Shown: positions 1 to 64,000 of the stretch, one piece after another | Layout of the letters: every line of letters starts with the position of its first letter | Numbering within the stretch: the stretch's first letter is position 1 | DNA from: Prevotellaceae bacterium UBA4332 | GTDB taxonomy: Bacteria; Bacteroidota; Bacteroidia; Bacteroidales; Bacteroidaceae | Direction of reading: 5' to 3' | Assembly (NCBI GenBank): GCA_002394365.1 | Contig: DGTQ01000017.1 | Span: forward strand, 188 to 64,187 | Length of the DNA stretch: 64,000 nucleotides | Made by a program: the position numbers and the translations under genes | Notes under the pieces: generated by a model | Databases searched by the model: none | What the model was told of the DNA's origin: nothing | What the model saw: only the letters and a program-made list of their open reading frames with translations

Positions 1-33
1 GTTTAGAGAATTCTCCCCCTTAAAAGCCCAGTC

Positions 34-120
34 CCGTGCGGTTGCTTAGCCTCCGCATGAGGGTGCTAAGCAACCACTTGCCCTTACTAAGTAACCACAC
101 GCCCTTGCTTAGCAACAGCA
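34..120. repeat. 21-bp-period array (GCGGTTGCTAAGCACCC-type); related array at 37138-37210
   Basis: Four degenerate 21-bp units with GCTAAG/CTTAGC cores in both orientations. Confidence 0.75.
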
Positions 121-301
121 TCCCTTTACTCTGAGCGCAGCTCGGAGTTCTAATTACTAATTACTAATTCCTAATTGCTAATTCTCCCCCTTGGGGATAT
201 TTAGAGAAGTTAAAGAAGTTAGAGGAGTTCTCTAACTTCTTTCGCTCCAGCTCGGTTGCAGTTTTTTTTCTAAAAATTTAGTGTTAGTGGAGAAAATTTG
301 T

Positions 302-309
302 TAACTTTG
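302..309 (+). promoter_or_regulatory. -7 box TAnnTTTG; equivalent boxes at 2668-2675(+), 8137-8144(-), 18678-18685(-), 23231-23238(+), 27364-27371(-), 31398-31405(-), 60302-60309(-), 60427-60434(+)
   Basis: Matches the established Bacteroidetes -7 consensus, each correctly oriented upstream of a CDS. Confidence 0.7.
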
Positions 310-314
310 CACTT

Positions 315-2111
315 GTGAAACACGTTGTTTACATATTGCTGACGGTGCTCTGCATGGTGGCTATGCCATCAAGCGGACAGGGGGTTGACTCTCTGCTGAA
401 GAAACAGCGCAGGTTGTTTCCGCAGGAAAAGGCATACGTCATGACGGACCGCGACCTCTATCTGGCTGGTGATACGGCGAGGATGAGGGCGTGGATATAC
501 GACTGCAACAGCGAGAAGCCTCAGTCGATGAGCAGATTCATATATGTAGAGCTGAGGGATGCTGCCGACAACCTGAAGGTAAGGGTGAAGCTAAGAGCAA
601 CTTCTCCCCACCCCTTCAATAGTCTTATAACCACCTTCAACTCCCCCGTTATCGGGGGACAGAAACCCAAGGAGAGGGCGTCCTCCCCCTTGGGGGAAGA
701 TGGAGGGGGTTTCAGGGGATACATAGCCCTGCCTCCTACGCTGACGACGGGCGACTACACGCTGGTGGCATATTCTTACTACATGATGAACACGAGCGAG
801 AAGCTCTTCTTCAAGAAACTGCTGCACGTGATGAACCCCAAGGACATATCGAAGGGACTGCTGCCTACGAACCTCACAAAGGAGAGACCTGTGAGGGAAG
901 ACGAATTAGAGGTGCCCGAGGGGGCTAACGTGGCGATAAGCATAACGGCAGACAGGCTATGCCTTGCCGACTCTACATCGAACATAGTATGGTCGCTTAG
1001 GAACCAGCCCGACCTGTTTACGACAGAGGACATAAGGGAGGGACAGACGACTTTCTACACCCCAAAACTGCCCTACGAGGGCGGACAGACAGTGAGCGGA
1101 ACGGTGTTTGGCAACCTGCGCACAAAGAAAGTGCAGCCTGGCGTGAAGGTGAGCATGATGATACCTTCGCAGAAGATAGCCAACACATGCGTAACCGATG
1201 CTGAGGGGCGCTTCCAGTTTTCGGGCTTCAACCTGCCAGACAGCACGCTGGTATTCCTGTCTGCCAAGAAGGGTAAGCGCACGAGGATGGACAACATAAG
1301 GGTGGACGGAGACAGCCTGCCTGAACATATAACCCACCTGCCCGCCATGCGCAACTATTACAAGCGAACGCAGGACGTGCCACAGGACATGAAGATAGTG
1401 TCATCAACGGTGGACATAGCCAACACGCAACTGCTGGCAGAGATTATGGTAAAGGGAGAGAAGAAGGAAAGGGTGACGGAAACATACCAGAACCTTGCCT
1501 CGCGCACGCTGGTGGCTGACGAACTGATGGACAGGGGAATACGCGACCTGGAGAGCGCCCTCTTGCGCATGCCTGGGGTGCAGATGATAAACGGAAACCT
1601 GTGTTACAGAGGCAAGCCGCTGCGCTTCTTTGTTGACGGACTGGAGGAGGGCTTCGGCGAGGATTACAACGATATGTCGATGCCATCGGTGGGAAGCATG
1701 GTGGCTCTCTCCTACCCTATGGACGTGATACAGCGCATAGACTTCATACGCCCTGAGGACACCGCTTTCCTTGTAGGTGGTGCTGGAATGGGGGGCATGG
1801 CGGCTGTGTGCATCACACTGAAGGATGCTACCGACCAAAGAAACATATCTCGCTCGTCTGCACTGAAACTGCACTGGCCTTTGGGTTATCAGAAGTACAA
1901 GAAGATGGTGCCAGTGCCTGCTACTGAATCGTGGCCCGTGATATTCTGGAACTCCAACTACACCGTGCGCCGTTCTCAGGACATAATGCGTCTTGCCAAA
2001 AAGGTGATAGGCGAGCGACGCGAGGCTGGCGACAACGGAGCTTACACCCTGCACATTGATGGTTTCACCAAGGAGGGAAAGCCTCTGCACGTAGAGAAAA
2101 CGTTTTTTTAG
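315..2111 (+). CDS. Secreted Bacteroidetes protein with MG2-like N-terminus, carboxypeptidase-regulatory-like domain and TonB-plug-like region
   Basis: 598-aa ORF with N-terminal signal peptide; QEKAYVMTDRDLYLAGD, GDYTLVAYSYYM, TDAEGRFQFSGF and LLRMPGV motifs typical of this Bacteroidetes family; GTG start just after TAACTTTG promoter box. Confidence 0.65.
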   Translation: MKHVVYILLTVLCMVAMPSSGQGVDSLLKKQRRLFPQEKAYVMTDRDLYLAGDTARMRAWIYDCNSEKPQSMSRFIYVELRDAADNLKVRVKLRATSPHPFNSLITTFNSPVIGGQKPKERASSPLGEDGGGFRGYIALPPTLTTGDYTLVAYSYYMMNTSEKLFFKKLLHVMNPKDISKGLLPTNLTKERPVREDELEVPEGANVAISITADRLCLADSTSNIVWSLRNQPDLFTTEDIREGQTTFYTPKLPYEGGQTVSGTVFGNLRTKKVQPGVKVSMMIPSQKIANTCVTDAEGRFQFSGFNLPDSTLVFLSAKKGKRTRMDNIRVDGDSLPEHITHLPAMRNYYKRTQDVPQDMKIVSSTVDIANTQLLAEIMVKGEKKERVTETYQNLASRTLVADELMDRGIRDLESALLRMPGVQMINGNLCYRGKPLRFFVDGLEEGFGEDYNDMSMPSVGSMVALSYPMDVIQRIDFIRPEDTAFLVGGAGMGGMAAVCITLKDATDQRNISRSSALKLHWPLGYQKYKKMVPVPATESWPVIFWNSNYTVRRSQDIMRLAKKVIGERREAGDNGAYTLHIDGFTKEGKPLHVEKTFF

Positions 2112-2135
2112 TAAAAAAAAGTTACCAGTTATAAG

Positions 2136-2163
2136 TTCTTGCGCTCCAGTAGGTGCTCAGGCG
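2136..2163 (+). repeat. REP-like family A: TTCTTGCGCTCC(A)GTAGGTGCTCAG; other copies 8338-8365(-), 22744-22770(-), 22874-22900(+), 36350-36374(+)
   Basis: Five near-identical 25-28 bp copies, all intergenic; the two copies at 22.7-22.9 kb are inverted. Confidence 0.85.
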
Positions 2164-2331
2164 TTTCTGCCCCTCGGGTAATCGGACGCGCGAATACGCT
2201 ACGCTTGCCAGAACAAGAAACGAGGGGACTGGAGGGGAGTTACTCTGGCGAACGTTATACCATCTACGGCATGGGACGGAATTTCTGCATAAAGGTAAAT
2301 GTGCCAATAAACATAAGGCTGTAGGCTGGGC

Positions 2332-2460
2332 ACAGTTCACAGTTCACAGTTCTCAGTTCACAGTTCATAAGGTTATGAGGTTATGAGGTTATAAGGTTAT
2401 GAGGTTGTGAGGTTGTAAGGTTATGAGGTTGTGAGGTTGTAAGGTTATGAGGTTGTGAGG
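2332..2460 (+). repeat. Tandem 7-mer (CACAGTT) and 8-mer (GAGGTT(A/G)T) simple repeats
   Basis: Direct reading; about 5 heptamers then about 11 octamers. Confidence 0.9.
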
Positions 2461-2684
2461 TTTATTTGGATTAAGGATTAAGGTTGTTTGGATTAAGGTT
2501 TATTTGTAATAAGCCTTATTCTTTATTCCTTTCACCATTATTCCTTTTTCACCTTACAACCTAAAAGCGAAGCGACCTGAATACCTGATACCTAAGTTCA
2601 GCGTTAAGAAAACTTAAAGCAAAACCAAACTGTGAATTGTGAACTGCGAACTATGAACTAAATTTATTACCTTTGTAGCTAATT

Positions 2685-3773
2685 ATGGCTAAAAAGATAC
2701 TCAACGTTGTGCTTTGCGGTACGGGAACCGTGGGCGGAGCACTGCTCGAACAGATGGCACAGCAGCAAGAGACGCTGCTAAAGAGGCGCAACCTCGACAT
2801 GAAGATTGTCGGAGTTGTGGATATCTTCAACATCCTCATCAGCAATGAGGGCATCGACCTTTCAAACTTCTCAATGAAGAAGTTTCGCGAGGACTTTGCC
2901 AAGGCTCCGAAGTCTGACATGCAGTTGATACACGACAGGGTGATACAGCTGCGCCGCGAGGTGGAGGGCAACATGGTTTTCGTAGATTGCACGGCAAGCT
3001 ACGACATAGCTAAGCTCTATCAGGACTTCCTCGACGCAAGCATATCAATAGTGTGTGCCAACAAGGTTGCTGCATCTGGTGACATCGAGACCTATCGCCA
3101 ACTAAAGGAAACGGCGATAAAGAACGACGTGAAGTATAACTTTGAGACCAACGTAGGAGCTGGACTGCCCGTCATTCACACCATAGACGACCTCGTGAAG
3201 TCTGGCGACAGAATTACAAAAATCGAGGCAGTGCTGAGTGGTACGCTCAACTATATCTTCAACACCATAAGCAGAGACGTGACTTTCTCTGAGGCTGTGA
3301 AGAAGGCAAAAGAAGAGCGATTCTCCGAGCCAGACCCCCGCATTGACCTTTCAGGAATAGACGTGATACGCAAGCTCGTTATCCTTGCCCGCGAGTCAGG
3401 CTATGACGTGAGTCAGGAGGATGTGGAGCGCAACCTCTTCGTGCCACAGGCTTACTTCGACGGCACGCTTGATGACTTCTGGCAGAACCTGCCCAAGCTC
3501 GACCCTTATTTCGAGGCATTGCGCAAGGAGGTGGCAGAGGCTGGCGAGTGCCTGCGCTTCATAGCGAAGCTGGAAAACGGCAAGTGCAGCGTAAGCCTCG
3601 AAAAGGTTGGCTTGGACACTCCGTTTGCCAAACTGGAGGGCAGCAACAACATCGTGATACTCCACACCGCACGCTACGCCCCCCACCCCATGATGATACA
3701 GGGCTACGGTGCAGGCGCTGGCGTAACAGCCGCCGGCGTGTTTGCCGACATTCTTGATATAGTAAATGTATAA
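2685..3773 (+). CDS. hom: Homoserine dehydrogenase (stand-alone, ThrA/MetL-type HSDH domain)
   Basis: Rossmann GTGTVGG; YNFETNVGAGLPVI, LSGTLNYIF, EPDPRIDLSGIDVIRKLVILARE, GYGAGAGVTAAGVFADI motifs. Confidence 0.92.
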   Translation: MAKKILNVVLCGTGTVGGALLEQMAQQQETLLKRRNLDMKIVGVVDIFNILISNEGIDLSNFSMKKFREDFAKAPKSDMQLIHDRVIQLRREVEGNMVFVDCTASYDIAKLYQDFLDASISIVCANKVAASGDIETYRQLKETAIKNDVKYNFETNVGAGLPVIHTIDDLVKSGDRITKIEAVLSGTLNYIFNTISRDVTFSEAVKKAKEERFSEPDPRIDLSGIDVIRKLVILARESGYDVSQEDVERNLFVPQAYFDGTLDDFWQNLPKLDPYFEALRKEVAEAGECLRFIAKLENGKCSVSLEKVGLDTPFAKLEGSNNIVILHTARYAPHPMMIQGYGAGAGVTAAGVFADILDIVNV

Positions 3774-3775
3774 AG

Positions 3776-3814
3776 AAACCTCCCGAAAGCCATTATTGAG
3801 TTTTCGGGAGGTTT
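3776..3814. terminator. Bidirectional intrinsic terminator between hom and the DUF3089 gene
   Basis: AAACCTCCCGAAA / TTTCGGGAGGTTT 13-bp stem between convergent genes. Confidence 0.85.
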
Positions 3815-3832
3815 GCGAATATCTTGTTGTGC

Positions 3833-4873
3833 TTATTGGTTCTCCTTATAGGCAGCGATGCGCTTGGCAACGTTGTCTTTGATGTTGTTGTAGAAGATGG
3901 AGTAGTCGTCCTGATGGTAGCTCTGCGGTCCTGCAAACTCTACCATTTCATTGGGTACAGCTTTGGCATTTGTTATGACGGTGCCACGAGCAATATTCAC
4001 CTGTGCGTCGCCCTCGATGTCGCATATACTGGTCGCGCCAGTCTTCTCGTCCATCACAATTGAGCCGAGGTTCATGCTGGCGGGTGCGTACGTCTCGTCA
4101 CGTTTCCAGTTCAGCGGGTTGATGCTGATACCGTTTGGCAGCATTGCAGCAGACATAAATTTACTTCCTACACTTTTGGGACCCTCAGCGTGCCAGCTGA
4201 TGATGACACCCGTATCAGTCTCGCCGGTGGCAAACTTCATTTGCGGATTCTCTTCGAGATCCTCCTTCGTGATGGAGTAACCGATTGCATAGGCAGCCAC
4301 CATTCGCTTGTAATAGTCGGGATGCTCTTTGAAATAGTGCTTCAACACATGGCGCAGAATGGCTGAACCCTGACTGTGACCTGCGAGGATGAACGGACGA
4401 CCCTGGTTGTAGTTTTGAAAGTAGTAGTCGAGCGCTGCTGTAATATCACCGTAGGGTGTGCCCTTGATAGCCTCTTCGATGCTCCCTGTCTTCTTCCATG
4501 TTTCGCCCGCAAATTTCATGCCAGCCTGACGATATAGTGGGATGAAAAGGTTGGTGGACTCCTCGAACACGCTCGACTTGATGGCATGCTCTACCGGTAT
4601 GCCATCGAGCATTTCACGGTTGTCGAGTGTTGCATAGTCGGGGTCGCTCTCGTTAGCACCAAAGTAGATGGTCGAGTAGATGTAGAACGTGTCGAATTCC
4701 TTGGTGATTTCCGGCAGCTTATACCAGCAGGATTTCTTGGAGTAGTCAGGTGCGCCACTCTGCCCTGGAGTAACAGGAGCAGGGTCGTCTATTTTGTCAC
4801 TGCATGAAGTGAGTACTGTTGTTGAACCGCAGACAAATGTTGCGGCAAGCATCATTTTTTTTAATTTTCTCAT
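3833..4873 (-). CDS. DUF3089-like alpha/beta-hydrolase lipoprotein
   Basis: Lipobox-like LTSC after hydrophobic leader; NQGRPFILAGHSQG nucleophile elbow; CINPLNW-like GISINPLNW; H..DY near C-terminus; start moved to MRKLKK (4873). Confidence 0.8.
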   Translation of the reverse strand: MRKLKKMMLAATFVCGSTTVLTSCSDKIDDPAPVTPGQSGAPDYSKKSCWYKLPEITKEFDTFYIYSTIYFGANESDPDYATLDNREMLDGIPVEHAIKSSVFEESTNLFIPLYRQAGMKFAGETWKKTGSIEEAIKGTPYGDITAALDYYFQNYNQGRPFILAGHSQGSAILRHVLKHYFKEHPDYYKRMVAAYAIGYSITKEDLEENPQMKFATGETDTGVIISWHAEGPKSVGSKFMSAAMLPNGISINPLNWKRDETYAPASMNLGSIVMDEKTGATSICDIEGDAQVNIARGTVITNAKAVPNEMVEFAGPQSYHQDDYSIFYNNIKDNVAKRIAAYKENQ

Positions 4874-5128
4874 GTACAATAAATTTAACAAGTAGATGAA
4901 CAATATATAATAATTAACGATAAATTCGTGTTCTATTCTTGGCAATTCTTGTTAAAGTATAATATAAACATATAATCATCACGAATTGAACATTATCATC
5001 ATAAATTAATTTAATTATTTTACTTAATAGTTGCGAATAAGTTAGCACAAAGGTAGTCAAATCCTTTGAATCGCAATCATCAAAAGACTGACAACTATTA
5101 AGTTTTGACAATTTTGGGACGGAATTTA

Positions 5129-6289
5129 CTATTTTACAGTCAGCATCCACTCCGTCGTGTTCATTCCCATCACTCGCTTGAAGGCTGCACTGAACGTATT
5201 GTAGTTGCGGAAACCACTCTGGTAAGCCAGTTGCTGGGCAGTAACAGGCTGATGTGTTGCTACTGCCTCACGATAGATTTCGACAAAATGCCGTATGCGC
5301 AGACCATTGATATAAGCATTGTAGGTGATACCCTGCGAAGCAAAGTGCCTGCTAAGGTATGAGCGGTTAATGCCAATCAGGGTTGCAAGCTGGGCGAGAG
5401 AGATGTCGTATTGCAAATAGAGTTGCGGTTCTTCGCAGTGCTTCTTCAGCAATGGACCGATGTTCTTGGACAATCCGAGCGATGATGCCGAGCGACTGCA
5501 AATGGATGAGGGACGGCCATCATCTGCCGCTTTATCTGTAGTGACGACCTCTTCTGCAATCCCATCGACAGTAATGGATAATTCCGGCTGGACAAGCATG
5601 CCAAGGTCGCTTAACGTCTCTACACGCCAAAGAATATAGCCGATAAGCAAAGTGCAGATGACAAGCATATCGTACAGGTAAGCATGACTTTCGTTGGTAA
5701 GCGCATAGATGATGAACATCAGCAACACGACTGCCAATACCACGATACTCTGCCACACCTCCTTGTGCTCCAGGTCAGAATAGTTGTTGCGCAGCCAGCA
5801 CCCATACTGCTTCGACGCGCGAATCATATACAGGATTAAACCCACGCACATTAACAGATAATAGACATATAATATTGGCAGAAGAGCATAGCTGCGGGTG
5901 ACAACGTTCCACGCATTTCCTGCGATGATCGGCGCCATCATCACGGCAACGGGCCACAACGGTCGTCTGCGGTCTTGCAGCATGGTGAGCAATACGACTA
6001 TCGCCAAGGGAAAAAACGTCATGGAGTCGAGCAATCCGCCAATCAGGTCGCACAACTTTCTATCTTCGCATGAGGAAAGAAAGAATATCGGCATATACCA
6101 CACATGGCTCATGGCGATGGAAGCCAAGAATGCTCCTGTCCACCGGCGCAGGCGCAAGGGCGGCGTGATGTCGGGGGCAATAGCGTTAGCTCGGCGTAGC
6201 AGCAGATAGCAACTTGCCAGCATGGCCATAAACGTCACTCCCGAATAAAGTATGATGAAGAGAATATCTTCACGAATCTGTTCGTACAT
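5129..6289 (-). CDS. Membrane-anchored AraC-family transcriptional regulator
   Basis: About six N-terminal hydrophobic segments; C-terminal ISLAQLATLIGINRSYLSRHF...YINGLRI and LAYQSGFRNYNTFSAAFKRVMGM helix-turn-helix motifs. Confidence 0.9.
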   Translation of the reverse strand: MYEQIREDILFIILYSGVTFMAMLASCYLLLRRANAIAPDITPPLRLRRWTGAFLASIAMSHVWYMPIFFLSSCEDRKLCDLIGGLLDSMTFFPLAIVVLLTMLQDRRRPLWPVAVMMAPIIAGNAWNVVTRSYALLPILYVYYLLMCVGLILYMIRASKQYGCWLRNNYSDLEHKEVWQSIVVLAVVLLMFIIYALTNESHAYLYDMLVICTLLIGYILWRVETLSDLGMLVQPELSITVDGIAEEVVTTDKAADDGRPSSICSRSASSLGLSKNIGPLLKKHCEEPQLYLQYDISLAQLATLIGINRSYLSRHFASQGITYNAYINGLRIRHFVEIYREAVATHQPVTAQQLAYQSGFRNYNTFSAAFKRVMGMNTTEWMLTVK

Positions 6290-6383
6290 GATTGATGGCT
6301 GTTAACGAATCCCGTTGCAAAATTTCCTAACAAACGAGATGAAGTCCATCGGCAAAAAAAATATGGTGCAGGCTTTTTTTATT

Positions 6384-8015
6384 TTACTTCAGCGGATAGT
6401 ATTCTTCAAACGTTTTCTCTGCATCGGCACGCTCTGCCTTTGTTATGTTTTGAACAAGGAAGTTGGCGTAAACCTCAATGTCGGTGTAGTAACCCTTCTT
6501 GTCGAGCGTGAAGGTGGCAGAGTTATCAGCCTTGGGGTCTAAGCCGTGGGCAGTCTCCCATGCGTCAGGTATGCCGTCCTTGTCAGTATCAGCCTGAGGA
6601 GTGCCTTTGAGCACTGGCCAACCGCCTACGTCCTTAGGAGTATCTATCATACCGCCAGTAGAGCCGTGAGAGCCCTCGTATTTGTAGGTGCCCGTCTTGG
6701 CATCGCTGGTCACGCGCTCGTCCACCGCGTCACGCTTGTAAGATGCGCCTGCATAAGCAAGCACTTTCTCGAATGCTTTCTCAGCCTTCTGCGTGCTCAC
6801 GTTGTTGTAGTTGAACTTGCTGTCCAGTGCGGGGAACGGAGCGTCGCCATGAGCAAAGAGCTCAAACATCTTGGCTATAGGTGGCACGCCACTCTTCTTG
6901 TCGAGGAAGATGGCAGCTGAAGCATAGTTATTCTTAGACACAAGAGGGAAGCCCTCGGCCACGTTGCCATTCATGTAGAACTGTCCTGGCTTCACATCGG
7001 CAGGCTTAGCCTTGTTGCAGTTACCGCAGTACGCTGTAGGGTTGAGCAGGCGCGACTTGGTGTTTGGCTTGGTGCCAGGACCAGCCTTGTAGTAGTTGTT
7101 CACCATGTTGAACTTCTTGGCCTCTGCATCAGCAAATGTCTCGCCGCCGTAGCTGGAGTTGCTGCCCCAGTTATACACCACATTATTTATATAGTCAACA
7201 GGACCAGCCATAGGATTTACGTATCCGTGGTCGAAACGAGGGTTGCGAGAGTCGTGGTCGGCAAGCAGGTTGTGGTGGAAGGTAGCCTGTTCTCCACCCC
7301 AGATGCCGCCATAGCCGTGAGCACCCTTGTCGTGTACCGACATGCGCAGGCTCTCAGAGAGTATGCACCACTGCAGGGTGAAATCCCTGTTGCCATAGAA
7401 CGTGCCACACTCATCCACGCACCACGAGAGCGAGCAGTGGTCTATGATGATGTTCCTGCACTCCTGTCCCGCCTTGTGGTAAGAGTTCATTGCGTCATCC
7501 TCGAAGGCAGGGTTGGAGAGCTTTTCGCCCTTGTTCCAGTAGCGCTTGCCCTCGTCGCCCATACGACAGCGAATGTAGCGTATGATGACGTTGTTGGCAT
7601 TGATGCCGAAGGTGTAGTTCTTGAGACAGATACCGTCGCCAGGCGCGGTCTGTCCAAGCACAGTCACGTCATTCTCCTTTATGCGAAGAGGACACTTGAG
7701 CTCAATGGTACCAGCCACGTCGAACACCACAATGCGTGGTCCCTTCTGGCTCAGTGCATAGCGCAGTGTGCCCTCAAACTGCTTTGGGTCGTCCTTCGTC
7801 TTGGTCTCGCTATAGTCGGTATTGTCGATATAGTCGTCAAGACGAGTCACGTGAATCACCTTACCCCCGCGACCACCAGTAGTGTAGCGACCATAGCCCT
7901 CGGCACCAGGAAAGGCAGGAGCCGAAGCAAACTGCGCCATCACACACTCAGGCAAGAGCAAGCAAGCCGCAAGCAGAATTGAGAATTGAAAATGGAAAAT
8001 TGAAAATCTCTTCAT
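6384..8015 (-). CDS. Pectate lyase, PL1 (Bacteroidetes PL1_2-like), secreted
   Basis: PAFPGAEGYG..TTGGRGG, GQTAPGDGI, NVIIRYIR.R.G, IIDHCSLSW, RNPRF, DTDKDGIPDAWE motifs. Confidence 0.9.
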   Translation of the reverse strand: MKRFSIFHFQFSILLAACLLLPECVMAQFASAPAFPGAEGYGRYTTGGRGGKVIHVTRLDDYIDNTDYSETKTKDDPKQFEGTLRYALSQKGPRIVVFDVAGTIELKCPLRIKENDVTVLGQTAPGDGICLKNYTFGINANNVIIRYIRCRMGDEGKRYWNKGEKLSNPAFEDDAMNSYHKAGQECRNIIIDHCSLSWCVDECGTFYGNRDFTLQWCILSESLRMSVHDKGAHGYGGIWGGEQATFHHNLLADHDSRNPRFDHGYVNPMAGPVDYINNVVYNWGSNSSYGGETFADAEAKKFNMVNNYYKAGPGTKPNTKSRLLNPTAYCGNCNKAKPADVKPGQFYMNGNVAEGFPLVSKNNYASAAIFLDKKSGVPPIAKMFELFAHGDAPFPALDSKFNYNNVSTQKAEKAFEKVLAYAGASYKRDAVDERVTSDAKTGTYKYEGSHGSTGGMIDTPKDVGGWPVLKGTPQADTDKDGIPDAWETAHGLDPKADNSATFTLDKKGYYTDIEVYANFLVQNITKAERADAEKTFEEYYPLK

Positions 8016-8695
8016 AATATATTCAGGTTTTTAGTTTATAAACAGAAGTATTTTAATGTTTAATGCTTAATCTTTAACGTTTAATCCTTAATCTTTAATG
8101 TTTAATGCTTAATGTTTAATGTTTAAGGCTCGCCTGCAAAGTTAATCCTTTTTTTTGAAACCACAAAAAAAACGGACATTTTCTTTCCGTTTGCCACCTC
8201 CACCACAAAACACTTTACTTTATCATTTAACTTTTAGCCTCATAAACTCAAATCAGGGCTATGACTCCTTTTACTCCTTTAATTGTGTAATCGGACGCAC
8301 CGCAGGTGCTACGCTCGCCAGAGCAAGCTCCGCTCTGCGCCTGAGCACCTACTGGAGCGCAAGAAGGCGAATGGGGTAAGGCTCAGGCTGTTAGGAGGTA
8401 TCAAGAGGGTCAGCGAAGCTAACTGTGAACTGTGAACTGTGAATTGTAAACTGTGAACTGTGCCCCTGCTCCCCCGTGCTTAGCTCCTGCCTGCTCTTGC
8501 TATGCCTCCATTCTGAATTTGCTAGCAAATTTAATGAATTTACTAGTTAATTTGCCAAATTTGCTAGCAAATTTGACACAGAAGCAAAGCCACAACATTC
8601 TGAAACATAGTTACACCACGCAAGAACTATGCTGTCTATTGCAAACCCCGTGCTATCTGATGCAGAACCGTGTTGCTTCACATAGAATATAGATG

Positions 8696-8732
8696 AAAAA
8701 ACGACACCATGCTTTGCAGCACGGCGTCGCTT
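8696..8732 (-). terminator. Intrinsic terminator after the lyase and small ORF
   Basis: GCGACGCCGTGC / GCATGGTGTCGT stem (G:U pairs) followed by T-run on the minus strand. Confidence 0.75.
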
Positions 8733-8756
8733 GATTAACCTAAGCCAGAAAATTCA

Positions 8757-8909
8757 TTACTCCTCATCAGGAAATTCTGTTTCTTCTTCAAATTTGAGGT
8801 CGAGAGAACCTGCCTCTTCATCTTCCGTCATAGATGTTTCGTTCATCAGCGGTTTTTCCAACTTGACAATCTTAATTTCAGGACTTTGCCATTTTTTTAA
8901 TACCTTCAT
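8757..8909 (-). CDS. Small acidic protein (50 aa) not in the ORF track
   Basis: ATG 8909 to TAA 8757 translates MKVLKKWQSPEIKIVKLEKPLMNETSMTEDEEAGSLDLKFEEETEFPDEE; starts 19 bp after the lyase stop and is followed by a terminator. Confidence 0.7.
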   Translation of the reverse strand: MKVLKKWQSPEIKIVKLEKPLMNETSMTEDEEAGSLDLKFEEETEFPDEE

Positions 8910-8928
8910 AATTCTATGTCTTTATATT

Positions 8929-11900
8929 TTATTTTACCATGATTTTTTTACCATTTTCTATCCGCACTCCTGACGCTCCAGGACTGACACGCATGCCACC
9001 AATATTGTATATAGCATCATGCACTTCTCCTTTGCTTTGTTTGAGAGAACTGATAGCCGTTGTACCTTCAATATCCTCTCCTATCAACAGTATCTCAATA
9101 GCGTCTTGATTCATGGTGCTTGAACCATAATCATCGATATCAGTAGAATACATATACCATCTATTCGACTTGATCGTGGTTAACCCTGTATTTCTATGAC
9201 TAAGGTTACCTGATGTTGACATATACCAATAGTTGTTTTCAGGCGTTGCCGTTACAGGTGAATATGTACCAGTGAAAGTGTACATTCTCTTGGTAGTTGA
9301 GCAAGTCATAGTACCATTAGTGGCTGCATAAACCTTATTATCTACAGCGCTGATTTCGTGTGTTCCTGCAGTCTTCGCACGAATCATGTATGGTTTATTT
9401 GGCAGAGTAGAACCTGTTTTCTTATTGTAGGAGATAAGATAAGCATCATCATCTGCATTTATCTCTCCATCATTGTTTGTATCTTTAACAGGGCAAATTG
9501 CAAATATCTCAGCAAAGTCAAAAACATCTGCATAGTCCTCTACATTGATTGCAAAAGGAACATAAAGTGCAGCCCATTTATTTGCGTTAGAAAACGTCTT
9601 GGTATATGTCACACCATCTATGTAGGTTTTATCCTCTGTAGCAGTATAGTCTTGACCATCTACAAGGGTAAGGTCTGTCTTGTCTGATACATTAGCCGTC
9701 CAAATAGCGTGGAAATTTGTAGCAGAGGTTATTGCGTATGTAGATACGTTGACTGCATTGTTGCCACCATCTACGGACCAACCGCCGAAGGTGTAATCGG
9801 CACGCTCTGGGTCGGCAGGAGCTATGGCATGAGCACCGCTCGCAACAGTCTGGGTAGCACCCACCTGTGTGCCGACGCTGTAGAACTTCACTTCATACTC
9901 GTCAGCCTCAGTAGCATCAGGTACGAACTTGGTGCCGTCAACATTATAGGTAGTGTATGGACTATTGAGTACAGCAGCTTTGAGTTCCTCCAAATCCTCT
10001 GCTGGTATCGCTGTGGTGTAGTCATCCCACAGCACTACTTTTCCAGCGCCTGAATACTGCTCGCACACCGCAGGCACGTCCATCACCTTGTCGTGGTTAT
10101 GTACGAAGTAGCCGCTCCATGTCTGTGCAGGCAACCATGCGTTGGCGTTTGTGCCACCTGCACTCCACGCATATTCCTCGTCAACCTTAGACTGGTTGAG
10201 GTAGGTGAAGTTGGAGTTGTTGTTTATTATGCGCAGGCAGTTGTCATATACTATGCTGTACTCCTTGTCAAGGTTGATATTGACAGTACCCTCGCCACGC
10301 AGGCGAATAGGAGCCTTGCTGTCCTTGAAGTAGCAGGCGTCAACGTAGCCCACAGAACCAGCACGTAGGTCGTAGCCGTCAGAAGCACCGGTCATGTAGT
10401 TGTTCATGTAGTGCAGATGGCCATAGCGCTGCAGAGGTAGGCGTGAGCCGCTGATGTTCTCAAACATGTTGTGGTGCATGGTGATGGTGCGGTCGTAGTT
10501 GTCGCTGTCGCCCTTACCAAAGAGGCACGCCTTGTAGTGGTCGTGGAAGTGGTTATATGAAAGAGTTATCCACTGCACGTTGTTCTTTATGTCAACCAGT
10601 CCGTCGTAGCGGTCCACGTTGGCAGCATTGCCGTTGAAGAACTCGCAGTGGTCTATCCAGATGTGTGAGCCGCTATCGGTAGAAGCCGATGTAGCATCCG
10701 CCTGTATGCCTATGCAGTCAGGGTCGCCCACCTCTGTCTGCACACCGTCGCGCATAGCCACAATCTTGTTCTCGCCAGCCTTCAAGACAGGCACGCCGTT
10801 CATGGTGAAGCGGCAGTTGCGTATTATCACGTTGTGGGCACACTGCAAGATAAGCGAGATGCGAGATATGAGCGGAGCCTTGCCGCTGGCGTCAGCTAAA
10901 CCTATCAACGTCTTGTTGCTCTGCACCATGATGCGCTCGCCGTAGGTGGTAGCAACACCCTCAGAGCCGTCCTGACTGTCACACAGACGTCCTGTCGACA
11001 AATCATCCACATAAGCCGTCACGCCAGTGGTTATGTCGTGGTCAACGAGGATAACGTATGGGTCGTTTGACTGCAAGTAAGCCTGCAACTCGGTGAAATT
11101 AGTAGCCTTAACCACCTTGCCGCCTGCACCACCAGTGGTGCCGTCTGCGTGGTAGTGAGCAGTGCCAGCCTCGCCCTCGTAGGCAGCGAAGCCGTCAACG
11201 TCCCATGACCTGCCAGAGGTATCACTCTGCTTGGTGAAGTTTGCAGTCAGGGTAATGTCGCTATTCACGGTAACGGTATGTGGATTCTCCACTGAGCTGT
11301 CGCTCCAGCCAGAGAATGTATAGCCTGATGCTGCAGTAGCAGTAAACACTACCTCAGAACCAGCCACCACTGTGCCAGAAGGCGAAACAGTAGCCGAACC
11401 GCCTGTGCCTGCACTTACGCTGACGCTGTATGTGGTAACCACTACAGGTGCAGCCACAGTATAGTTAATGGTGTAAACCTTCTGCGTGCCGTCCTCAGCC
11501 GTAACGGTTACGGTTGTCGTTGCAGCATTATTGCTTATAGAGCCATAATTAACAGAGGCAGAAGCCTTACTGTCCGTACATGTAGCAACAACGGCTGGCA
11601 CTGCCGTAGTACCCTCTGCAAGTTCTATGTTATATACAAGAGTATTAGCCGAGAATCCCGCTACTGTCGTGCCGCCACTCTTCAGGTCAGAGAGAGTGCA
11701 TATGCTGCTCTTGGGGGTTGAGCCACCACGAGTTATTTCAAGTGAGGTTATAGTAGTACCTGTACCATCATAACGATAGAGGTAGAGTTCTGAAGCATCA
11801 GCAGCAAGAGACAACGTACCTGAAGCCTGAGTACTAATATTCTTATTAGATGTAGAAGAAGCAACCACCACACTCTCATTTGTATTACGCATAGCTGAAG

Positions 11901-14469
11901 TGCAGATATAAAGACCAACCGTCTTACCATCGCTCCCCACCTTGCCCGTCAATGTAACGACATCACCATTCTTAAATGTATAACCACTCTTAGGAGTAAT
12001 CTTTACCCAAGCAGCATTATCATTCTTTGAGAGGACAAATGAGGTGGTTCCTGTCAAAGTCACCATGTTCAATGTCTGGGAATTATTCTCGTATGTGGCT
12101 GTAGAAGCAGTTGTGGTGCCCACCGCATCATTGAAAGAATAGACTGTAGTGCTCTCACTTACAGGCTCTGCCACGGTGAAGTTGACGGTATATGTCTTGC
12201 TTGAACCGTCCTCAGCCGTTACCACGACGGTGGTGGAACCTGGAAGTGCCGGAGCTACATTCACCACTGCCGTAGCGTGTTCCTCGTTGACAGTATAGGT
12301 GACCGTAGGAACTACAGTAGTGCCAGAAGCAAGTTCCACGTCATACGTAGTAGTGGCAGAAGAGAACCCTGTAACGGTAGTGCCGCCCACCTTGAGGTCA
12401 GACAGCGTAGCATCATTGCTCTTCGTGGCTGGGGTAACCTCAGAGGCTGGAGTTATCTCGAAATAATAGTAGTGAACATTGCCACTGGTATTGATAGTGA
12501 CCGTGCTACCCTGGCTGACATTAAGTCCAGAGATAGTGACGCGATATACAGTCTGGTTGTTCTCCACCGTTCCTTCTGTCATGTAATCCCCATCGCCAAG
12601 AGCCACACCATTGACGCTCACACCTGTGACTGTGCGTTCAGATGAGCCTGTAGAGCGAGCTGCCAGAACGATCTGAGAAGCAGAAGTGCTAACAAGACCA
12701 AGAGTAATAGATGTGGCATCAGAACTACGATAGACCTTGCCTGTCTGAGCAGAGAGCGGAGACTTGTCAGAGCCGTCACTTACCTCAGTAGAACCGGAGA
12801 ACTTTATGCTCGTAGTACATGTGCTGTTTGTAAACGTCCCGTTAGCCACAACGCTTGCGCCATTAGCCTCAAGCACTGTGGCATTGGCAGCACGTGTAAG
12901 CGTTATGGTGTATTGCTGCGTGGTTCTTCCGTCCTTCGCAGTAATGGTGACGGTTTTACCAGCAGTAGCACCAGCTGCACCATCAAGTGTCATATTGAAA
13001 CTTGTGCCTGCGTTGCTCGTAGCATTAGCCGACAGGGTAAGCACAACTGGTATGGTAGTGCCTGCTGTATAAGGTATGGTAGCCTTGACAGTCGTTCCGC
13101 TGATGGTGGCAGCAACACCATTGATGGTAGCTGCCGTAACATCACAGGCAGTAGTAGAAGCGAAGTTTGCCTTCAACGCTGTATTCTCCGTAATCGTAGC
13201 AACGTAAGGGTTAGCAGTGCTTACAGCCGTACCTGCATTGTTTGTCCAGTTTACGAACTCGTAACCAGAGGAAGGAGTGGCAGTGAATGTTACGCTTGCG
13301 CCACTCTCTACACTTGATGCTGAAGCAGAAGCTATACCACCAGTGCCAGCAGAAACAGAAACAGTCTTAGTGGTAGAAGGAGTAGAACCGCCACCTCCAA
13401 TAGAGCCGTCGCCCTCGGTTATTACACCTGCCGTAGTAACATTCAGCGTTGCACCAGCACCGTATGTAGCATTGGTTACGTTTGAATAAGCTACAGATGG
13501 AGAGAGCACATCATAAGAGTATGATATGCTTGCTATCTTTGAAGCATTTGCATCAGTCAGCGTAGCACCCTTTGCACTATAGCAGTTGTTATACATAGCC
13601 GCATTGGTGCCGCCATAACTCTTGAAAATCTTGTCGGCAGAGAGACTACCAAAGTAGCAACCATCAAAACGCACGCGAGCATTCTCAGGACCTACATAGT
13701 AGTTAGCAACAGACGAAGTCCATACGCAGTTGAGCATGTGGAGGTCGGCATTACGCACACGCGGCATACGCTCACGGCAACCCTCGTCCCACCAGCAGTA
13801 AGCCCATGTTATGGTGTAGGCACCGTCACTCGGTTTTTGCGAGCTGCTAGAACCGATAAGGTTAGTAAAGCGGTGGTCGGCTGCGCCACCTGAACCACCA
13901 GCTTTAGGAGACTTTAGATAGTGGAAGCGGCACCATGAAACCGTTATATTATCCGTATTGCCCTTGTTGTCGAAGTTACCGTCACAACCATCCTGAAAGT
14001 CGCAGTGATCCACCCACACGTTGGTTGCGCCATCAAAGCAGAGGTTATCCCATCCATCACAGTCGTATGCGCCAGGACCTTCAAAGGTGAGGTTACGTAT
14101 GATAACGTTGTTTGAACCCTTACTAAAATAAAGGATACCAGAGGTGCTTGTCGTTTGCTCATTAGAATAGAGTTTCACATCAGGCAGGGCAAGGATTGTC
14201 TTGTTTTTAACCACTGCACTGAAATGGTTAGTAAACTCAATATCCTGAGTAATGATAATCACTGCGGAGCCACTGCTGGTTAATGCTGTCTGTAACGCAG
14301 ACAGTGAATTAACCAAAGTAGGCGTAGCATTGCCACCACCAGTAACGGTGCCGCACTGACCAAAAGGACTTGCCTGATAACCCTGCGCGCCTGCCATAGC
14401 CGTCAAAGAGTAAATTGACAACGCAACGAGGCAGAAAATATTCAGTATGTTATTCTTAAAAGATTTCAT
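8929..14469 (-). CDS. Multimodular secreted pectate lyase with two PL1 catalytic domains, cadherin-like/B-repeat linker modules and T9SS-type tail (1846 aa)
   Basis: Signal peptide; domain 1 NNVIIRNLTF, NVWVDHC, RMPRVR; domain 2 SNKTLIG, HNVIIRNC, HIWIDHCEF, RLPLQR; DATLSDLKVGG..FS..TTYDVEL repeats; TAISS...YNIGGMRV...ENGKKIMVK C-terminus. Confidence 0.88.
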   Translation of the reverse strand: MKSFKNNILNIFCLVALSIYSLTAMAGAQGYQASPFGQCGTVTGGGNATPTLVNSLSALQTALTSSGSAVIIITQDIEFTNHFSAVVKNKTILALPDVKLYSNEQTTSTSGILYFSKGSNNVIIRNLTFEGPGAYDCDGWDNLCFDGATNVWVDHCDFQDGCDGNFDNKGNTDNITVSWCRFHYLKSPKAGGSGGAADHRFTNLIGSSSSQKPSDGAYTITWAYCWWDEGCRERMPRVRNADLHMLNCVWTSSVANYYVGPENARVRFDGCYFGSLSADKIFKSYGGTNAAMYNNCYSAKGATLTDANASKIASISYSYDVLSPSVAYSNVTNATYGAGATLNVTTAGVITEGDGSIGGGGSTPSTTKTVSVSAGTGGIASASASSVESGASVTFTATPSSGYEFVNWTNNAGTAVSTANPYVATITENTALKANFASTTACDVTAATINGVAATISGTTVKATIPYTAGTTIPVVLTLSANATSNAGTSFNMTLDGAAGATAGKTVTITAKDGRTTQQYTITLTRAANATVLEANGASVVANGTFTNSTCTTSIKFSGSTEVSDGSDKSPLSAQTGKVYRSSDATSITLGLVSTSASQIVLAARSTGSSERTVTGVSVNGVALGDGDYMTEGTVENNQTVYRVTISGLNVSQGSTVTINTSGNVHYYYFEITPASEVTPATKSNDATLSDLKVGGTTVTGFSSATTTYDVELASGTTVVPTVTYTVNEEHATAVVNVAPALPGSTTVVVTAEDGSSKTYTVNFTVAEPVSESTTVYSFNDAVGTTTASTATYENNSQTLNMVTLTGTTSFVLSKNDNAAWVKITPKSGYTFKNGDVVTLTGKVGSDGKTVGLYICTSAMRNTNESVVVASSTSNKNISTQASGTLSLAADASELYLYRYDGTGTTITSLEITRGGSTPKSSICTLSDLKSGGTTVAGFSANTLVYNIELAEGTTAVPAVVATCTDSKASASVNYGSISNNAATTTVTVTAEDGTQKVYTINYTVAAPVVVTTYSVSVSAGTGGSATVSPSGTVVAGSEVVFTATAASGYTFSGWSDSSVENPHTVTVNSDITLTANFTKQSDTSGRSWDVDGFAAYEGEAGTAHYHADGTTGGAGGKVVKATNFTELQAYLQSNDPYVILVDHDITTGVTAYVDDLSTGRLCDSQDGSEGVATTYGERIMVQSNKTLIGLADASGKAPLISRISLILQCAHNVIIRNCRFTMNGVPVLKAGENKIVAMRDGVQTEVGDPDCIGIQADATSASTDSGSHIWIDHCEFFNGNAANVDRYDGLVDIKNNVQWITLSYNHFHDHYKACLFGKGDSDNYDRTITMHHNMFENISGSRLPLQRYGHLHYMNNYMTGASDGYDLRAGSVGYVDACYFKDSKAPIRLRGEGTVNINLDKEYSIVYDNCLRIINNNSNFTYLNQSKVDEEYAWSAGGTNANAWLPAQTWSGYFVHNHDKVMDVPAVCEQYSGAGKVVLWDDYTTAIPAEDLEELKAAVLNSPYTTYNVDGTKFVPDATEADEYEVKFYSVGTQVGATQTVASGAHAIAPADPERADYTFGGWSVDGGNNAVNVSTYAITSATNFHAIWTANVSDKTDLTLVDGQDYTATEDKTYIDGVTYTKTFSNANKWAALYVPFAINVEDYADVFDFAEIFAICPVKDTNNDGEINADDDAYLISYNKKTGSTLPNKPYMIRAKTAGTHEISAVDNKVYAATNGTMTCSTTKRMYTFTGTYSPVTATPENNYWYMSTSGNLSHRNTGLTTIKSNRWYMYSTDIDDYGSSTMNQDAIEILLIGEDIEGTTAISSLKQSKGEVHDAIYNIGGMRVSPGASGVRIENGKKIMVK

Positions 14470-14498
14470 CTTTGTATTATATTATAGTTAGCCTTTAG

Positions 14499-17400
14499 TT
14501 ACTTGATTACTTTTACACCATTCCTTATATATATTCCCTTTGTAGCAGAAGAAATGCTTATCTTCTGACCATTAAGGTTATACATAACATTATCATTCTG
14601 ATTATTGCTTTGCTTTATAAGATTGATAGCCGTAGCATTGTCAATGTCCTCACCAACCACAAGTATTTCAATAGCATTTTGATTCTGACTGCCAGCTGTA
14701 GAACTATATCCGTCTAAATCTGTTGATGACATGTGCCACCTATTTGACTTGATTGTAGTTGACCCTGTAACTCTGTGACTAAGATTACCACTGGTTGACA
14801 TATACCAATAAGCATTTTCTGTATTTGCAACTACAGAAGTATAAGTGCCTGTGAACGTGTATCTATTCTTTGTCGTGGAGCACGTTATCGTTCCGTTTGT
14901 TGCAGCATAAATTTTGTTGTCAACAGCCTTGACTTGATAGGTTCCAACTGTTTTCGGACGTATCATATATGGCTTATTTGGTAGTGTTAAACCAGTCTTC
15001 TTATTATAGGAAATAAGATAAGCATCATCATCAGCATTTATCTCACCATCACTGTTCGTATCTTTTACTGGACACACTGCATATATCTCTGCAATATCAA
15101 ATTGATCCGAGTACTCCTCAACATTAATAGAAAAAGGAACATACAATGCTGCCCATTTATTCGCATTGGTAAATGTTTTAGTAAATGTCACACCATCAGC
15201 ATATGTTCTATCCTCTGTAGCGGTGTAATCTTCTCCATCTACAAGGGTTAATTCATCTATTACAAGAGTAGAAGCAGCACGAGTAATGGTGAAATCTGTG
15301 AAAAAAACCGTATTGCCTACAGAACGATAGATGTAGAATGTGGTCTGACCGCAGATACCGTCGCCCTCAGTTACCGTGTAAGTAGGCAGTGATGTCCATG
15401 CTACATCATCTGCAGATGCGACAGAAGACAGAATCATTCTTGGCGTAGGAGCACTGTTAGGACGAGACGATGCTGCACTCAGCCACAGTCCCTGCTCAGC
15501 ATCCGTTCTCGTATATGCGATAGCATTTATCTGGTCACCATCCTGCAGAGCCTGATTAAGCACCACTTTGAAGAAAGTATTGTTATTAGTGATACTGAAA
15601 GCAACCTTACTTGGTGTGCCATTTGCCTTTATCATATTCTTTGCATCCGTCTGCTGACTTGTTGCATACATACTGCCACCACTTATAGTTGCATTGTCTG
15701 ACGTAATCTGCAAGTCAGTAGAGCCTGCCGGCACACTCAGTGCAGCCGTAGCAACGGCAGAAAACAACGTTTCGTCATCACCACTTGGTGTAGCATTAGC
15801 CACAAACTGTGCAGTCAACGCAACATCGCCAGTTACTGTTATAGTATGTGGATTCTCGGTAGAATTGTCGCTCCACTTAGAGAAGACATAGCCAGAGTTT
15901 GGTGTAGCTGTGAAGGTAACAGATGTACCTTCAGCTACTGAGCCTGAAGGGGATACTGAGGCAGAACCGCCTGCTCCTGCTGATGCCGACACATTATAAA
16001 AGGCGGAAGCTACGGTGAAGTTGATGTAGTACTTGCTTGAAGTACCGTCCTCTGCCTCTACGTCGATGATAGCCTGACCTGCAGGGTGACAGTTCTCTGT
16101 ATCAACATATGCTTTAGCCTTGGCATCATTAGGTGTGGCTGTGATTGCAGGTACTGATGTTGTACCTGCTGCCAACTCTACCGAATAAGTGAGAGTAGAA
16201 GATGAGAAGGCTGGAGCGAGAGTGTAACCTGCAACAGAAAGGGCGCTGAGAGTTGCGTCGCTTGACTGTGTTGGTGTAGGATCTGGCTCCGATGTTACAT
16301 CGGCAAAGTCAAGGAAACACATCTTGATAGCTCCACTTTTGGTAAGGGTATGTGTACCTGCTGCTACATCAACAGAAACCGTGTTGCCTGTGCCTGTTAC
16401 GGTAGTGCCATCAATCTTGAAACTTACTGTCTGACTTGCATCAGCTACAAAGGTCATTGTGAATGCCTTGGTAGTGGTGAAGCTGATACTGGTAGATGAC
16501 TCCATCTTGATACTCAGTGAACTGTTGGTAACACCTCCAAAAGTGGCATTGCATGATGTAGAGGTGTTGTAGGTGCCGCTGAGGTAACTCTTATAATTAT
16601 CCGAGCCATCACCGACGTTGATTGTCATAGCATTTGAAATACTCGAGCCGTCAGCCACCGGTTCAGCTGCCACAGAGAACTGTACTTCATACAATTTTAT
16701 AGTGGTTCCATTTTCTGCAGTCACCTTGACAGTTGCCTTGCCTGTAGTGGAGGTCGCCTGAGTAATGGTAACAGTAGCATTGGAATTGTTTGCCGTAGCT
16801 GATACTGTAGGAGCACTCTCCGTACCGTACTTCAAGGTTACAGCGTAATAGGTTGTATTAGAAGAGAAAGAGAGAGAGTAGCCACTGACGTTAAGGCTCT
16901 TCAGTGTAGCATCGTCGGATGTTGTCGGGGTGGGTTCTTCTTCGCCACCACCGCCTTCCACAGCAGAGTCGGTTATGACACCATCCTTGAAATACATTGA
17001 GTTGGTAACCGGAGTATAATATGACGTGCTCTTATAGCCTGCTACATCACTCTTTAGGGATGTTATAACGCCATAGTCGGAGTCATCGGCACTAGTGAAA
17101 GTATATTGATATGTACCATGCTGCATACGACCTGCACCGTATGCGCCCTTAACCACTGAAGGTACGTCAGAGGCATTGTCGGCTGCGTATGAGTACATCA
17201 GAGAGGAATTTGTATCGAAGTTGTCATATCCATCACTGAGCTGGGCAGCCTTTGAGGTCACTATCACTGCATCGTATGATGAAGCTATCTCTGTTACCGC
17301 ACTTTCCTCTGATGCTCCTGCACATGAAGCACTGGCTATAAAGCTTGAGGCACCTGTGATATAGTTGCCGTAAGCCTTTATGTATCCTGTCGTTTCACCC

Positions 17401-18638
17401 GAGAAGGTGCCGTCACCTTTTGCATCCGTACCCTCAAGCGAACGCATCATAGGATTCTTAGTGCCACGGAAGTAGTTGCTTTCTACGAAACAGCTGGCAC
17501 CGGTTGTTACGCCTACACCGTACTTAGACACGCCGTCGAAGTAATTGTTATATACATGGACGGACATGGTACGGATGCGTGGGTGGCGGGAGTCGGAGTG
17601 GTCGAACCAGTTGTGGTGGTAGGTGATGTAGTTTGGTCCGCTCTCGCTCTTCATGCCGCAGAGGCTGGACTTGCCTGAGTCCCAGAAATGGTTGTATGAA
17701 ATGGTAATATACTGTGAGTCGCCCTTGAGGTCGATAGTACCATCACCCTTCACCTGGTCTTTGTCTGAACCAGCGTTGCCATAAAAGAGGTCGAGGTTGT
17801 GAACCCAGATATGGGAGTTGTTAGAATCAAGAGACACACAATCGTCAAGACAGTTCATAATGGCGAAATTGCGCATCTCGAGGTTCTGCATGTTCCTGAC
17901 AAGGAAACCGAAACCATGTATCACGGCATCGTTACCCACACCCTCAAAGGTAATAGGGCAATTTGCATAACCTGAAGCACCTTTTATCTGTATGCCCTCA
18001 GCACTTGAACTGAACATATCCATATCGTCGTATGACAACGTGCCCAGTACGCGAATATCCAGCGGAGTCGTTGACCAGCCATTGGAATATGCCTTTGTCC
18101 AGGCGTTGATGATGGTCTGCAGACCTGTATAGATGGTGGTTTTGTTGGATGCTGAAGGCACGGTCATGGTGATGGTCTTGGCATTGCTCTTGGTGATGTA
18201 GAGAATATTGGCGCCACTCTTCAGTGTACCGTCATCCTTGTAAGCACCCACCTTGTTGGCATTGTTAAAATGGGCAAAGCCACCACGGTTATGTGCCTTA
18301 ACTGTCAAAGCACCTGTAACAACATTTGCCGTTTCAGTACCACTTGCATTGACTGACGCCACCTTTACATAGTAGGTGCCAGCAGAAAGACCCAATACAT
18401 CGGCACGCCCCTTGCTGGAGCCGTACTTGCGCACGAGCTGGTCGTCAATCTTGGTCCAGGGACCAGAGCCTGACGTGGAGTAATAAACGTTGTAGTAAGC
18501 TGAGCCGTCTGGAGTAAATTCAACATAAGCTGACTCAAACCATCCTCCAGACGAAGTAATGGTTGCCGCTGCATGAGCGAAGGAGCTCACCATAATCAGG
18601 AGCACAAGAAGAACTCCTAAAAGGCAAAATCTTTTCAT
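14499..18638 (-). CDS. Multimodular secreted pectate lyase (FN3-like + PL1 + cadherin-like + CBM77-like + T9SS-type tail), 1379 aa
   Basis: GGWFESAYVEF N-domain; HIWVHNLDLFYG, GDGTIDLK, YITYHHNWFDHSDSRHPRIR; IKMESSTSISFTT CBM77-like motif; YNLNGQK...GIYIRNGVKVIK tail. Confidence 0.88.
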   Translation of the reverse strand: MKRFCLLGVLLVLLIMVSSFAHAAATITSSGGWFESAYVEFTPDGSAYYNVYYSTSGSGPWTKIDDQLVRKYGSSKGRADVLGLSAGTYYVKVASVNASGTETANVVTGALTVKAHNRGGFAHFNNANKVGAYKDDGTLKSGANILYITKSNAKTITMTVPSASNKTTIYTGLQTIINAWTKAYSNGWSTTPLDIRVLGTLSYDDMDMFSSSAEGIQIKGASGYANCPITFEGVGNDAVIHGFGFLVRNMQNLEMRNFAIMNCLDDCVSLDSNNSHIWVHNLDLFYGNAGSDKDQVKGDGTIDLKGDSQYITISYNHFWDSGKSSLCGMKSESGPNYITYHHNWFDHSDSRHPRIRTMSVHVYNNYFDGVSKYGVGVTTGASCFVESNYFRGTKNPMMRSLEGTDAKGDGTFSGETTGYIKAYGNYITGASSFIASASCAGASEESAVTEIASSYDAVIVTSKAAQLSDGYDNFDTNSSLMYSYAADNASDVPSVVKGAYGAGRMQHGTYQYTFTSADDSDYGVITSLKSDVAGYKSTSYYTPVTNSMYFKDGVITDSAVEGGGGEEEPTPTTSDDATLKSLNVSGYSLSFSSNTTYYAVTLKYGTESAPTVSATANNSNATVTITQATSTTGKATVKVTAENGTTIKLYEVQFSVAAEPVADGSSISNAMTINVGDGSDNYKSYLSGTYNTSTSCNATFGGVTNSSLSIKMESSTSISFTTTKAFTMTFVADASQTVSFKIDGTTVTGTGNTVSVDVAAGTHTLTKSGAIKMCFLDFADVTSEPDPTPTQSSDATLSALSVAGYTLAPAFSSSTLTYSVELAAGTTSVPAITATPNDAKAKAYVDTENCHPAGQAIIDVEAEDGTSSKYYINFTVASAFYNVSASAGAGGSASVSPSGSVAEGTSVTFTATPNSGYVFSKWSDNSTENPHTITVTGDVALTAQFVANATPSGDDETLFSAVATAALSVPAGSTDLQITSDNATISGGSMYATSQQTDAKNMIKANGTPSKVAFSITNNNTFFKVVLNQALQDGDQINAIAYTRTDAEQGLWLSAASSRPNSAPTPRMILSSVASADDVAWTSLPTYTVTEGDGICGQTTFYIYRSVGNTVFFTDFTITRAASTLVIDELTLVDGEDYTATEDRTYADGVTFTKTFTNANKWAALYVPFSINVEEYSDQFDIAEIYAVCPVKDTNSDGEINADDDAYLISYNKKTGLTLPNKPYMIRPKTVGTYQVKAVDNKIYAATNGTITCSTTKNRYTFTGTYTSVVANTENAYWYMSTSGNLSHRVTGSTTIKSNRWHMSSTDLDGYSSTAGSQNQNAIEILVVGEDIDNATAINLIKQSNNQNDNVMYNLNGQKISISSATKGIYIRNGVKVIK

Positions 18639-18751
18639 AAATGATTTTTGTATAGATAGTTAGTTATATTCTATGCGCAAAGTTACGAAAAAAAATGAAG
18701 AATGACGAATAAAGAATGGGGAATTTCGGGCTGTTTTTACGAATAATTAAC

Positions 18752-18798
18752 GAAGGAGCCTCACTCCCGTAAATGTGTGGGGTGAGGCTCCTTCTTTT
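18752..18798 (-). terminator. Intrinsic terminator after the 1068-aa lyase
   Basis: GAAGGAGCCTCAC / GTGAGGCTCCTTC 13-bp stem. Confidence 0.8.
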
Positions 18799-18915
18799 AT
18801 TTGGACTAAAGTTGTTTGGATTAAGGACTATTTGGATTAAGGATTAAAGCTCCTGACCCGCAGCGCTAAGCTTCGCTTTTCACTGCTTACGCTCGGAAGT
18901 AATTAAGCAAGCTTA

Positions 18916-21900
18916 TTACTCCTCTCGCTGACCCGCAGCGTTAAACTGCTTGCCGTCCTTGATGATAACCAGTTTACCGTTCACAAAGACCTTCTTGCCC
19001 GAGTTCTGGTTAAGGTTAGCGTTAGCATTAACAGCCTCTATTGCCGTAGCATCGCTGAAGTCTGCATCAAGAGAGTTAGCTGATGCGCCTGGTGTCATGG
19101 TGATGCTCTTGATGGTCTGGCCGCCAGAGACGAAGTAGATGTAGTAGGTCTTGCCTGCAGTTACATTTGCAGTCATAGTGCCTGCAGAGCATGTTGCCTT
19201 TACGAGAGGTGAGCCTACTGCCGTGCCTATAGCCGAGGTGCGGTTGAGGTCAGAGGCATTGTTAGAGGCAAACTTCACGGTGAGCGTTCCGTTAGAGGTC
19301 GGAGTGTACTTGATGTGGCGGATGCTTGAAGAAGAAGCACCGTTGCAACGGAAACCGTTCTTGTTTACATAGTCCTTGGTGTATGTGGAGGATGTGTTGC
19401 CTACGAGCGTGAGGCCGTTGTAAGAATATGTATAGTTGCTTCCTGCGAGGGTGACGGTAGAGGTGAACTCGGAGAAGTTCCATGTAGTGGGGTCTTCTAC
19501 AACTGCCTTGCTCGCAAAACCGATAGCAAAGAGGTTGATTGAAGCACTCTTTGTCATGGTGTAGGTGCCTGCAGAGAGGGTCTTGGTGAGTGTGCCGTCT
19601 GAACCGAGGGTGAGTGCAGAGCCATTGAGTTTGAACTGCTTGCCTGCTGCTGAGGTTGAACCACCGAAGATGAAGGTTACGTCGGTCTCGGCAGAGAGCG
19701 TGAAGGTTATCTTGGTGGCTGACTCCATCTTGACGGCAGTCTTATAGGTTACGCCACCGTAGGTTACGCTGCCCTTAGAGGTAGAGTAATTACCAGAAAC
19801 TGTTACATAGCTTACGGAAGGCTTAGAGCCCGTGAAGGAGCAGACCTCACTACTAACATTAACGGGAACTTCTACTACTGGCTCCTCGACTACTGGCTCC
19901 TTAACTGTAACTGACTTAGAGGCTACTGAAGAGTTCTCCTTGCCTGATACCACAGCGAGTGCCTTGATGGTGCAGCTCTTTGTGATAGTGAGTGCAGAGC
20001 TGTACTTGGAACTGTTAGTGGTAGGGGTTGAGCCGTCAGTGGTGTAGTAGATGGTTGCGCCACTCTCTGAGGTGATTGTCACCGTATATTGTGTCTGGTC
20101 GCTATTAGCAGTAGCGGTGATAGTAGGAGTAGTAGCGTAAGGTGCGCCTGACACGCTCTTGCTCACTACGCTTGACTTGGTGTCTGTGGTGCCGAGTGTG
20201 GCATAGGCATATACCGTGCAACCTGCAGCATAGAGGGATGTGCCCTTGGTGTAGTTGCTGCCGTCAGTAGAATAGTAATATGTTGCGCCACTGTCAGAGC
20301 CCGAGAGGGTTACGGCATAGCCCTTACCTACTGTGTAGGAACCTACGGAGATGGTGGGGGCTGAAGCGGGAGTAACTACAGGCTCCTCTACTGTGGTCTG
20401 CTCGCCTGAAGATACTGCAGAATCGGTGATTACGCCGCTCTTGAAGTACATGCTTGATGTAACGCCTACGTAGTATGAACCGCTCTTGTAGTTCTCTACG
20501 GCACTCTTGAGGGCGGTGATAACTGCATAGTTGTCGTCCTCGGAGCTTGAGAACGTGTACTGATATGAGCCATGCTGCAAGCGGCCTGCGCCGTATGCGC
20601 CTTTAACGACTGAAGGCACATTGGATGCTGCATCGGCTGTATATGAATACATCAGCGATGAGTTGGTGTCGAAGTTGTTGTAGGTTGTGCCACCCTGTAT
20701 GGTCTTGTAAGAAGATGGTACGGTCTGAGAAGCGCTTGACACTACGTAGCAGTCGAAAGACTGGCTGGCTGTGTTGGTGATGGCTGATGCCTCAGCAACA
20801 CCAGAAGGATAGCCAGACTGAACGTAGAGTGACTTAGCACCCGTAATGTAGTTGCCGTAAGCCTTTATCATACCGCCATTCTCGCTCGAGAAGGTGCCGT
20901 CACCTGCTGCGTCAGAACCCTGCATGGATGCCATCATAGGGTACTTGCAGTTGCGGAAGTAGTTGCGGTCAACAAAACAGCTGGAGCCGTAGGTTGCACC
21001 GATGCCGTACTTGGAGTTGCCGTCGAAATAGTTGTTATACACGTGGACGGACATGGTACGGATGCGTGGATGGCGGGAGTCGGAGTGGTCGAACCAGTTG
21101 TGGTGGTAGGTGATGTAGTTTGGTCCGCTCTCGCTCTTCATGCCGCAGAGGCTGGACTTGCCTGAGTCCCAGAAATGGTTGTAGGAGATGGTGATGTACT
21201 GAGAGTTGCCCTTGAGGTCAACGGTGCCGTCGCCCTTCTTCTGGTCGGCATCTGAGCCTGCCTGACCGTAGAAGAGGTCGAGGTTGTGAACCCAGATGTG
21301 GGAGTTGCTGGTGTCCATAGAGACGCAGTCGTCGAGGCAATCCATGATGGCGAAGTTGCGGAGCTCGAGGTCGGTGGTATTGCGAATGAGGAAACCGAAG
21401 CCGTGAACCACTGCATCATTGCCCACGCCCTCGATGGTGATAGGACAGTCAGCGTATGCCGCAGCACCCTTTATCTGTATGCCCTCGGCACTTGAACTGA
21501 ACATATCCATGTCGGCGTATGAGAGAGTGCCGAGAATACGAACACAGAGGGGAGCAGTGGTCCAACCCTTGGAGTATGCCTTTGTCCAGGCGTTGATGAT
21601 GGTCTGCAGACCTGTGTATGAAGCTGTCTTGTTGGATGCTGAAGGCACGGTCATGGTGATGGTCTTAGCATTGCTCTTGGTGATGTAGAGAATGTTGGCA
21701 CCGCTCTTCAGTGTACCGTCATTCTTATATGCGCCAACGCCCTTTGACCAGTTGAGGTGAGCAAAGCCGCCACGGTCGTGAGCCTTCACGGTGAGGGCAC
21801 TGGAAACGGTGTTGGAGGTTTCGGAACCGCTGGAGTTTACCGAAGCCACCTTTATATAGTATGTGCCTGCGCTGATGCCCACTACGTCGGCACGCCCCTT

Positions 21901-22122
21901 GCTGGAGCCGTACTTGCGCACGAGCTGGTCGTCAATCTTGGTCCAGGAGGACTTGTTGGTAGAGTAATACACGTTGTAGTAAGCCGAACCGTCGGTGGAG
22001 AACTCCACGTATGCTGATTCGAACCACCCGCCAGAGGCTGTGATAGACACAGATGCGCTGGCAACTGTTGCGACGAGCGTCAAGAGCGCAACGAGCACTC
22101 CAGACATGATACCTTTTCTCAT
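18916..22122 (-). CDS. Multimodular secreted pectate lyase (FN3-like + PL1 + CHB_HEX-C-like + CBM77-like + T9SS-type tail), 1068 aa
   Basis: Paralogous PL1 domain to 14499-18638; GATIYYTTDGSTPT module; SGNYSTSKGSVTYGG...VKMESATKITF CBM77-like; KVFVNGKLVIIKDGKQFNAAGQ tail. Confidence 0.88.
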   Translation of the reverse strand: MRKGIMSGVLVALLTLVATVASASVSITASGGWFESAYVEFSTDGSAYYNVYYSTNKSSWTKIDDQLVRKYGSSKGRADVVGISAGTYYIKVASVNSSGSETSNTVSSALTVKAHDRGGFAHLNWSKGVGAYKNDGTLKSGANILYITKSNAKTITMTVPSASNKTASYTGLQTIINAWTKAYSKGWTTAPLCVRILGTLSYADMDMFSSSAEGIQIKGAAAYADCPITIEGVGNDAVVHGFGFLIRNTTDLELRNFAIMDCLDDCVSMDTSNSHIWVHNLDLFYGQAGSDADQKKGDGTVDLKGNSQYITISYNHFWDSGKSSLCGMKSESGPNYITYHHNWFDHSDSRHPRIRTMSVHVYNNYFDGNSKYGIGATYGSSCFVDRNYFRNCKYPMMASMQGSDAAGDGTFSSENGGMIKAYGNYITGAKSLYVQSGYPSGVAEASAITNTASQSFDCYVVSSASQTVPSSYKTIQGGTTYNNFDTNSSLMYSYTADAASNVPSVVKGAYGAGRLQHGSYQYTFSSSEDDNYAVITALKSAVENYKSGSYYVGVTSSMYFKSGVITDSAVSSGEQTTVEEPVVTPASAPTISVGSYTVGKGYAVTLSGSDSGATYYYSTDGSNYTKGTSLYAAGCTVYAYATLGTTDTKSSVVSKSVSGAPYATTPTITATANSDQTQYTVTITSESGATIYYTTDGSTPTTNSSKYSSALTITKSCTIKALAVVSGKENSSVASKSVTVKEPVVEEPVVEVPVNVSSEVCSFTGSKPSVSYVTVSGNYSTSKGSVTYGGVTYKTAVKMESATKITFTLSAETDVTFIFGGSTSAAGKQFKLNGSALTLGSDGTLTKTLSAGTYTMTKSASINLFAIGFASKAVVEDPTTWNFSEFTSTVTLAGSNYTYSYNGLTLVGNTSSTYTKDYVNKNGFRCNGASSSSIRHIKYTPTSNGTLTVKFASNNASDLNRTSAIGTAVGSPLVKATCSAGTMTANVTAGKTYYIYFVSGGQTIKSITMTPGASANSLDADFSDATAIEAVNANANLNQNSGKKVFVNGKLVIIKDGKQFNAAGQREE

Positions 22123-22381
22123 AATAAAGTCTTCTTTTGTAGTTAGTTAGTAAATATAAGATTTTTTAGTAGTAGTCATCTTTCTCGCTCCTTACGATGC
22201 TCAGGGGCACAGAGCGGAACTTTCGATTGTAAAATATAGCAGTGTTTTCCAGTCATCTACCCCGAAAGTAGATTGTCTAAGTTAGTAGATAATTAATAGC
22301 TTGGTTTAGTTAATTAGTCTGGTTGTTAGTCTCGGTTATATTTCGACTGTGCTCGCGCACAATTTCATCAAAAATACGGTA

Positions 22382-22413
22382 CAAAGTTACATAAAATAAA
22401 CAAAATCTCCAAA
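22382..22413 (-). promoter_or_regulatory. Bacteroidetes sigma-A promoter for the 1068-aa pectate lyase (about 250-nt leader)
   Basis: GTTTGGAGATT...TAACTTTG with 20-bp spacer. Confidence 0.8.
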
Positions 22414-22561
22414 CATACGTCAAGAAAAAAGCGTGTTATCGCACACAATTAACTAATTTTTAACGTTTGTTCAAGAAAAAACGAACAAAAAACTTTATTC
22501 TTAACTCTTTATACTTTATACTTTTTGGGGGTCACCAGTAAAACCCTGTGTTGATTTTTGA

Positions 22562-22815
22562 ACCACTGATTTCTTGGATTAATTCGGATTTCTATTTCTC
22601 GCCAAGCCGAGATGATGAGGGTTGCACCCTTGAGGCTTTTTCGATTATTCTCTTTTGCGCAAGCAAGCTTGCCCTAAACGAATATCTTCAAACCCTCGCC
22701 GACTATCGCCTGCTCATCATCTCTACGACCTCCGAGCTCTGCTCGCCTGAGCACCTACGGAGCGCAAGAAAGAGCCAAGACGCTCCTTCGGAGCTTACGC
22801 AAAGTGACCATGCGG
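22562..22815 (+). repeat. Structured interspersed element family E, copy E1 (core 22609-22723), with nested REP-like insertion
   Basis: TTCTCGCCAAG left flank; GAGATGATGAG/CTCATCATCTC closing stem; central GCAAGC-AA-GCTTGC; right flank AGAGCCAAGACGCTCCTTCGGAGCTTACGC. Confidence 0.8.
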
Positions 22816-22959
22816 TACAACGACTTTTTATATCAAGCGTCAGCCCTTAGCGTATCAGTCGCAGACTGCGCCTTTCTTGCGCTCCGTAGGTGCTCAGGCG
22901 TTTCTGCTCCCCGATAACGGGGAGACCGAGAGGGGTGTAAAGACTATTGACAAGCTCGG

Positions 22960-23108
22960 AGGTCCCTTCGCGTAACTAAGAATAACTGGTGCAAACAGTA
23001 GGGATGTAGGTTTGACATTAGCTGAAAGCTTGCTTTCAGGCGAATGGATGAAGCTACAGACCGTTGCTCTCGAAGAGAGTTGTTCTTAGTGTCTTTGCGA
23101 GAAAAAAA
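22960..23108 (-). repeat. Family E, diverged copy E5 (core 22975-23090)
   Basis: GCGTA-ACTAAGAATAACT...AGTTGTTCTTAGT-GTCTTTGCGAGAAAA; central CTGAAAGC-TT-GCTTTCAG. Confidence 0.65.
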
Positions 23109-23244
23109 TGTAAGACACAGGAATTTGCAGGTGAGCCCTTTTTTTTGTAACTTTGCCTCTTGAGAGTCAAGTTACTTTCACTCGGCATAAAAAATAAATA
23201 AATTTATTTTGTTCTGCGCTCGTTTATTCGTAACTTTGCACTCC

Positions 23245-23565
23245 ATGAAGGTCATACACATATCACACCTCCCGCTGATGAAAAACTACTATGCCATAAA
23301 CCTCTTCGGCATAGTATTCTCTCGTGAGCCCCTCTCCGAGGAGGAGAAACGCCACGAATACATCCACACCCTGCAACAAAGGGAGATGTTCTTCATATTC
23401 TTTTATATATGGTACGCGATAGAATGGCTCGTGAAACTTGCAAAATACCGCAATCGCTATCTTGCCTACCGCAACCTGTCATTTGAAAAAGAGGCATACC
23501 GCCACCAGACGGATGCCTCATATCCCAAGTTACGCAAACACTTTGCGTGGAAGAACTATCTATAA
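23245..23565 (+). CDS. Small Bacteroidetes protein with HExxH zinc-metallopeptidase-like motif
   Basis: AINLFGIVF, RHEYIHTLQQREM, YIWYAIEW, AYRNLSFEKEAY motifs; start reassigned to ATG 23245 just downstream of TAACTTTG. Confidence 0.75.
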   Translation: MKVIHISHLPLMKNYYAINLFGIVFSREPLSEEEKRHEYIHTLQQREMFFIFFYIWYAIEWLVKLAKYRNRYLAYRNLSFEKEAYRHQTDASYPKLRKHFAWKNYL

Positions 23566-23584
23566 CCTCTTTTTAGGTCTTCAG

Positions 23585-23765
23585 GTATCAGGTCGCTGCG
23601 CTCTCAGGTTTTAAGGAGGAGTTAGAAGAAGTCAGAAGGAGTTAAAGGGAGTTAGAAGACATTACAATTAGCAGGCAGAAAGTCAAAGCCATGTGTCCTC
23701 TATCTCCCTCTATCTACTTCTAACTCCTTAATCCTTATAACACCTTATAACCTCAAACCTTACAA
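23585..23765 (-). repeat. Interspersed repeat family B; homologous copy at about 36425-36585(+)
   Basis: Shared GGATTAAGGAGTTAGAAGTAGATAGAGG...GTAATGTCTTCT...CCTGAGAGCG(C/A)AGCGAC. Confidence 0.75.
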
Positions 23766-23775
23766 CCTCACAACC

Positions 23776-25050
23776 TTACAACCCCATAGCCTGCTCAAGG
23801 TCGGCTATGATGTCGTCAACATTCTCTATGCCAACGGAGAGGCGAATAAGGTCGGGAGCCACGCCTGCCTCACGCAACTGCTCGTCGGAGAGCTGACGGT
23901 GGGTGTGGCTGGCAGGATGAAGCACGCAGGTGCGGGCATCGGCAACATGGGTAACGATGCTGATGAACTCCAGGTTATCCATAAACCTGATAGCATCCTC
24001 GCGAGTGCCCTTCAGTCCGAATGCTATAACACCGCATGAACCATTTGGCAGATACTTCTGCGCCAAGGCGTGATACTTGTTTGATGGCAGACCGCAATAG
24101 TTAACCCAAGCCACCTTAGGATTCTTCTCCAGCCATTCAGCCACTGCCTGGGCATTGGCGCAGTGCTGCTTCATGCGCAGGGCAAGTGTCTCCAGTCCAA
24201 GATTGAGCAGGAAGGAATTCTGCGGGGCTGGTATGCTGCCGAGGTCGCGCATCAACTGTGCCACAAGTTTTGTAGTGTAACCCAGTTTGCCAAATGCCTT
24301 GGTGTATGTCAGTCCGTGGTAAGACTCGTCGGGCGTAGTAAGACCAGGGAACTTCTCGCTGTTCTTGTCCCAGTCGAAATTTCCCGAGTCAACTATGCAA
24401 CCGCCAACCTGAGTAGCATGACCATCCATGTATTTTGTCGTTGAATGTGTTACGATGTCGCACCCCCACTCAAAGGGACGGCAGTTGATAGGCGTAGCGA
24501 AGGTATTATCAACAATCAGCGGCACACCATGCTTATGAGCCATCTTGGCAAAGCGCTCTATGTCGAAGACGTTGCCACCAGGGTTAGATATCGTCTCGCC
24601 AAAGAAACACTTGGTGTTCTCCTTGAAACAAGCCTCTATCTTTTCGTCGTCCCATTCTGGGTCAACGAATGTACACTCTATGCCGAGTTTCTTCATCGTC
24701 ACACCAAAAAGGTTGTACGTGCCGCCATAGATGGTGTTGGAGGTGATGAAATGGTCGCCTGCCTGACAGATGTTGAACACAGCATAGAAGTTTGCTGCCT
24801 GCCCCGAACTGGTGAGCATAGCCCCCACTCCACCCTCAAGCGCGCAGATTTTCTTGGCTACGGCATCGTTAGTGGGGTTAGCGAGACGGGTGTAGAAATA
24901 GCCCTCATCCTTGAGGTCGAACAGACGTGCCATCTGCTCGGATGTGTCATATTTGAAAGTTGTCGACTGATAAATGGGCAACTGCTGTGGTTGGCCTTTG
25001 GTTGGCTTATAGCCACCATGTATGCAAATAGTCTCTAAGTTCTTTTTCAT
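23776..25050 (-). CDS. metY: O-acetylhomoserine aminocarboxypropyltransferase / cysteine synthase family (PLP)
   Basis: PIYQSTTF, YTRLANPT, SSGQAA, IVDNTFATP, HSTTKY (PLP lysine), HPASHTHRQL, IRLSVGIE. Confidence 0.9.
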   Translation of the reverse strand: MKKNLETICIHGGYKPTKGQPQQLPIYQSTTFKYDTSEQMARLFDLKDEGYFYTRLANPTNDAVAKKICALEGGVGAMLTSSGQAANFYAVFNICQAGDHFITSNTIYGGTYNLFGVTMKKLGIECTFVDPEWDDEKIEACFKENTKCFFGETISNPGGNVFDIERFAKMAHKHGVPLIVDNTFATPINCRPFEWGCDIVTHSTTKYMDGHATQVGGCIVDSGNFDWDKNSEKFPGLTTPDESYHGLTYTKAFGKLGYTTKLVAQLMRDLGSIPAPQNSFLLNLGLETLALRMKQHCANAQAVAEWLEKNPKVAWVNYCGLPSNKYHALAQKYLPNGSCGVIAFGLKGTREDAIRFMDNLEFISIVTHVADARTCVLHPASHTHRQLSDEQLREAGVAPDLIRLSVGIENVDDIIADLEQAMGL

Positions 25051-25133
25051 TTATTTATTCTTTTCCCTCTACTTTATACCTTATACTTTATACCTTATAC
25101 CTTATACTTTATACTTTATAAAATAAAACCGCC

Positions 25134-27320
25134 CTACCTCATGAACAGCATCTCGCGATACTTAGGCAGAGTCCATACCTCGTCGTCCACCTTTGCCTCG
25201 AGCTTGTCTATGTGGTAACGTATCTCCTCCATCAGTGGCTCTACGGTGTCGTGGTAGGCTATAGCCTTCTCGCGCTGCGACTCTATCTTGTTTGCCACCT
25301 TGCGTGCCTCGGTGAGGGCTGAGCAGCCTTCCTCTATATGGCGTACCCTGTCGCCAATCTCAGATATCAAGGCGAGGTTAGAAGCACACAGCGTCTTAAA
25401 CTCCTCTGCGGAGAGGATAGACTTCATGGCTGCCACGTTCTCGGCGAGCTTCGTCTGGTAAGCCACTACCTGCGGAATGATGTGGTTGATGGAGAGGTCG
25501 CCGAAGATGCGCGCCTCTATCTGCACCTTCTTGGTGTAGGTTTCCCATTTTATCTCGTTGCGTGCCTCAAGCTCCTTGCGCGTCATGACATGGAGAGATT
25601 CAAACATCTGGATGCTGGACTCGTCGAGGTAGCGGTCGAAGATAAGCGGACAAGAGGTCTCCACGTCCAGTCCACGTCTTGCTGCCTCTTCCTTCCACTC
25701 GTCGCTGTAGCCATTGCCGTCGAAGCGTATGTCCTTACAGGTCTTGATGTCCTCACGCAGTGTGGCTATGATGGCTGCCGTAGTGTCCTTGCCCTCAGCT
25801 ATACGGGCATCAACACGCTTCTTGAAACTTACCAGAGCCTCAGCAACAGAAGAATTGAGGGCTATCATGGCGCTGGCGCAGTTAGCCTCACTGCCTGGTG
25901 CACGGAACTCGAAGCGGTTACCCGTAAAGGCGAATGGCGACGTACGGTTGCGGTCGGTATTGTCAATAAGCAGTTCGGGAATAGAAGGTATGTCGAGTTT
26001 CAAGCCTGCCTTACCCTTGATGGCAATAGTGTCGTCGGTTGAGTTCTCCAGATGGTCGAGCACCTCGGTGAGCTGACGACCGAGGAAGGAGCTTACGATG
26101 ACTGGCGGTGCCTCGTGACCGCCAAGGCGGTGGGCATTGCTGGCAGACATGATGCTTGCCTTCAGCAAGCCGTTGTGCTTATAGACACCCATCAATGTCT
26201 CGACCACGAAGGTGACGAAGCGCAGGTTGCTCAGTTCATCCTTTCCTGGACCATGAAGCAGGATGCCCGTATCTGTGGCAAGCGACCAGTTGTTGTGCTT
26301 ACCACTGCCGTTTACGCCGTCAAAGGGCTTCTCATGCAACAGGCAACGGAAACCGTGCTTGCGAGCCACCTTCTTCATGAGCGACATGATGAGCATGTTG
26401 TGGTCTATGGCAAGATTCATCTCTTCATAGATAGGAGCAAGCTCAAACTGGTTTGGTGCCACCTCGTTGTGGCGCGTCTTGCAGGGTATGCCCAGTTCAA
26501 GCGCCTGTATCTCAAGGTCTTTCATGAAGGCAGCGACACGCTCTGGTATAGCACCAAAATAGTGGTCGTCCATCTGCTGGTCCTTGGCTGACGAGTGTCC
26601 CATGAGCGTTCTGCCTGTCAAGAGCAGGTCGGGGCGGGCTGAATACAAGCCTTCGTCAATGAGGAAGTACTCCTGCTCCCACCCGAGGTTGGAGATAACC
26701 TTCTTCACCTCAGGGTTAAAGTAATGAACCACTGCCGTTGCGGCCTCGTTGACAGCACGAAGCGACTTTAGCAGTGGGGTTTTATAGTCGAGTGCCTCAC
26801 CTGTGTAAGAGATGAACACCGTAGGTATCATCAGCGTGTCGCCAATGACGAAGACAGGGCTTGTAGGATCCCACGCCGAGTAGCCGCGAGCCTCAAAGGT
26901 GGAGCGTATGCCACCAGAAGGGAAGCTGGAAGCGTCTGGCTCCTGCTGAACGAGAGACTTGCCAGAGAATTTCTCTACCATGCCGCCCTTGCCGTCGTGC
27001 TCTACGAAGGCATCGTGCTTCTCTGCTGTAGTGTCGGTGAGGGGTTGAAACCAGTGGGTACAGTGAGTGACACCCAGCTCCATAGCCCACTTCTTCATTG
27101 CCTCGGCAACGATGTCAGCGGTTTCACGGTCGAGCGGCACGCCATTGTCTATCACGTCCATCATCTTTTCATACGTCTCCCTTGGCAGATATTTCTGCAT
27201 CTTCGCCTTGTTAAACACGTATTTGGCGAAAAACTCTGAAGGGCGCTCTTTTGGTGAAGGCACTTCCAAAGCATGCTTGCGGAAAGCCTCTTTCACCATC
27301 TGAAATCTCAATCTTGCCAC
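25134..27320 (-). CDS. glnA: Glutamine synthetase type III
   Basis: 728 aa; THWFQPLT..TAEKHDAF, QQEPDASSFPSGG, GWEQEYFL, HEKPF.GVNGSGKHNNWS, DRNRTSPFAFTGNRFEFRA. Confidence 0.96.
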   Translation of the reverse strand: MARLRFQMVKEAFRKHALEVPSPKERPSEFFAKYVFNKAKMQKYLPRETYEKMMDVIDNGVPLDRETADIVAEAMKKWAMELGVTHCTHWFQPLTDTTAEKHDAFVEHDGKGGMVEKFSGKSLVQQEPDASSFPSGGIRSTFEARGYSAWDPTSPVFVIGDTLMIPTVFISYTGEALDYKTPLLKSLRAVNEAATAVVHYFNPEVKKVISNLGWEQEYFLIDEGLYSARPDLLLTGRTLMGHSSAKDQQMDDHYFGAIPERVAAFMKDLEIQALELGIPCKTRHNEVAPNQFELAPIYEEMNLAIDHNMLIMSLMKKVARKHGFRCLLHEKPFDGVNGSGKHNNWSLATDTGILLHGPGKDELSNLRFVTFVVETLMGVYKHNGLLKASIMSASNAHRLGGHEAPPVIVSSFLGRQLTEVLDHLENSTDDTIAIKGKAGLKLDIPSIPELLIDNTDRNRTSPFAFTGNRFEFRAPGSEANCASAMIALNSSVAEALVSFKKRVDARIAEGKDTTAAIIATLREDIKTCKDIRFDGNGYSDEWKEEAARRGLDVETSCPLIFDRYLDESSIQMFESLHVMTRKELEARNEIKWETYTKKVQIEARIFGDLSINHIIPQVVAYQTKLAENVAAMKSILSAEEFKTLCASNLALISEIGDRVRHIEEGCSALTEARKVANKIESQREKAIAYHDTVEPLMEEIRYHIDKLEAKVDDEVWTLPKYREMLFMR

Positions 27321-27410
27321 TGTCTTATAATGTATTAAAAGTTAAAAATCATGATTTTGTCTGCAAAGGTAAGAAAAAAAGTTGATATTTCGGTAAGGCT
27401 CGCGGAAAAA

Positions 27411-28856
27411 CTAATATTCGAAGCTGCTGCCACCAAGAAATTCACGCAATAATGACGTGGGTGGTATCTGTTCTTCCGACATCGGAGCCACGTGTCTGAG
27501 AAAACGTATCAGCCTTCGTGCCTCGCCGTAATATGGCGAATCATGGCTCACGCTGTTGAGCAGAGGTTCTGCCTGGGGTCTGAGCACGGCAAGTTCAAAC
27601 AGCAAGGCTGTATTGAACACGGCATCAGCATTCTCCTGGAAGGGGAATATCCACTTCTCCTCGCCCTGCCTTACCGACTGCCACTGCGCCAACGTCTTCT
27701 CTGCCGATGCACCACGATACTTGTGGTCACGCACCATACGTCGGAGCAGACGATTGTCGGTGGTAGGGATATAGTTGTGGTCATCAAGGGTTATCGTTGT
27801 AAGTGCCGAGGCATACAGCCTATACACCTGATGTTCTGGTATCTGTGCAGTGAGCTCGGGGTTCAGGGCGTGAATACCTTCTATAAGCAACACCTCGTTA
27901 GACGCGAGTTTTATCTTATTGCCCGACATCTCGCTCTTTCCTGTCTTGAAGTTATAGCGTGGCAATTCCACCTCTTCGCCGTTGATGAGGGCATTGATGT
28001 GCTTGTTGAACAATTCAAGGTTGAGGGCATAAATCGATTCGAAGTCGTGCTTGCCGTTCTCGTCTTTCGGTGTTGCATCACGATCGAGGAAATAGTCATC
28101 CATCGAGATGCTCACTGGCCTTATGCCGTTCACCAGCAATTGCACGGACAGACGCTTGCACGTAGTTGTCTTACCGCTGCTCGACGGACCAGCTATGAGT
28201 ATTATGCTCACGCTCTCTCTGTCGGCTATCTCGTCGGCTATCTCGGCAAGCCTCTTCTCCTGCATAGCCTCAAAAACCTTTATAAGCAATGACGACTTAC
28301 CTGCCTCAATAGCCTTGTTCAGCGTTCCCACGTTGCCTATGCCCATCATGTCCTGCCAGCGGTGGTACTTCATGAACTCAAAGAACATCTTGTCTTGTCT
28401 TATGAACTTACCCAGCTTGGTGGGGTCGTTCTCTGATGGCACACGCAGGAGCATACCATTAGCATACATCTCCAGCCCGAAGAGTTTAACCTCGCCCGTT
28501 CTTGGGAGCACATCGTCATAGAACGAGTCATTATAGCCCACGAGGGAGCAATAGCGCAACGTCTGGGTATCTACACTCTCCATAAGACGACGTTTTGACT
28601 CGTCGTCCTTAAATATTTCGAGCACCTTGTCCTTCGGCTTCTTGTGCATCTCTATCGGCAAGTCGGCATCTATAAGGGCACGCATCCTGTGGCGTATTTC
28701 ACCCACGTTGTCAGGACTCACCACCTCGCCAATGTCGGGTTCGCAATAATAACCGTTACTCACGGGGAACATTATCTTTATACTCCCCTTAGGATACAAA
28801 TCATGCACAGCCTTACACATGATAAGGAACAACGTGCGTATATACTCTCTTCTCAT
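27411..28856 (-). CDS. Nucleoside (uridine) kinase with ThrRS-like N-terminal region, N-terminally shortened
   Basis: IAGPSSSGKTT P-loop; ISMDDYF, IEGIHALNP, DNRLLRRMVRD, GEEKWIFPFQE, LLREFLGGSSFEY. Confidence 0.88.
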   Translation of the reverse strand: MRREYIRTLFLIMCKAVHDLYPKGSIKIMFPVSNGYYCEPDIGEVVSPDNVGEIRHRMRALIDADLPIEMHKKPKDKVLEIFKDDESKRRLMESVDTQTLRYCSLVGYNDSFYDDVLPRTGEVKLFGLEMYANGMLLRVPSENDPTKLGKFIRQDKMFFEFMKYHRWQDMMGIGNVGTLNKAIEAGKSSLLIKVFEAMQEKRLAEIADEIADRESVSIILIAGPSSSGKTTTCKRLSVQLLVNGIRPVSISMDDYFLDRDATPKDENGKHDFESIYALNLELFNKHINALINGEEVELPRYNFKTGKSEMSGNKIKLASNEVLLIEGIHALNPELTAQIPEHQVYRLYASALTTITLDDHNYIPTTDNRLLRRMVRDHKYRGASAEKTLAQWQSVRQGEEKWIFPFQENADAVFNTALLFELAVLRPQAEPLLNSVSHDSPYYGEARRLIRFLRHVAPMSEEQIPPTSLLREFLGGSSFEY

Positions 28857-28893
28857 AACTATTAATTATGAACTGTGAACTATGAACTGTGAA

Positions 28894-29601
28894 CTAATTA
28901 TGCACCAACGTACCAATCTCTTCTCCCTCCATCACCTTCTTCAGGTTGCCTACGATATCCATGTTGAACACATAGATAGGCAGGTTGTTCTGCATGCACA
29001 TGGCAGTAGCAGTCACATCCATCACCTTCAATCCCTTGGCTATCACGTCCTGATAGGTTATGTCGTGGAACTTCGTTGCAGTTGGGTCCTTCTCTGGGTC
29101 TGCTGTATATACGCCATCCACGCGAGTACCCTTCAGCATTACGTCTGCCTCTATCTCTATGCCACGCAATGAAGAACCCGTATCGGTAGTGAAATAAGGA
29201 TTGCCCGTACCTGCCGACATGATAACCACCATACCCTGCTTCATAGCCTCGATAGCCTTCCACTTGTTGTAAAACTCGCCTATCGGCTCCATGCGTATAG
29301 CCGTCAGCACTTTGGTCTTCTGACCGATCGCCTCGAGGGCTGATGACAAGCCGAGAGAGTTGATGACAGTAGCACACATGCCCATCTGGTCGCCCTTCAC
29401 ACGGTCGAAGCCTTTGCCTGCGCCAGACAGTCCGCGAAAGATGTTACCACCGCCTATCACGATACCAATCTCAACGCCCATGTCAGCTATTTCCTTTATC
29501 TGACGTGCATAGTCGTTAAGACGGTTTACGTCAATACCATAACCCTGTTCTCCCTGAAGGCTCTCGCCTGAAAGCTTCAGCAAAATTCTCTTAAACTTCA
29601 T
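28894..29601 (-). CDS. pyrH: UMP kinase
   Basis: RILLKLSGESL, VIGGGNIFRG, DQMGM.AT, GTGNPYFTTD, DGVYTADP. Confidence 0.97.
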   Translation of the reverse strand: MKFKRILLKLSGESLQGEQGYGIDVNRLNDYARQIKEIADMGVEIGIVIGGGNIFRGLSGAGKGFDRVKGDQMGMCATVINSLGLSSALEAIGQKTKVLTAIRMEPIGEFYNKWKAIEAMKQGMVVIMSAGTGNPYFTTDTGSSLRGIEIEADVMLKGTRVDGVYTADPEKDPTATKFHDITYQDVIAKGLKVMDVTATAMCMQNNLPIYVFNMDIVGNLKKVMEGEEIGTLVHN

Positions 29602-29641
29602 TGTTCTTCCTTTTTTATATTTTATTATCTGATTACCCTTA

Positions 29642-29833
29642 TTACTTCGATATTCCGATTACTCACACTATTCTGAGTTCCCCCTCCTTTCGGAGGGGTT
29701 AGGGGAGGCTATTAGAAGAGGTTTTTCTCCTTTCTTATTACTCCGATATTCCGATTACTCACACTATTCTGAGTTCCCCCTCCTTTCGGAGGGGTTAGGG
29801 GAGGCTATTAGAGAAGGTTTTTCACCTCCTTAA
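29642..29833. repeat. 96-bp tandem duplication covering the birA 3' end and a family-P hairpin
   Basis: TTACT(T/C)CGATATTCCGATTACTCACACTATTCTGAGTTCCCCCTCCTTTCGGAGGGGTTAGGGGAGGCTATTAGA at 29642 and 29738. Confidence 0.9.
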
Positions 29834-30536
29834 ACTCGTATTTTCGTTCTTCTCCCTCTTTTGTTCTTAGCGTGAGAATACCGTTAGCTGCCACCCTCAC
29901 AATCTCTGCCTCAAACACTCCGTCCTTGTCCTCGTAACGGTGGAAACCTGTTCTGCGATATAGTCTGGCATGGTAGGCACTCATGATTTCCTCCTTCCCA
30001 CCAGACTTCAGCACCCCTGCATAGTGCTCGAAACGCTCAAGCATCTTGTCCAATATCTCGTCTCGCGAATAGGTCTTGCCCGTTATCTGCTTCATCGACA
30101 CCGGATTTGGGGCAGTGCCTGTGAACACTTCCTGATTCACGTTTATCCCCGTACCTATTATCAGGTCCTGCAACCTGCTGCCCTGTATGTTGCCGTCTAT
30201 GCGCGTTCCGCTGAGTTTCTTGTCCTGCCAGTATATGTCGTTAGGCCATTTTATCGTTACCTCTCTCCCCTCCTCTCCCAGAAAGAGTACTATCGTCTCG
30301 TGTATGGCAAGTGCCTCAGCCATCGACATAAGATATTGCTCTGTTATGGGCAACCACTCTGGGTGTACTAATATGGAGAACAGCAGATTCTTGCCCGCTT
30401 CACTCTCCCACGTGTTGCTGCCCATGCCCTTACCTGCCGATTGGTAGTCGGTTACGGCGCAAACCTCCTGAGACGTTTTCAATCCCAGCAGGTAGTCGTT
30501 GGTTGAGCCTATGTTTTCAAGTCTGAGGACTTTCAT
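29808..30536 (-). CDS. birA: Biotin--[acetyl-CoA-carboxylase] ligase (no HTH domain)
   Basis: STNDYL, QSAGKGMGSNTWES, IKWPNDIY, KKLSG, IGTGINVNQ. Confidence 0.9.
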   Translation of the reverse strand: MKVLRLENIGSTNDYLLGLKTSQEVCAVTDYQSAGKGMGSNTWESEAGKNLLFSILVHPEWLPITEQYLMSMAEALAIHETIVLFLGEEGREVTIKWPNDIYWQDKKLSGTRIDGNIQGSRLQDLIIGTGINVNQEVFTGTAPNPVSMKQITGKTYSRDEILDKMLERFEHYAGVLKSGGKEEIMSAYHARLYRRTGFHRYEDKDGVFEAEIVRVAANGILTLRTKEGEERKYEFKEVKNLL

Positions 30537-30545
30537 AGTTACCAG

Positions 30546-31394
30546 TCACAAGTTACCAGTTATAAGTTCTTCAATCTTCCACTTCCGCAGGAAGTTACGT
30601 TCTTCCTCCTTTGCTTTCGCCAGGAAAGTTTTGTATTCCTCGCTGTCTGGATTAAAAGGACGATGGCTCAGTGCTTGCTTGATGGGTTGCCATTCTTTTT
30701 CCATCTGTTTTGCATCTTCGCCGAAGAACATTTCCTTAAATTGTTCATAGATGTAATCCACTGCCTGAGCGGATGGGTGAAGCATGTCTGGTTCATAGAA
30801 TCTATAGTCTCTTAGTTCGTCATTCATTATCTCGTAGGCAGGAAAATATTCCACGCCTTCCAACTCTTTTGTCAACACATCAGCCGCCAAGAGCAGCGTG
30901 GACTTCGACAGTCTGCTGCCATGAAAGCCGTACTTTGCGTAGCGTATAGGACTTACAGTCAGGATTACAGCTACCTCCCTCTCTTTTCCATCAGCAGCGG
31001 TTCTCAGCCTCCCTATTGCCTTTTTGAGGTAAGCCACACAATCATCCACCGTCAACTCCTTTTCTTCAAACAACCGTTGCGGTCTCTTTTGACAGTTATC
31101 TACTATCTCCCCCGTTGCCTTCTCTATGTAAACATGATTAGTTCCGAGCGTGAATACTGCAATAAACCTACCCCCATCCCCTCCCAAAGAGGAGGGGAGA
31201 CGAGATACTGTGTGGTAGATGCTGGCTGGGTTATACATTACCCCATAGGGATTAACAACAGCCCTAAACCTATTGTCTATGAAGCGGTTGCCTATATTGT
31301 CGGCGAAGCAAGACCCTACAAACAGCATCCTGTCCGCAGGCTTTATCTCTATAGCCGATTTCCCTATTTCTACTTTTGTCTGTAGCTTCATCAT
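30546..31394 (-). CDS. GSCFA-domain protein
   Basis: VGSCFADNIG, NPYGVMYNPASI, FTLGT, LTVSPIRY, YFPAYEIMNDELRDYRFY..DMLHP; real start MMKLQT (31394/31391), upstream ORF extension is repeat DNA. Confidence 0.88.
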   Translation of the reverse strand: MMKLQTKVEIGKSAIEIKPADRMLFVGSCFADNIGNRFIDNRFRAVVNPYGVMYNPASIYHTVSRLPSSLGGDGGRFIAVFTLGTNHVYIEKATGEIVDNCQKRPQRLFEEKELTVDDCVAYLKKAIGRLRTAADGKEREVAVILTVSPIRYAKYGFHGSRLSKSTLLLAADVLTKELEGVEYFPAYEIMNDELRDYRFYEPDMLHPSAQAVDYIYEQFKEMFFGEDAKQMEKEWQPIKQALSHRPFNPDSEEYKTFLAKAKEEERNFLRKWKIEELITGNL

Positions 31395-31398
31395 GTGC

Positions 31399-31514
31399 AA
31401 AGTTACTAAAACGAGAGCAAAGCACAAAAGAAATTTATTTATTTTTGTTTTGCCGAGTGCAGATAACTTATTTAAAGTTACTAAAACGAGAGCAAAGCAC
31501 AAAAGAAATTTATT
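31399..31514 (-). repeat. 41-bp direct repeat (31399-31439, 31474-31514), part of a promoter-carrying repeat also present at 23168-23242(+)
   Basis: AAAGTTACTAAAACGAGAGCAAAGCACAAAAGAAATTTATT twice; shared CACTCGGCA...AAAATAAATAAATTT...GTAACTTTGCAC. Confidence 0.8.
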
Positions 31515-31563
31515 GATATTCATCAAAAAACCACACAAAAACCGAATAAAAGCACAACAACGT

Positions 31564-31594
31564 TTTGTGTGTACGCACACAATTTGTAACTTTG
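31564..31594 (+). promoter_or_regulatory. Sigma-A promoter for the PCMD/porin operon with an 18-bp palindrome in the spacer
   Basis: TTTG-N19-TAACTTTG; TTGTGTGTACGCACACAA at 31565-31582. Confidence 0.75.
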
Positions 31595-31599
31595 CAACA

Positions 31600-31693
31600 G
31601 GTTCCAACCTCAATAGGATAGAAAACAAAGAAAAGCATAGAAAAGGAAAAGGATAAAAAGAAAGGTTCATCTCGCGATGAGATGGACTTTTTT
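31600..31693 (+). ncRNA. Candidate short purine-rich transcript or attenuated leader upstream of the PCMD operon
   Basis: Promoter TTTG-N19-TAACTTTG (31564-31594) followed about 65 nt later by a 12-bp hairpin plus T-run ending 30 bp before the PCMD ATG. Confidence 0.4.
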
Positions 31694-31722
31694 AGTAAAA
31701 AGAACAAAACATTCAACAAACT

Positions 31723-32919
31723 ATGAAATTAAAAAACAAAAATTCCATTTGTACTATGTTGATATTCCTTGCGGCATTCACGTGCATGACATCATGCATC
31801 AAGGACGAAGCTGCCAACAAGGAGTGTGACATCATCGGTGCGCGAGTAGTAGGTGACGAATATGCTCAATATTTCAGCGAGCAGAGCAAGATGAGCATAA
31901 CAGACATCACATCTACCGAGTCAACCATCTCTTTTGAACTGCGCCCACTGGCATCCTTACCTAATCAGCTGCCAGTAGCCTTCGACCTCACCCCTGGTGC
32001 CACCATAGAGCCAGCCAACGGCTCCATGCAAGACTTCACCAATGGACCTGTTACCTATACCGTTACGTCGGAGGACGGAGAGTGGCATCGCATTTACAAG
32101 GTGGAATTCAAGGAACCCGTCCTGCCATCCTTCACCTTCAGTTTTGAGAACGTAGATATATCTGAAAAGACAACTGCAGGAAATCAATATAACATCTTTT
32201 ACGAAAAACATCCGACAACAGGCGAGCGGTTAAACATCTGGGCATCTGGCAATGAGGGGGCATCCATGATATTTACATACAAGGGACCAGAAGTCTTCCC
32301 TACCCACTCTACGGAGCAAGGATATAAGAACAAGGGCGTATGCCTGACCACTATCTATGCTGGAGATATGGGCAAGGCGTTTAAACGACCTATTGCCGCA
32401 GGAAGTCTTTTCCTCGGCAAATTCGACATAAACAAAGTTCTTACCGATGCTTTGAAGGCTACACGCTTTGGAATACCTATCAACCGTGTGCCATTAAAGG
32501 TCACAGGCTACTATAAATACAAGCCTGGCGCAGAGTTCACCGACAAGGATATGAAAATCGTATCAGGACGCACTGATGAAGCAAGCATCTATGCCGTGCT
32601 CTACAAGAACAAGGACTCTCAGGGCAATGACTACTACATTTATGGTGCCGAGGTGGCAGACCTTGACAACATGCTGAGCAACCCACAAATAATCAGAGTA
32701 GCAAGAGTAAGCACACTGCCCCCAACTGATGAGTGGTCACGCTTTGAGATGCTCTTTGACGGCAAGGAAGTGGATGCCCAGATAGCAAAGAACAAAGGAT
32801 ACAACTTGGCACTCGTATTCTCATCAAGCAAGAGCGGAGCACAGTTTGAGGGTGCCATAGGCAGTACACTCTATGTGGATGAAGTAGAAGTATTATTTGA
32901 AAAGGAGGAAGAAAAATGA
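31723..32919 (+). CDS. PCMD (putative carbohydrate metabolism domain) lipoprotein
   Basis: Lipobox MTSC; DFTNGPVTYTVTSEDG; WASGNEG, IAAGSLFLGKF, TRFGIP, GYYKYKPG, GAIGSTLYVDEV. Confidence 0.85.
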   Translation: MKLKNKNSICTMLIFLAAFTCMTSCIKDEAANKECDIIGARVVGDEYAQYFSEQSKMSITDITSTESTISFELRPLASLPNQLPVAFDLTPGATIEPANGSMQDFTNGPVTYTVTSEDGEWHRIYKVEFKEPVLPSFTFSFENVDISEKTTAGNQYNIFYEKHPTTGERLNIWASGNEGASMIFTYKGPEVFPTHSTEQGYKNKGVCLTTIYAGDMGKAFKRPIAAGSLFLGKFDINKVLTDALKATRFGIPINRVPLKVTGYYKYKPGAEFTDKDMKIVSGRTDEASIYAVLYKNKDSQGNDYYIYGAEVADLDNMLSNPQIIRVARVSTLPPTDEWSRFEMLFDGKEVDAQIAKNKGYNLALVFSSSKSGAQFEGAIGSTLYVDEVEVLFEKEEEK

Positions 32920-33674
32920 AATACAAGATATCAATTATAGCCACACTGTTGGCACTCTTCATGCCTACCTCGTCTGAGGCAGAAACATTTGCAAAAGACC
33001 TTCAATTTAAATTCCGTATGGGTTACAGCATTGGCGCTACGGCTCCAATAGGACTGCCTGAGACCATTCGCAGCATTGACAGATTTGCTCTCACACCATC
33101 TGTATTTGCGGGTATCGACATACAGAAACCCATTTACGGCAAATGGGGCATTCTTACAGGCATACACTTTGAGAACAAAGCTATGGACGGCGATGTAACC
33201 GCCAAGGCTTACCACATGGAGTTGCGCAAAGGCGACTCGCAACTGGAAGGTCTCTTCACTGGTAAAGTACACCAAGAAGTAACAATGGTGATGTTCACGC
33301 TACCCGTTCAGGCAACCTATACTTTCAATAACAAACTGCAGATAAAGGCAGGTCCATATTTCTCACTCGTTGCAAGCAAAGACTTTGACGGCATAGCCTC
33401 AAATGGTTATCTAAGACAAAGTTCACCGACAGGCGCCAAAATAGAGATAGGCAACAAAGAAGGGGAATGGGCAACCTACGATTTCAGCGATGACATGCGC
33501 GATTTTCAGGTTGGTATGGGTATAGGTCTTGATTGGGACTTCTATCGCAATCTGGGACTCTCTGTAGATCTTAACTGGGGTTTGAATGGCATATTCAAAA
33601 AAGACTTCAAGACTGTTGAAGATACCCTCTACCCCATCTATGGCACCATAGGCTTCTACTACCACCTGAAGTAG
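32916..33674 (+). CDS. Outer-membrane beta-barrel (porin/PorT-like family) co-transcribed with PCMD gene
   Basis: Signal peptide; alternating beta strands; C-terminal YPIYGTIGFYYHL; 4-bp overlap with PCMD stop. Confidence 0.75.
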   Translation: MKYKISIIATLLALFMPTSSEAETFAKDLQFKFRMGYSIGATAPIGLPETIRSIDRFALTPSVFAGIDIQKPIYGKWGILTGIHFENKAMDGDVTAKAYHMELRKGDSQLEGLFTGKVHQEVTMVMFTLPVQATYTFNNKLQIKAGPYFSLVASKDFDGIASNGYLRQSSPTGAKIEIGNKEGEWATYDFSDDMRDFQVGMGIGLDWDFYRNLGLSVDLNWGLNGIFKKDFKTVEDTLYPIYGTIGFYYHLK

Positions 33675-33702
33675 TCTCACACACAACGGACAAATACCGA
33701 TG

Positions 33703-33738
33703 AAAGGTTCGTCTCTTGACGGGATGAACCTTTTTTTT
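33703..33738 (+). terminator. Intrinsic terminator after the porin gene
   Basis: AAAGGTTCGTCTC / GGGATGAACCTTT stem plus T8. Confidence 0.85.
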
Positions 33739-33810
33739 ATGTGTTTACTTGTCAAATCAAATTATTCTTCGTACATTTGCAAGCACTTCAAACGAAAACA
33801 GACAAAAACT

Positions 33811-34743
33811 ATGGCTAACAGAATAAAGGAAATTTTCGGAATAGAGCAGCCTGTCATTGCTGGCGGCATGGCATGGTGTAGCGGCTGGAGACTGGCAGCA
33901 GCAGTGAGTAACGCAGGTGGACTGGGCTTGATAGGCGCAGGCACGATGAGCGTCGATTTGCTTCGCGAACATATACAGAAGGTTAAAGCAGCTACCAGCA
34001 AGCCCTGGGGCATAAACCTCCCACTGATGTATCCGCAGATAGACACCCTTATCGACATGATAATAGAGGAAGGCTGCAAAATAATCTTCACATCAGCAGG
34101 CAGTCCGAAGAAATACACACAGAAATTCCATGAGGCAGGCATGACCGTAGCCCATGTAGTCAGCTCGAGCAAGTTTGCCAGGAAATGCGAGGAAGCAGGA
34201 GTTGACGTAGTAGTGGCTGAAGGTTTTGAAGCAGGAGGACACAATGGCAAGGAGGAGACAACCACCATGTGTCTTATACCACAGGTACGCAAGGCAACTA
34301 CCCTACCCCTCATCGCTGCTGGCGGCATAGCCTCAGGCGCAGCTTGTCTTGCAGCTCAGGTACTCGGTGCTGAGGGTGTGCAGATAGGCACCCTGTTTGC
34401 ATTAAGTGAGGAAAGCAGCGCACACGAGAATTTCAAGAAGGCGTGTACCTCTCTGGAAGAGGGCGACACTATGCTCTGTCTGAAAAAACTTTCCCCATCA
34501 CGTTTGGTGAAGAACGGTTTATACACACGTCTTGCTGAAGCAGAAGCAAGAGGGGCGGATGTTCCCGAACTACTTGAGATTCTCGGCGAGAAAGCCACCC
34601 GTCGCGGCATCTTCGATGGCGATATCGAAGGTGGTGAAATGGAGATTGGCCAGATAACCAGCGCCATCAAAACCGTAGAGCCAGTCAGCGTGATAATGGA
34701 AAGGCTTATTAAAGAGTATAATGAAGCAAAAGCCTCATTATAA
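33811..34743 (+). CDS. FMN-dependent nitronate monooxygenase / FabK-like enoyl-ACP reductase
   Basis: GGMAW, AVSNAGGLGLIG, KPWGINL, VAEGFEAGGHNG, IAAGGIASG, GVQIGT, EIGQ; start at MANRIK. Confidence 0.85.
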   Translation: MANRIKEIFGIEQPVIAGGMAWCSGWRLAAAVSNAGGLGLIGAGTMSVDLLREHIQKVKAATSKPWGINLPLMYPQIDTLIDMIIEEGCKIIFTSAGSPKKYTQKFHEAGMTVAHVVSSSKFARKCEEAGVDVVVAEGFEAGGHNGKEETTTMCLIPQVRKATTLPLIAAGGIASGAACLAAQVLGAEGVQIGTLFALSEESSAHENFKKACTSLEEGDTMLCLKKLSPSRLVKNGLYTRLAEAEARGADVPELLEILGEKATRRGIFDGDIEGGEMEIGQITSAIKTVEPVSVIMERLIKEYNEAKASL

Positions 34744-34745
34744 AT

Positions 34746-34833
34746 CACTATAGGAACTATAACTACTATAGCCACTATAGCTACTATAGCTACTATAGGA
34801 ACTATAGCTACTATAACTACTATAGCCACTATA
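34746..34833 (+). repeat. 9-bp tandem repeat (ACTATAG(C/G)N) x ~10 between fabK-like gene and lptB
   Basis: Direct reading; no unique spacers. Confidence 0.9.
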
Positions 34834-34849
34834 AAAAAAAGAAAAGACA

Positions 34850-35590
34850 ATGTCAGAACTCAGAAGCGAAGGCTTAGTAAAGATATACGGCAAGCGAACA
34901 GTGGTAAACGATGTCTCGTTTAACGTTAGGCAAGGTGAAATTGTTGGCTTGCTCGGTCCTAATGGTGCAGGCAAGACGACGTCATTCTATATGACAACAG
35001 GTTTGGTCGTGCCCAATGCAGGTCATGTATTCATCGACGACCAAGAGATAACCTCCATGGCTGTGTATGAACACGCGCGTCATGGTGTGGGCTATCTGCC
35101 ACAGGAAGCGAGCGTATTCCGCAAGATGTCGGTAGAAGACAACATAATGTCCGTACTCGAGATGACGGGCAAGCCCAAGGCATACAGAGAGGAGAAATTA
35201 GAGAGCCTCATCAACGAGTTCTCCTTGCAGAAGGTACGCAAGAATCTCGGCGACCGTCTCTCTGGTGGAGAGCGCCGACGCACAGAGATAGCACGCTGTC
35301 TGGCTATCGAGCCTAAGTTTATCATGCTTGACGAACCCTTTGCTGGTGTTGATCCTATTGCAGTAGAAGAGATACAGAATGTAGTGTGGCACCTCAAGCA
35401 TCGCAATATCGGCATACTCATCACCGACCACAACGTACACGAGACACTCAATATCACCGACCGCGCCTACCTTTTGTTTGAAGGCAGAATACTCTTCCAC
35501 GGCACACCTGACGAACTTGCAGCCAACCAGATAGTAAAAGAAAAGTACCTCGGCACCAACTTCGTCTTGCAGAAGAAAGTTTTTGACTAA
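34850..35590 (+). CDS. lptB: LPS export ABC transporter ATP-binding protein
   Basis: [57 protein letters not shown]. Confidence 0.95.
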
Positions 35591-35647
35591 TACTTCGATA
35601 CCTCGATATAACAATACAACGAGGTATCAACATAAGAAACCACAAAT

Positions 35648-35686
35648 GAAAAATGCTCCAAGAGTCTCACGACTGTTGGAGCATTT
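35648..35686. terminator. Terminator shared by lptB (+) and the candidate sRNA (-)
   Basis: AAATGCTCCAA / TTGGAGCATTT 11-bp stem; T-run is stronger on the minus strand. Confidence 0.8.
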
Positions 35687-35977
35687 AAAGTATGTTTAAC
35701 TAAAACCTTTTCTAAAAAACAAGGAACATCTCGCGATGTATCCTATGTGTTATCCAAGAGCTAAACAATCTTTTCTAACCTAATAACTAAAACCTAAATC
35801 TATTATATATCTACTAACCTAAACAATATCTACTTTTTGATTCTTTTTTGATATCCCTTTTTACAATCTTTCTACCTAACTTCGCTAAGCCTAAAGCTGT
35901 ATATTATTTCTACTAACCTAAACAATCTTTGCTTTTATACTTTTTGATAGCCTCAAGGAGGTTTATTTCCTTTTGAC
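35648..35977 (-). ncRNA. Candidate ~330-nt small RNA with repeated AUUGUUUAGGUUAGUAGA motifs
   Basis: Consensus promoter TTTG-N20-TACCTTTG (36013-35982) on the minus strand, ORF-free C-poor body, intrinsic terminator 35686-35648. Confidence 0.7.
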
Positions 35978-35981
35978 GATG

Positions 35982-36013
35982 CAAAGGTACTGCGAATAAA
36001 CTGTGTGCGCAAA
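35982..36013 (-). promoter_or_regulatory. Sigma-A promoter driving the candidate sRNA
   Basis: TTTG-N20-TACCTTTG. Confidence 0.8.
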
Positions 36014-36099
36014 CAATTTTGCAAAAAACTTCTCTTTTTTGCTATATATTTGACATATATCAAGTGTTGTGTACGCACACAGCGCAATTTTGGGCGTTT

Positions 36100-36317
36100 T
36101 ACCACGGATTATTCGGATTTTCACGGATAATCCACTTTATTATATTTTTCTCGCCAAGGAGAAGGACAACCTCTTCGAGGATTTAAGTCCTTGTCAGTAG
36201 TGCCTGCATGTGAGCAAGCTCCTCTGTAGTCACTTCCCCCAAGTCCTTTTGCTGTTCCAGCCTTTGTCCTCCTCTACGCAAAGAGCCAAGGCGCACCTAC
36301 GGTGCTACGCAAGGAGG
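36100..36317 (+). repeat. Family E, copy E2 (core 36159-36274)
   Basis: CACGGATTA-type triplet, TTCTCGCCAAG, GAGAAGGACAA/TTGTCCTCCTC stem, central GAGC-AA-GCTC, TACGCAAAGAGCCAAG. Confidence 0.8.
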
Positions 36318-36601
36318 CTGGCGCATGAAAAAAAGAAAGAGTTATGAGGTTCTTGCGCTCCAGTAGGTGCTCAGTCGCAAAGCGGAGCTTGCTCTAGCAA
36401 GCCAACAAGTTGGAGCGATGAGGTCATGAGGTTATGAGGTGTTATATGGATTAAGGAGTTAGAAGTAGATAGAGGTAGATAGAGGACAAATGTTCCAGTT
36501 CTCTGACTGTTAATCGTAATGTCTTCTCACTCCCTCTCACTCCCCCTAAAGCCTGAGAGCGAAGCGACTTTAAGACCTGACACCAAACTTCACCTTAAAA
36601 T

Positions 36602-36812
36602 CCGCATGGTCTCTTTGCGTAAGCTCCGAAGGAGCGTCTTGGCTCTTTGCGTAGAGATGAAAGACTGCTGTTAAGCAGTGCAGGGATTAGCTTTTGTGGG
36701 CACTGAGAACTGGTTCTCAAGTGAACATGAAAGGTAATAACTGCTTACCTCGTATAGAGGGCTTCATCTCGGCTTGGCGAGAAAAAAGAAAAATCCGAGC
36801 TATCGGTGGTAA
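36602..36812 (-). repeat. Family E, copy E3 (core 36654-36770)
   Basis: About 90% identical to E4 over ~145 bp; GAGATGAA/TTCATCTC stem; central TGAGAAC-TG-GTTCTCA. Confidence 0.85.
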
Positions 36813-37218
36813 AAGACAGTAAAAGGGATTTGTAGCGATTTTATTCGGCGAAATGTTAAATTTTAACAAGCTCAAAAGAGCGAAAACATGCAAAAAACAA
36901 GCACAACAGAACATTCTTTCAAAACTCTTTCTTGCTAATATTCAGCACGTTAGCTACAAAGCAGCAAAAGAGGTTGCAGAAGCAGTACTTCCGCGTTCAG
37001 AACTAATGGTTTTAGGCTCTGGAAGCAGTGGTTCCTCTTGCAGAAGTGGCACTTCTGCAAGGGGAACCGAAAAGTGTTAAAATTGTCGGGGGTGGGGAGA
37101 TTTCTATTCTCCCCAGAAGGGAGAGTTAGAGGGGGCTTAGCACCCACGCGCGGTTACTTAGCAAGGGCACGCGGTTGCTAAGCACCCACGTGCGGTTACT
37201 TAGCACCCGCACAAACAG

Positions 37219-37247
37219 AAAAAGGAACGCCGTTTGGCGTTCCTTTT
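37219..37247 (-). terminator. Intrinsic terminator after the 2808-aa protein
   Basis: AAAAGGAACGCC-GTTT-GGCGTTCCTTTT. Confidence 0.85.
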
Positions 37248-37269
37248 ATCTTCATTGCTACTTTCAGCG

Positions 37270-40200
37270 TCATGGCTCAGGTGTAGGTGCAGGTGCAGGC
37301 GTATCAACCTTATTGCCAACATTCACCTTGGCATCACCCGTCACATCAGCGGCGTTGCCACCACCATATACATTGCCGCGTATGTCAACACCCTCAACGG
37401 GAACGTCTTTGAGAGGCTCAGCCTCACCACTCGCCTTTGTTTCGAAGTTGATGGTGCCCAACGTGCCGATGTTGACAGTGGTGTTACCTATAACCTTGGC
37501 AGCATTACCACCACCGAAGACGTTGCCTATGGCACCTATCTTGGTCTTTACGTGGGCAGGCAGGTTTACGGTGTGAGTAGCAACGACATCACCAGTCTCC
37601 TCGTCCACTTCCTCTATCGTCATGTCCTTGCCTTTGAAGCCTGTATCGTTATAGTCACCGGTAGTAGGATAGTTGGTTGGAGTGCCCACCACTTCGTTGA
37701 TGTTCACCACTGGGTTACCCACCATCACGGCAGTCTCACCAAAGCCGCCGCCGTATATGTTGCCTATGCTGGTAAACGACTTCACGTTCACCTGCGGGTT
37801 AGCGTAGAGAGGAGCATCACCGCTTTGCTTTATCGTGCCGTCATCGTTATAGCCGTAAACGGAATAGGCAGCCTCGTTGCCGCCGCCGTACAGCTCACCT
37901 ATTATGATAGGTCGGCAACCCGTCTCCTCTATGTTCACGGTTATTGAGCCCTTGATGGTTCCGCTTTCGTTGTTGCCGCCGAACACGCGCTCATACGTAC
38001 CGTTGGTTATGTTCAGCGTCACGTCACCGTTCATGTCGGCAGCCTCGGCACCGCCATACACAGCCTTCAGTCCTGGGATACAGCCTATGCGTAGCTCAGC
38101 CACGGCATCCATCGGAGCACTCTTGCCACCGCCGTAAGCCTCGTCAACGCAGAAGCCACAACCGTCGTCCGCCTCATCCAGCGTAGTCACGGCAGTCTGC
38201 CTTACGTTACCCTTGGTGTTAGAACCACCGAACACCTTGTGTATTGTTCCGCCATAGATGTTCACCTCAGCCATGCCCGTACCATACGCGTAAGCACTCG
38301 CTCTCCTTTCCTCCTTTGTGTCCATCTCCTCACTGGTCTCCACAGCAGAGTAGTCGTAGTAGCCCACGTTAGCACCAGGGTTCGCCTTGGTAACACCGTT
38401 AATGGTTATGTCATCCTTACCGTTACCGCCTCCGAACACCTCGTCTATCTCGTATGTGCCGTTTACAGTAACGCTCGTAGCAGGTGTAGATGCAGCGTTG
38501 CCGCCTCCATACACCTGTTTGATACTGGTGCGCTCACAACCGTCGATAATCACCTCCGTCTTGTTGTTCACAAGGTCGGCAGGCTCATATTTCGCAAGGT
38601 TACCACCGCCATACACAGCCTTCAGGTCATAGCGTCCCTTTACCTTTGCTGTCTTGTCGCCCTCCTCAGGGTTGGCAATGGTTGTAGCCGCCTCGTTCTG
38701 CGTTGCGTAGATGTGCACCGTCACGTCGCCGAGCGGCGTACCGTTCAGGTTGTTGCAACCGAAGATGCTGCCCTTCACCACGCAACCCTTTGCGTCAGCT
38801 GCAACGTCCTTGTTCAGCTCCACAGTGGCATTGCCCACCGTAGCCGCCACGCCGTCCGTGATGTTGCCTTCGTCATCCGTCTCCAACGTGCCTCTGCCGC
38901 CGCCATACACATTATTATTTATAGTGCCGCCAAGCAGTGACACCTTGGTGTCGCCCGTCACGTTCGACTGCTCACCGCCACCATACACATTGCCTGCCAC
39001 GGTAGTGGTGCCGTTAATGGTGAGCGTAGCATTGCCCGTCACCGTGCCGAGGTGGGTCAAGTCCTCTGTTGTATAGAGAATATGATTTGTGTTATCCACC
39101 CATGAGTCGCCTGTCTTTTTTTGCCAAGTATAGGTCGTTGTAGAGCCTTTTACACCCTCACGATAAGTTCCAAGATCTTGGTAGTAGTAAGGTTCCGTTG
39201 TAAAACCTGTAGCATCCACCTCAACAGAAGGCAGAGATGCCGAGAATCCTGCACCAAAGGCACTGCCCTGAACCTCGCAATTAGTCAGTGTGGAGGTCAC
39301 GGGACCATCTACTTTGCCCAGACTGCCGCCACCATAGAAATTGCCAGTGATTTTGCATCCTGTCAGTGTTGAAGTGACATCGCGGCAGATAGCCAATGAA
39401 AATTTCACATATTCCACATAGATACGTCCACAGTTGTCGGCATTACCAGACATAGGCAGGAATTGGTAGCTGAACTGAGTGGAAACGCCATCATATGTGC
39501 TGCTATAGGACTGAGTGTAGAATCGTCCCAACCACGCATTCCATGAAGCATCATTGCCAGCCTGACTATCATTATGAGGGAAGTTTATCATATTGTTATG
39601 GTTCCTCGGTGCTTGGCGACTGTAGGAGTTGCCACCATAGCCTGCACCAAAGAAGGTTCCAAAGATGCAATTCGTTGCATTGGTGGTAACAGTCTTGCCA
39701 GTACTCATATCACCAAACTTAGGACCACCGCAGAAGAGGTCAATCTTTCCACCAGTTATAGTGGTGTTGAGGTTGCCGGTGACGGGTTTGGCTGCATTGA
39801 TGCCACCTGCGTAGAATTCCCGAATGTCGGCATTTTGCACTTGCCAAGTGATATTGCCTGTATTGTCTGCTCCTTTAGCTTTACCAATACCCTCCATAGC
39901 AGCTCCAGCAACAATGCCAAAGCGGCCACCGTTAATATAGCACTCCGCATTGTCGGCATAACTGGCGACATTGGCAGTATAGAGGCCAGTGAGGTAGAAT
40001 TTGTCATAGTCACCGCCAGTAACCGATACAGGCGGATGTTTTGAATCATGAGATTGATCTTGGTGAGTACCCCGATGGAACTCCTTAAACCATACATTAC
40101 CACCCACATGGAAATAAGTGGTTTTATTGGATCTTCCTCCACTTTGTCCACTCACCCACTGCTCCATAACACCACCTTGCAAAATCAAAGGTGCTTCGAC

Positions 40201-43200
40201 ACGACTGCTGTTGTCGTACTCTAACTGCGTGACGTGGAAGAGTGAGGTATTGGTAGTTTCGAACCAATATAGAGGTTGGAAAATACCTTGATTGTAGGAA
40301 CCCGTACCACCCGTAGATTTCTGTGCCATACCAAGACCCACGATATTCAGGAAGTCCCACTTCGCGGGATGCAACCTGTTACGACCATCATTACGCAACA
40401 TTAGAGAATAGTCTGGCTCATTGTCATGGTCAAGATCGATGGTGGTAACTGTATATTTATAATTACTGCCAATGGCCACGTTATTTCCCGTATATTGATG
40501 GACATTCCCCACAAGTACGACAGCGTAGTCATGAACCGAATTGTCTGTGGGTTTATAAAGTCCATTAGCATTGGTAACTGCTTCACTGATTGAAGTAAAG
40601 ACTCTCTGTTGTTCGCCAGCGATATTATAATTGGTATTGTTTGTGTACTTTTGTCCGCCGCCTACATTAGAAACATCGTAGGCTTCAGTCATCTTGGTAT
40701 TGTATACCACATCAGGATAGGCATCAGCAACATATGCCGCCTTAGCCCAGTAAGGCTCAATGGTTATTGCCGTCACACCTTCCGGCACGTCCCAGTATGC
40801 ACCCTGATTGAACACCCTCTTGCTGGTGCTGTAGAGGTCTTTGTTGGTACACTGGCGGTCAGCAAAGTTATATGCAGGTGCATCGTCACCAGTACTATAA
40901 GTACCAGGCGTACCACCAGTGATGCTGACAATCTTCCATCCCGTTACCACACGATTGCCTGTATAGTTCTTTGTGCCCACATCGTTATAGTAAGGCAGCT
41001 GCACCTTATAGTAGTTGAAGTTGAAGTGGTCGGGGTCCTTGTCGGTGATGTTGAGCGTCAGCGAAGGATAGACAATCTCCGCCCCAGTAGGATGTTCGAA
41101 CTGCGCTCCGTCGCCCATCCGTATGGTAACGGCAAGCGTACCCATATTGCCGCCCTTGTTGCGCTCAGTATATGCAGGCGCATTCTCTGCATCGATGTTA
41201 ACTACTGAGGGATAGTAGCCCGGCTTGGCAAGAACAGGGTAGGGAGTAGAAGAGCCAATCTGTGAGGGCAGCAGTACCCACTTCGCCATCTCTTCCTTGT
41301 CGGAATAGTCACCCGTTGCCCACCAGGCTGCAAGTTCACGGTGGCTGTTCTGCAGATGACGGAAGAACTCGAAACGCTGCAGGAAACGTGTCTCGGCACC
41401 GAGGGCACAGTTATATTTCTTGTTTATGGCTGTATTCTGAATGTAGGCAGACTCGAGACGGAAGTAGTTGAAATTGCTGACACCCGTATTGTCGCCCACA
41501 TTAGTGATAATATAACCGTGATATATAGGAGCTATCGAATCGCCGCTCACCTCACCGTAGAACATGCAGTTCATCACCATGGTCTTGAGGTTTCGGGCGG
41601 TTGTGACAACATTATTGTAACCCACTATACCACCAACATGAGTACCTCCGGAGACATTGGCGTAGCTGAAGCAGTTGATGACGCGCGCCGAGCCGTCGAG
41701 CAGTCCCACGAGTCCGCCCACATAGTTGGAGCCGCTCACCGTGCTGCTGCATGAGGTGATGTGCGTATATCCGCTGTTGTCAATCCTCACCGTGCTGTTT
41801 GTGGCGAGTATGCCGCAGTTGTATATGCGTGTGTCACCCCTTGCCTCGTTGCAGATGGCACCAACGTTGGTGCCTCCGCTGATGCTTACGTTGTCGAGCA
41901 TCAGGTTTTTAATACTTGCGCCGTCAGCGTATGCCACGAACGGAGTACTTAAGCCGCTGAACGTATGGTACTGTCCGTCAATCACGCCAGTGAACGGTGC
42001 GGAGCTCGTTCCGAGCGAGGTAAAGCCAGATTCAAACGTAAAGTCCTCTGCAAGGAGGTAGTGACCGTTCATGTCGGTCATCTCTGACGAACTGTGTATT
42101 TCCAATGGCGCAGGGACAATCTCAAGCCACAGTGTCTGTACATTTGTGCCTTGGTCGCCAGCTGTTGCAGCTTCTGCTTGCTCGGCAAGTGACGTAAACG
42201 GCGTAATACCGCTGAACGCCACCACCTTGGTATGGTCAAAGCGAGGCATGAGGCGCATGTTGCCGTTGGCATCGCCCACTACCATGAAGGTGGCATTGGT
42301 GATGTTGAGCGTAGTCTGGTCGTAGCCTGTAGCAGTCTGCTTGGTGTTGAGGTTCTGCAGCGTCACTGCGCTTGAAGTGCCAGCCCATGTTCCAGCGGTA
42401 AGTGCCGGTGACGAAGTGTTGGCTGTGAAGTAACGCTTGGTATTATACTTACTCTGTATCTGCACATTATAAGGGTCGAAGCCGTTCTTGCCGGCATCAT
42501 AATAGTCTTGCTCGGTTTCGTTCTTACTCTTCGCTTCTGCCTGAGCACCCGACTCGCCTGCATAGCGGTAGCCCATCTCACGGTCGATGTCGAAGTATGG
42601 TCTCAGGTACCATTGCATATCTTCATCAGCCTCCTCAATACTGGCTGGTGCCGCGGCAGCCTCAACGATAGAGCCTGAGGTCTTGGCATATTTACCGCCC
42701 TGCATCAGCAAGAAGGATGAAGGCTGTGTGGCATCAGCCGTTGCTGCTCCTGTATAGGTGCTGGTGTAGCGTGGCTTCACGGTGTAGGTAACGTAGAAGT
42801 CGGTCTTCACGCTCTTATCCTGAACGGGTGATGTTATGTGGAGATATGGTATATCAGCGAGCGATGTTGAATTATGAGTCGTCCTTCTTCCATTATCCAC
42901 CCATTTGTTTTTTTCGTTAAGTTCATATATAACAATATCAGGATCGCTGACCCTATACTTGTGGTAGCCCGTATATTTCTCAGCTTTTGGGTACCACTGG
43001 TATTCCGCTACCATTGGACTGTTAAATTTGCTCAGTTCTTCTGTGTTTACAGCTGTCAAAGCCGCATCTGTGTACATTGGCACACGCATGACCTCCCATC
43101 CGTGTTGGTCAAGCAGGATGACCTGCGGAGCCAGTGACACTTCCTCAAAGGTGAACTGACCTGAACCCATCGAGATGGTCTGATACCAGTGCGTCTCTTC

Positions 43201-45696
43201 GTGTAATGTTTTGGAGCCTCCTCCCCATGGGGCAGAGTAAGCCCAGGAGGTGAACCTATGCCATCCCTTTTCAGTCAGCGTCGTGTTATCCGCGGCAGGT
43301 ACGTCATCTCCCCCCACGAGGCTCTTCACCGTTGGGTTGTTCTTCCAATACTGCTCGAAACTATTGACTATCCTACGCTCGCCCTCTACTTCATAGAATG
43401 TCTTGAGCGTCATATTCTGCAGCGATGTGCCGAGAATCATGTACTCCGTTGGCTGACCATTGACCATGGACGACGGCATCATTGCAGGGTAAGCCTCTTT
43501 ATAAGCCACATTTTCGTATGCTATGTTAGTTACCACCGATGCATAGCCGCTGGGCTTATAGGTTTGCAGGTAAGAACTGCCGGTACCATAGTTAACGTCT
43601 GTCGTTGTTGGTTTACCATTAACTTTTTCTTTGTCCTTGACCGTATGGTTCTGGTAAGATTTGAAGACCACATGGTAGGGGTCAACATTGGCACCTGTCA
43701 GGTCAACACCATCATGGCGGCTCTTGATGTACCACAGCCAACGTGAACGGGTGGAGGCACCGCTGGACAACTGATTGTCCCACTGCGCCTGTCCATAGAC
43801 ATAGAGGTTGAAGTCACCGTTGTTGTATGGATATATAGCCTTGGTGGGTGTGTCAAGGATGCCATCAGAGCCGTTCTCCTGATTGAAACTCTCGCCGTCG
43901 CTGAACTTCATCAGGTAAGTCTTAGTGCCCTCAAGGTCTATGGCATCGCTTACGTCATAGTTTACGTAGATGTCGCCGCCATTACCCACGTCAAAAGGAC
44001 TGGTGATGGTATTGCTAAGGGTATATACGCCGCCATCAATACTTGCCGTGCTGTAGTAATGGTATTCTGAAACCAACGGGCTTGTCCACTCGCTTGGCAC
44101 CGCAAGCTCTGCCGATGAACTCGGAATATCTGCTATAAGCTTTCCTGCCTTGTCGATAAGGTGGTAGGTCGTGGAGATACTATACGGATAGGCACGTATC
44201 TCAGCTTTGGAGAAGTCATTGGAGCCTACAGCCATCAGCTGCACCTGCTCGTAAGTAGTGCCACTGCCAGCCATCAGTATGAACTTGGTGGTTGCAGTGG
44301 CTGCAACCGACAGCGTGGGTGGCGTGGAGAACACAAGGTAGCGGTGGTCAGTGTCGAGGTTCTTTATCTGCACGTCGTAGGGGTCATTGCCGCCGATGTT
44401 CCACAGGTGATTTGCCTGTGAGAGTGTGGAAACGCCAGAGTCGTAAGCAAGAGTGCCGCTGTTGTCATAAGCATAATTGTCGCCGACCTTGATATTGAAG
44501 GCACGCGCACCACGCAGATGCAGGAATTTCTCCGACAGTAGGTCAGTGGTATAGGTAACGTAGATGTTGGCATCAGCCTCGGGCGTTGCGGTAATCTTCA
44601 CCTCGTCGGTGAGCTGGTCAGGAGAGGTGTATACCTCGCTGAATGTGTAGAACGATGCCGCCTCGCCATCAAGGTAGCTGCTGCGGATGTCAGCAGGAAT
44701 ATCATCTACAGTGGTGAGCGACTTGCCGACAGACTGTGTCACCTCTTTCTTTATTGCCACATTGCCGGAACGGTTTATAATATAATAGGTGTAGGTCTGC
44801 AAAGGCAGACTCACGACGATGGACACTTTGCTATTATCGCTTGTTTTCACGGCGATTGCCTTGACAGCCGTCATACCCGCCGTAGGAGTAATGGCACCAG
44901 TGTATGTGGTGCTCTCCGCTGTAGGCGTATCACCGTTGGTCGTATAGTGTATGGTAGTGCCCTCGTCTGCCGTTATGGTAATGTCGCCAGCGGCACTGAC
45001 GCTGAACGCTGGCGGGGCAACGGTCTCTTCGAGCCGCCATACGGAGTTTTTATCAGTATCACTGTTATAGACTCCGATAAGACCGCTATAATAAGGTGAG
45101 TTTCCTCCACCGTAGTATTGAGCCTGATTACCGCCTGCGGGGTTAAGGAAACGGTTGCCGCTGCTTATGCTTAGGCTTATGGGGCGCATAGACACGCCCG
45201 AGCCGCTTTCCTGAATGTCAAACTTGGCATCGTCGCCAGGCGTAGCTACGGTTTCCAGGTGCACAGCCTTTCTGTGTGAAGTATTGCCTGTATATACAGC
45301 CTTATATAACAGGTATTTGCCCGTAAGCCAGTGCTTGATATAGTAATATCCGTCACCAGCATCCACTATCTGCCACAACGAGTTGTTGTCACGATTGGTC
45401 TGGTAGGTTGTGACAAACGGCTTCTCGGGGTCGCCCTTGGCAAGAGAATAGTTTGCCGAATAGTAGGCATCCTCATAATCTGGTCTTTGGGGGTTTGCAG
45501 CAGGCACCCAATAGAAGTTATTGGCAACATTGCTGGGACTGTACCCATTGTTACCAGCTATATAGTACGTTCCCGAATAGTCAACAGCCCACGCCTCACT
45601 GCCTACTGCAAGGAGCAGTATTAAATTGAAGATTCTTGCTTTGGCAAGCCAACAAGTTGGAGCGGAAAAATGAAAATTGAAAATCTTTTTCATCAT
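37270..45696 (-). CDS. Giant secreted repeat protein (2808 aa): beta-trefoil-like, CHB_HEX-C-like, GLUG-like motifs and C-terminal (V/I/F)YGGG beta-solenoid
   Basis: Signal peptide ending AWA; WQIVDAGDGYYYIK; TTIHYTTNGDTPT; NYVGGLVG / HVGGIVGYN; about 20 xxV(Y/F)GGG repeats in the last ~950 aa; ends TPAPAPTPEP with no recognisable T9SS CTD. Confidence 0.8.
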   Translation of the reverse strand: MMKKIFNFHFSAPTCWLAKARIFNLILLLAVGSEAWAVDYSGTYYIAGNNGYSPSNVANNFYWVPAANPQRPDYEDAYYSANYSLAKGDPEKPFVTTYQTNRDNNSLWQIVDAGDGYYYIKHWLTGKYLLYKAVYTGNTSHRKAVHLETVATPGDDAKFDIQESGSGVSMRPISLSISSGNRFLNPAGGNQAQYYGGGNSPYYSGLIGVYNSDTDKNSVWRLEETVAPPAFSVSAAGDITITADEGTTIHYTTNGDTPTAESTTYTGAITPTAGMTAVKAIAVKTSDNSKVSIVVSLPLQTYTYYIINRSGNVAIKKEVTQSVGKSLTTVDDIPADIRSSYLDGEAASFYTFSEVYTSPDQLTDEVKITATPEADANIYVTYTTDLLSEKFLHLRGARAFNIKVGDNYAYDNSGTLAYDSGVSTLSQANHLWNIGGNDPYDVQIKNLDTDHRYLVFSTPPTLSVAATATTKFILMAGSGTTYEQVQLMAVGSNDFSKAEIRAYPYSISTTYHLIDKAGKLIADIPSSSAELAVPSEWTSPLVSEYHYYSTASIDGGVYTLSNTITSPFDVGNGGDIYVNYDVSDAIDLEGTKTYLMKFSDGESFNQENGSDGILDTPTKAIYPYNNGDFNLYVYGQAQWDNQLSSGASTRSRWLWYIKSRHDGVDLTGANVDPYHVVFKSYQNHTVKDKEKVNGKPTTTDVNYGTGSSYLQTYKPSGYASVVTNIAYENVAYKEAYPAMMPSSMVNGQPTEYMILGTSLQNMTLKTFYEVEGERRIVNSFEQYWKNNPTVKSLVGGDDVPAADNTTLTEKGWHRFTSWAYSAPWGGGSKTLHEETHWYQTISMGSGQFTFEEVSLAPQVILLDQHGWEVMRVPMYTDAALTAVNTEELSKFNSPMVAEYQWYPKAEKYTGYHKYRVSDPDIVIYELNEKNKWVDNGRRTTHNSTSLADIPYLHITSPVQDKSVKTDFYVTYTVKPRYTSTYTGAATADATQPSSFLLMQGGKYAKTSGSIVEAAAAPASIEEADEDMQWYLRPYFDIDREMGYRYAGESGAQAEAKSKNETEQDYYDAGKNGFDPYNVQIQSKYNTKRYFTANTSSPALTAGTWAGTSSAVTLQNLNTKQTATGYDQTTLNITNATFMVVGDANGNMRLMPRFDHTKVVAFSGITPFTSLAEQAEAATAGDQGTNVQTLWLEIVPAPLEIHSSSEMTDMNGHYLLAEDFTFESGFTSLGTSSAPFTGVIDGQYHTFSGLSTPFVAYADGASIKNLMLDNVSISGGTNVGAICNEARGDTRIYNCGILATNSTVRIDNSGYTHITSCSSTVSGSNYVGGLVGLLDGSARVINCFSYANVSGGTHVGGIVGYNNVVTTARNLKTMVMNCMFYGEVSGDSIAPIYHGYIITNVGDNTGVSNFNYFRLESAYIQNTAINKKYNCALGAETRFLQRFEFFRHLQNSHRELAAWWATGDYSDKEEMAKWVLLPSQIGSSTPYPVLAKPGYYPSVVNIDAENAPAYTERNKGGNMGTLAVTIRMGDGAQFEHPTGAEIVYPSLTLNITDKDPDHFNFNYYKVQLPYYNDVGTKNYTGNRVVTGWKIVSITGGTPGTYSTGDDAPAYNFADRQCTNKDLYSTSKRVFNQGAYWDVPEGVTAITIEPYWAKAAYVADAYPDVVYNTKMTEAYDVSNVGGGQKYTNNTNYNIAGEQQRVFTSISEAVTNANGLYKPTDNSVHDYAVVLVGNVHQYTGNNVAIGSNYKYTVTTIDLDHDNEPDYSLMLRNDGRNRLHPAKWDFLNIVGLGMAQKSTGGTGSYNQGIFQPLYWFETTNTSLFHVTQLEYDNSSRVEAPLILQGGVMEQWVSGQSGGRSNKTTYFHVGGNVWFKEFHRGTHQDQSHDSKHPPVSVTGGDYDKFYLTGLYTANVASYADNAECYINGGRFGIVAGAAMEGIGKAKGADNTGNITWQVQNADIREFYAGGINAAKPVTGNLNTTITGGKIDLFCGGPKFGDMSTGKTVTTNATNCIFGTFFGAGYGGNSYSRQAPRNHNNMINFPHNDSQAGNDASWNAWLGRFYTQSYSSTYDGVSTQFSYQFLPMSGNADNCGRIYVEYVKFSLAICRDVTSTLTGCKITGNFYGGGSLGKVDGPVTSTLTNCEVQGSAFGAGFSASLPSVEVDATGFTTEPYYYQDLGTYREGVKGSTTTYTWQKKTGDSWVDNTNHILYTTEDLTHLGTVTGNATLTINGTTTVAGNVYGGGEQSNVTGDTKVSLLGGTINNNVYGGGRGTLETDDEGNITDGVAATVGNATVELNKDVAADAKGCVVKGSIFGCNNLNGTPLGDVTVHIYATQNEAATTIANPEEGDKTAKVKGRYDLKAVYGGGNLAKYEPADLVNNKTEVIIDGCERTSIKQVYGGGNAASTPATSVTVNGTYEIDEVFGGGNGKDDITINGVTKANPGANVGYYDYSAVETSEEMDTKEERRASAYAYGTGMAEVNIYGGTIHKVFGGSNTKGNVRQTAVTTLDEADDGCGFCVDEAYGGGKSAPMDAVAELRIGCIPGLKAVYGGAEAADMNGDVTLNITNGTYERVFGGNNESGTIKGSITVNIEETGCRPIIIGELYGGGNEAAYSVYGYNDDGTIKQSGDAPLYANPQVNVKSFTSIGNIYGGGFGETAVMVGNPVVNINEVVGTPTNYPTTGDYNDTGFKGKDMTIEEVDEETGDVVATHTVNLPAHVKTKIGAIGNVFGGGNAAKVIGNTTVNIGTLGTINFETKASGEAEPLKDVPVEGVDIRGNVYGGGNAADVTGDAKVNVGNKVDTPAPAPTPEP

Positions 45697-45719
45697 CTAT
45701 ATTTTCTTAATTATATACG

Positions 45720-45782
45720 ACCCCACCCCTAACCCTCCCAAAGGGAGGGGGTCTCCCTCTTGGGGAGATTTAGAGGGGGTCA
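45720..45782. repeat. GC-rich palindromic family P (CCCCT...AGGGG); copies also 183-210, 601-715, 22908-22925, 29677-29709, 29773-29805, 31168-31200, 37107-37137
   Basis: CCCTCCCAAAGGGAGGG and TCCCC(C)TTGGGGA hairpins followed by TTAGAGGGGG. Confidence 0.8.
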
Positions 45783-45789
45783 TCTTTTA

Positions 45790-48700
45790 TTACTTTACGA
45801 ACAGCTTGCTGCTGTAGTCGCCTGCCACGGTGCGCACTGCATATACCAAGCCGGAAGGCACGTGGATGGTGACGCTGCTGTTTCGCTTCAGGTCGAATGC
45901 CTTGACGAGAGCGCCGCCCACTCCATATACGAGTACCACACGTGGCTCATCAATGGTTGACTTAGCCGTAATGGTGCCTACGCCTGAGGTGAAGGTAATC
46001 TTGCCGTCGGCATCATCCTCCGCATCACCCTTAGGCGTGATGTTCGGCTTATCGTCCTGCTCAGGTGTCACATCCGGCTTTTCCTCAGCCTCGGAGAATA
46101 TGATGTTCATAGAGTTCTGACCACCAGTCCTTACGAAGTAAGCACGGAACGGCAGGAGTTGTGTTGCATCGCCTTCGGCAGGCACCTTCACATACTTGCT
46201 GCCGTCAGACTTCATTACGTAGATGTCAGAACCAGCAGCGATATCTTCATTCAGATAGTTAGGTTTGAAGGTGTAGGTGTAGGTGTAGTTGCCCTGCGTG
46301 CTGCTCTGCGTCACGCCTGTCATGTCGGCATCACTCGCATTGATGGTAGCACCCATGACAGAAGCGAAGGTGACAACCTGACGCTCGAAGCCTGAAGGCA
46401 GCTTAGGAGCCTTCCACTCGCCGCTGAGGTCAAACTCATAGAACTCCTTGCCAGGGAAGCCTATAATATAAGGTGTAGCTCCAAGCTGCTGTGGATAGCC
46501 TTCGTATGTGACATCTATATCCTTGTAATACTTGTTCTGTCCCTCACCATCCAGTTTATCAAGGTGCTGATGCAGATAATCCCAGAGGAAGCTGTTGATG
46601 TAATGCTTATTATCAAAGCCGTCATCACTGGCATCTCCCTTGGCGAGGCTGCTGAAGGTAGCCTCCATGGTGGATGACTTGTCAGTACTCTTAGCTATGG
46701 CCGTGTATTTGCGCAACCAGTATTCATGACCTACCCTGCCCTTTTCATTGCCGGTATAGAAGTGGGTCAGCTCACCCTTCTGCTGGGTAGTTACCATATC
46801 CACGGTGAATGGCAGGCTTATTGACTCCCATCCAGTGTTCAGTCCCGCGTAGGTATCAGGTATGCGCTGATGCCACATACGTGAAGAACCATCGAAGGTA
46901 TATCCTATTGGTGCATAGAAGTCATTGCAGTCAACGAGGAAGTGGTCGTAGGTTGCCTTATAAACACCTTCTGCATTCCTCTGTACCCAGTGAGCCATTA
47001 CCTGTGACTCGTCCTTTGGTGCCACGGTGCCGTATTTGCCATCGGTCTCAGCGTAGCGCGTCTCCTCCAACGCAAGAGATACGGCGTGTCCAGTCTTGCC
47101 TGCTACAGTTGCCTCATCACCAGTTTCTGGTGCCTCGGTGTATGCAAGCAGGTTCTTCGTCAGACCGAAGTTCTTGAAGTTGGTAAGTGCCGTCTCGGCA
47201 TCAAGCAGCGGTGCGAAGAAATTAGCGTTAGGACTGTCGTTGTTGTTAACGTATGCCTTGGCTTCGCCAGTAGAGCCGTCGAACACATCGTTATAGCCTG
47301 TGAAGTCTATAGCCGTCATGCCGTTGTGAACCAAGGTATTCTCGTCGCCGTTCTTATGCTTAGCAAAGACAGCGTACGGGTTGAAGAACGCCTTGCTCAT
47401 CACGCTGCTACGGAAGTAAGCCGGAGCACGGAGCACACGGTTACCTGTCAAGCCTGTCTCGATGTAGTCGCCGTCCTTAACTAATGGTGACGGTACATCC
47501 TGATGCTCTGCACCAACCACGTAGCCGTAGTTCAGCGCCTGTCCGAAGAAGATGTAATCATCTGGGTAGAGAGGTACATATTTGCCTTCTGTTCTATTCA
47601 GACGTACATCGTCTTCCTCTGGTATCTCACCATCGGCATAGATGAAGTCAACGTTTCCATATCTGCTGTTGACGTAGGCAGTGTCGGTGATTGCCGTCTG
47701 TCCTCCCCTGTTAAGGTTGTAACGCTTTTGCAGGTAGAAGCGGTTGAGGTTGTAAGCCACCTCACCGTTGTAGAACTGCGTAGCAGTAGCAGCAACACGT
47801 GAACCACCTGGGGTGCCTGCTGCCCCTGCAGAGAGGTAGTAAGAGTTTCTCAACTGACTTTGGTTGTCAGGGCTACTGATAATCGGGTTAGTTATCTCCA
47901 CACCAGTAGTATCCTTAACCCAGCAGTTCTCTGCCATGCCATCGCCGCTGTTGGCTATGCCACCAGTGGTGAACGCACCCATTGCACCGAGGTTATAGAC
48001 ATTGCCGCAGAGCTTGTCGAACAGTGAGCCTGTAAGTCCGCTCACGTAGTGGCCGTCACCATGCACGTTGCCTCCGAAGCACGTCTCCTCTCCGCTGCCT
48101 ATTGGCATCCACGGCGTAGAGCCTACAGCGAGGTTGGTGCGCAGGATGAAGTCGAGGTCGTCGGCTCCTCTCACGGTTGAGCTGTTGAGCAGCTTGTGGC
48201 CCTTGAACTTGTGTCCCGCAGTGGTTATTGAGTCACCGTCAACGGTTATGCCTGCCGTACTGCTGCTGATGAGGCTCAGGTCATAGAGGTCCTTCAGCAG
48301 GTCGAGACCGTTCTCGCCGTCAGCCGTGTAGTCATTGATATAAACCTTTGGTATGCGCTTGCCAGAAAGGTGAGCGTCCTTATGGTCTATGTAGTAGTGG
48401 TGCGTCTTAGCATCCATCACCTTCTTCAGGTCGTGGTAGTTTGCCACGCTGAACTGCACAGGGTTAGAATATGTCTTGCCTAAGTAGCTCTTAGCGTAGT
48501 AAGCCACATAGTAACCGTCCTGATAGTAGTACATAGGCGTGGAGTTGTTTACATACTCCTGACCGTTTGTGTGATGTTCAGCATTATACTTGCTGTCGAA
48601 TATCTCCCATCCGCCACCGATGAGCTCGTAAGCACCCGGCGTTACTCTTGGCTGGTTCATGCCCACCGTAGTGCCAGGCAGCACGGTGGTTGGTGCCATG

Positions 48701-51700
48701 AGGCGGTCAATGATAGGTGCACCGCTCTCAAAGTCTAAGTGAATGTTGACGATGTGCATCTCGTTGACAGGTGTCACGTCGCCATTATCATCACTCTCGT
48801 TATAGGTGTACTGGTAGATAACGGTGATTACCTTATCCTTGGAGAGGTCCCTGATGTCACTCTCACGGCTAACGTAGAGCGTGGTGGTCTCCGTAGGCTC
48901 GTTGCCCTTGATTACAAAGTCCTTCTGGTCGTTTGTCAAATTGCTATAGTCATCATGGTTTATAACCCATCCGGCAATTACATCACTGCTAGGCCCACTT
49001 GTGGCTTCGCTGCCTATCACGCCGGAGCCATTCTTCCTGTTGGTTACTGAGTGAGTGCCGGTATAACCTGTATGACAGTAGTAGTAGGTTACAGCAGCAG
49101 AGGTACTGTTGCTAACCGTTACCTTAGACACCTTAGCCTGATCCTCAGACGGGAGTGCAAGATAGGTACTTGTCGGGATTATCTGTCCCTTGGTATATAC
49201 CATGCTGCCGAGACTGACGGGGTCATCACTCGTCACGATGTAGATGTCTTCACTTCCCACCATGTTGGCAGGCACTACTATCGGTGTGTAGTTAGCCTTC
49301 TCGTTGGTAAGTGCCTCATACTGTAAGCGTGTAAGCTGTGTATCTGTCGTTATGTTTGATAATGCCGGATCTACATAAGAAGCATTAAGTGGGTGTTCTG
49401 CGTCGCCCTTGTATATAGCCACATACTCCACATTCTGCTCCTGGTTATATGGAGCACCATAGGCGGACTTGCCTGGGTATGTCTTATCTATGAGCACGTC
49501 GAAGGCATCATAGTTGAACCTAAATTCGTTCTTGTCACGGTCGTCAGAGGTAAGCGAAGCCCATCCCTCAAGCGCGCTGTACTTTTCACTACTGCTGTAG
49601 CTCTTGCCGCCATAGAGTCCCTCAGAGGAACATATATATGCATCGGTAAATGAGTTGCCTATCTCTGTAGCCATAGCACCAAACTCACTCTTCAGGACAT
49701 CGATGCTGTCATTGGTGAACAGGTCGCCATATACCAGATATGTCTCGTCATTAAGCCTCAGCGTGCTTATACACATCTGGGCAGCCGCAAACTTAGCATG
49801 TGCTGATGGAGCCTGAGTTGCGAGAGCATCATATTCAGTCTTCGGAATAGCCGTACCCTTGCTGACGCTCTTGCTTACATCGTTATATGTATAGGTAACA
49901 GCCTCCTTTGCCACGTATGCAGGCTCTACTACAGCCTGTCCGTCGGGTTTTTCTGCTATCTTATTATATTCGGTCACCACGTCAGATGTTATAATCTCAC
50001 CCACGCTATAGTTACGCTGACCATATACACCGCCAACAGTGCTATAAGTTGGACCTGGAACATAATTTGCCTGAACAGTCTCCGGCTTAATGTATGTCAA
50101 GGAGTCAATCTTATCGCCTCCCGTCTTAGATGAATACCATCTGCTCCATGCCGGCGGTGTATCCATCTTGAAGTCGAGCACGTAGCCTGTATTGTGGCTG
50201 ATGTTGTTAGACAGGTGAACGTCTTCGTTTCCGCTGTCATCATCCAGCCTTACCTCGCCTGTATTTATGTTAACATAAGTAGTGTCAACGAAGAGAGCCT
50301 GCTCGTCTGCCGGCAACTGACTCCAGTCCCAGTAGGTTATTACGTCGTTGAGCTTATACGTTACGCTGTTATTGCTAACCTTTACTTCCTCGTTACTGCC
50401 GAGAGGCTCTCCGCTCTTGTTATAGTAAGCATACTTGTTAGGCTTTACGTCAAGCAGCTGCAGCTTGCCGTGTGAGCCTGCCGTGATGGTGAGCGGTATG
50501 TGCTTTGACCTGCTGTAAGCCGTTGGCGCACCCGTGTAGGCAGAGATTACCTGGTCATAGATGTATATTGAGCCCTTGACATACCAGTAGTGAGCCTCAG
50601 AGAAGTCCGCCTTAGTATGGTCATACTCAAGGTTGTTAGGATAACAGTCGTCGATAATGGTTTTCGCCTTACCGTGTATGAAATTACCTGATGTCTGGAT
50701 ATACTCAAGTTCGGACTCGTCATACCTATACATCTTATATGTACGCAAGCCTCCGTCAGTGTCGCCTGGTTTTGGCCTGTTAAAATCAGACAGTCTCACC
50801 CTCTTGTAGTCCACATCATAACGCTTTCCGTGCTCGTTCTTGGCATACACGTAGCCACCGCCAATGGCATCAGCCTTGGCGTTGATAAGGTCGAGCTCCA
50901 CCACACCAGTGATGTAGCCATACTCCTTGCCACTCTTTGTCACCGCGCCTGTAGGCTCGTTAACCAGTTCGAGGAACACGCCAGAGGCGAGTGCCACCTG
51001 GTTATGACACGTAGCAGTATTACGCTTACGGCTGTTTGGGTTGTCTGCCTTCCAGTCGTGGTAAGTGGTTTTGCCGTCGGCATCTCCAGAGTCTGTCTCA
51101 CGAGTGTCGGTCATCAGCACGTCACTGGTGAGGTTGCCCAGATAGTTCACCACGCTGTATATGCCGAAGTAGTTGCCGTGCTCCTTGTTGAGTTCATCCG
51201 TCTCGCCTGCTGGTGACACTACTTTCTTCAGTGAGAGCTCACCCACACGGTTGATGGTGTAGTTGGTATTGTCCTGCACCTCCGTCACACGGTCTCGTGC
51301 TCCCTGGAGCACCATACGGCTTCCGAACACGCCCACGAGGTCTGCACGCTGCAGGGTGTTGAGCAGTCTGCCTGAATAGATAGAGCAGACACCGTCCTCT
51401 GTCCAGTATGTACTGTTCTGATAGTCTGAATACAGTTCCTTATATTCATCCTCATATATTTGCTGACCTTCATTATATCCCCTGTAGGTCACACCATCTA
51501 TGGTTCGGGAAGGTACGTTCTGCCTACATGTATAGCGCAGGCGGAAGTAAGCACGCTCACGGTCGGTAAGGTCGTTATCATATTGTTCCTTAGTGACTGT
51601 GGATGTCAGGTTATAATAGTCGGTGCCGTAGTTGGAGATATGCAGCTCGCGGTAGCCATCAACCAGTGAGAGGTTGCCGCCGCCGTACAGACCGCCAGTG

Positions 51701-54700
51701 TGCTCGGTGCCTATGGTGATGAGGTCGCGGCGATAAACGTCGCGCAGGGATGCCGTCACGTTGCCGAACACGGTCTTGGTGTTGGCATACACCTTATCAG
51801 AGCCGTCAGCCACGTTGCCGCCTCCGAATACGGCGTTGTGGATAATGATACCCTTGTCGTCGAGGGCATTCCACTTAGCACCGTCGGTAGCATCGTTCTT
51901 GCCCTTGAGCTTGTTCAGGTCCTCCAGAGGCACATATTGATACTGTGTATAGGTATTACCACCGATAGTAACTTTCTGACCTGCCTTTACCTGAGCCTTA
52001 GCCTCTACCACCACCTTACAGTCTTCGGTCCATTTATCATCTGTCTTAGTGCCGTCCTCAGTGTAATAATAGTGGTTAGGTGATGGCCTGTAATCAGCAT
52101 CTTCACATTTCTCACCCTTTCCATACACATAGCCGAGGTCGCCGCCGCCGAATACGTTGCCGTAGCCCTCAGTGTAGTTGGTCGCCGTGCCTACCTCGCC
52201 GCCATATATGTAAGCTTCGGTCTGTCCGAAGACGTAGCCGTCGGTGTAGAGCGTACCTACACGACCGAGGTTGTCGTAGCCCTTGCCGCCTGCAAACACG
52301 TCGCGCAGCACGTGACCGTTATACATTTCTATGTGGGTCTTGCCGAGCTTGAGGTTGCTTCTTAGGGTGCGCTCACTGTTCTGGTAGCCGCCAACCGTTA
52401 CGTCGCCACGGCCTATGGCAGCAATCTCGCCGCCACCGAAGAGACTGTTACGGATTTTGCCGTTCCACATCTTTACATTAGTCTTGTCAACGCTACTATT
52501 GTCGATGTAACCACCGCCAAATACATTGCCACTGCCATAAAGGCGATTAGCACCTACGTGGTCTGTCCAAGTCTCGTCGTGCAACTTCTCCTGATACCAG
52601 CCATGAACTTCAGCATCATTGTTAGGATCATAGGCAGGATTACGATAAATATCAACCTCGTAAGCAGGAACTTTCTCTATGCCTGCAGGCGGAGTTGTGG
52701 GTTTATCCTCTAAATACACATAGCCTATGTAGCCGTTGTTGAGCGTCACGTTGCTGGTGCCATACACGGCACCGCCCTCGCCACCGCCATAGACGTTACG
52801 CTGTATGGCTGGCACGCCAACAAGGTAGCCATAGCCCGTTGGCAGGGTTGCCTGATCCTTGCGGATGCCTATGATGACATGGGTCTCGCCGAGGATGTCA
52901 CCCTCGGTTGTGGCATCAATGCCACCGTTATGGTGACCCACGCTGCCCTTCCAGCCGCCGCCATAGACATTACGCACGGTACCACCCTCTATGTATGCCG
53001 TAGCAGAGGCTATGAAGCCGCCGCCGATATTGAGGGAGTCCTTGACGGAACCTGTGGTGCCAGCGGCATAGAGGTCTTTCTTCACCGTGCCGCCGAGCAG
53101 GTCAATGTATGTGGTGCCATAGACGTTGCCACTGTTGGCTACATCATTGTAGCCCAGTCCACCGCCATAGCAGTAGCCGCCCACATAGGCGCCCTGCTTG
53201 ATGTGTACGTTGGTGTTGTATTTCTCTGGTCGTGAAGACTCGCGCTCATGCAGCTTGTTGCCGAGGGCGAGGTTGTCGGTGAGCCCGTTGTCGGTATAGC
53301 CTTCTGGCAAGTCAACATAGAGATTGGTCTTGGTGGTCTTCCACTTTGTCACGGTCTCCTTGTTGATAACCATACCCATCTCTCCACCGCCGTAAGCCTC
53401 ATAGACATTGGCACCGCTTTCGAGGTTCACCTCGGTATATTGTGACCATGTGTCTCTACCATAGCCTGCGCCATAGACGGTAGCCTGATAGCCTTTCTCC
53501 TTGTTAGACCATACATTGCTGCGGATGTTCACCTTGCCGTAGAAGGTGCGGCGCGCGTTGTTGTTGCCGCCATAGACGGCGTGGCGCACGATGGCATCGT
53601 TGCTGCGGTAGTCAACGTTCGCCTCGAATGCATCGCAAGGTCGGTCGTTGGCACTACGTGTTCCGTAAGCGCCGCCGAAGATACTGTTTGTAACAATGGT
53701 AGAGCCATCGGGCACGTTGACGAGCGTGCGACGGGTAATGCCCTCATGGTAGCTTGCGCCATAGACAGCATCCACCTCGCCAGCCATGAGGTCGATAACG
53801 GCTGTGGCCAACTTAGGATCTGCATCTGAAGCACTCCTCGTTATGCCCATGCCTAAACCGTTGAAGGAACCTGCGCCAAACACCTTGAGGCTTCTGAGCT
53901 TATCATAAGCGTCGGGTATGTCGATAAGCACATAGCTGCGGTCTTGCATCATGTCGCCAATGTGCGCCTTAGCGGCACTATCAGAACTGCCCTCACTGCC
54001 CAAGCCTGCTCCATACACGGCATCTACCCTACTGTCGTTGTTACGCTCTGGGCGAATGTGCACGAAAGCATTGTTGAGGTAAGGCTTATTGACTTCCTTG
54101 GTCTCGCTGCTGTTAAGGAGAAGGGCAAGCACGGTTGACTTATAACCGCCCGCACCGTCGGAGATTCTCTCGTAGTTGTAGCCGCCGTATGCTCCGCCGA
54201 ATATCTCGCCTACGTGTCCCTGCAGATACTCCACGTATGATGATGCCGTAGCCGCAGAACCGCTGTCGAACATCTTGGAGCGCAAGTCTGAGCGCACCCT
54301 TTCCTTGAAGTCGGCACTGCCCTGGATGTTGCCGCCGAGGTCGTTGCCGCCATATACATCATCTATAATATATGGGAAGCCGCCACTGCCTATGATGGTC
54401 TCTGCGTGTCCGAGTATGTCGGCATTTGCAGCACCTCCAAAGGTGGAGTTGACGCGACCGTTGCCAAGAGTAACGTGGGTGTCGCCAGCCACAAGTCCTT
54501 CGAAGCCGCCGCCATAAAGGTACTCAGCTTCAGTCATACCACCTGTTGCGGCACCCTTCACGTTGCCCACGAGGTTGACGTGGGTGCTGTAGTTTGGGTT
54601 ATAGGAGTAGCTGCCTGCCACGTTCTTGCCTATGGCACCCTTCTCACCGCCACCATAGACGTTGAAGTGGTAGCCGTTCCTGACATTGATGGTAGTGGAA

Positions 54701-57012
54701 CCCCATACCTCGGAGTTCTCACCATAGCCGCCGCCGAAGATAGCCATAGAGGTGAAAAGAAGCTCGTCACGCTGTATCGCTGGGTCAACGCCTGATGCTC
54801 CCGTGCCGAACACCTCGGTTGTATCTACCGTGCTCTGGTTGAGGTTAATAAGGATATCGCCGTTGACATAGCCGCTGTTGTAGCATCCGCCATAGACGTT
54901 GGCACCCATCAGACGGCGCGCCTCGCCATCCTTGCCGTTGGTGTTCCAATCAAGACCGTTCTTAGCGTCATTAAGCTTACCAGGCTTGAGTTTCAAGCCC
55001 TCGAAATCCATGCGAATCTTAGGATTGCCTGCCGTGGGAGCCTCGGTAACGCCGCCCATATGCTCGGCATTGTATGTTGTGGCAGCTACGTAGGCATCGT
55101 TACATCCGCCTACAAACTTCTTATATATAATAATGGAATTAAGCTCATCCATGGTGAAGGTGCCCGGAGCCGTCATGCTGCCCACATTGCCACCAAGGAA
55201 GAATGAGCCTACATAGGTAGAGAAAGACTCATAGTCGACAGGGTCGCCCTTAGCCTTGGAGTCGAACACCACCTGAGGCACCAGCGGCATGGCAGCACCC
55301 TGCATATATGCAGCGAACTGGTCGGCATCAAGGAGGTTGATGGAGCTGAAAGGCGAGCTATCACCAGAGAGGTCGATGCGCTTCATGGTGCGAAGCACGC
55401 CCTCCACGGCACCCGTGACGGAATTGCCCGCTTCATCCTTGTCAGCCTCGTTATAGCGTATCATGTTGCGGCCGTTATTGCCCAGGAACGCATTTTCGAC
55501 TATAACGCGGGAGCCTATCTTCAGCTCCACTATGGGGTTAGCCTTGGTGGTCTTGAGCGACGCGCTGTTGCCTCCGCAATATACTGAACCCTTGATGATG
55601 GTAGGCTTATTATGGTCAGGCGAGTAGAGACGCAGGGACACCTGCTCGGCATTAGGACGGAAGTCGTTGAGCGCCTGAACGGAGGTCTTGCCCGCAGGGA
55701 TGGTGTAATAGAAGTCGCCGTAGGTCTCGTTGTCAGCAAGGGCTGGGTTGTCGGTATAGGCGTAGGAGCCATTGCCACCGCCATACACGTCGCCATTCAC
55801 GCTGGCATAGATACCTATGGCACTGCCGCCATAGACCCTGCCAGTGATGTCGTTGCCGCCATACACATTATTTATATCGCCCCCGCGCACGAGCACGCGA
55901 GCAGAAAGTCCCTTCGGGAACTTATAGCCCGGAAGATTATCCGCTGGGGTATAGACACCGTTGACGGTTGGCATGACATCTGCCATGCGGCAACCGCCAT
56001 AGAGGTTATCGACCTTGATGTTGGAAGCGGCAGGTATCTCGAGCAGTATGCCCGTGGAGGCGGTCATGTTGCCTCGGTTGCCTCCGCTGTAGAGGTTGCG
56101 TATGCGACCCCGCCTGAGGTTCCATGTAGGGACGATGTCCATGTCAGCCTTGTTGTTGCCGCCAAAGAAGCGGTCGAACTGGTACTCGGACAGACTCGGG
56201 TCTGAGTATGCGAGGTTTATGCCCATGTTGTCGTGCAGACGCGCATCGGTGAGCAGTTCGTTGCCTCCTGCGTCTGTCACGCTCGTTACCACGTTGCTGA
56301 TGTTGTCGAAGTTGATGACGGTCTTCTCAGTCACCGTCACGTTATTGCCGCCGCCGTAGCCGTATGCCACGGTGCCGCCGAGCACCTCGAGGTAAGCCTT
56401 AGCCACCTCGGGCTTATTGACATCCACAAGGGTGGTGTCGCCGATGGTCACATCATAGAGTTCGTTAGCCTTCTTAGCAGAATAGGCATAGTCGCCGTTG
56501 CCGCCGCCGTAGAGCTGACCCATAAACACCTTGGGGGCATCAAGAGGAGCGATGGTGTCACCCTCGACAATCTGGGTCTTGGTGGATATGCGCACATAGG
56601 TATTCCACGTGCTGTCAACTTTGTTTTCAGACGCCTGTGTGAGCACGCTGGGCACCGTAGCCTCTTCAGAGAGAGCCGACGGCGAACCTATGTTACCTGA
56701 AATATCGTTTCCACCATAAACTTTGTCGATGACGATATAGGAGGAGGCGTTCTCGCCGTCGATATTGACGAGGGCACCGCCCGTGATGTCAGCCTGGCGC
56801 GCTCCGCCAAACACCTGATGAATGCTGCCACCATAGACATTGACGGCGGTGTTGCCGCCTGTATCACCGTGATTGCCTCCACCATATACACTGCCGCCGA
56901 TGCTGATAGCAGGCTGCGCACTGACTCTGGTTGGCGCAACCAACATCAACACTATTGCTAAAATACTTAATGTCAGCTTGACATAATTATGTCTATTCAA
57001 TGTTCCTTTCAT
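45790..57012 (-). CDS. Giant secreted repeat protein (3740 aa): N-terminal (V/I/F)YGGG beta-solenoid, GLUG-like region, T9SS-type C-terminal domain
   Basis: Signal peptide ending VSA; about 35-40 xxV(Y/F)GGG repeats over the first ~1800 aa; WMPIG...FGGNVHGDGHYVSGL; C-terminus VLVYGVGGALVK...IHVPSGLVYAV...KLFVK. Confidence 0.82.
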   Translation of the reverse strand: MKGTLNRHNYVKLTLSILAIVLMLVAPTRVSAQPAISIGGSVYGGGNHGDTGGNTAVNVYGGSIHQVFGGARQADITGGALVNIDGENASSYIVIDKVYGGNDISGNIGSPSALSEEATVPSVLTQASENKVDSTWNTYVRISTKTQIVEGDTIAPLDAPKVFMGQLYGGGNGDYAYSAKKANELYDVTIGDTTLVDVNKPEVAKAYLEVLGGTVAYGYGGGNNVTVTEKTVINFDNISNVVTSVTDAGGNELLTDARLHDNMGINLAYSDPSLSEYQFDRFFGGNNKADMDIVPTWNLRRGRIRNLYSGGNRGNMTASTGILLEIPAASNIKVDNLYGGCRMADVMPTVNGVYTPADNLPGYKFPKGLSARVLVRGGDINNVYGGNDITGRVYGGSAIGIYASVNGDVYGGGNGSYAYTDNPALADNETYGDFYYTIPAGKTSVQALNDFRPNAEQVSLRLYSPDHNKPTIIKGSVYCGGNSASLKTTKANPIVELKIGSRVIVENAFLGNNGRNMIRYNEADKDEAGNSVTGAVEGVLRTMKRIDLSGDSSPFSSINLLDADQFAAYMQGAAMPLVPQVVFDSKAKGDPVDYESFSTYVGSFFLGGNVGSMTAPGTFTMDELNSIIIYKKFVGGCNDAYVAATTYNAEHMGGVTEAPTAGNPKIRMDFEGLKLKPGKLNDAKNGLDWNTNGKDGEARRLMGANVYGGCYNSGYVNGDILINLNQSTVDTTEVFGTGASGVDPAIQRDELLFTSMAIFGGGYGENSEVWGSTTINVRNGYHFNVYGGGEKGAIGKNVAGSYSYNPNYSTHVNLVGNVKGAATGGMTEAEYLYGGGFEGLVAGDTHVTLGNGRVNSTFGGAANADILGHAETIIGSGGFPYIIDDVYGGNDLGGNIQGSADFKERVRSDLRSKMFDSGSAATASSYVEYLQGHVGEIFGGAYGGYNYERISDGAGGYKSTVLALLLNSSETKEVNKPYLNNAFVHIRPERNNDSRVDAVYGAGLGSEGSSDSAAKAHIGDMMQDRSYVLIDIPDAYDKLRSLKVFGAGSFNGLGMGITRSASDADPKLATAVIDLMAGEVDAVYGASYHEGITRRTLVNVPDGSTIVTNSIFGGAYGTRSANDRPCDAFEANVDYRSNDAIVRHAVYGGNNNARRTFYGKVNIRSNVWSNKEKGYQATVYGAGYGRDTWSQYTEVNLESGANVYEAYGGGEMGMVINKETVTKWKTTKTNLYVDLPEGYTDNGLTDNLALGNKLHERESSRPEKYNTNVHIKQGAYVGGYCYGGGLGYNDVANSGNVYGTTYIDLLGGTVKKDLYAAGTTGSVKDSLNIGGGFIASATAYIEGGTVRNVYGGGWKGSVGHHNGGIDATTEGDILGETHVIIGIRKDQATLPTGYGYLVGVPAIQRNVYGGGEGGAVYGTSNVTLNNGYIGYVYLEDKPTTPPAGIEKVPAYEVDIYRNPAYDPNNDAEVHGWYQEKLHDETWTDHVGANRLYGSGNVFGGGYIDNSSVDKTNVKMWNGKIRNSLFGGGEIAAIGRGDVTVGGYQNSERTLRSNLKLGKTHIEMYNGHVLRDVFAGGKGYDNLGRVGTLYTDGYVFGQTEAYIYGGEVGTATNYTEGYGNVFGGGDLGYVYGKGEKCEDADYRPSPNHYYYTEDGTKTDDKWTEDCKVVVEAKAQVKAGQKVTIGGNTYTQYQYVPLEDLNKLKGKNDATDGAKWNALDDKGIIIHNAVFGGGNVADGSDKVYANTKTVFGNVTASLRDVYRRDLITIGTEHTGGLYGGGNLSLVDGYRELHISNYGTDYYNLTSTVTKEQYDNDLTDRERAYFRLRYTCRQNVPSRTIDGVTYRGYNEGQQIYEDEYKELYSDYQNSTYWTEDGVCSIYSGRLLNTLQRADLVGVFGSRMVLQGARDRVTEVQDNTNYTINRVGELSLKKVVSPAGETDELNKEHGNYFGIYSVVNYLGNLTSDVLMTDTRETDSGDADGKTTYHDWKADNPNSRKRNTATCHNQVALASGVFLELVNEPTGAVTKSGKEYGYITGVVELDLINAKADAIGGGYVYAKNEHGKRYDVDYKRVRLSDFNRPKPGDTDGGLRTYKMYRYDESELEYIQTSGNFIHGKAKTIIDDCYPNNLEYDHTKADFSEAHYWYVKGSIYIYDQVISAYTGAPTAYSRSKHIPLTITAGSHGKLQLLDVKPNKYAYYNKSGEPLGSNEEVKVSNNSVTYKLNDVITYWDWSQLPADEQALFVDTTYVNINTGEVRLDDDSGNEDVHLSNNISHNTGYVLDFKMDTPPAWSRWYSSKTGGDKIDSLTYIKPETVQANYVPGPTYSTVGGVYGQRNYSVGEIITSDVVTEYNKIAEKPDGQAVVEPAYVAKEAVTYTYNDVSKSVSKGTAIPKTEYDALATQAPSAHAKFAAAQMCISTLRLNDETYLVYGDLFTNDSIDVLKSEFGAMATEIGNSFTDAYICSSEGLYGGKSYSSSEKYSALEGWASLTSDDRDKNEFRFNYDAFDVLIDKTYPGKSAYGAPYNQEQNVEYVAIYKGDAEHPLNASYVDPALSNITTDTQLTRLQYEALTNEKANYTPIVVPANMVGSEDIYIVTSDDPVSLGSMVYTKGQIIPTSTYLALPSEDQAKVSKVTVSNSTSAAVTYYYCHTGYTGTHSVTNRKNGSGVIGSEATSGPSSDVIAGWVINHDDYSNLTNDQKDFVIKGNEPTETTTLYVSRESDIRDLSKDKVITVIYQYTYNESDDNGDVTPVNEMHIVNIHLDFESGAPIIDRLMAPTTVLPGTTVGMNQPRVTPGAYELIGGGWEIFDSKYNAEHHTNGQEYVNNSTPMYYYQDGYYVAYYAKSYLGKTYSNPVQFSVANYHDLKKVMDAKTHHYYIDHKDAHLSGKRIPKVYINDYTADGENGLDLLKDLYDLSLISSSTAGITVDGDSITTAGHKFKGHKLLNSSTVRGADDLDFILRTNLAVGSTPWMPIGSGEETCFGGNVHGDGHYVSGLTGSLFDKLCGNVYNLGAMGAFTTGGIANSGDGMAENCWVKDTTGVEITNPIISSPDNQSQLRNSYYLSAGAAGTPGGSRVAATATQFYNGEVAYNLNRFYLQKRYNLNRGGQTAITDTAYVNSRYGNVDFIYADGEIPEEDDVRLNRTEGKYVPLYPDDYIFFGQALNYGYVVGAEHQDVPSPLVKDGDYIETGLTGNRVLRAPAYFRSSVMSKAFFNPYAVFAKHKNGDENTLVHNGMTAIDFTGYNDVFDGSTGEAKAYVNNNDSPNANFFAPLLDAETALTNFKNFGLTKNLLAYTEAPETGDEATVAGKTGHAVSLALEETRYAETDGKYGTVAPKDESQVMAHWVQRNAEGVYKATYDHFLVDCNDFYAPIGYTFDGSSRMWHQRIPDTYAGLNTGWESISLPFTVDMVTTQQKGELTHFYTGNEKGRVGHEYWLRKYTAIAKSTDKSSTMEATFSSLAKGDASDDGFDNKHYINSFLWDYLHQHLDKLDGEGQNKYYKDIDVTYEGYPQQLGATPYIIGFPGKEFYEFDLSGEWKAPKLPSGFERQVVTFASVMGATINASDADMTGVTQSSTQGNYTYTYTFKPNYLNEDIAAGSDIYVMKSDGSKYVKVPAEGDATQLLPFRAYFVRTGGQNSMNIIFSEAEEKPDVTPEQDDKPNITPKGDAEDDADGKITFTSGVGTITAKSTIDEPRVVLVYGVGGALVKAFDLKRNSSVTIHVPSGLVYAVRTVAGDYSSKLFVK

Positions 57013-57047
57013 GATTTATAATTGTACGCGCGTAAGGTGCTACGGTG

Positions 57048-57079
57048 CAAAGTTACAACTTTTTAACACAATCTCCAAA
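57048..57079 (-). promoter_or_regulatory. Sigma-A promoter for the giant-protein pair
   Basis: GTTTGGAGATT...TAACTTTG with 20-bp spacer; same extended -33 as 22382-22413. Confidence 0.8.
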
Positions 57080-57194
57080 CTTTTTGCATATTATTTTCTC
57101 TGTTTTGCACACAAAAGCGATTAAATGCATGTTTTTAAGCGTTTTGCAGAAATGACAATCCCTTGTTTTTGCATGCTCCTTAACAGATTTTATG

Positions 57195-57415
57195 ACCACG
57201 GATTACTCTCTAACGGATTATTTCCAAACCACGGATTACTCGGATAGACACAGATAATTAGGAGATTTTGGAAAAGATTTTTAACGGATTTTTGAGGAAT
57301 GAAATGACGAAATGAAGAAACGTCGTCCCCTTATTTGTGGACAAGATTTTTTGAAGGATTTTAGACAGGATTTTAACCACGGATTATGCGGATTTGCACG
57401 GATAATTTTAGACTG
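57195..57415 (+). repeat. Degenerate CACGGATTA 9-mer clusters upstream of the giant gene
   Basis: CCACGGATTACTC, CCACGGATTACTCGGATAGACACAGATAA, CCACGGATTATGCGGATTTGCACGGATAA. Confidence 0.75.
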
Positions 57416-57597
57416 GATTTTTAACAGAGAAAATCTTATCTGAAAATCTTGAGAAAATCGGAAAGAAAATAAACAGAAGGCTCTGCTTGATTTCGCCTAC
57501 GGCTCAAAAATCTAAAGAAAATCTAAGAAAAAATCAATTAAACATTAAGGATTAAGGAGTGAGCACACGCAGCTAACGAAGATTAGAGCCAAGCCGA

Positions 57598-57815
57598 CCT
57601 TGGCTCCTTGCGTAGAGATGAAAGACTGCCGTCAGGCAGTGCAGGGATTGACTTTTGTGGGCACTGAGAACTGGTTCTCAAGTGAACATGAAAGGCAATA
57701 ACTGCTTACCTCGTAGAGGGCTTCATCTCGGCTTGGCGAGAAAACTTGAAACTCGGCTTGGCGAGAAAAACATAAAAAAACGGACTATCCGTGAAAATCC
57801 GAATAATCCGTGGTA
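57598..57815 (-). repeat. Family E, copy E4 (core 57615-57729)
   Basis: Near-identical to E3; local duplication of CTCGGCTTGGCGAGAAAA; 57786-57815 is the exact reverse complement of 36100-36129. Confidence 0.85.
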
Positions 57816-57845
57816 TAAGAGAAGGGGGAAGGTCAGGAGGGGGCT

Positions 57846-59315
57846 TTACAGCGTATGTGCTGATGAGCCATCAAAGCAGTGGGTGCAGACTTTGCACTTT
57901 GGAAGTCCGATGGCATCGATGATGGTCTCAAGTTTAGAGAATTTAAGCGAATCGAGATTCAAGCGCTTGGCTATCTCTGCCACCATAGCCTTGTACTCGG
58001 GAGAGTCGGTCTTGGCATACTGCTTCAATCGCTCCTCTGGTATGCTGGTGTTCTCTGTGGTGTCAGCCTCTGCGAGAGTGGTTACTTTGCCAGAACCGCC
58101 CTCGAGGTCCATGATGACACGACGGGCTATGAGTTCGAGGTCACTCTTTGAGGCAGAGAAATTGATGAAGGGACAACCCCAGATAAGAGGTGGACAAGCT
58201 ATACGCATGTGAGCCTCCTTAGCACCAAGTTCCTTGAGAATCTTGGTGTTTTCTCTCAGCTGTGTGCCACGCACGATGGAGTCGTCGCAGAAGAGGCAAC
58301 GCTTACCCTCGAGCATAGCCTTGTTGGGTATGAGCTTCATCTTTGCCACGAGGTTACGTGTCTCCTGGTTGGTAGGCATGAAGGAACGCGGCCAAGTAGG
58401 AGTGTATTTGGATATGCAACGCTGATAGGGCACCTTGTGGCCTGCTGCATAGCCTGTTGCCATACCCAAGCCAGAGTCAGGGATACCACCAGCATTATCT
58501 ACCTCAGTATCGTCTTCCTCACCCATCTTGAAACCTGTCTCATAGCGCATCTCCTCTACGTTCTTACCCTCATAGAAAGATGTGGGGAAGCCATAGTATA
58601 TCCACAGGAAAGAGCATACCTGCATATTTGGCTCGGCTGGACGCAGTGTCTCCATGCCGTCGGCAGAGAGTTTTACTATCTCGCCTGGTCCTACGTAGTG
58701 GGTTATCTCGTAGCCAAGATTAGGGAAGGCTGTAGATTCTGACGTAGCAGCCATAGCTCCGTCTTTCTTGCCTATGATGATAGGTGTGCGACCCCAGAAG
58801 TCACGTGCTGCTATGATATTGTCCTCTGTGAGGATGAGCATAGAGCAAGAGCCCTTGATGGTCTTATATACATTCTCTATGCCCTCAACGAAATTCTTGC
58901 CCTTGATGATGAGCAAGCCTACAAGTTCGGTAGGATTTATCCTGCCTGAGGAAAACTCGCTCAAGACCATGTTCTCGCTGAGGAGCTTTGCCGAAACCTC
59001 CTCGGCATTGTTTATCTTGCCCACAGTGACGAGGGCAAACCTGCCGAGGTGGGAGTTCATGAGCAGGGGTTGAGCGTCTGTATCGCTTATGACGCCTATG
59101 CCTTTTTCGCCAAAGAAGCGAGGCAGCTCGTCCTCAAACTTTGTACGGAAGTACGTGCTCTGCAGGTTGTGGATAGAACGTCGGAAACCCTGTGTTTCCT
59201 TGCTGAATGTTGCCATACCGCCTCGTTTTGTTCCGAGGTGTGATTGATAGTCGATGCCATAGAATAATTCTTCTACGCAACGCTTTTTCTGTATTGTACC
59301 GAAGAAACCGCCCAT
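57846..59315 (-). CDS. purF: Amidophosphoribosyltransferase (Bacteroidales type, Gly in place of Cys1)
   Basis: ARDFWGRTP, CSFLWIYYGFP, DDSIVRGTQL PRPP loop, RIACPP...CPF, CTHCFDG. Confidence 0.93.
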   Translation of the reverse strand: MGGFFGTIQKKRCVEELFYGIDYQSHLGTKRGGMATFSKETQGFRRSIHNLQSTYFRTKFEDELPRFFGEKGIGVISDTDAQPLLMNSHLGRFALVTVGKINNAEEVSAKLLSENMVLSEFSSGRINPTELVGLLIIKGKNFVEGIENVYKTIKGSCSMLILTEDNIIAARDFWGRTPIIIGKKDGAMAATSESTAFPNLGYEITHYVGPGEIVKLSADGMETLRPAEPNMQVCSFLWIYYGFPTSFYEGKNVEEMRYETGFKMGEEDDTEVDNAGGIPDSGLGMATGYAAGHKVPYQRCISKYTPTWPRSFMPTNQETRNLVAKMKLIPNKAMLEGKRCLFCDDSIVRGTQLRENTKILKELGAKEAHMRIACPPLIWGCPFINFSASKSDLELIARRVIMDLEGGSGKVTTLAEADTTENTSIPEERLKQYAKTDSPEYKAMVAEIAKRLNLDSLKFSKLETIIDAIGLPKCKVCTHCFDGSSAHTL

Positions 59316-59384
59316 CGTTTTTTCTACGAAAAAAAGTTATAACTTGTAACTGGTAACTTAAAATCACCTATGGTTTGCCAAAAG

Positions 59385-60251
59385 CTAACCATAGATGATT
59401 TTACCAGTCTTCTCATCTGTATTTTCAGGAATGAATGATTTGTTATACTGCGTCATGCCACGAAGAGACATACCCATGTTGGAGAAGCCACCATCGTGGA
59501 AGAGAGTCTGCATAGTCACCTTCTTGGTGAGGTCAGAGAAGAGCGTCATGCAATAGTCGGCACAGTCATCAGCGCTGGCATTGCCAAGAGGCGACATACG
59601 GTCGGCAAAGTCGAGCATGCCGTCGAAGCCTTTTATTCCACCTCCAGCAGTGGTGAGTGTTGGCGACTGAGAGATACAGTTGACGCGCACGTTCTTCTCT
59701 CTACCATATATATAACCAAAGCTGCGGGTGATGGATTCGAGGAGCGCCTTGGCATCTGCCATATCGTTATAGCCGAAGAAGGTACGATGACTTGCCACAT
59801 ATGTGAGGGCTACGATGGAGCCGTACTCATTGATGGCGTCGAGTTTCTTTGCTACCTGTATCATCTTGTGGAAAGAGATAGCCGAGATGTCGAGCGTCTT
59901 GTCAAGGAAGCCATAGTCGAGGTCGTCATAGGTGCGCTTCTTACGCATGTTGACTGACATAGCGCAGGAGTGGAGCACGAAGTCTATCTTGCCTCCCAGT
60001 GCCTCCATAGCACCCTTGAAGAGGTTTTCGAGGTCTTCCACACTCGTTGCATCAGCTGGGATTACTGCCTTGGCATTGGTTTTCTTTGCCAGTTCGTCGA
60101 GAGTACCCATGCGGATAGCCACCGCTGTATTGGTAAGAACAATCTCTGCACCCTCCTCTACGGCACGCTCAGCCACCTTCCACGCAATAGACTGGTCGTT
60201 GAGAGCACCAAAGATAATACCTTTCTTTCCTTTCAATAAGTTGTAAGCCAT
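59385..60251 (-). CDS. fabI: Enoyl-ACP reductase (NADH)
   Basis: KKGIIFGALNDQSIAW, IDFVLH, YNDMADAKALLES, RVNCISQSPT, TMQTLFHDGGFS; start at MAYNLL. Confidence 0.93.
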   Translation of the reverse strand: MAYNLLKGKKGIIFGALNDQSIAWKVAERAVEEGAEIVLTNTAVAIRMGTLDELAKKTNAKAVIPADATSVEDLENLFKGAMEALGGKIDFVLHSCAMSVNMRKKRTYDDLDYGFLDKTLDISAISFHKMIQVAKKLDAINEYGSIVALTYVASHRTFFGYNDMADAKALLESITRSFGYIYGREKNVRVNCISQSPTLTTAGGGIKGFDGMLDFADRMSPLGNASADDCADYCMTLFSDLTKKVTMQTLFHDGGFSNMGMSLRGMTQYNKSFIPENTDEKTGKIIYG

Positions 60252-60448
60252 TTTTCGAATTGAAAATTGTAAATTATGAATGATAATTGAACTTTGTCGT
60301 GCAAAAGTACAAAAAAAAATGAAGACCTGCAAGCGATGAGCATAAATATGCGAATAATAAAGAATGAAGAATAAAGAATTTTGAGCATATAATAAATAAT
60401 TGTAGAAAACTATGAACTATTTTTTGTACCTTTGCAGGGCATAAAACA

Positions 60449-61003
60449 ATGGTACGCTACAAAATAATACACCCCGACGACTTCTCTGACGAACAGACAG
60501 AGACGATAATCGCCACCCTGCCTGAATGGAGACGCGAAGAGACTATGCGCTACAAACACAAGCAGGGCAGAAAGGAGTGTGCCCTCTCCTACTGGCTCCT
60601 CTCGCAGATGCTGGGCTATCAGCCAGACTTTGTAAAGGGAGAGCATGGAAAACCGATGGGGGGCTTTAACCTCTCCCATTGCAAGCAAGCTGTGGCATGC
60701 GTGGTGAGCGACGAAGGAGAGGTGGGTATCGATGCAGAGTGCCTGGGCAGATATAAGCCTGCATTAGCCGAATACTGCATGAATGACGAGGAGCTGAAGC
60801 AGATAGCCGAAGCCAGCGACCCTGACGCAGAGTTCACCCTGCTTTGGACAAAGAAGGAAGCCCTGCTGAAACTGACTGGCGAGGGCATCACTGACGACCT
60901 GAAAAACTGCCTCACCTCTCCACGTGCAGAGGGGGTAACTCTCGAAAGTGGCATCGACAAAGAGCACGGCTATGCCTGGACTGTGGCGGTTTATAGTTTC
61001 TAG
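60449..61003 (+). CDS. 4'-phosphopantetheinyl transferase, Sfp type
   Basis: GEHGKP, FNLSHC, VGIDAE, LWTKKEALLKLTGEG. Confidence 0.9.
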   Translation: MVRYKIIHPDDFSDEQTETIIATLPEWRREETMRYKHKQGRKECALSYWLLSQMLGYQPDFVKGEHGKPMGGFNLSHCKQAVACVVSDEGEVGIDAECLGRYKPALAEYCMNDEELKQIAEASDPDAEFTLLWTKKEALLKLTGEGITDDLKNCLTSPRAEGVTLESGIDKEHGYAWTVAVYSF

Positions 61004-61067
61004 GAGAGACTAGGAGGTTCTAGGGGCTCCTAGGAATACCTATAATTTTCAATCTTATATTTCTAAA

Positions 61068-61583
61068 ATGGCAATAATAAAAAAGATTTACGGAAAGACC
61101 CCAAAATGGGGCAAAGACTGTTACTTCAGCGAGACAGCCGCAATAGTTGGCGAAGTAACGATGGGCGATGAGTGTTCTGTATGGTTCAGCGCCGTAGTGA
61201 GAGGCGATGTAGCTCCTATCACTATGGGCAATCGCTGCAATGTGCAAGACGGAGCTTGCGTACATGTGACCAACACGACAGGTCCTACCCTGATGGAGGA
61301 CGACGTGACGATAGGCCACAACGCAACCGTTCATGCCTGCACCCTGAAAAAAGGTTGTCTGATAGGCATGGGAGCCACAGTTCTCGACAATGCCATCATA
61401 GGCGAGGGAGCCATCATAGCTGCTGGAGCATTAGTGCTTGGTGGAACAAAAGTTGGCGACCATGAGATATGGGGCGGAGTGCCTGCAAAATTTATCAAGA
61501 AAACAGCGCCAAACCAGGCAGAGAGCTATGCTGCCCACTATGCGCAGTATGCTAAAGACTACCTTAACGAGGAAAAGGAATAA
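61068..61583 (+). CDS. Gamma-carbonic-anhydrase-like (YrdA/hexapeptide repeat) protein
   Basis: SVWFSAVVRGD, NVQDGACVH, TIGHNATVHAC, IGMGATVL, WGGVPAKFI. Confidence 0.92.
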   Translation: MAIIKKIYGKTPKWGKDCYFSETAAIVGEVTMGDECSVWFSAVVRGDVAPITMGNRCNVQDGACVHVTNTTGPTLMEDDVTIGHNATVHACTLKKGCLIGMGATVLDNAIIGEGAIIAAGALVLGGTKVGDHEIWGGVPAKFIKKTAPNQAESYAAHYAQYAKDYLNEEKE

Positions 61584-61690
61584 CGGCAAGTTACCATGCT
61601 TCTGCCTGTCTATCCTATGCTTTGCCGTATCCTTGCTTAGCGCCTTTATTTACATTCACATAAACCACAACCTCAAAGAATACAAACAAT

Positions 61691-63112
61691 ATGAACAAGA
61701 CATTGCTGCATCTTACATACATCATCACATTGCTGTGCTATAGCACTCTGCTCCATGCTCAAGCGTCTGAATACTCAGCCAAACTGCCTGTCATACATAT
61801 CAATGGCGACTTTGGCTATGAATACCAGACAGGAACTTTCAGCATAGAATATACTGACGGCACTAAAGAAAATAACCTCAGCGCAAGCATAAAATGGAGG
61901 GGTGGCACCACAAACACTGACGACAAACATAAAAGGAACTACACGATAAAGTTTACGGAAGACCACGGCTTTATGGGCATGAGGTCTGACAACAAGTGGA
62001 TTCTGGATGCAGGACAAGCAGACGTTTTCAGGCTACGCAACAGAATAGCAACCGAACTCTGGGGCGATTTTGCGGCAAAGCCATACTATTCTGCATCTGA
62101 GCCCAAGGCTAAGTCGTATGTCAGCGGCAATGTGGTTGAGGTCTATGTAAATGATGAATACATGGGTGTGTATTGCCTTACCGAATGTCTGGACAGAAAG
62201 CAGATGAAACTGAAGAAATTCAGCGCAGGCAATACCATACACGGCGTGTTATGGAAGTCTTCTGGGTACGGATGCTCCACAATGACCTATGCACCAGCCA
62301 GCTATGACAATACACAGCCCACGATGGATGTCTTTGAGGCAAAATACCCAGAATTGGATGACCTTCCCGAAACCGACTACAGCGTATTGTGGAACGCAAT
62401 AAATTTCGTTGCCAACAGCAGTAACAGCGATTTCAGTAATCATGTAGAGGAATATTTTGACGTTCCTGTGCTGGCAGACTACTACATATTCGTTCAGGTG
62501 CTCAACGCGCTCGACAATTGCGGCAAAAACATGTACTGGGCAGTGTATGACAAAATGGCTGACAAGAAAATAACACCTGCCATCTGGGACTTGGACCAAA
62601 CGGTTGGCTCACACTCGCTTGCGCAATACAACCCCAACTTCACTTCGCCAGAATACAAAACCGGAAACATCATAGAAGTGATTGGAAGACTGAAGGTACT
62701 GAACGTCAACTCGTTCAACCAGAAAGTTAATGACAGATATGCTGAACTGCGTAAAACACACCTGTCACCAGAAAGTCTAATAGCACGCTATGACCATTAC
62801 TATAATTTACTGAAGGAAACGGGTGCAGCAGAAAGAGAAACGGAACGATGGAGCGGGGATTCTGACATTAACGGACTCGAAATTAACTTCGATGACGAAA
62901 TAACATACATACGCAACTGGATTACTGAAAGAATAAAATACCTCGACGAAAAAGTCTTCAACTACAAAGAACCCACTGCCATCAGCAACATCACAGATAC
63001 AACCGAGACAAGAGATTCACGCAGCGTTTATGACATTACCGGAAAGTGCCCCACCCCAAGGAGTAACGATATATTGATACATAACGGTATGAAGACTATC
63101 CGCATCAGGTGA
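61691..63112 (+). CDS. CotH-kinase-family secreted protein with T9SS-type tail
   Basis: WRGGTT...HKRNY.IKF, KWILDA, VYVNDEYMGVYCLTE, DNCGKNMYW, WDLDQT; TAISNI...VYDITGK...LIHNGMKTIR tail. Confidence 0.85.
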   Translation: MNKTLLHLTYIITLLCYSTLLHAQASEYSAKLPVIHINGDFGYEYQTGTFSIEYTDGTKENNLSASIKWRGGTTNTDDKHKRNYTIKFTEDHGFMGMRSDNKWILDAGQADVFRLRNRIATELWGDFAAKPYYSASEPKAKSYVSGNVVEVYVNDEYMGVYCLTECLDRKQMKLKKFSAGNTIHGVLWKSSGYGCSTMTYAPASYDNTQPTMDVFEAKYPELDDLPETDYSVLWNAINFVANSSNSDFSNHVEEYFDVPVLADYYIFVQVLNALDNCGKNMYWAVYDKMADKKITPAIWDLDQTVGSHSLAQYNPNFTSPEYKTGNIIEVIGRLKVLNVNSFNQKVNDRYAELRKTHLSPESLIARYDHYYNLLKETGAAERETERWSGDSDINGLEINFDDEITYIRNWITERIKYLDEKVFNYKEPTAISNITDTTETRDSRSVYDITGKCPTPRSNDILIHNGMKTIRIR

Positions 63113-63122
63113 GAGGGTCTCT

Positions 63123-64000
63123 TTATTCTGGGTCAACATCATAATAGATGAGGAGGGACTTATAGCGAGGGTCCTGCATAAGCGCTGATACTGACTGACG
63201 GATATGGGTGCGAGTGCTGGCAATGCTGAGGGTGGTCTCGAGTTTGAGGACTATCTTTCGTATATAGAGTGTCTTGACTCGGGCTATGGCAGGTTTGTCT
63301 GGCCCCAGGACACGCTCGGCAAAGGACTGGCGCAGACGGCTGCCGAGTTCGATAGCCGCTGTGTTGACAATATTCTCGTCCTTGTGCTTGAGGTAAATAT
63401 AGATAAGGCGAGTGAACGGTGGATAGCGAAAGGCTTTGCGCTCCCTCATAAGCGACTGAAAGAAAGCCTTATAGTCTCCTGAGACGATATGACGTATAAC
63501 TGGCAGTTCTGGTCTGTTGGTCTGGAGAAACACCTGCCCTCTCCTACCCTTTCTGCCTGCTCTGCCTGCTACCTGAGTCATCATGGAGAAGGCTCGCTCA
63601 TGGGCTCGGAAATCGGGTTGGTTGAGCATAGTATCGGCAGAGAGTATTCCTACAACAGAGACATTGTCGAAGTCCAAGCCCTTGGTAACCATCTGCGTGC
63701 CTATGAGCAGATTTGTCTTGCCTGCCGAGAACTCGGCTATTATGCGTTCGTAGGCATTGCGAGTGCGAGTGGTGTCGAGATCCATACGAGCTATGCGAGC
63801 CTCTGGAAAGGTAAGGCGGAAATAGTCCTCCACCTTCTCTGTACCTGCACCACGGTCTCGAAGGTCGGTATTGCCACAATCAGGACAGGAGGCGGGCATC
63901 TTCATGGTGTAGCCACAATAATGGCAGGAGAGGCTGTCGGTGGTCTTGTGGTAGGTAAGGGAAACATCACAATGGGGACACTGCGGACTCCAGCCACACT
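63123..64000 (-). CDS. priA: Primosomal protein N' (3' part; gene runs off the window end)
   Basis: CPHCDVSLTYH...CHYCGY...CPDCG zinc fingers; GAGTEKVE, RMDLDTT, IGTQMVTKGLDF, QVAGRAGR, YPPF. Confidence 0.95.
   Translation of the reverse strand, partial: CGWSPQCPHCDVSLTYHKTTDSLSCHYCGYTMKMPASCPDCGNTDLRDRGAGTEKVEDYFRLTFPEARIARMDLDTTRTRNAYERIIAEFSAGKTNLLIGTQMVTKGLDFDNVSVVGILSADTMLNQPDFRAHERAFSMMTQVAGRAGRKGRRGQVFLQTNRPELPVIRHIVSGDYKAFFQSLMRERKAFRYPPFTRLIYIYLKHKDENIVNTAAIELGSRLRQSFAERVLGPDKPAIARVKTLYIRKIVLKLETTLSIASTRTHIRQSVSALMQDPRYKSLLIYYDVDPE

Follow-up and report, generated by a model that had tools for sequence, protein, structure and literature searches.

Strand-specific four-way-junction units are building blocks of non-coding mosaic repeats in rumen Prevotella

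Five dispersed units and their accessory modules

The window, that is, the entire 64-kb stretch of DNA analyzed here, was scored at every position with a covariance model, yielding exactly five units (85 to 155 bits), the same five copies that the initial annotation had located. Each unit is bracketed, as described there, by TTCTCGCMAAG and TACG, with TACG lying 116 to 119 nt beyond the left flank. The TTCTCGCMAAG flank is enriched over chance in the window, with 6 exact occurrences and 9 with ≤1 mismatch against a chance expectation of 1.9. Four of the five units form two convergent pairs, the members of which are 250 to 380 bp apart, with no ORFs between them. The first pair consists of E1 (22596 to 22727, minus strand; subfamily A1; 103 bits with model R2), which includes the boxes TTCTCGCCAAG and TACG and forms its four-way junction on the minus strand, and E2 (22971 to 23103, plus strand; subfamily B1; 109 bits), with the closing stem ACTAAGAAYAACT and the box TTCTCGCAAAG. 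The second pair consists of E3 (36148 to 36278, minus strand; subfamily A5; closing stem GAGAAGGACAA; 85 bits) and E4 (36650 to 36783, plus strand; subfamily A3; fold z = -6.05; 155 bits). The fifth unit, E5 (57611 to 57742, plus strand; subfamily A3; 151 bits), is solitary and located in the upstream region of a 3,740-aa gene.

Most units are preceded by a leader module, exemplified by positions 36602 to 36649 (plus strand), where CCGCATGG is followed by TCTCTTTGCGTA, a mini hairpin (GCTCC-GAA-GGAGC) and TCTTGGCTCTTTG. Its counterparts are found at 22769 to 22815 (minus), 36279 to 36327 (minus) and 57586 to 57610 (plus). The stem of the mini hairpin covaries between copies (GCTCC/GGAGC, GCACC/GGTGC, GCGCC/GGCGC and GTGCT/AGCAC), and the previously noted change from GCTCC-TTC-GGAGC to GCACC-TAC-GGTGC is also present. 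Short CGGATT/ATCCG words with ∼10-nt spacing lie outside the TTCTCGCCAAG box at 36101 to 36134, and further such words occur at 22560 to 22593, 36792 to 36812 and 57781 to 57814. A triplet had been reported before each of E1 to E4; this description holds in part, the E1 version being degenerate and E2 having no CGGATT words beside it. Directly after E5, positions 57745 to 57767 (plus strand) hold a truncated remnant of another unit that retains the 3' end only (CTTGAAACTCGGCTTGGCGAGAA). Comparable remnants were identified in contigs L037 (3481 to 3517), L039 (about 4540 to 4640) and L002 (4909 to 4945).

E1 and E2 are parts of a composite, MITE-like element

E1 and E2 are contained in a composite element of 611 bp (22527 to 23137) that consists, in order, of a left terminal inverted repeat, GGATT words, E1, paired central stem modules, E2 and a right terminal inverted repeat. 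The left repeat (22527 to 22551, plus strand; GGGGGTCACCAGTAAAACCCTGTGT) and the right repeat (23113 to 23138, minus strand; reverse complement GGGCTCACCTGCAAATTCCTGTGT) are imperfect repeats of 24 bp, with 19 of 24 positions identical between 22528 to 22551 and the reverse complement of 23115 to 23138. The whole composite folds with z = -7.9. An optional stem module (22728 to 22768), missing from some other copies, pairs with 22876 to 22963, a segment that includes CTTGCGCTCCGTAGGTGCTCAGG as well as a small GC hairpin; the joints 22727>22769 and 22875>22964/22966 were found in both DNA and RNA contigs.

Contigs from other contexts diverge at 23137, and the element is flanked by CTTTTT, a putative 6-bp target-site duplication (left copy, 22521 to 22526; right copy, 23138 to 23143). 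In contigs from three metagenomes (DNA runs X4, X3 and X2), a precise empty site joins 22520 to 23138 and carries a single CTTTTT, the six letters of which fit either side. The E1/E2 composite thus represents an insertion, or a precise excision, with duplication of CTTTTT. Contig L017 (10546 to 11319) harbors this composite between the same inverted repeats; it is flanked there by C and T-runs and adjoins a terminator hairpin. The composite is also present in L016, where the ends are degenerate. Composites are 611 to 774 bp long, non-coding and multicopy, with different flanks at each copy. Three features by which MITEs are recognized, namely, terminal inverted repeats, a target duplication with empty sites and a small, non-coding, multicopy body, are found in the E1/E2 composite, and the proposal of a non-autonomous element is borne out by these features, by the occurrence of the composite elsewhere and by variation in unit content at orthologous loci. 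The terminal repeats and the duplication are definable only for this composite; at the E3/E4 and E5 loci, no terminal inverted repeats were found.

The terminal repeats and the duplication suggest a DDE-type enzyme acting by cut and paste and speak against an HUH enzyme. An IS200/IS605-type single-stranded DNA (ssDNA) element (PATE) was also considered. Such elements have subterminal hairpins, lack terminal inverted repeats and target duplications, and insert 3' of a fixed tetranucleotide; the terminal inverted repeats and the 6-bp duplication at the defined element do not fit such an assignment.

The structure of the composite also bears on a SINE-like route, in which half-units would spread via an A-tailed, folded RNA that is reverse-transcribed at T-rich nicks, leaving 5'-truncated copies. 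The folding strand does end in GCGAGAAAAA(A), T-runs occur as targets, and the four remnants retain the 3' end only and directly follow full units. However, neither the window nor the surroundings of the copies examined on other contigs revealed a reverse transcriptase, RNA abundance is low, and nested insertion or recombination could equally well yield the remnants. Terminal inverted repeats and a pair of inverted half-units, as seen in the best-defined element, are not products of target-primed reverse transcription, and this route appears highly improbable.

A four-way junction is preserved through sequence turnover

The family set comprises 31 distinct units of 111 to 119 nt from the window and other rumen Prevotella contigs, which belong to seven sequence-divergent subfamilies. 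Every window unit folds as a closing stem, a short hairpin, a long central hairpin of 60 to 66 nt and another short hairpin, so that the common hairpin layout recognized in the initial annotation is real. The strand that folds better is, however, the reverse complement of the one considered there, and reads CGTA-unit-CTTGGCGAGAAAAA. The junction has consistent dimensions, with a closing stem P1 of 8 to 11 bp, a hairpin Pa, an arm Pb of 58 to 66 nt, usually capped by G(CUUG)C, and a hairpin Pc; the same architecture was recovered in the minimum-free-energy folds of the folding strand for 28 of the 31 distinct units. The supposed palindromes with 2-nt centers correspond to the tip of the long arm, where an apical stem closes a 4-nt loop. 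Nor are the interiors unrelated, as had been thought: they can be aligned by structure, and the apex AGCAAGCT is common to three of the four interior types in the window. A model built from subfamily A3 alone (R1) recovers five of the six other types (A1, A2, A4, A5 and B1) at E values of ≤1e-8, and model R2 recovers B2 copies that were left out of its building, with scores of 74 to 80 bits.

In model-guided alignments, 39 to 40 of the 43 base pairs show changes on both sides. Paired cells amount to 92.6 to 93.2%, versus 66 to 68% in shuffled and 38 to 45% in slid controls, and the covariation score is 0.62 to 0.64 versus 0.20; the model was used in fitting these alignments, and the sequences represent few clades, which inflates the shuffle-based statistics. 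In unfitted alignments within subfamilies, variable columns account for 11% of the paired versus 33% of the unpaired positions. RNAalifold applied to a simple MAFFT alignment spanning every subfamily returned only 8 pairs because of a 2-nt offset between the A and B types, and this alignment was replaced by the model-guided alignments and the within-subfamily checks. The exchange of ACTGCT-GTTA-AGCAGT for ACTGCC-GTCA-GGCAGT that had been singled out earlier is a genuine compensatory difference between the copies at 36650 to 36783 and 57611 to 57742. Length variants of the 111- to 119-nt units differ by 1- to 2-nt indels that are not multiples of 3, and the units are non-coding. A small ORF starting at an ATG in CCGCATGG of the leader was considered and rejected: the ATG is not conserved, and the reading frame stops at varying positions within the variable unit. 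Diversity-generating-retroelement-type variation (A-to-N between copies) was likewise rejected, as the subfamilies differ at all base types. What is preserved in the units is the four-armed fold, not the sequence.

The fold is strand-specific, being preserved on one strand only. On the folding strand, non-canonical pairs comprise 38 G·U versus 8 A·C, and mismatches comprise 56 purine·purine versus 5 pyrimidine·pyrimidine; loops are 69% purine, and the unpaired bases are A259, G240, T150 and C73. The folding strand is the better one in all 16 copies tested with RNA parameters; DNA parameters, applied to four of the unit types in the window, favored the same strand. Given that the fold is kept on one strand through complete sequence turnover, something must read it as RNA or ssDNA. 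The strong covariation and the clear preference for one strand support selection on the fold in a single-stranded nucleic acid, in agreement with the original suggestion.

These observations were weighed against a functionless origin, whereby the folds would be left over from palindromic junk DNA and would look conserved only through common descent. The copies do group into a small number of closely related subfamilies, with the statistical inflation mentioned above. Nevertheless, seven subfamilies with little sequence identity share the same four helices and dimensions, nearly all pairs are doubly changed, slid controls drop to about 40% pairing, and the purine·purine excess over pyrimidine·pyrimidine mismatches is not expected from neutral decay of palindromes. 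We therefore give this explanation very little credence.

Copy number, strain variation and range of the family

Depth in DNA run X1 corresponds to about 12 copies of E1 per genome equivalent, about 25 to 45 times the genome for E2, and about 1.1 to 1.7 times the genome for E3, which is essentially single-copy; E4 is present at about 9 times the genome depth. Three subfamilies occur at about 9 to 45 copies per genome. Between strains, units are swapped, tandemly duplicated, truncated or internally deleted. At its orthologous locus, E3 is present in L034 to L037 and absent from L031 to L033, E5 is found in all orthologous loci examined (L039 to L045), and at two loci other than that of the E1/E2 composite, strains differ in the units that are present, duplicated in tandem or truncated. 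Modules are shared among copies as a mosaic, and the A3 copies show all four allele combinations. The units are building blocks of non-coding mosaic repeats in rumen Prevotella.

A scan of a genome collection with a 20-base gapped pattern yielded one true locus (L002) among 15, and a metagenome scan yielded five true loci. Both patterns are strict, and therefore, the true range of the family is underestimated. The matches in viral contigs L021 to L030 were rejected as chance matches in which the closing stem is missing, as was the match in viral contig L052, a 20-mer within a GC-rich ORF. The terminal-repeat pattern gave no matches in viral contigs, and nothing matched in BLAST searches against plasmids and phages.

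Searches for an RNA family, transcripts and an enzyme

The window yielded no Rfam matches at the gathering threshold, and nothing on the units exceeded 17 bits at the E-value threshold, consistent with the earlier expectation; a tRNA/tmRNA scan detected none. Metatranscriptome contigs (unstranded) cover the units. In paired RNA and DNA runs from one sample, RNA depth per DNA copy was ∼10-fold below that of a neighboring Cys/Met gene, and an abundant noncoding RNA was rejected on the basis of such low RNA/DNA depth ratios. Inspection by eye revealed neither a Bacteroidetes-type promoter (TAnnTTTG) nor a terminator around the units. An invertible promoter was rejected as well, the DNA contigs having no strand-switch joints.

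These data can be set against the possibility that the units act as genes or as cis-elements for a family of structured RNAs, carried by mobile DNA or domesticated from it, with the fold maintained by selection because, as RNA, it benefits the host. Stabilizers or insulators of neighboring transcripts, processing sites and small trans-acting RNAs are the roles that can be named here. The strand signals are typical of RNA (G·U far in excess of A·C, purine-rich and C-poor loops, and a CUUG apex closed by G-C), subfamily A2 has GNRA loops (GCAA and GAAA), single-copy E3 retains the fold and is itself conserved across strains, and transcript contigs span the units. Conversely, transcript depth is low, the orientation of the units relative to flanking genes is inconsistent over the three window loci, strains without the E1/E2 element exist, and neither promoter or terminator signals, sought by eye, nor an Rfam match came to light. 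On balance, we regard a host RNA function as possible but unlikely.

With regard to enzymes, no transposase, recombinase or reverse transcriptase gene was found in the window or beside the copies examined, and no HUH/Y1 or tyrosine recombinase gene in the window or adjoining any copy. A further hallmark of MITEs would be a cognate autonomous IS with matching terminal repeats; no transposase gene of such an IS occurs in the window or the loci.

Relationship to known repeats and structure-recognizing systems

Escherichia coli BIMEs, pneumococcal BOX (A-B-C), Neisseria Correia and enterobacterial ERIC elements are short intergenic modules that occur in variable combinations. Once transcribed, they fold into long hairpins through which mRNA processing can be altered, and terminal inverted repeats together with a target duplication are known from Correia elements. 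We know of none among them that has been described with a conserved four-way junction in which the interior is replaced while the dimensions are kept; the Prevotella repeats also differ from them in host clade and in all sequences.

GNA triloops, which are unusually stable in DNA, are frequent in the folds. This is one of several observations that would fit units acting as folded-ssDNA sites for a structure-recognizing enzyme, in the manner of REP/REPIN-RAYT or attC-integrase systems, with the convergent pairs as REPIN-like doublets. Architecture rather than sequence is kept, one strand is favored even with DNA energy parameters, inverted doublets are present, and the cGTAG that immediately precedes the fold of A-type units on its 5' side resembles the GTAG tag of REPs (PMC3733652). 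Like the Prevotella units, REPs are dispersed extragenic palindromes that often occur as inverted doublets, form within-genome populations and have a short conserved tag beside the fold, which in Prevotella is cGTAG in most types (PMC3116915, PMC3733652). However, REPs are simple hairpins of 20 to 40 nt (PMC3116915, PMC3733652), whereas the Prevotella unit is a branched structure of 111 to 119 nt with four helices. The REPIN/RAYT analogy drawn initially is one of form, seen in the inverted doublets and the tag; neither a RAYT nor any other HUH/Y1 gene is present in the window or beside the copies. The analogy with integrons fares worse. The attC sites share with the units recognition of fold rather than sequence, strand selectivity and a similar size (57 to 141 nt), but the units lack the hairpin architecture with extrahelical bases, carry no ORF cassettes, and occur in convergent pairs instead of a same-orientation array. 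The core sites R''(RYYYAAC) and R'(GTTRRRY) are absent, the unit flanks being GCGTA and CTTKGCGAGAA, and no integrase or other tyrosine recombinase is encoded in the window. Considering, in addition, that a 116-nt four-way junction is neither a REP hairpin nor a bulged attC hairpin, and that HUH elements lack the terminal inverted repeats and 6-bp duplication of the defined composite, we consider such ssDNA sites quite improbable.

Among the MITEs of Bacteroidota, a close likeness is to BrickBuilt of Porphyromonas gingivalis, which is also non-coding and intergenic, combines terminal inverted repeats with subterminal parts and internal repeats, and occurs in tens of copies with predicted long stem-loops and many partial or nested copies (PMC4596501). 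The BrickBuilt core is a 23-nt minisatellite without a conserved branched fold (PMC4596501), whereas the Prevotella core is a pair of four-way junctions with compensatory change across sequence-divergent subfamilies. An IS5-type repeat, GAGACCTTTGCA(AAA), shares TGCAAA and CTTTGC with the Prevotella terminal repeat GGSTCACCWGYAAA and with the boxes, a resemblance that we take as a lead only. No account of the unit family was found in the literature on these motifs or on Prevotella MITEs and REPs, and the structured MITE-like repeat family is new.

A probable structured module of a MITE-like repeat family

Taken together, the units are probably the structured module of a non-coding, non-autonomous, MITE-like repeat family of rumen Prevotella, the composites of which decay and recombine into intergenic mosaics. 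In folding-strand order, a half-unit consists of a leader with the mini hairpin, the box YCTTTGCG-TA, the four-way junction and GG-CTTKGCGAGAAAAA, often followed by ATCCG words. Two half-units, arranged head to head so that the leaders pair and bounded by the 24-bp terminal inverted repeats, make up the element at 22527 to 23137. The fold would act in cis as a single-stranded nucleic acid, either a transcript or ssDNA, with the relevant strand running outward to the tip of the element. Together with the CTTKGCG boxes, it may be the feature recognized by a trans-acting factor encoded elsewhere; candidates are a transposase or accessory protein, a nuclease, or an RNA-processing enzyme needed for spread or persistence. 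Dispersed copies may recombine or undergo gene conversion by way of the boxes that they share, and unit types at one locus could be exchanged in this manner. A cut-and-paste transposase acting on double-stranded DNA does not explain the conserved, strand-specific internal fold or its retention in single-copy E3. It is conceivable, though improbable, that the cloverleaf and the CTTKGCG boxes are the substrate of a shape-reading mobility system, namely, an ssDNA enzyme other than RAYT/TnpA or an RNA-mediated (SINE- or guide-like) pathway of Bacteroidota; if so, the interchangeable interiors would set specificity or subfamily identity.

The small mobile repeats of bacteria are mostly simple hairpins or plain inverted-repeat elements. 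Here, a precise four-way junction is kept through complete sequence turnover, on one strand only. Identification of the reader of this fold, which might be a transposase accessory factor, a nuclease or an RNA pathway, would extend the short list of structure-recognizing systems (attC/IntI, REP/RAYT and IS200/IS605). A large share of the intergenic DNA in abundant rumen Prevotella seems to belong to this family. Metagenome assemblies are interrupted at the edges of the repeats, and the family gives rise to strain-level differences beside large polysaccharide-degrading and giant surface-protein genes.

Distribution and conserved fold of the units

All five units reported in the initial annotation were confirmed in the window: E1 (22596-22727), E2 (22971-23103), E3 (36148-36278), E4 (36650-36783), and E5 (57611-57742). 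The left flank described there, the box TTCTCGCMAAG, proved enriched, giving 6 exact matches and 9 at ≤1 mismatch in the window versus 1.9 expected; TACG comes 116 to 119 nt after it. E1/E2 and E3/E4 are convergent pairs, with folding strands pointing outward from the center; E5 is solitary. Each pair encloses 250 to 380 bp of further short repeat modules, and each block, folded whole, is predicted to form a terminal stem, two cloverleaves, and a long central stem (z = -7.9 for E1-E2 and -9.6 for E3-E4).

Additional copies were collected by pattern scans (loci L002 and L016-L020 of other genomes and metagenomes) and by look-ups of flanking proteins (L031-L051), for a total of 31 distinct units, 111 to 119 nt long from box to box, in seven subfamilies: A1-A5, with closing stems GAGATGA.. 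or GAGAAGG.., and B1-B2, with ACTAAGRA... Each window unit has the same shape, namely, a closing stem (P1), a short hairpin (Pa), a long central hairpin (Pb), a second short hairpin (Pc), and a 3' arm. The same four-way junction, almost without unpaired bases, appears on one strand in 28 of 31 minimum-energy folds (P1, 8-11 bp; Pa, 11-16 nt; Pb, 58-66 nt; Pc, 9-15 nt).

The checks by covariance model and covariation proposed in the initial annotation bore out this fold. A model built from subfamily A3 alone (R1) recovered A1, A2, A4, A5, and B1 at E ≤ 1e-8 and missed both B2 copies; a second model (R2) scored the B2 copies, absent from its training set, at 74-80 bits. Applied at every window position, R2 found exactly the five units, the antisense strands of which scored only 18-28 bits. 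In model-guided alignments, standard pairs filled 92.6-93.2% of cells (66-68% when shuffled and 38-45% with slid partners), both sides changed in 39-40 of 43 pairs, and the covariation score was 0.62-0.64 versus 0.20. Such alignments are built to follow the structure, and the units group into clades; subfamilies were therefore also aligned separately with plain MAFFT, and here 11% of paired versus 33% of unpaired columns were variable. Clean double compensations are seen as well, A3 for example having C-G replaced by U-A in Pa and A-U by G-C in Pb. An Rfam scan, also proposed initially, gave no match in the window at gathering or permissive thresholds, and no paper or entry describing the family was found in the literature and databases.

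Strand specificity and expression

The folding strand reads 5'-..CTTTGCG-TA-[unit]-GG-CTTKGCGAGAAAAA-3', the reverse complement of the strand initially considered. It folds better by 3-17 kcal/mol in 16 of 16 copies tested (RNA parameters) and by 5-9 kcal/mol in four window types (DNA parameters). Among non-Watson-Crick cells at paired columns, G·U outnumbers A·C (38 versus 8) and purine·purine outnumbers pyrimidine·pyrimidine (56 versus 5). On the folding strand, unpaired positions comprise A259 G240 T150 C73, five subfamilies share the apex G(CUUG)C, and GNA triloops and GNRA tetraloops are frequent among the small loops. Such asymmetry is not what a DNA palindrome decaying neutrally would leave; therefore, the fold is used while single-stranded, whether RNA or ssDNA. 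Together with the covariation, the strand bias sustains the original proposal of selection on a folded ssDNA or RNA.

The units are covered by metatranscriptome contigs, and that they are RNA genes is possible, albeit less probable. However, where one sample had both an RNA and a DNA run, the RNA depth of the units relative to their DNA copies was about tenfold below that of the neighboring Cys/Met gene; contig depth is a poor measure of this. The result speaks against an abundant small RNA but does not discriminate between RNA and ssDNA.

Insertion polymorphism and exchange between strains

In DNA contigs of three metagenomes (runs X4, X3, and X2), window position 22520 is joined directly to 23138, an empty site of the kind that the initial annotation proposed to look for. 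These contigs skip 617 bp, with six letters (CTTTTT) that fit either side, and imperfect inverted repeats GGGGTCACCAGTAAAACCCTGTGT and GGGCTCACCTGCAAATTCCTGTGT (19 of 24 positions matching) bound the skipped DNA. The same composite lies at unrelated sites in L017, with the same ends, right behind a terminator hairpin and bordered by C + T-runs, and, in degenerate form, in L016. Given the empty site, the inverted repeats, and the unrelated sites, the E1/E2 block is a MITE by operational definition. Module depth in a DNA run with the host genome at ~240x pointed to ~12 E1-type, ~25-45 E2-type, and ~9 E4/E5-type copies, with E3 about single-copy. A lone terminal-repeat motif (GGCTCGCCTGCAAA) at 8127-8140, within intergenic DNA spanning 8015-8929, may mark the terminus of a further, decayed element.

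Units are also exchanged between strains. At the orthologous locus flanked by the ABC-ATPase and 2808-aa genes, E3 and E4 are both present in the window and in L034-L036; L031-L033 have no E3 and two tandem A3 units; and L037 has E3 and an A2 unit, then 27 nt left over from the 3' end of an A1 unit. At the locus upstream of the gene for 3740 aa, E5 is kept in all strains compared; L039, L040, and L044 additionally have a B1 unit and an A1 remnant of half length, and the locus is shorter in L042 and L043. Remnants always retain the end ..CTCGGCTTGGCGAGAAAA and directly follow a full unit (for example, window 57745-57767 and L002 4909-4945). All four combinations of Pa and Pb alleles are present among A3 copies, a pattern that indicates recombination or gene conversion. 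In X2 contigs, a variant placed at window 36660-36764, at ~4x genome depth, is an A1-type unit with an internal deletion that leaves only P1 and a 5-nt loop (GAGATGATGAG-CAACC-CTCATCATCTC).

Intergenic mosaics

By BLAST, the unit-bearing intergenic regions are mosaics, with many short modules common to other intergenic regions of the window. A further dispersed module, CTTGCGCTCC(A)GTAGGTGCTCAGGCG, occurs in both orientations (2136-2167, 8338-8369, 22744-22772, 22874-22900, and 36349-36377), its bins reaching ~25-40x genome depth in DNA runs. Short oligomer repeats (GGTTATGAGGT, CACAGTT/GTGAACT, TAATGTTTAA, GTAGATAGAG, and GGATT words) crowd 2330-2660, 8050-8125, 8420-8465, 36420-36490, and 57190-57420, and bin 36378-36454 reaches ~90x. 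Intergenic segment 23605-23755 is 97% identical to L031 5518-5669, in the E3/E4-locus intergenic region of another strain, and is another mobile module given its depth of ~6x genome.

Host, neighboring genes, and known systems

The sole true match in a pattern scan of a species-representative genome collection was L002, a red-deer MAG of an uncultured Prevotella, and bovine and sheep gut metagenomes contain DNA near-identical to the window; the source is therefore a rumen Prevotella. Pattern matches in viral contigs were rejected as chance, and the window matched no plasmid or phage sequences and contains no tRNAs. Its genes encode housekeeping enzymes and, across 8929-22122 and 37270-57012, three tandem pectate-lyase/CBM77 proteins and the products of a pair of giant ORFs, 2808 and 3740 aa long, the larger without a Pfam match; in L017, the composite lies ~1.8 kb downstream of a 2380-aa ORF. 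A GIY-YIG nuclease-domain gene ~600 bp from an A2-type unit (L020 2910-3458) is a single case and probably a coincidence. L040 has an extra 122-aa 23S_rRNA_IVP (Avd-like four-helix-bundle) gene at 2020-2388, between adh_short and GATase genes, that the window lacks at the orthologous place (~59315-59385).

No transposase, recombinase, HUH protein, or reverse transcriptase was found among the window genes, and genes adjoining the other copies are equally ordinary, so the RAYT/TnpA(Y1) or recombinase gene sought beside the units did not turn up. The parallel with REPINs holds in form only, with no HUH protein in the window or among the genes beside copies, and the attC/cassette idea was abandoned, the units failing the tests that define attC. 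A retro-mobile nature is likewise conceivable, at lower probability. Among described elements, Bacteroidota MITEs such as BrickBuilt come closest. The IS5-family terminal repeats of Porphyromonas gingivalis ISPg1/BrickBuilt (GAGACCTTTGCAAAA) have TGCAAA and CTTTGC in common with the terminal repeats (22528-22551 and 23115-23138) and CTTTGCG boxes here, a resemblance that may be a clue to which family the missing transposase belongs to.

The best-supported reading is that the units are a new family of mobile repeats that are structured, modular, and non-autonomous; the data establish the family itself, its fold and strand bias, the insertion polymorphism, and the exchange between strains. The cloverleaf and CTTKGCG boxes would act in cis, recognized by a factor whose gene lies elsewhere, exchange between units would proceed via the shared boxes, and the fold would serve the propagation or persistence of the element.

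Follow-up and report, generated by a model that had tools for sequence, protein, structure and literature searches.

Prevotellaceae are the dominant bacteria of the rumen and of many human gut communities, and to our knowledge SrcF is the only small RNA (sRNA) from this group that has been studied functionally. SrcF (ScnR276) of Segatella copri is an intergenic RNA of 272 nt with high expression in gut samples, and glycan-utilisation loci are altered when it is deleted (bioRxiv 10.1101/2024.04.05.588293). In the same work, the sRNAs of S. copri were found to show little conservation outside the S. copri complex, and the species was reported to be without Hfq, ProQ, CsrA and RbpB-type proteins (bioRxiv 10.1101/2024.04.05.588293). 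In Bacteroides, a second point of comparison is provided by FopS, an RNA of 65–70 nt with a single 5' seed covering the start codon, through which it base-pairs with glycan-utilisation mRNAs at their 5' ends (PMC11697453). FopS is reported to be conserved within Bacteroidaceae and to be bound by the RRM protein RbpB, and the multicopy FopS sRNAs can repress glycan-utilisation operons (PMC11697453).

The locus analysed here is a stand-alone gene of a large multicopy Prevotellaceae sRNA family, and the only family gene within the window, that is, the whole 64-kb stretch of DNA that was analysed. It occupies positions 35646–35977 on the minus strand and is matched by the family HMM at E values of 1e-15 and 3e-19. 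The predicted transcript of ~330 nt starts near 35977, ends after the U-run at 35650–35646 and contains no open reading frame of 30 aa or more. Its boundaries lie where the earlier sequence-only reading of this DNA had placed them, with a Bacteroidota-type promoter of the form TTTG-N20-TACCTTTG at 35982–36013 (−33 TTTG at 36013–36010, a 20-nt spacer and the −7 box at 35989–35982) and an intrinsic terminator at 35646–35686 (hairpin 35686–35651 with a 16-bp stem and a C-GUGA-G loop, followed by a UUUUU tail). Upstream of the start, a family-specific control region (36001–36082, minus strand) carries two palindromes of 14–16 bp of the TGTGTGCGCACACA type, at 36067–36082 and at 36001–36016, the latter overlapping the −33 box, with a CTTGATATATGTCAA element (36064–36050) between them.

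Within the transcript, a 5' stem-loop, AACCUCCUUGAGGCU (35949–35963), is retained as a hairpin of varying length in the orthologues and is followed by two copies of a common module. Module 1 (35864–35930; nhmmer E = 5e-7) is a diverged copy with the head AGAUUGUUUAGGUUAGUAGA at 35928–35909, and module 2 (35761–35838; nhmmer E = 5e-23) is a stretch of 78 nt without any C that holds three of the six UUAGG motifs of the sRNA. The 3' domain (35693–35767) consists of a long-range helix, P1, in which 35767–35759 is paired with 35701–35693 and for which RNAalifold finds compensatory changes, enclosing the GNRA-capped hairpin P2 (35743–35723) and the U-run that follows it at 35722–35714. The G/U-rich motif AGATTGTTTAGGTTAGTAGA recurs exactly at 35909–35928 on the minus strand, with one mismatch at 35810–35829 on the same strand and with two mismatches at 22270–22289 on the plus strand, against 0.01 matches expected by chance; none of 100 shuffles gave three. 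Of the three motif copies originally proposed within the sRNA, the first two are repeats of this motif, while the third (35761–35772) is one arm of a conserved helix (GUUUAAC with GUUAAAC) and is structural, not a free seed.

The proposal of a separate non-coding transcript is borne out by metatranscriptomes. Contigs from four rumen or gut data sets cover 35675–35949 apart from the neighbouring genes, the lptB contig stops at 35643 separately from the sRNA contigs, and depth is zero at 35976–36143 in three of the four runs, although contigs of this kind give neither the strand nor the exact ends of the RNA. Since the untranscribed spacer at 31381–31650 also has zero depth in the runs that yielded the sRNA contigs, the signal at the sRNA locus represents RNA and not contaminating DNA. 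The contigs continue beyond the U-run at 35722–35714 as far as 35675. Furthermore, the rumen metatranscriptome X26 holds, besides the sRNA, a 409-nt contig identical to 21918–22326, which shows that the complementary site of the lyase leader discussed below is present on RNA that continues into the lyase coding region. Four other runs (X16, X38, X3 and X24) showed an even, DNA-like coverage in which no transcript boundaries could be read; in these, the depth over the module was 6–15 times that of its flanks, and the module must therefore be multicopy in the sampled communities. With a promoter and an intrinsic terminator of its own, no coding capacity and detectable transcription, the locus has the general properties of a trans-encoded sRNA gene.

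The extent of the family was assessed by an exact scan for the 18-mer ATTGTTTAGGTTAGTAGA in one genome per species, which returned 106 loci, nearly all of them in rumen and gut members of Prevotella or Prevotellaceae. Many assemblies contain three to six family loci, with a maximum of five to six. Family copies have a common layout, in which CTTGATAnnTATCAAG is flanked by two TGTGTGCGCACACA-type palindromes, the second of which overlaps the −33 box ahead of TACCTTTG, and the transcripts start with the conserved CATCGTCAAAAGGAAA. The module reads ATTGTTTAGGTTAGTAGA(TAT)ATAATAGATTTAGGTTTTAGTTATTAGGTTAG AAAAGATTGTTTAAC, and an internal hairpin and the GNRA-capped terminator are likewise common to the copies. 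When up to two mismatches were allowed, the palindrome was found 177 times in family loci (791 kb) and twice in lyase loci (331 kb); the latter is the chance level, and the palindrome marks family loci specifically.

At least seven other species carry the lptB-adjacent copy in synteny; there, the flanking genes are 78–83% identical and the 3' half of the sRNA is 90–92% identical, with an identical module 2 head of ~55 nt. Among eight contigs that encode an identical LptB protein, the RNA varies only in the length of an A-run and at one A/G position. Across 33 aligned 3' halves the module columns are invariant, so that ~55 nt remain unchanged between paralogues as well as between species. RNAalifold identified 14 compensatory pairs in all, with many in the terminator and likewise in P1; within P1, pair 83/152 is AU in 29 sequences and GC in three. 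The module of the family RNAs is predicted to be single-stranded, and with an opening cost of 3.9–5.5 kcal/mol for the 20-nt core in the sRNA this invariant, C-free and UUAGG-rich segment offers a conserved and accessible seed. The module is probably the active part of the family RNAs, as a surface for either base pairing or protein binding. The ~55-nt invariance exceeds what seed pairing usually needs, and a protein partner would therefore fit.

No match at the gathering score was obtained with Rfam 15 for the whole window together with ten family loci, and at E ≤ 10 the sRNA locus gave only weak, terminator-like matches (ctRNA_p42d, BTnc231 and others). A text search of the literature for the motif returned bisulfite primers only. 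The family is thus apparently undescribed, being absent from Rfam 15 and from the searchable literature. The genes adjoining family copies encode an LtaS-like sulfatase, a chromate transporter, a GDSL lipase, OmpA, an amidotransferase and a peroxidase, and no glycan-utilisation locus was found among the neighbours examined. As these are housekeeping surroundings, no feature connects the family with pectin in particular.

Compared with FopS/GibS of Bacteroides thetaiotaomicron, the family has several features in common: both are multicopy paralogous Bacteroidota sRNAs with canonical −33/−7 promoters, and both combine a C-poor, G/U/A-rich single-stranded region with an intrinsic terminator (PMC11697453). 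The differences are nevertheless substantial. At ~330 nt, the Prevotellaceae RNA is five times longer than the 65–70 nt of FopS and contains internal modules, one or two in number and up to 78 nt long. In FopS the single-stranded 5' seed leads straight into the terminator, whereas in the Prevotellaceae RNA a 5' stem, two modules and the P1/P2 domain precede it. In addition, FopS pairs at start codons, while the strong site of the Prevotellaceae RNA lies 148–167 nt upstream of the AUG. The suggested kinship with FopS gained nothing from direct comparison: FopS is not among the nine weak Rfam matches (E ≤ 10) over 35500–36200, the presence of a FopS model in release 15 being unconfirmed, and the FopS 5' consensus GUGUUUUUCAUAGUAUUAGAUUUAAGGUUAACAAA (Supplementary Data 2, PMC11697453) scored 21 against 16.6 ± 2.9 for shuffles (p ~0.10). 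In its general mode of action the Prevotellaceae RNA may resemble FopS, being multicopy and possibly acting by base pairing, but it is not a member of that family. SrcF, the nearest studied RNA by taxonomy, is similar in size when the two are compared by description alone, both being Prevotellaceae sRNAs of ~270–330 nt. SrcF is described with a highly structured 5' end (10.1101/2024.04.05.588293). Unlike the S. copri sRNAs, with their reportedly narrow conservation, the present family is multicopy and spans many Prevotellaceae.

The plus-strand occurrence of the motif lies in the 5' leader of a minus-strand gene (18916–22122) for a PL1 pectate lyase of 1068 aa with a CBM77 module (Pfam Pectate_lyase_4, 3.7e-21; CBM77, 3.8e-25). 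A lyase promoter is predicted at 22382–22413 (minus strand; TTTG at 22413–22410, a 20-nt spacer and TAACTTTG at 22389–22382), which would give a leader of ~255 nt. The leader segment complementary to the sRNA extends over 22260–22318 and has its core at 22289–22270, 148–167 nt upstream of the start codon. The pairing previously described for this core was recovered in all its details: it comprises 20 bp, both differences being G:U pairs, the second motif copy pairs over ~27 nt with a 2-nt bulge, and a leader hairpin, AUCUAC-UUUCGGG-GUAGAU (22273–22255), overlaps the site. Beyond the core, sRNA positions 35841–35779 form an imperfect duplex of ~59 nt with leader positions 22318–22260 at −50.6 kcal/mol, and module 1 pairs with the same leader region at −40.2 kcal/mol. 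Opening the 20-nt core of the leader costs 2.9 kcal/mol.

That such a match might be a low-complexity coincidence can be set aside. When the sRNA body was scored against each 30-nt window on both strands, the top rank among 25,410 fell to the leader site (−32.0 kcal/mol; mean −13.7, sd 3.1), and against 100 shuffled modules the leader of the window reached z = −6.7. The complementarity of the lyase leader is far beyond chance. Modelled in this way, pairing of a family RNA with the lyase mRNA is physically plausible, and it would be lineage-specific.

The origin of this complementarity is found in the leader itself, which carries an inverted and decayed fragment of a family gene, so that the match is explained by descent. 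A search of the window with the module profile identified three places: both sRNA modules and 22267–22319 on the plus strand (nhmmer E = 6.4e-4). With a profile of the whole two-module gene, the leader match widens to 22251–22330 (E = 8.6e-5) and takes in a CCCGAAAG stretch, which in intact genes precedes the module. The resulting plus-strand fragment of ~80 nt, inside the lyase 5' leader, corresponds to the end of the middle hairpin and the module, with a local alignment score of 95 against 45.6 ± 7.5 for shuffles. Because the fragment is inverted, the minus-strand lyase mRNA is antisense to the module. A larger relic was also considered, in which a complete inverted gene would have left a promoter remnant in the start of the lyase coding region; the promoter part was rejected, as it rests on codons that differ in the lyase relatives.

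The closest relatives of the lyase, drawn from metagenomes, differ in this segment. In L109, whose lyase shares 93% amino-acid identity, the fragment is kept only in part; L108 (90%) has a short leader without the segment of ~133 nt; and in L110 (77%) the aligned upstream copy is also without it, the locus being rearranged and the copy resembling a truncated lyase start. Against the 100 shuffled modules, the L109 leader gave z = −3.4, and complementarity in the L108 and L110 leaders was not significant. Further antisense fragments were sought in 106 family and 81 lyase loci (1.1 Mb), where only the weak match of L109 was found. Complementarity is thus not conserved among the orthologous targets of L108, L109 and L110, and the notion of an evolved, conserved target site gives way to that of an inverted gene fragment that is truncated or absent in relatives. 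On the evidence of these sequences, the link between the sRNA and the lyase is recent and polymorphic among close relatives, and not the conserved function of the family. As the 90% and 77% relatives lack complementarity above shuffled controls and the 93% relative has it only in truncated form, it may be neutral debris.

The reading that we prefer, at a probability of roughly 0.6, is therefore that of a family sRNA gene whose lineage-specific pairing with the lyase leader arose from an inverted gene fragment. Any family RNA present in the cell could then pair with the leader 138–196 nt upstream of the start codon. Such pairing would probably reduce lyase expression, through double-strand-specific cleavage or remodelling of the leader; alternatively, the lyase leader might titrate the sRNA. 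Ribosome binding is unlikely to be blocked directly, given that the core site is 148–167 nt away from the start codon. A partial precedent exists in the Correia elements of Neisseria, repeats that, when located in mRNA leaders, create a double-stranded RNA substrate with lineage-specific post-transcriptional effects. The Correia duplex forms within one RNA from its own inverted repeats, whereas the lyase-leader duplex would form in trans, between the leader-embedded fragment and sRNAs from intact copies elsewhere.

Other explanations place the function differently. The one advanced from the sequence at the outset, a regulator devoted to pectin use that is multi-seed, FopS-like and associated with RbpB, and that represses the lyase through several conserved sites, one of them near the start codon, and also acts on the gene at 6384–8015, draws on the strong main complementarity, on the presence of three PL1 lyase genes and an AraC-type regulator nearby, on the conservation of the start-region sequence UUUACUAACUAACUAC in lyase relatives, and on the precedent of multicopy FopS sRNAs acting on glycan operons (PMC11697453). 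It is made decidedly improbable by the leader site being truncated or absent in close lyase relatives, by the housekeeping neighbours of the family copies and by the lack of a FopS match in Rfam and the non-significant similarity to the FopS consensus. Its additional sites also fail: 22145–22159 (−20.4, rank 671 of 25,410) and 8025–8037 (−18.3, rank ~2000 of 25,410) are at chance level, and ORF 6384–8015, taken earlier for a second lyase, has no Pfam match and no lyase domain. Moreover, S. copri has been reported to be without RbpB-type proteins (10.1101/2024.04.05.588293). A different view is that the family acts mainly as a protein-binding or sponge RNA whose UUAGG repeats serve a single-strand RNA-binding protein, the lyase match being incidental. 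CsrB/RsmZ sponge RNAs are several hundred nt long, contain many copies of a short purine-containing motif and titrate CsrA. The six UUAGG motifs of the sRNA, where 0.5 are expected, and the ~55 nt that are invariant across paralogues and species agree with such a role, as does the result that in 745 start regions (1.19 Mb of Prevotellaceae DNA) complementarity to the module showed no excess over shuffled modules, in a crude scan with guessed ORF starts and duplex folding that permits long loops. However, the GGA motifs of CsrB/RsmZ are presented in hairpin loops, while UUAGG lies in an open C-free stretch; S. copri is reported to possess none of Hfq, ProQ, CsrA and RbpB-type proteins (10.1101/2024.04.05.588293). 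We regard a mainly protein-binding or sponge function as fairly unlikely, and protein-binding and base-pairing roles are in any case compatible.

Two further explanations dispense with a trans-acting RNA from the locus at 35.8 kb. A mobile or selfish, MITE-like repeat without RNA function, one copy of which reached the lyase leader in opposite orientation, would account for the multicopy nature of the sequence and for the inverted fragment, and nearby spacers are indeed rich in other repeats. Yet the copies occupy stable syntenic positions across species, have a conserved promoter and terminator as well as compensatory helix changes, and give rise to detectable RNA; the copy is nearly identical among strains with differing flanks, and an informal look at the copy boundaries revealed no terminal inverted repeats. 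Taken together, these features render a MITE-like element highly improbable. Hardly credible, finally, is an active cis-antisense sRNA gene of the DonS type on the plus strand at 22100–22340 that would itself be the regulator. The whole plus strand of this region aligns loosely to an sRNA gene, including a TACCTTT at 22110–22116, but HMM significance is confined to 22251–22330, and TACCTTT sits in codons that vary among the lyase relatives. The −7 box would read TACCTTTT, with neither a −33 TTTG nor upstream palindromes, and no terminator follows downstream; the segment 22251–22330 is accordingly a relic devoid of an intact −33/−7 promoter, palindromes and terminator.

Under the preferred reading of a family sRNA gene with a recently acquired lyase-leader match, the wider interest of the locus lies in the family as much as in the lyase. 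Given its shared promoter design, its ~55 invariant nt and transcripts that are detectable in rumen samples, the multicopy family is a strong candidate for the role of global regulator in Prevotellaceae. The lyase leader represents a natural test case, given that close relatives differ in whether they possess the complementary segment, and it illustrates that an sRNA-target pair can arise by rearrangement and not by point mutation. A broader generalisation, which we consider quite unlikely, is that the family members are a Prevotellaceae-wide class of riboregulators, defined by the invariant C-free UUAGG module and under one palindromic operator, and that new targets are recruited whenever inverted fragments of the sRNA genes land in 5' leaders. 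If this were true, such targets would be the bacterial equivalent of microRNA/target pairs derived from repeats, and the lyase leader would represent an early stage.

Some minor observations may be added. A search for identical lyase proteins in other strains returned the source contig only. A partial match with 87% identity (P0002) is located on a 3-kb contig. In addition, the leaders of the window, L108, L109 and L110 all have in common an A/C-rich start region and a 5'-proximal element, AATTGTGCGCGAGCACAG, which may represent either a hairpin with a GNRA cap or a degenerate palindrome.

Within the Prevotellaceae family to which the minus-strand small RNA of the window (sRNA; 35977..35646) belongs, the only parts common to all copies are module 2 and the 3' domain. 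In six copies that are syntenic, adjoining lptB in other assemblies (L005, L014, L045, L052, L064 and L073), a middle hairpin (GGGCAAGGGA...CCCTACCCGAAAGAC) separates modules 1 and 2; the window copy has lost this hairpin, at 35850-35838, and module 1 has been lost from another family locus, L012. Nearly all family hairpins, both internal and terminator, are capped by C-GYGA-G loops, that is, GNRA tetraloops (alignment A1).

The predicted promoter (22382..22413, minus strand) of the PL1 pectate lyase gene whose leader is predicted to pair with the sRNA is flanked by two degenerate versions of the palindrome found in the control region of the sRNA gene (22347-22362 and 22433-22448), pointing to a partial origin of the lyase control region from that of an sRNA gene. 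The downstream palindrome, AATTGTGCGCGAGCACAG, occupies about +15 to +30 of the lyase leader, and all four lyase relatives that were compared retain it; it may fold into a GCGA-looped 5' hairpin or act as an operator. A third palindrome of the TGTGTACGCACACA type lies between a -33 TTTG and a -7 TAACTTTG in a unit at 31560-31705 on the plus strand. Downstream of this promoter, a purine-rich stretch of about 100 nt is followed by a hairpin (CATCTC-GCGAT-GAGATG) with a U-run, and a PCMD-domain gene (31723-32919) begins just beyond. The unit may encode a small RNA or act as an attenuator, with the promoter design of the sRNA family. Metatranscriptome contigs start here at 31655-31700, and none covers 31381-31650.

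Upstream of the sRNA promoter, nested inverted repeats (for example, 36097-36121/36790-36814 and 36272-36306/36622-36656) mark a repeat-rich element at 36097-36814, and a related copy stands upstream of the lyase promoter, at about 22540-23140. Metatranscriptome contig depth reaches 115-865 at 36312-36479, with far lower values at neighbouring genes, reflecting either a very abundant RNA or high copy number across genomes.

Units of 8-9 nt, such as AGGTTATG, AGGTTGTG and AGGTATAA, form long C-free arrays in spacers and directly after stop codons (2367-2513(+), 23696-23788(-), 25040-25130(-) and 36426-36486(+)). The arrays have an AGGUU core in common with the sRNA module, and after some of them comes a long hairpin in which a G/A-rich arm pairs with a C/T-rich arm.

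Three PL1 pectate lyase genes stand in tandem at 8929-22122(-), encoding proteins of 1846, 1379 and 1068 aa with CBM77 and Listeria-Bacteroides repeat domains, and an AraC-type regulator gene lies downstream (5129-6289(-)). The 543-aa ORF at 6384-8015(-), termed a lyase in the sequence-only reading, matched no Pfam family at E<=0.01. Two giant ORFs, of 2808 aa (37270-45696(-)) and 3740 aa (45790-57012(-)), share the strand of the sRNA and lie upstream of it; the portions scanned gave no Pfam match, and related proteins carry precomputed matches to Fn3_assoc and CHB_HEX_C_1. Directly past the giant-ORF stop, 37131-37212 holds three overlapping repeats spaced by about 21 nt, together with inverted repeats (GCTTAGCACCCACGCGCGGTTACTTAGCA...), and a perfect 12-bp terminator-like hairpin (37220-37247) lies ahead of them.

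What the first reader, a model, noticed from the sequence alone, without database searches (positions are those of the whole stretch)
37270..57012. Tandem giant glycine-repeat beta-solenoid proteins with complementary architecture
Two co-oriented genes (3740 and 2808 aa, 93 bp apart, one upstream promoter, one downstream terminator) share an xx(V/I/F)(Y/F)GGGxxx repeat spaced about 30-50 aa apart. The 3740-aa protein starts with ~35-40 repeats directly after its signal peptide and ends in a T9SS-like CTD. The 2808-aa protein ends with ~20 repeats and has no recognisable CTD. The domain order is mirrored: repeats then GLUG-like region, versus GLUG-like region then repeats. Inference: the open solenoid edge at the C-terminus of one could stack on the open N-terminal edge of the other. 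This would build a very long surface filament and let the CTD-less partner be exported by hitch-hiking. No catalytic motif is recognisable, and no characterised function for this repeat type is known to me.
Basis: partly seen in the sequence, partly recalled or inferred. Interest (0 to 1): 0.72.

Follow-up and report, generated by a model that had tools for sequence, protein, structure and literature searches.

The report
Paired giant beta-helix surface proteins
A rumen Prevotella co-transcribes two giant beta-helix surface proteins, only one of which carries the usual export-and-anchor tag; their open helix ends are unusually conserved, so the two may join end to end into a long adhesive fibre, but that joining has not been tested.

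Summary
Two minus-strand ORFs lie 93 bp apart: A (45790-57012, 3740 aa) and B (37270-45696, 2808 aa). They share a [VIF][YF]GGG coil repeat that no Pfam or NCBIfam model covers. Profile comparison shows that A's N-terminal array and B's C-terminal array are homologous (98.9%). AlphaFold2 gives confident all-beta models (pLDDT 90 and 84), and the weak PDB matches are mostly beta-helix or other solenoid folds.

A's tail does not hit the T9SS model itself, but 32 of 38 aligned relatives' tails do. B has no CTD and no lipobox. Every complete relative also stops 12-37 residues after its last coil, so B is not truncated. Metatranscriptome contigs cover both genes and cross the gap.

A B-type gene follows the A-type gene in nearly all loci with enough downstream DNA, among the 80 loci examined of 305 found in Prevotellaceae/Bacteroidales genomes (mostly rumen MAGs). 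The family has three forms: tip, link and anchor. First and last coils are far more conserved than internal coils. Where B is split into two genes, junction-specific coils appear.

Some B-type genes lie without any A-type gene nearby. Verdict: a real, uncharacterised two-component adhesin system. Docking is plausible at about 40%.

The parts
57048..57055 (-). Promoter-like -7 box (TAACTTTG, Bacteroidetes TAnnTTTG type), ending 36 nt upstream of A's ATG
   Evidence: Read from the sequence. The consensus is from my own knowledge of Bacteroides promoters. Metatranscriptome contigs end at 57019.
45790..57012 (-). Gene A, 3740 aa: anchor-type giant beta-helix protein (signal peptide, coil array, unassigned middle, GLUG-like stretch, conserved C-terminal region, divergent T9SS type A CTD)
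56917..57012 (-). A signal peptide (aa 1-32, cleavage ...VSA|Q)
   Evidence: Read from the sequence. Model residues 1-34 are disordered. Equivalent AQ|Q sites occur in about 50 of 58 relatives with a scorable N-terminus.
56833..56916 (-). A 'N-start' coil (aa 33-60, QPAISIGGSVYGGGNHGDTGGNTAVNV): the helix begins within 4 residues of the mature N-terminus
   Evidence: 54% identical to B's last coil
51613..56916 (-). A coil array (aa 33 to about 1800; 24 strict and about 31-40 degenerate coils)
   Evidence: AlphaFold2 of aa 1-900 gives pLDDT 89.9 and pTM 0.90
47788..48135 (-). A GLUG-like stretch (aa about 2960-3075, CFGGNVHGDGHYVSGL...)
   Evidence: Motif pattern. Weak profile hit to 3n6z, a putative IgA1 protease, at E 0.015. 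No Pfam hit.
45793..46020 (-). A C-terminal domain (aa about 3665-3740), a divergent T9SS type A sorting domain
   Evidence: Aligned in register with relatives' tails, of which 32 of 38 hit TIGR04183. A's own tail is below threshold.
45717..45783 (-). GC-rich hairpin in the intergenic gap (-41.7 kcal/mol, z -3.5), with no T tract
37270..45696 (-). Gene B, 2808 aa: tip-plus-link-type protein with no CTD and no lipobox
   Evidence: An 82%-identical relative, P0398, has the same N-terminus.
45586..45696 (-). B signal peptide (aa 1-37, ...AWA|VD)
   Evidence: Read from the sequence. No lipobox.
45037..45519 (-). B beta-trefoil (ricin-type) lectin-like region (aa about 60-220)
   Evidence: PDB MITSUBA-1, E 2.4e-8, and ThreeFoil. 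Weak PF14200.
44821..45003 (-). B CHB_HEX_C_1 / Fn3_assoc Ig-like domain (aa 232-292)
   Evidence: PF13290 at E 3.3e-11 and PF13287 at E 1.1e-9
41647..42108 (-). B GLUG / Peptidase_M26_N-type region (aa about 1197-1350)
39727..41646 (-). B conserved core (aa about 1351-1990), shared with stand-alone B-type proteins of about 1560 aa
37318..39726 (-). B coil array (aa about 1991-2793; 14 strict and about 15-20 degenerate coils)
   Evidence: AlphaFold2 of aa 1900-2808 gives pLDDT 84.1 and pTM 0.83
37306..37401 (-). B 'C-end' coil (aa 2766-2797, EGVDIRGNVYGGGNAADVTGDAKVNVGNKVDT), followed by 11 Pro/Ala-rich residues and the stop codon
37220..37247 (-). Intrinsic-terminator-like hairpin (12-bp stem, then TTTTTCTGTTTG)

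Best explanation
A and B are the two co-transcribed components of a cell-surface fibre or adhesin of a rumen Prevotella. Both are built on one uncurated beta-solenoid coil repeat ([VIF][YF]GGGN..V.G.T.V).

A is the anchor. After Sec export and cleavage at Q33 its helix begins almost at the mature N-terminus. [quoted passage not shown]

B is the distal part. It carries a ricin-type lectin-like domain, an Ig-like CHB_HEX_C domain and a GLUG module, then a conserved core and a helix. The helix stops with no structured element beyond its last strand and no sorting domain.

The most likely way B becomes part of a surface structure is that its specially conserved last coils dock, helix end on helix end, onto A's specially conserved first coil. 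This would give a tip-(link)-anchor rod. B would reach the surface only together with A.

Shown: gene structure, homology of the two arrays, beta-solenoid fold class, the T9SS tail by alignment with relatives, conserved absence of a CTD in B, synteny, co-transcription, extra conservation of terminal coils, and split and fused gene forms.

Inferred: docking, piggy-back export, and the adhesin function.
For: Homology and fold:
- hhalign of A 36-420 against B 2231-2620 gives probability 98.9%, E 1.3e-17.
- AlphaFold2 models are all-beta with pLDDT 89.9 and 84.1. In A the first strand sits 4 residues after the cleavage site; in B the last strand is followed by about 15 residues without secondary structure, the last 11 below pLDDT 50.
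- Foldseek's weak hits are mostly beta-helix or other solenoid proteins.

Sorting signals:
- 32 of 38 aligned tails of A relatives hit TIGR04183. One relative is named a T9SS type A sorting domain protein by NCBI.
- All complete B-type ORFs stop 12-37 residues after their last coil. This includes 119 of the 149 representative giants examined; none of the 149 matches the CTD profile built from A-family tails.

Synteny:
- 305 related loci were found and 80 kept. Nearly every one with about 10 kb of downstream DNA has a B-type gene after the A-type gene. The only clear exception is L033.

N-start rule:
- About 50 of 58 A-family ORFs with a scorable N-terminus read ...AQ|Q-I-x-I-G-G-N-V-Y-G-G-G-N. 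These loci were selected with A's C-terminus, so the N-terminal rule is an independent observation.

Terminal coil conservation (bits outside the 5-residue anchor):
- First coil 55.7; last coil 65.3; random internal coils 20.7 +/- 0.6.
- Conservation decays inward from both ends.

Link proteins and split forms:
- Link proteins carry their own signal peptide, an N-start and a C-end (L017, L037, L086, L088; 62 of 149 representatives).
- In split loci a tip-core ending ...GSTTVNIxx* is followed by a link that starts Q-V-x-V-x-G-N-V-Y-G-G-G-N-L-A. The window's fused B lacks exactly these junction coils.
- A's first coil is 54% identical to B's last coil.

Expression:
- RNA contigs cover 37280-57019 only, and one 12.3-kb contig crosses the gap.
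Against: - There is no direct test of contact.
- B-type proteins of about 1560 aa occur with no A-type or N-start gene within 10 kb (L003, L004/L087). Docking to an adjacent anchor therefore cannot be universal.
- The hits used to measure C-end conservation were selected with a C-terminal query. This inflates that measure, though not the N-start measure.
- The block-wise conservation analysis showed the terminal coils only slightly above average within the closer relatives.
- Export of a cargo without a CTD by riding on a CTD cargo is, to my knowledge, not established for T9SS.
- A's own CTD is below HMM thresholds.
- T9SS genes could not be looked for outside the 64-kb window.
Confidence: 0.42

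Rival explanations
1. A and B are independent paralogous adhesins. In this view the conserved last three coils of B-type proteins are a new kind of C-terminal export or sorting signal, or a folding nucleus, recognised by T9SS or by another outer-membrane route. The conserved first coil is a folding or capping element. A and B are co-expressed but never stack.
For: - The C-end module is conserved at the position where Gram-negative secretion signals usually sit.
- B-type proteins occur without any A-type neighbour.
- 62 of 149 giant representatives have both end types and no recognisable CTD, so the family as a whole needs a CTD-independent way out.
- Losing an internal C-end coil on fusion is also what a signal model predicts.
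Against: - This view does not explain why the first coil sits exactly at the mature N-terminus and is much more conserved than the second coil (55.7 against 34.1 bits).
- It does not explain why N-start coils are also lost on fusion, nor why tip, link and anchor genes cluster so regularly.
- The C-end matches no known sorting-domain model.
Confidence: 0.3
2. A and B are accessory or tip subunits of a type V (Mfa/FimA-like) pilus, comparable to the CTD-bearing Mfa5 of Porphyromonas gingivalis. In this view B is incorporated by the pilus machinery rather than by helix stacking.
For: - In L002 the pair follows genes for a DUF3575-OmpA protein, several lipoproteins and a FimA/Mfa2-like protein.
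- A conserved lipoprotein gene lies directly upstream of the A-type gene in 59 of 80 loci.
Against: - The window and its closest relatives (L006-L011) have none of these genes. In the window A is preceded by 830 bp of repeat-rich non-coding DNA and then housekeeping genes.
- A and B have no lipobox and no fimbrillin domain.
Confidence: 0.12
3. The open-ended helices drive homotypic self-association, in the manner of bactofilin or curli. This would give a matrix, an S-layer-like coat or cell-cell aggregation, rather than a defined B-to-A junction.
For: - The modelled helix termini have no ordered element beyond the end strands.
- Many link-type proteins have both kinds of end.
- Weak Foldseek hits include CsgA and RsaA.
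Against: - Two distinct junction flavours co-occur in an ordered way: C1 with link-type N-starts and C2 with A-type N-starts.
- Gene order and copy number are regular, with one anchor per locus.
Confidence: 0.1
4. B is a decayed gene that lost its CTD through truncation or a frameshift.
For: - B ends in a Pro/Ala linker-like tail (TPAPAPTPEP*).
- B is followed by 1.6 kb without ORFs.
Against: - Every complete relative ends the same way, including proteins on contigs of 100-260 kb and in the isolate Prevotella lacticifex.
- A terminator follows B's stop codon directly.
- B is transcribed.
- No CTD-like reading frame lies downstream.
Confidence: 0.02

Closest known systems
T9SS type A CTD cargo adhesins of Bacteroidota (TIGR04183 / PF18962 Por_Secre_tail proteins)
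   Same: A has a Sec signal peptide with Gln at +1, very large size and a modular surface-protein make-up. Its C-terminal region of about 75 aa aligns with tails that hit TIGR04183.
   Different: - A's own tail is below threshold.
- The coil repeat is in no curated family.
- A is almost always paired with a relative that has no CTD.
Parallel beta-helix adhesins of type V secretion (autotransporter passengers Hap, pertactin, EspP, Ag43; TpsA proteins HxuA, EtpA, HpmA)
   Same: Long Gly/Asn-rich beta-helical rods that present adhesive functions. They are prominent among the weak Foldseek hits.
   Different: - No beta-barrel translocator and no TPS domain.
- Foldseek E values are no better than 1.8e-3 and TM-scores are at most 0.2.
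- The export tag is a T9SS CTD.
Beta-solenoid proteins that polymerise through open ends: bactofilins, curli CsgA nucleated by surface-bound CsgB (my own knowledge)
   Same: Helices without caps. Curli uses an anchored nucleator plus added subunits, which parallels the proposed anchor (A) plus added unit (B).
   Different: - No sequence or family relation (no Pfam hit).
- These subunits are thousands of residues long rather than 100-150.
- Polymerisation here is only inferred.
Type V pili with the T9SS-dependent accessory protein Mfa5 (P. gingivalis; for Mfa5 as an ancillary tip protein of the mfa1 operon see PMC7835359)
   Same: - In many relatives a large CTD-bearing protein is encoded at the 3' end of a fimbrial-type operon.
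- Both follow a tip/shaft/anchor logic.
   Different: - A and B are not fimbrillins and have no vWA domain.
- The window has no pilus genes.
- Joining would be by helix stacking, not by strand exchange after proteolysis.
GLUG / Peptidase_M26_N-containing surface proteins (IgA1 protease ZmpA N-terminal region; Bacteroides 3n6z)
   Same: B 1235-1294 matches PF05342 and PDB entry 6xjb.
   Different: - No M26 catalytic domain.
- The single HExxH (HEETH at B 832) is not conserved in relatives.

Membership tests
T9SS type A cargo (TIGR04183 / PF18962) | N-terminal Sec signal peptide | tested here: met
   A has ...PTRVSA|QP. Model residues 1-34 are disordered.
T9SS type A cargo (TIGR04183 / PF18962) | C-terminal domain of about 70-100 aa that matches the Por_Secre_tail model | tested here: inconclusive
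   A's last 141 aa give no hit at E<=10. Its tail aligns in register with 37 relatives' tails; 32 of the 38 aligned tails hit TIGR04183, best E 9.3e-8.
T9SS type A cargo (TIGR04183 / PF18962) | T9SS machinery genes (sov/sprA, porK-N, porV, porU) in the same genome | not testable with these tools
   Only the 64-kb window is available, and none of the ORFs I scanned in it matched a T9SS component (the ORFs at about 27.4-34.7 kb were not scanned).
T9SS type A cargo, applied to protein B | Any CTD (type A TIGR04183 or type B TIGR04131) | tested here: not met
   No hit for the whole protein or for the last 150 aa at E<=10. Relatives end the same way.
Bacterial lipoprotein, applied to A and B | Lipobox with Cys at the cleavage site | tested here: not met
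   No [LVI][ASTVI][GAS]C in the first 50 aa of either protein.
GLUG / Peptidase_M26_N (PF07581 / PF05342) | Match at or above the Pfam gathering score | tested here: inconclusive
   B scores 27.5 bits as a whole protein and 29.4 bits as a fragment, against a cut-off of 27.7. PF07581 scores 15.7 against 20.5. A has no Pfam hit.
M26 IgA1 metalloprotease | Catalytic domain with a conserved HExxH | tested here: not met
   No peptidase domain. HEETH at B 832 is not conserved in relatives.
Beta-solenoid / parallel beta-helix fold class | Tandem coils of about 25 aa predicted as stacked short strands | tested here: met
   The shortest period is 25-27 aa. Models are all-beta with pLDDT 84-90. The weak Foldseek hits are mostly beta-helix or other solenoid proteins.
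Autotransporter (type Va) | C-terminal beta-barrel translocator (PF03797) | tested here: not met
   No Pfam hit.
Two-partner secretion TpsA | N-terminal TPS domain (PF05860) | tested here: not met
   No Pfam hit in the N-terminal 900 aa of A at E<=10 or in whole B at E<=0.1.
RTX / T1SS adhesins | GGxGxD nonapeptide repeats (PF00353), no Sec signal, C-terminal T1SS signal | tested here: not met
   No PF00353 hit. Both proteins have Sec signal peptides.
Chlamydial Pmp repeat (PF02415) and bactofilin (PF04519) | Match to the family model | tested here: not met
   No Pfam hit at E<=10 on the repeat regions.
Type V pilus subunit (FimA/Mfa; PF06321, PF08842) | Lipoprotein precursor with a fimbrillin fold | tested here: not met
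   A and B have no such hit and no lipobox. Only a gene upstream of the pair in related locus L002 has it.

The most novel reading that the evidence does not exclude
Rumen Prevotellaceae and other Bacteroidales may build surface fibres from separately exported giant beta-solenoid proteins. These would snap together head to tail through dedicated open terminal coils, in the order tip (lectin/GLUG head, C-end), optional links (N-start plus C-end, up to about 8000 aa) and one anchor (N-start plus T9SS CTD). There would be at least two orthogonal junction types. The CTD-less components would then cross the outer membrane by riding on the anchor through the T9SS. That would be both a new way of assembling a fibre and the first case of piggy-back export by this secretion system.
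Probability: 0.3. Interest if true: 0.85.

Novelty: new variant of a known kind. Interest (0 to 1): 0.68.

Why it matters
- Scale: the family has about 1000 clusters at 50% identity, with proteins of 1.4-8 kaa. They are among the largest genes of rumen Prevotellaceae, are expressed in rumen metatranscriptomes, and are absent from Pfam and NCBIfam.
- Open question: how can very large Sec-exported proteins with no CTD, no lipobox and no barrel reach the surface of a Bacteroidota cell? This family raises that problem, and the tip/link/anchor logic gives a concrete answer that can be tested.
- Possible payoff: if docking is real, it would be a new modular way to build long adhesive fibres. It would also extend what T9SS can carry, and it bears on how Prevotella attaches to plant particles or to other cells in the rumen.
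- Practical route: a cultured carrier, Prevotella lacticifex JCM 34664 (L055), makes experiments possible.

Tried and rejected
- Full-length homologue search with A timed out, so three sub-queries were used instead. That database returned only proteins shorter than about 1600 aa, so the architectures of full-length relatives had to be read from fetched loci.
- Pfam and NCBIfam scans of the repeat regions, of A's middle part and of both tails gave nothing, even at E<=10.
- PDB sequence search with A 1850-2900 gave nothing.
- Foldseek against the PDB gave no significant match for either model.
- Rfam found nothing in the window.
- B as a truncated pseudogene: rejected.
- HExxH protease idea for B: rejected, because the motif is not conserved.
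- The flanking 148-nt direct repeat as a sign of a mobile cassette: not pursued. The same repeat pieces are scattered through other intergenic regions of the window.
- Conservation by 30-residue blocks within the closer relatives did not single out the terminal coils. Only the motif-anchored analysis across distant representatives did, and its C-end half carries a selection bias.
- A mirror-tree or covariation test of B C-ends against A N-starts was considered and dropped. Shared phylogeny would confound it with only about 35 pairs.
Full report
**1. What is in the window**

Two long ORFs lie head to tail on the minus strand. A runs 45790..57012 (3740 aa) and is upstream. B runs 37270..45696 (2808 aa). 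They are separated by 93 bp.

A starts with a signal peptide (...PTRVSA|QP). B has a longer one (...SEAWA|VD) and no lipobox.

The motif [VIF][YF]GG[GA] occurs 24 times in A (aa 42-1775) and 14 times in B's C-terminal third (aa 2015-2776). The shortest spacing is 25-27 aa. A coil HMM built from these sites finds 31 copies in A's array and 15 in B's. A loose pattern finds about 40 and about 20.

Directly after B's stop codon there is a 12-bp hairpin followed by a T-run (37247..37220). Upstream of A there is a Bacteroidetes-type -7 box, TAACTTTG, at 57048-57055 (the consensus is my own knowledge). The 93-bp gap holds a strong GC hairpin (-41.7 kcal/mol, z -3.5) without a T tract.

**2. Expression**

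Four metatranscriptomic runs hold near-identical sequence. None of their contigs runs past either end of the 37150-57120 stretch, and the listed pieces span only 37280..57019. One contig of 12,261 nt (39357-51617, no differences) crosses the A-B gap, and a second short contig does too.

This fits one transcription unit that begins just downstream of the -7 box and runs through both genes. These are assembled contigs, and some DNA carry-over into such libraries cannot be excluded.

**3. Domains**

No Pfam or NCBIfam model hits A at all. None hits either repeat region, even at E<=10.

| Region of B | Evidence |
|---|---|
| aa about 60-220, ricin-type beta-trefoil | PDB MITSUBA-1 at E 2.4e-8; weak PF14200 |
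| aa 232-292, CHB_HEX_C_1 / Fn3_assoc | PF13290 at E 3e-11 |
| aa 1235-1294, Peptidase_M26_N / GLUG | Borderline Pfam score; PDB 6xjb at E 3.6e-6 |

A has the same F-x-G-x-hDG-x-G-H-x-h-S-G-L pattern at about 2960-3075. Its only support is a weak profile hit to 3n6z (E 0.015).

The single HExxH in B (aa 832) is not conserved in relatives. No catalytic site is evident.

**4. The two repeat arrays are homologous beta-solenoids**

Profile-profile comparison of an A N-terminal alignment with a B C-terminal alignment gives probability 98.9% and E 1.3e-17, aligning A 36-420 with B 2231-2620.

AlphaFold2 results:
- A 1-900: pLDDT 89.9, pTM 0.90, almost all short strands. Residues 1-34 are disordered and the first strand is 37-43.
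- B 1900-2808: pLDDT 84.1, pTM 0.83, all-beta. The last strand is at model residues 890-894. No further secondary structure follows, and the final 11 residues fall below pLDDT 50.

Foldseek against the PDB finds nothing significant (best E 1.8e-3 and 5e-2, TM at most 0.2). The weak hits are nevertheless mostly beta-helix or other solenoid proteins:
- autotransporter passengers;
- TpsA exoproteins;
- phage tailspikes;
- GH110 and PL6 enzymes;
- CsgA and RsaA.

I could not inspect the coordinates. In the secondary-structure output neither model shows a helix or any other ordered element beyond the end strands.

**5. A's tail is a divergent T9SS type A sorting domain**

A's last 141 aa give no TIGR04183 or PF18962 hit. 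Relatives found with A's C-terminal 841 aa end in ...VRIVN.aGitv.tFtIqPGETvEt....GVYIV....G.Y.KKL.VK.

Of 38 aligned tails, 32 hit TIGR04183 (best E 9.3e-8). A's tail aligns with them in register. NCBI names one relative a 'T9SS type A sorting domain-containing protein'.

I therefore treat A as T9SS cargo on the strength of that alignment. Formal membership remains inconclusive.

**6. B's ending is a family trait**

Relatives of B's C-terminal 909 aa all stop shortly after a last coil that reads ...GNVYGGGNxAEVTGxTxVxIGKKxE*. They include complete proteins of about 1560 aa, with their own signal peptide, encoded on contigs of 100-260 kb.

In the fetched loci, every B-type ORF with its stop codon inside the locus ends 15-32 aa after its last motif. 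B is not a truncated gene.

**7. Synteny**

A scan of one genome per species with the alignment of A's C-terminal region found 305 loci. The best 80 were kept. Almost all are MAGs of Prevotella, Prevotellaceae or other Bacteroidales, many of them labelled as rumen or foregut samples of ruminants. One is the isolate Prevotella lacticifex JCM 34664.

In nearly every locus with about 10 kb of downstream DNA, a B-type gene follows the A-type gene. It lies either next to it or after one to five other genes. L033 is the one clear exception.

The converse does not hold. B-type proteins of about 1560 aa sit alone or as a tandem pair with no A-type or N-start gene within 10 kb (L003, L004/L005, L087).

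In 59 of 80 loci, and in L001 and L002, a conserved lipoprotein gene precedes the A-type gene. In L002 a DUF3575-OmpA gene and a FimA/Mfa2-like gene lie further upstream. The window and its nearest relatives (L006-L011) lack these genes.

**8. Three architectures and special ends**

The A family shows an N-start rule. About 50 of 58 ORFs with a scorable N-terminus read signal peptide ...AQ|Q-I-x-I-G-G-N-V-Y-G-G-G-N, so the helix begins at the mature N-terminus. These loci were selected with A's C-terminus, so this is an independent observation.

A search of 1.84 billion cluster representatives with B 2209-2808 found 1237 clusters at E<=1e-3 and 1019 at E<=1e-10. The best 149 are proteins of 1.4-8 kaa. 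They fall into these classes:

| Class | Number of 149 |
|---|---|
| Link type: N-start and C-end | 62 |
| Tip type: C-end only | 57 |
| C-end, N-terminus possibly incomplete | 1 |
| Other C-terminal tails | 29 |
| Matching the CTD profile built from A-family tails | 0 |

Information content outside the 5-residue anchor motif shows that the terminal coils are special:

| Coil | Bits |
|---|---|
| Last | 65.3 |
| 2nd from last | 52.6 |
| 3rd from last | 49.7 |
| 4th from last | 37.9 |
| 5th from last | 32.2 |
| First | 55.7 |
| Second | 34.1 |
| Third | 25.6 |
| Random internal | 20.7 +/- 0.6 |

One caveat applies. The hits were chosen with a C-terminal query, which favours C-end similarity. 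The N-start result carries no such bias.

Within the closer relatives, block-wise conservation puts the terminal coils only slightly above average.

**9. Split and fused forms**

In at least eight loci (L014, L017, L037, L039, L051, L058, L073, L088) B's equivalent is two genes:
- a tip-core that ends ...GNVFGGGNxGxVEGSTTVNIxx*;
- directly after it, a link with its own signal peptide that starts Q-V-x-V-x-G-N-V-[YF]-G-G-G-N-L-A and ends with the usual ...VTGxTNVxIGKK coil.

In the window's fused B, the tip-core's penultimate coil runs straight into what is the link's third coil. The junction coils are missing.

There are thus two junction flavours. The tip-core C-end goes with the link-type N-start, and the link or B C-end goes with the A-type N-start.

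A's first coil and B's last coil are 54% identical over 24 aa.

**10. Interpretation**

The firm part is this. A and B are a conserved, expressed pair of giant beta-solenoid surface proteins. A carries a T9SS tag, and B carries lectin-like modules and no tag.

- helices that begin or end with no further ordered structure, at exactly the mature N-terminus and the C-terminus;
- extra conservation of those ends;
- link proteins that carry both kinds of end;
- the ordered tip/link/anchor gene sets;
- the loss of junction coils on fusion.

It also gives B a route out, by riding on A through the T9SS. T9SS is thought to carry folded cargo (my own knowledge).

The main rival is that the C-end module is a new export signal and the proteins act separately. 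It accounts for the B-type genes found alone, but not for the N-start rule.

A role as type V pilus accessories, like Mfa5, is suggested by the upstream genes in many relatives. It cannot apply directly to this window.

I put docking at about 0.4 and the independent-signal view at about 0.3.

**11. Novelty**

T9SS-anchored giant adhesins are a known kind. Three things appear undescribed in the curated libraries (Pfam 2025, NCBIfam 2026):
- the uncurated coil family;
- its CTD-less members;
- the tip/link/anchor grammar with dedicated end coils.

Three keyword literature searches also turned up nothing relevant.

Noticed in passing
window 36638-36785 and 57599-57744; also 36097-36158 against 57757-57818: The A-B pair is bracketed by a 148-nt direct repeat (93.9% identical) and by a 62-nt inverted repeat (90%). 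Pieces of the same elements recur in other intergenic regions (23638-23755, 22769-22815, 8313-8365, 2114-2163) and at 45635-45664. They look like dispersed intergenic repeats rather than cassette ends.
   Followed up: partly
window 35615-37269: About 1.6 kb downstream of B has no ORF of 100 aa or more. It is rich in short repeats, including a 46-nt tandem-like pair at 35801-35945. Rfam finds nothing.
   Followed up: partly
window 45142-45807: Contig depth in all four metatranscriptome runs jumps 5- to 12-fold in this one bin, which covers B's start and the intergenic hairpin. Loose ends occur at 45625. The region shares a 30-nt repeat piece with the flanks, so repeat-derived k-mers or a separate abundant small RNA are both possible.
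   Followed up: no
window 8929-22122 (minus strand): Three tandem multi-modular pectate lyase genes (1846, 1379 and 1068 aa) carry CBM77, Listeria-Bacteroides repeats and CHB_HEX_C / Fn3_assoc domains. This points to a pectin-degrading organism.
   Followed up: no
window 61691-63112 (plus strand): A 473-aa protein with a CotH kinase domain (E 2e-47) lies next to housekeeping genes.
   Followed up: no
L001 8727-9962, L002 9022-9993, and the 5' flanks of 59 of L006-L085: A conserved lipoprotein gene (323-411 aa, no Pfam family) sits directly upstream of the A-type gene in most relatives. It is absent from the window and from its closest relatives. In L002 it follows FimA/Mfa2-like and DUF3575-OmpA genes.
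   Followed up: partly
Related loci, e.g. L018 12643-15327, L022 12743-16219, L076 12498-18610, L041 12655-14094: Genes lying between the A-type and B-type genes fall into two recurring kinds. One kind is proteins of 340-1520 aa that end in a short T9SS-like tail (...KGxYIxxGKKxxIK). The other is proteins of about 430-500 aa that end ...CKTMNCxAQAxCRTKDSWW.
   Followed up: no
Representative proteins P0399, P0401, P0403, P0419, P0422, P0434 and others: A subset of giant family members ends not with the C-end coil but with a Gln/Pro-rich linker and a conserved ...NAATE[SA]xQxR[ST]... tail. This may be another sorting signal.
   Followed up: no
L001 (about 14490-14548), L002 (about 13626-13666), L037, L052: Frameshifts split several A- or B-type genes, at different positions in each. 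They could be assembly errors in repeat-rich DNA or real on/off switching.
   Followed up: no
L004/L087 21480-24692 (minus strand): A protein of 2500-2600 aa with fn3 domains and a Por_Secre_tail is encoded convergently, about 2 kb from the stand-alone pair of B-type genes. Its N-terminus lies outside the fetched DNA, so I could not check whether it has an N-start.
   Followed up: partly
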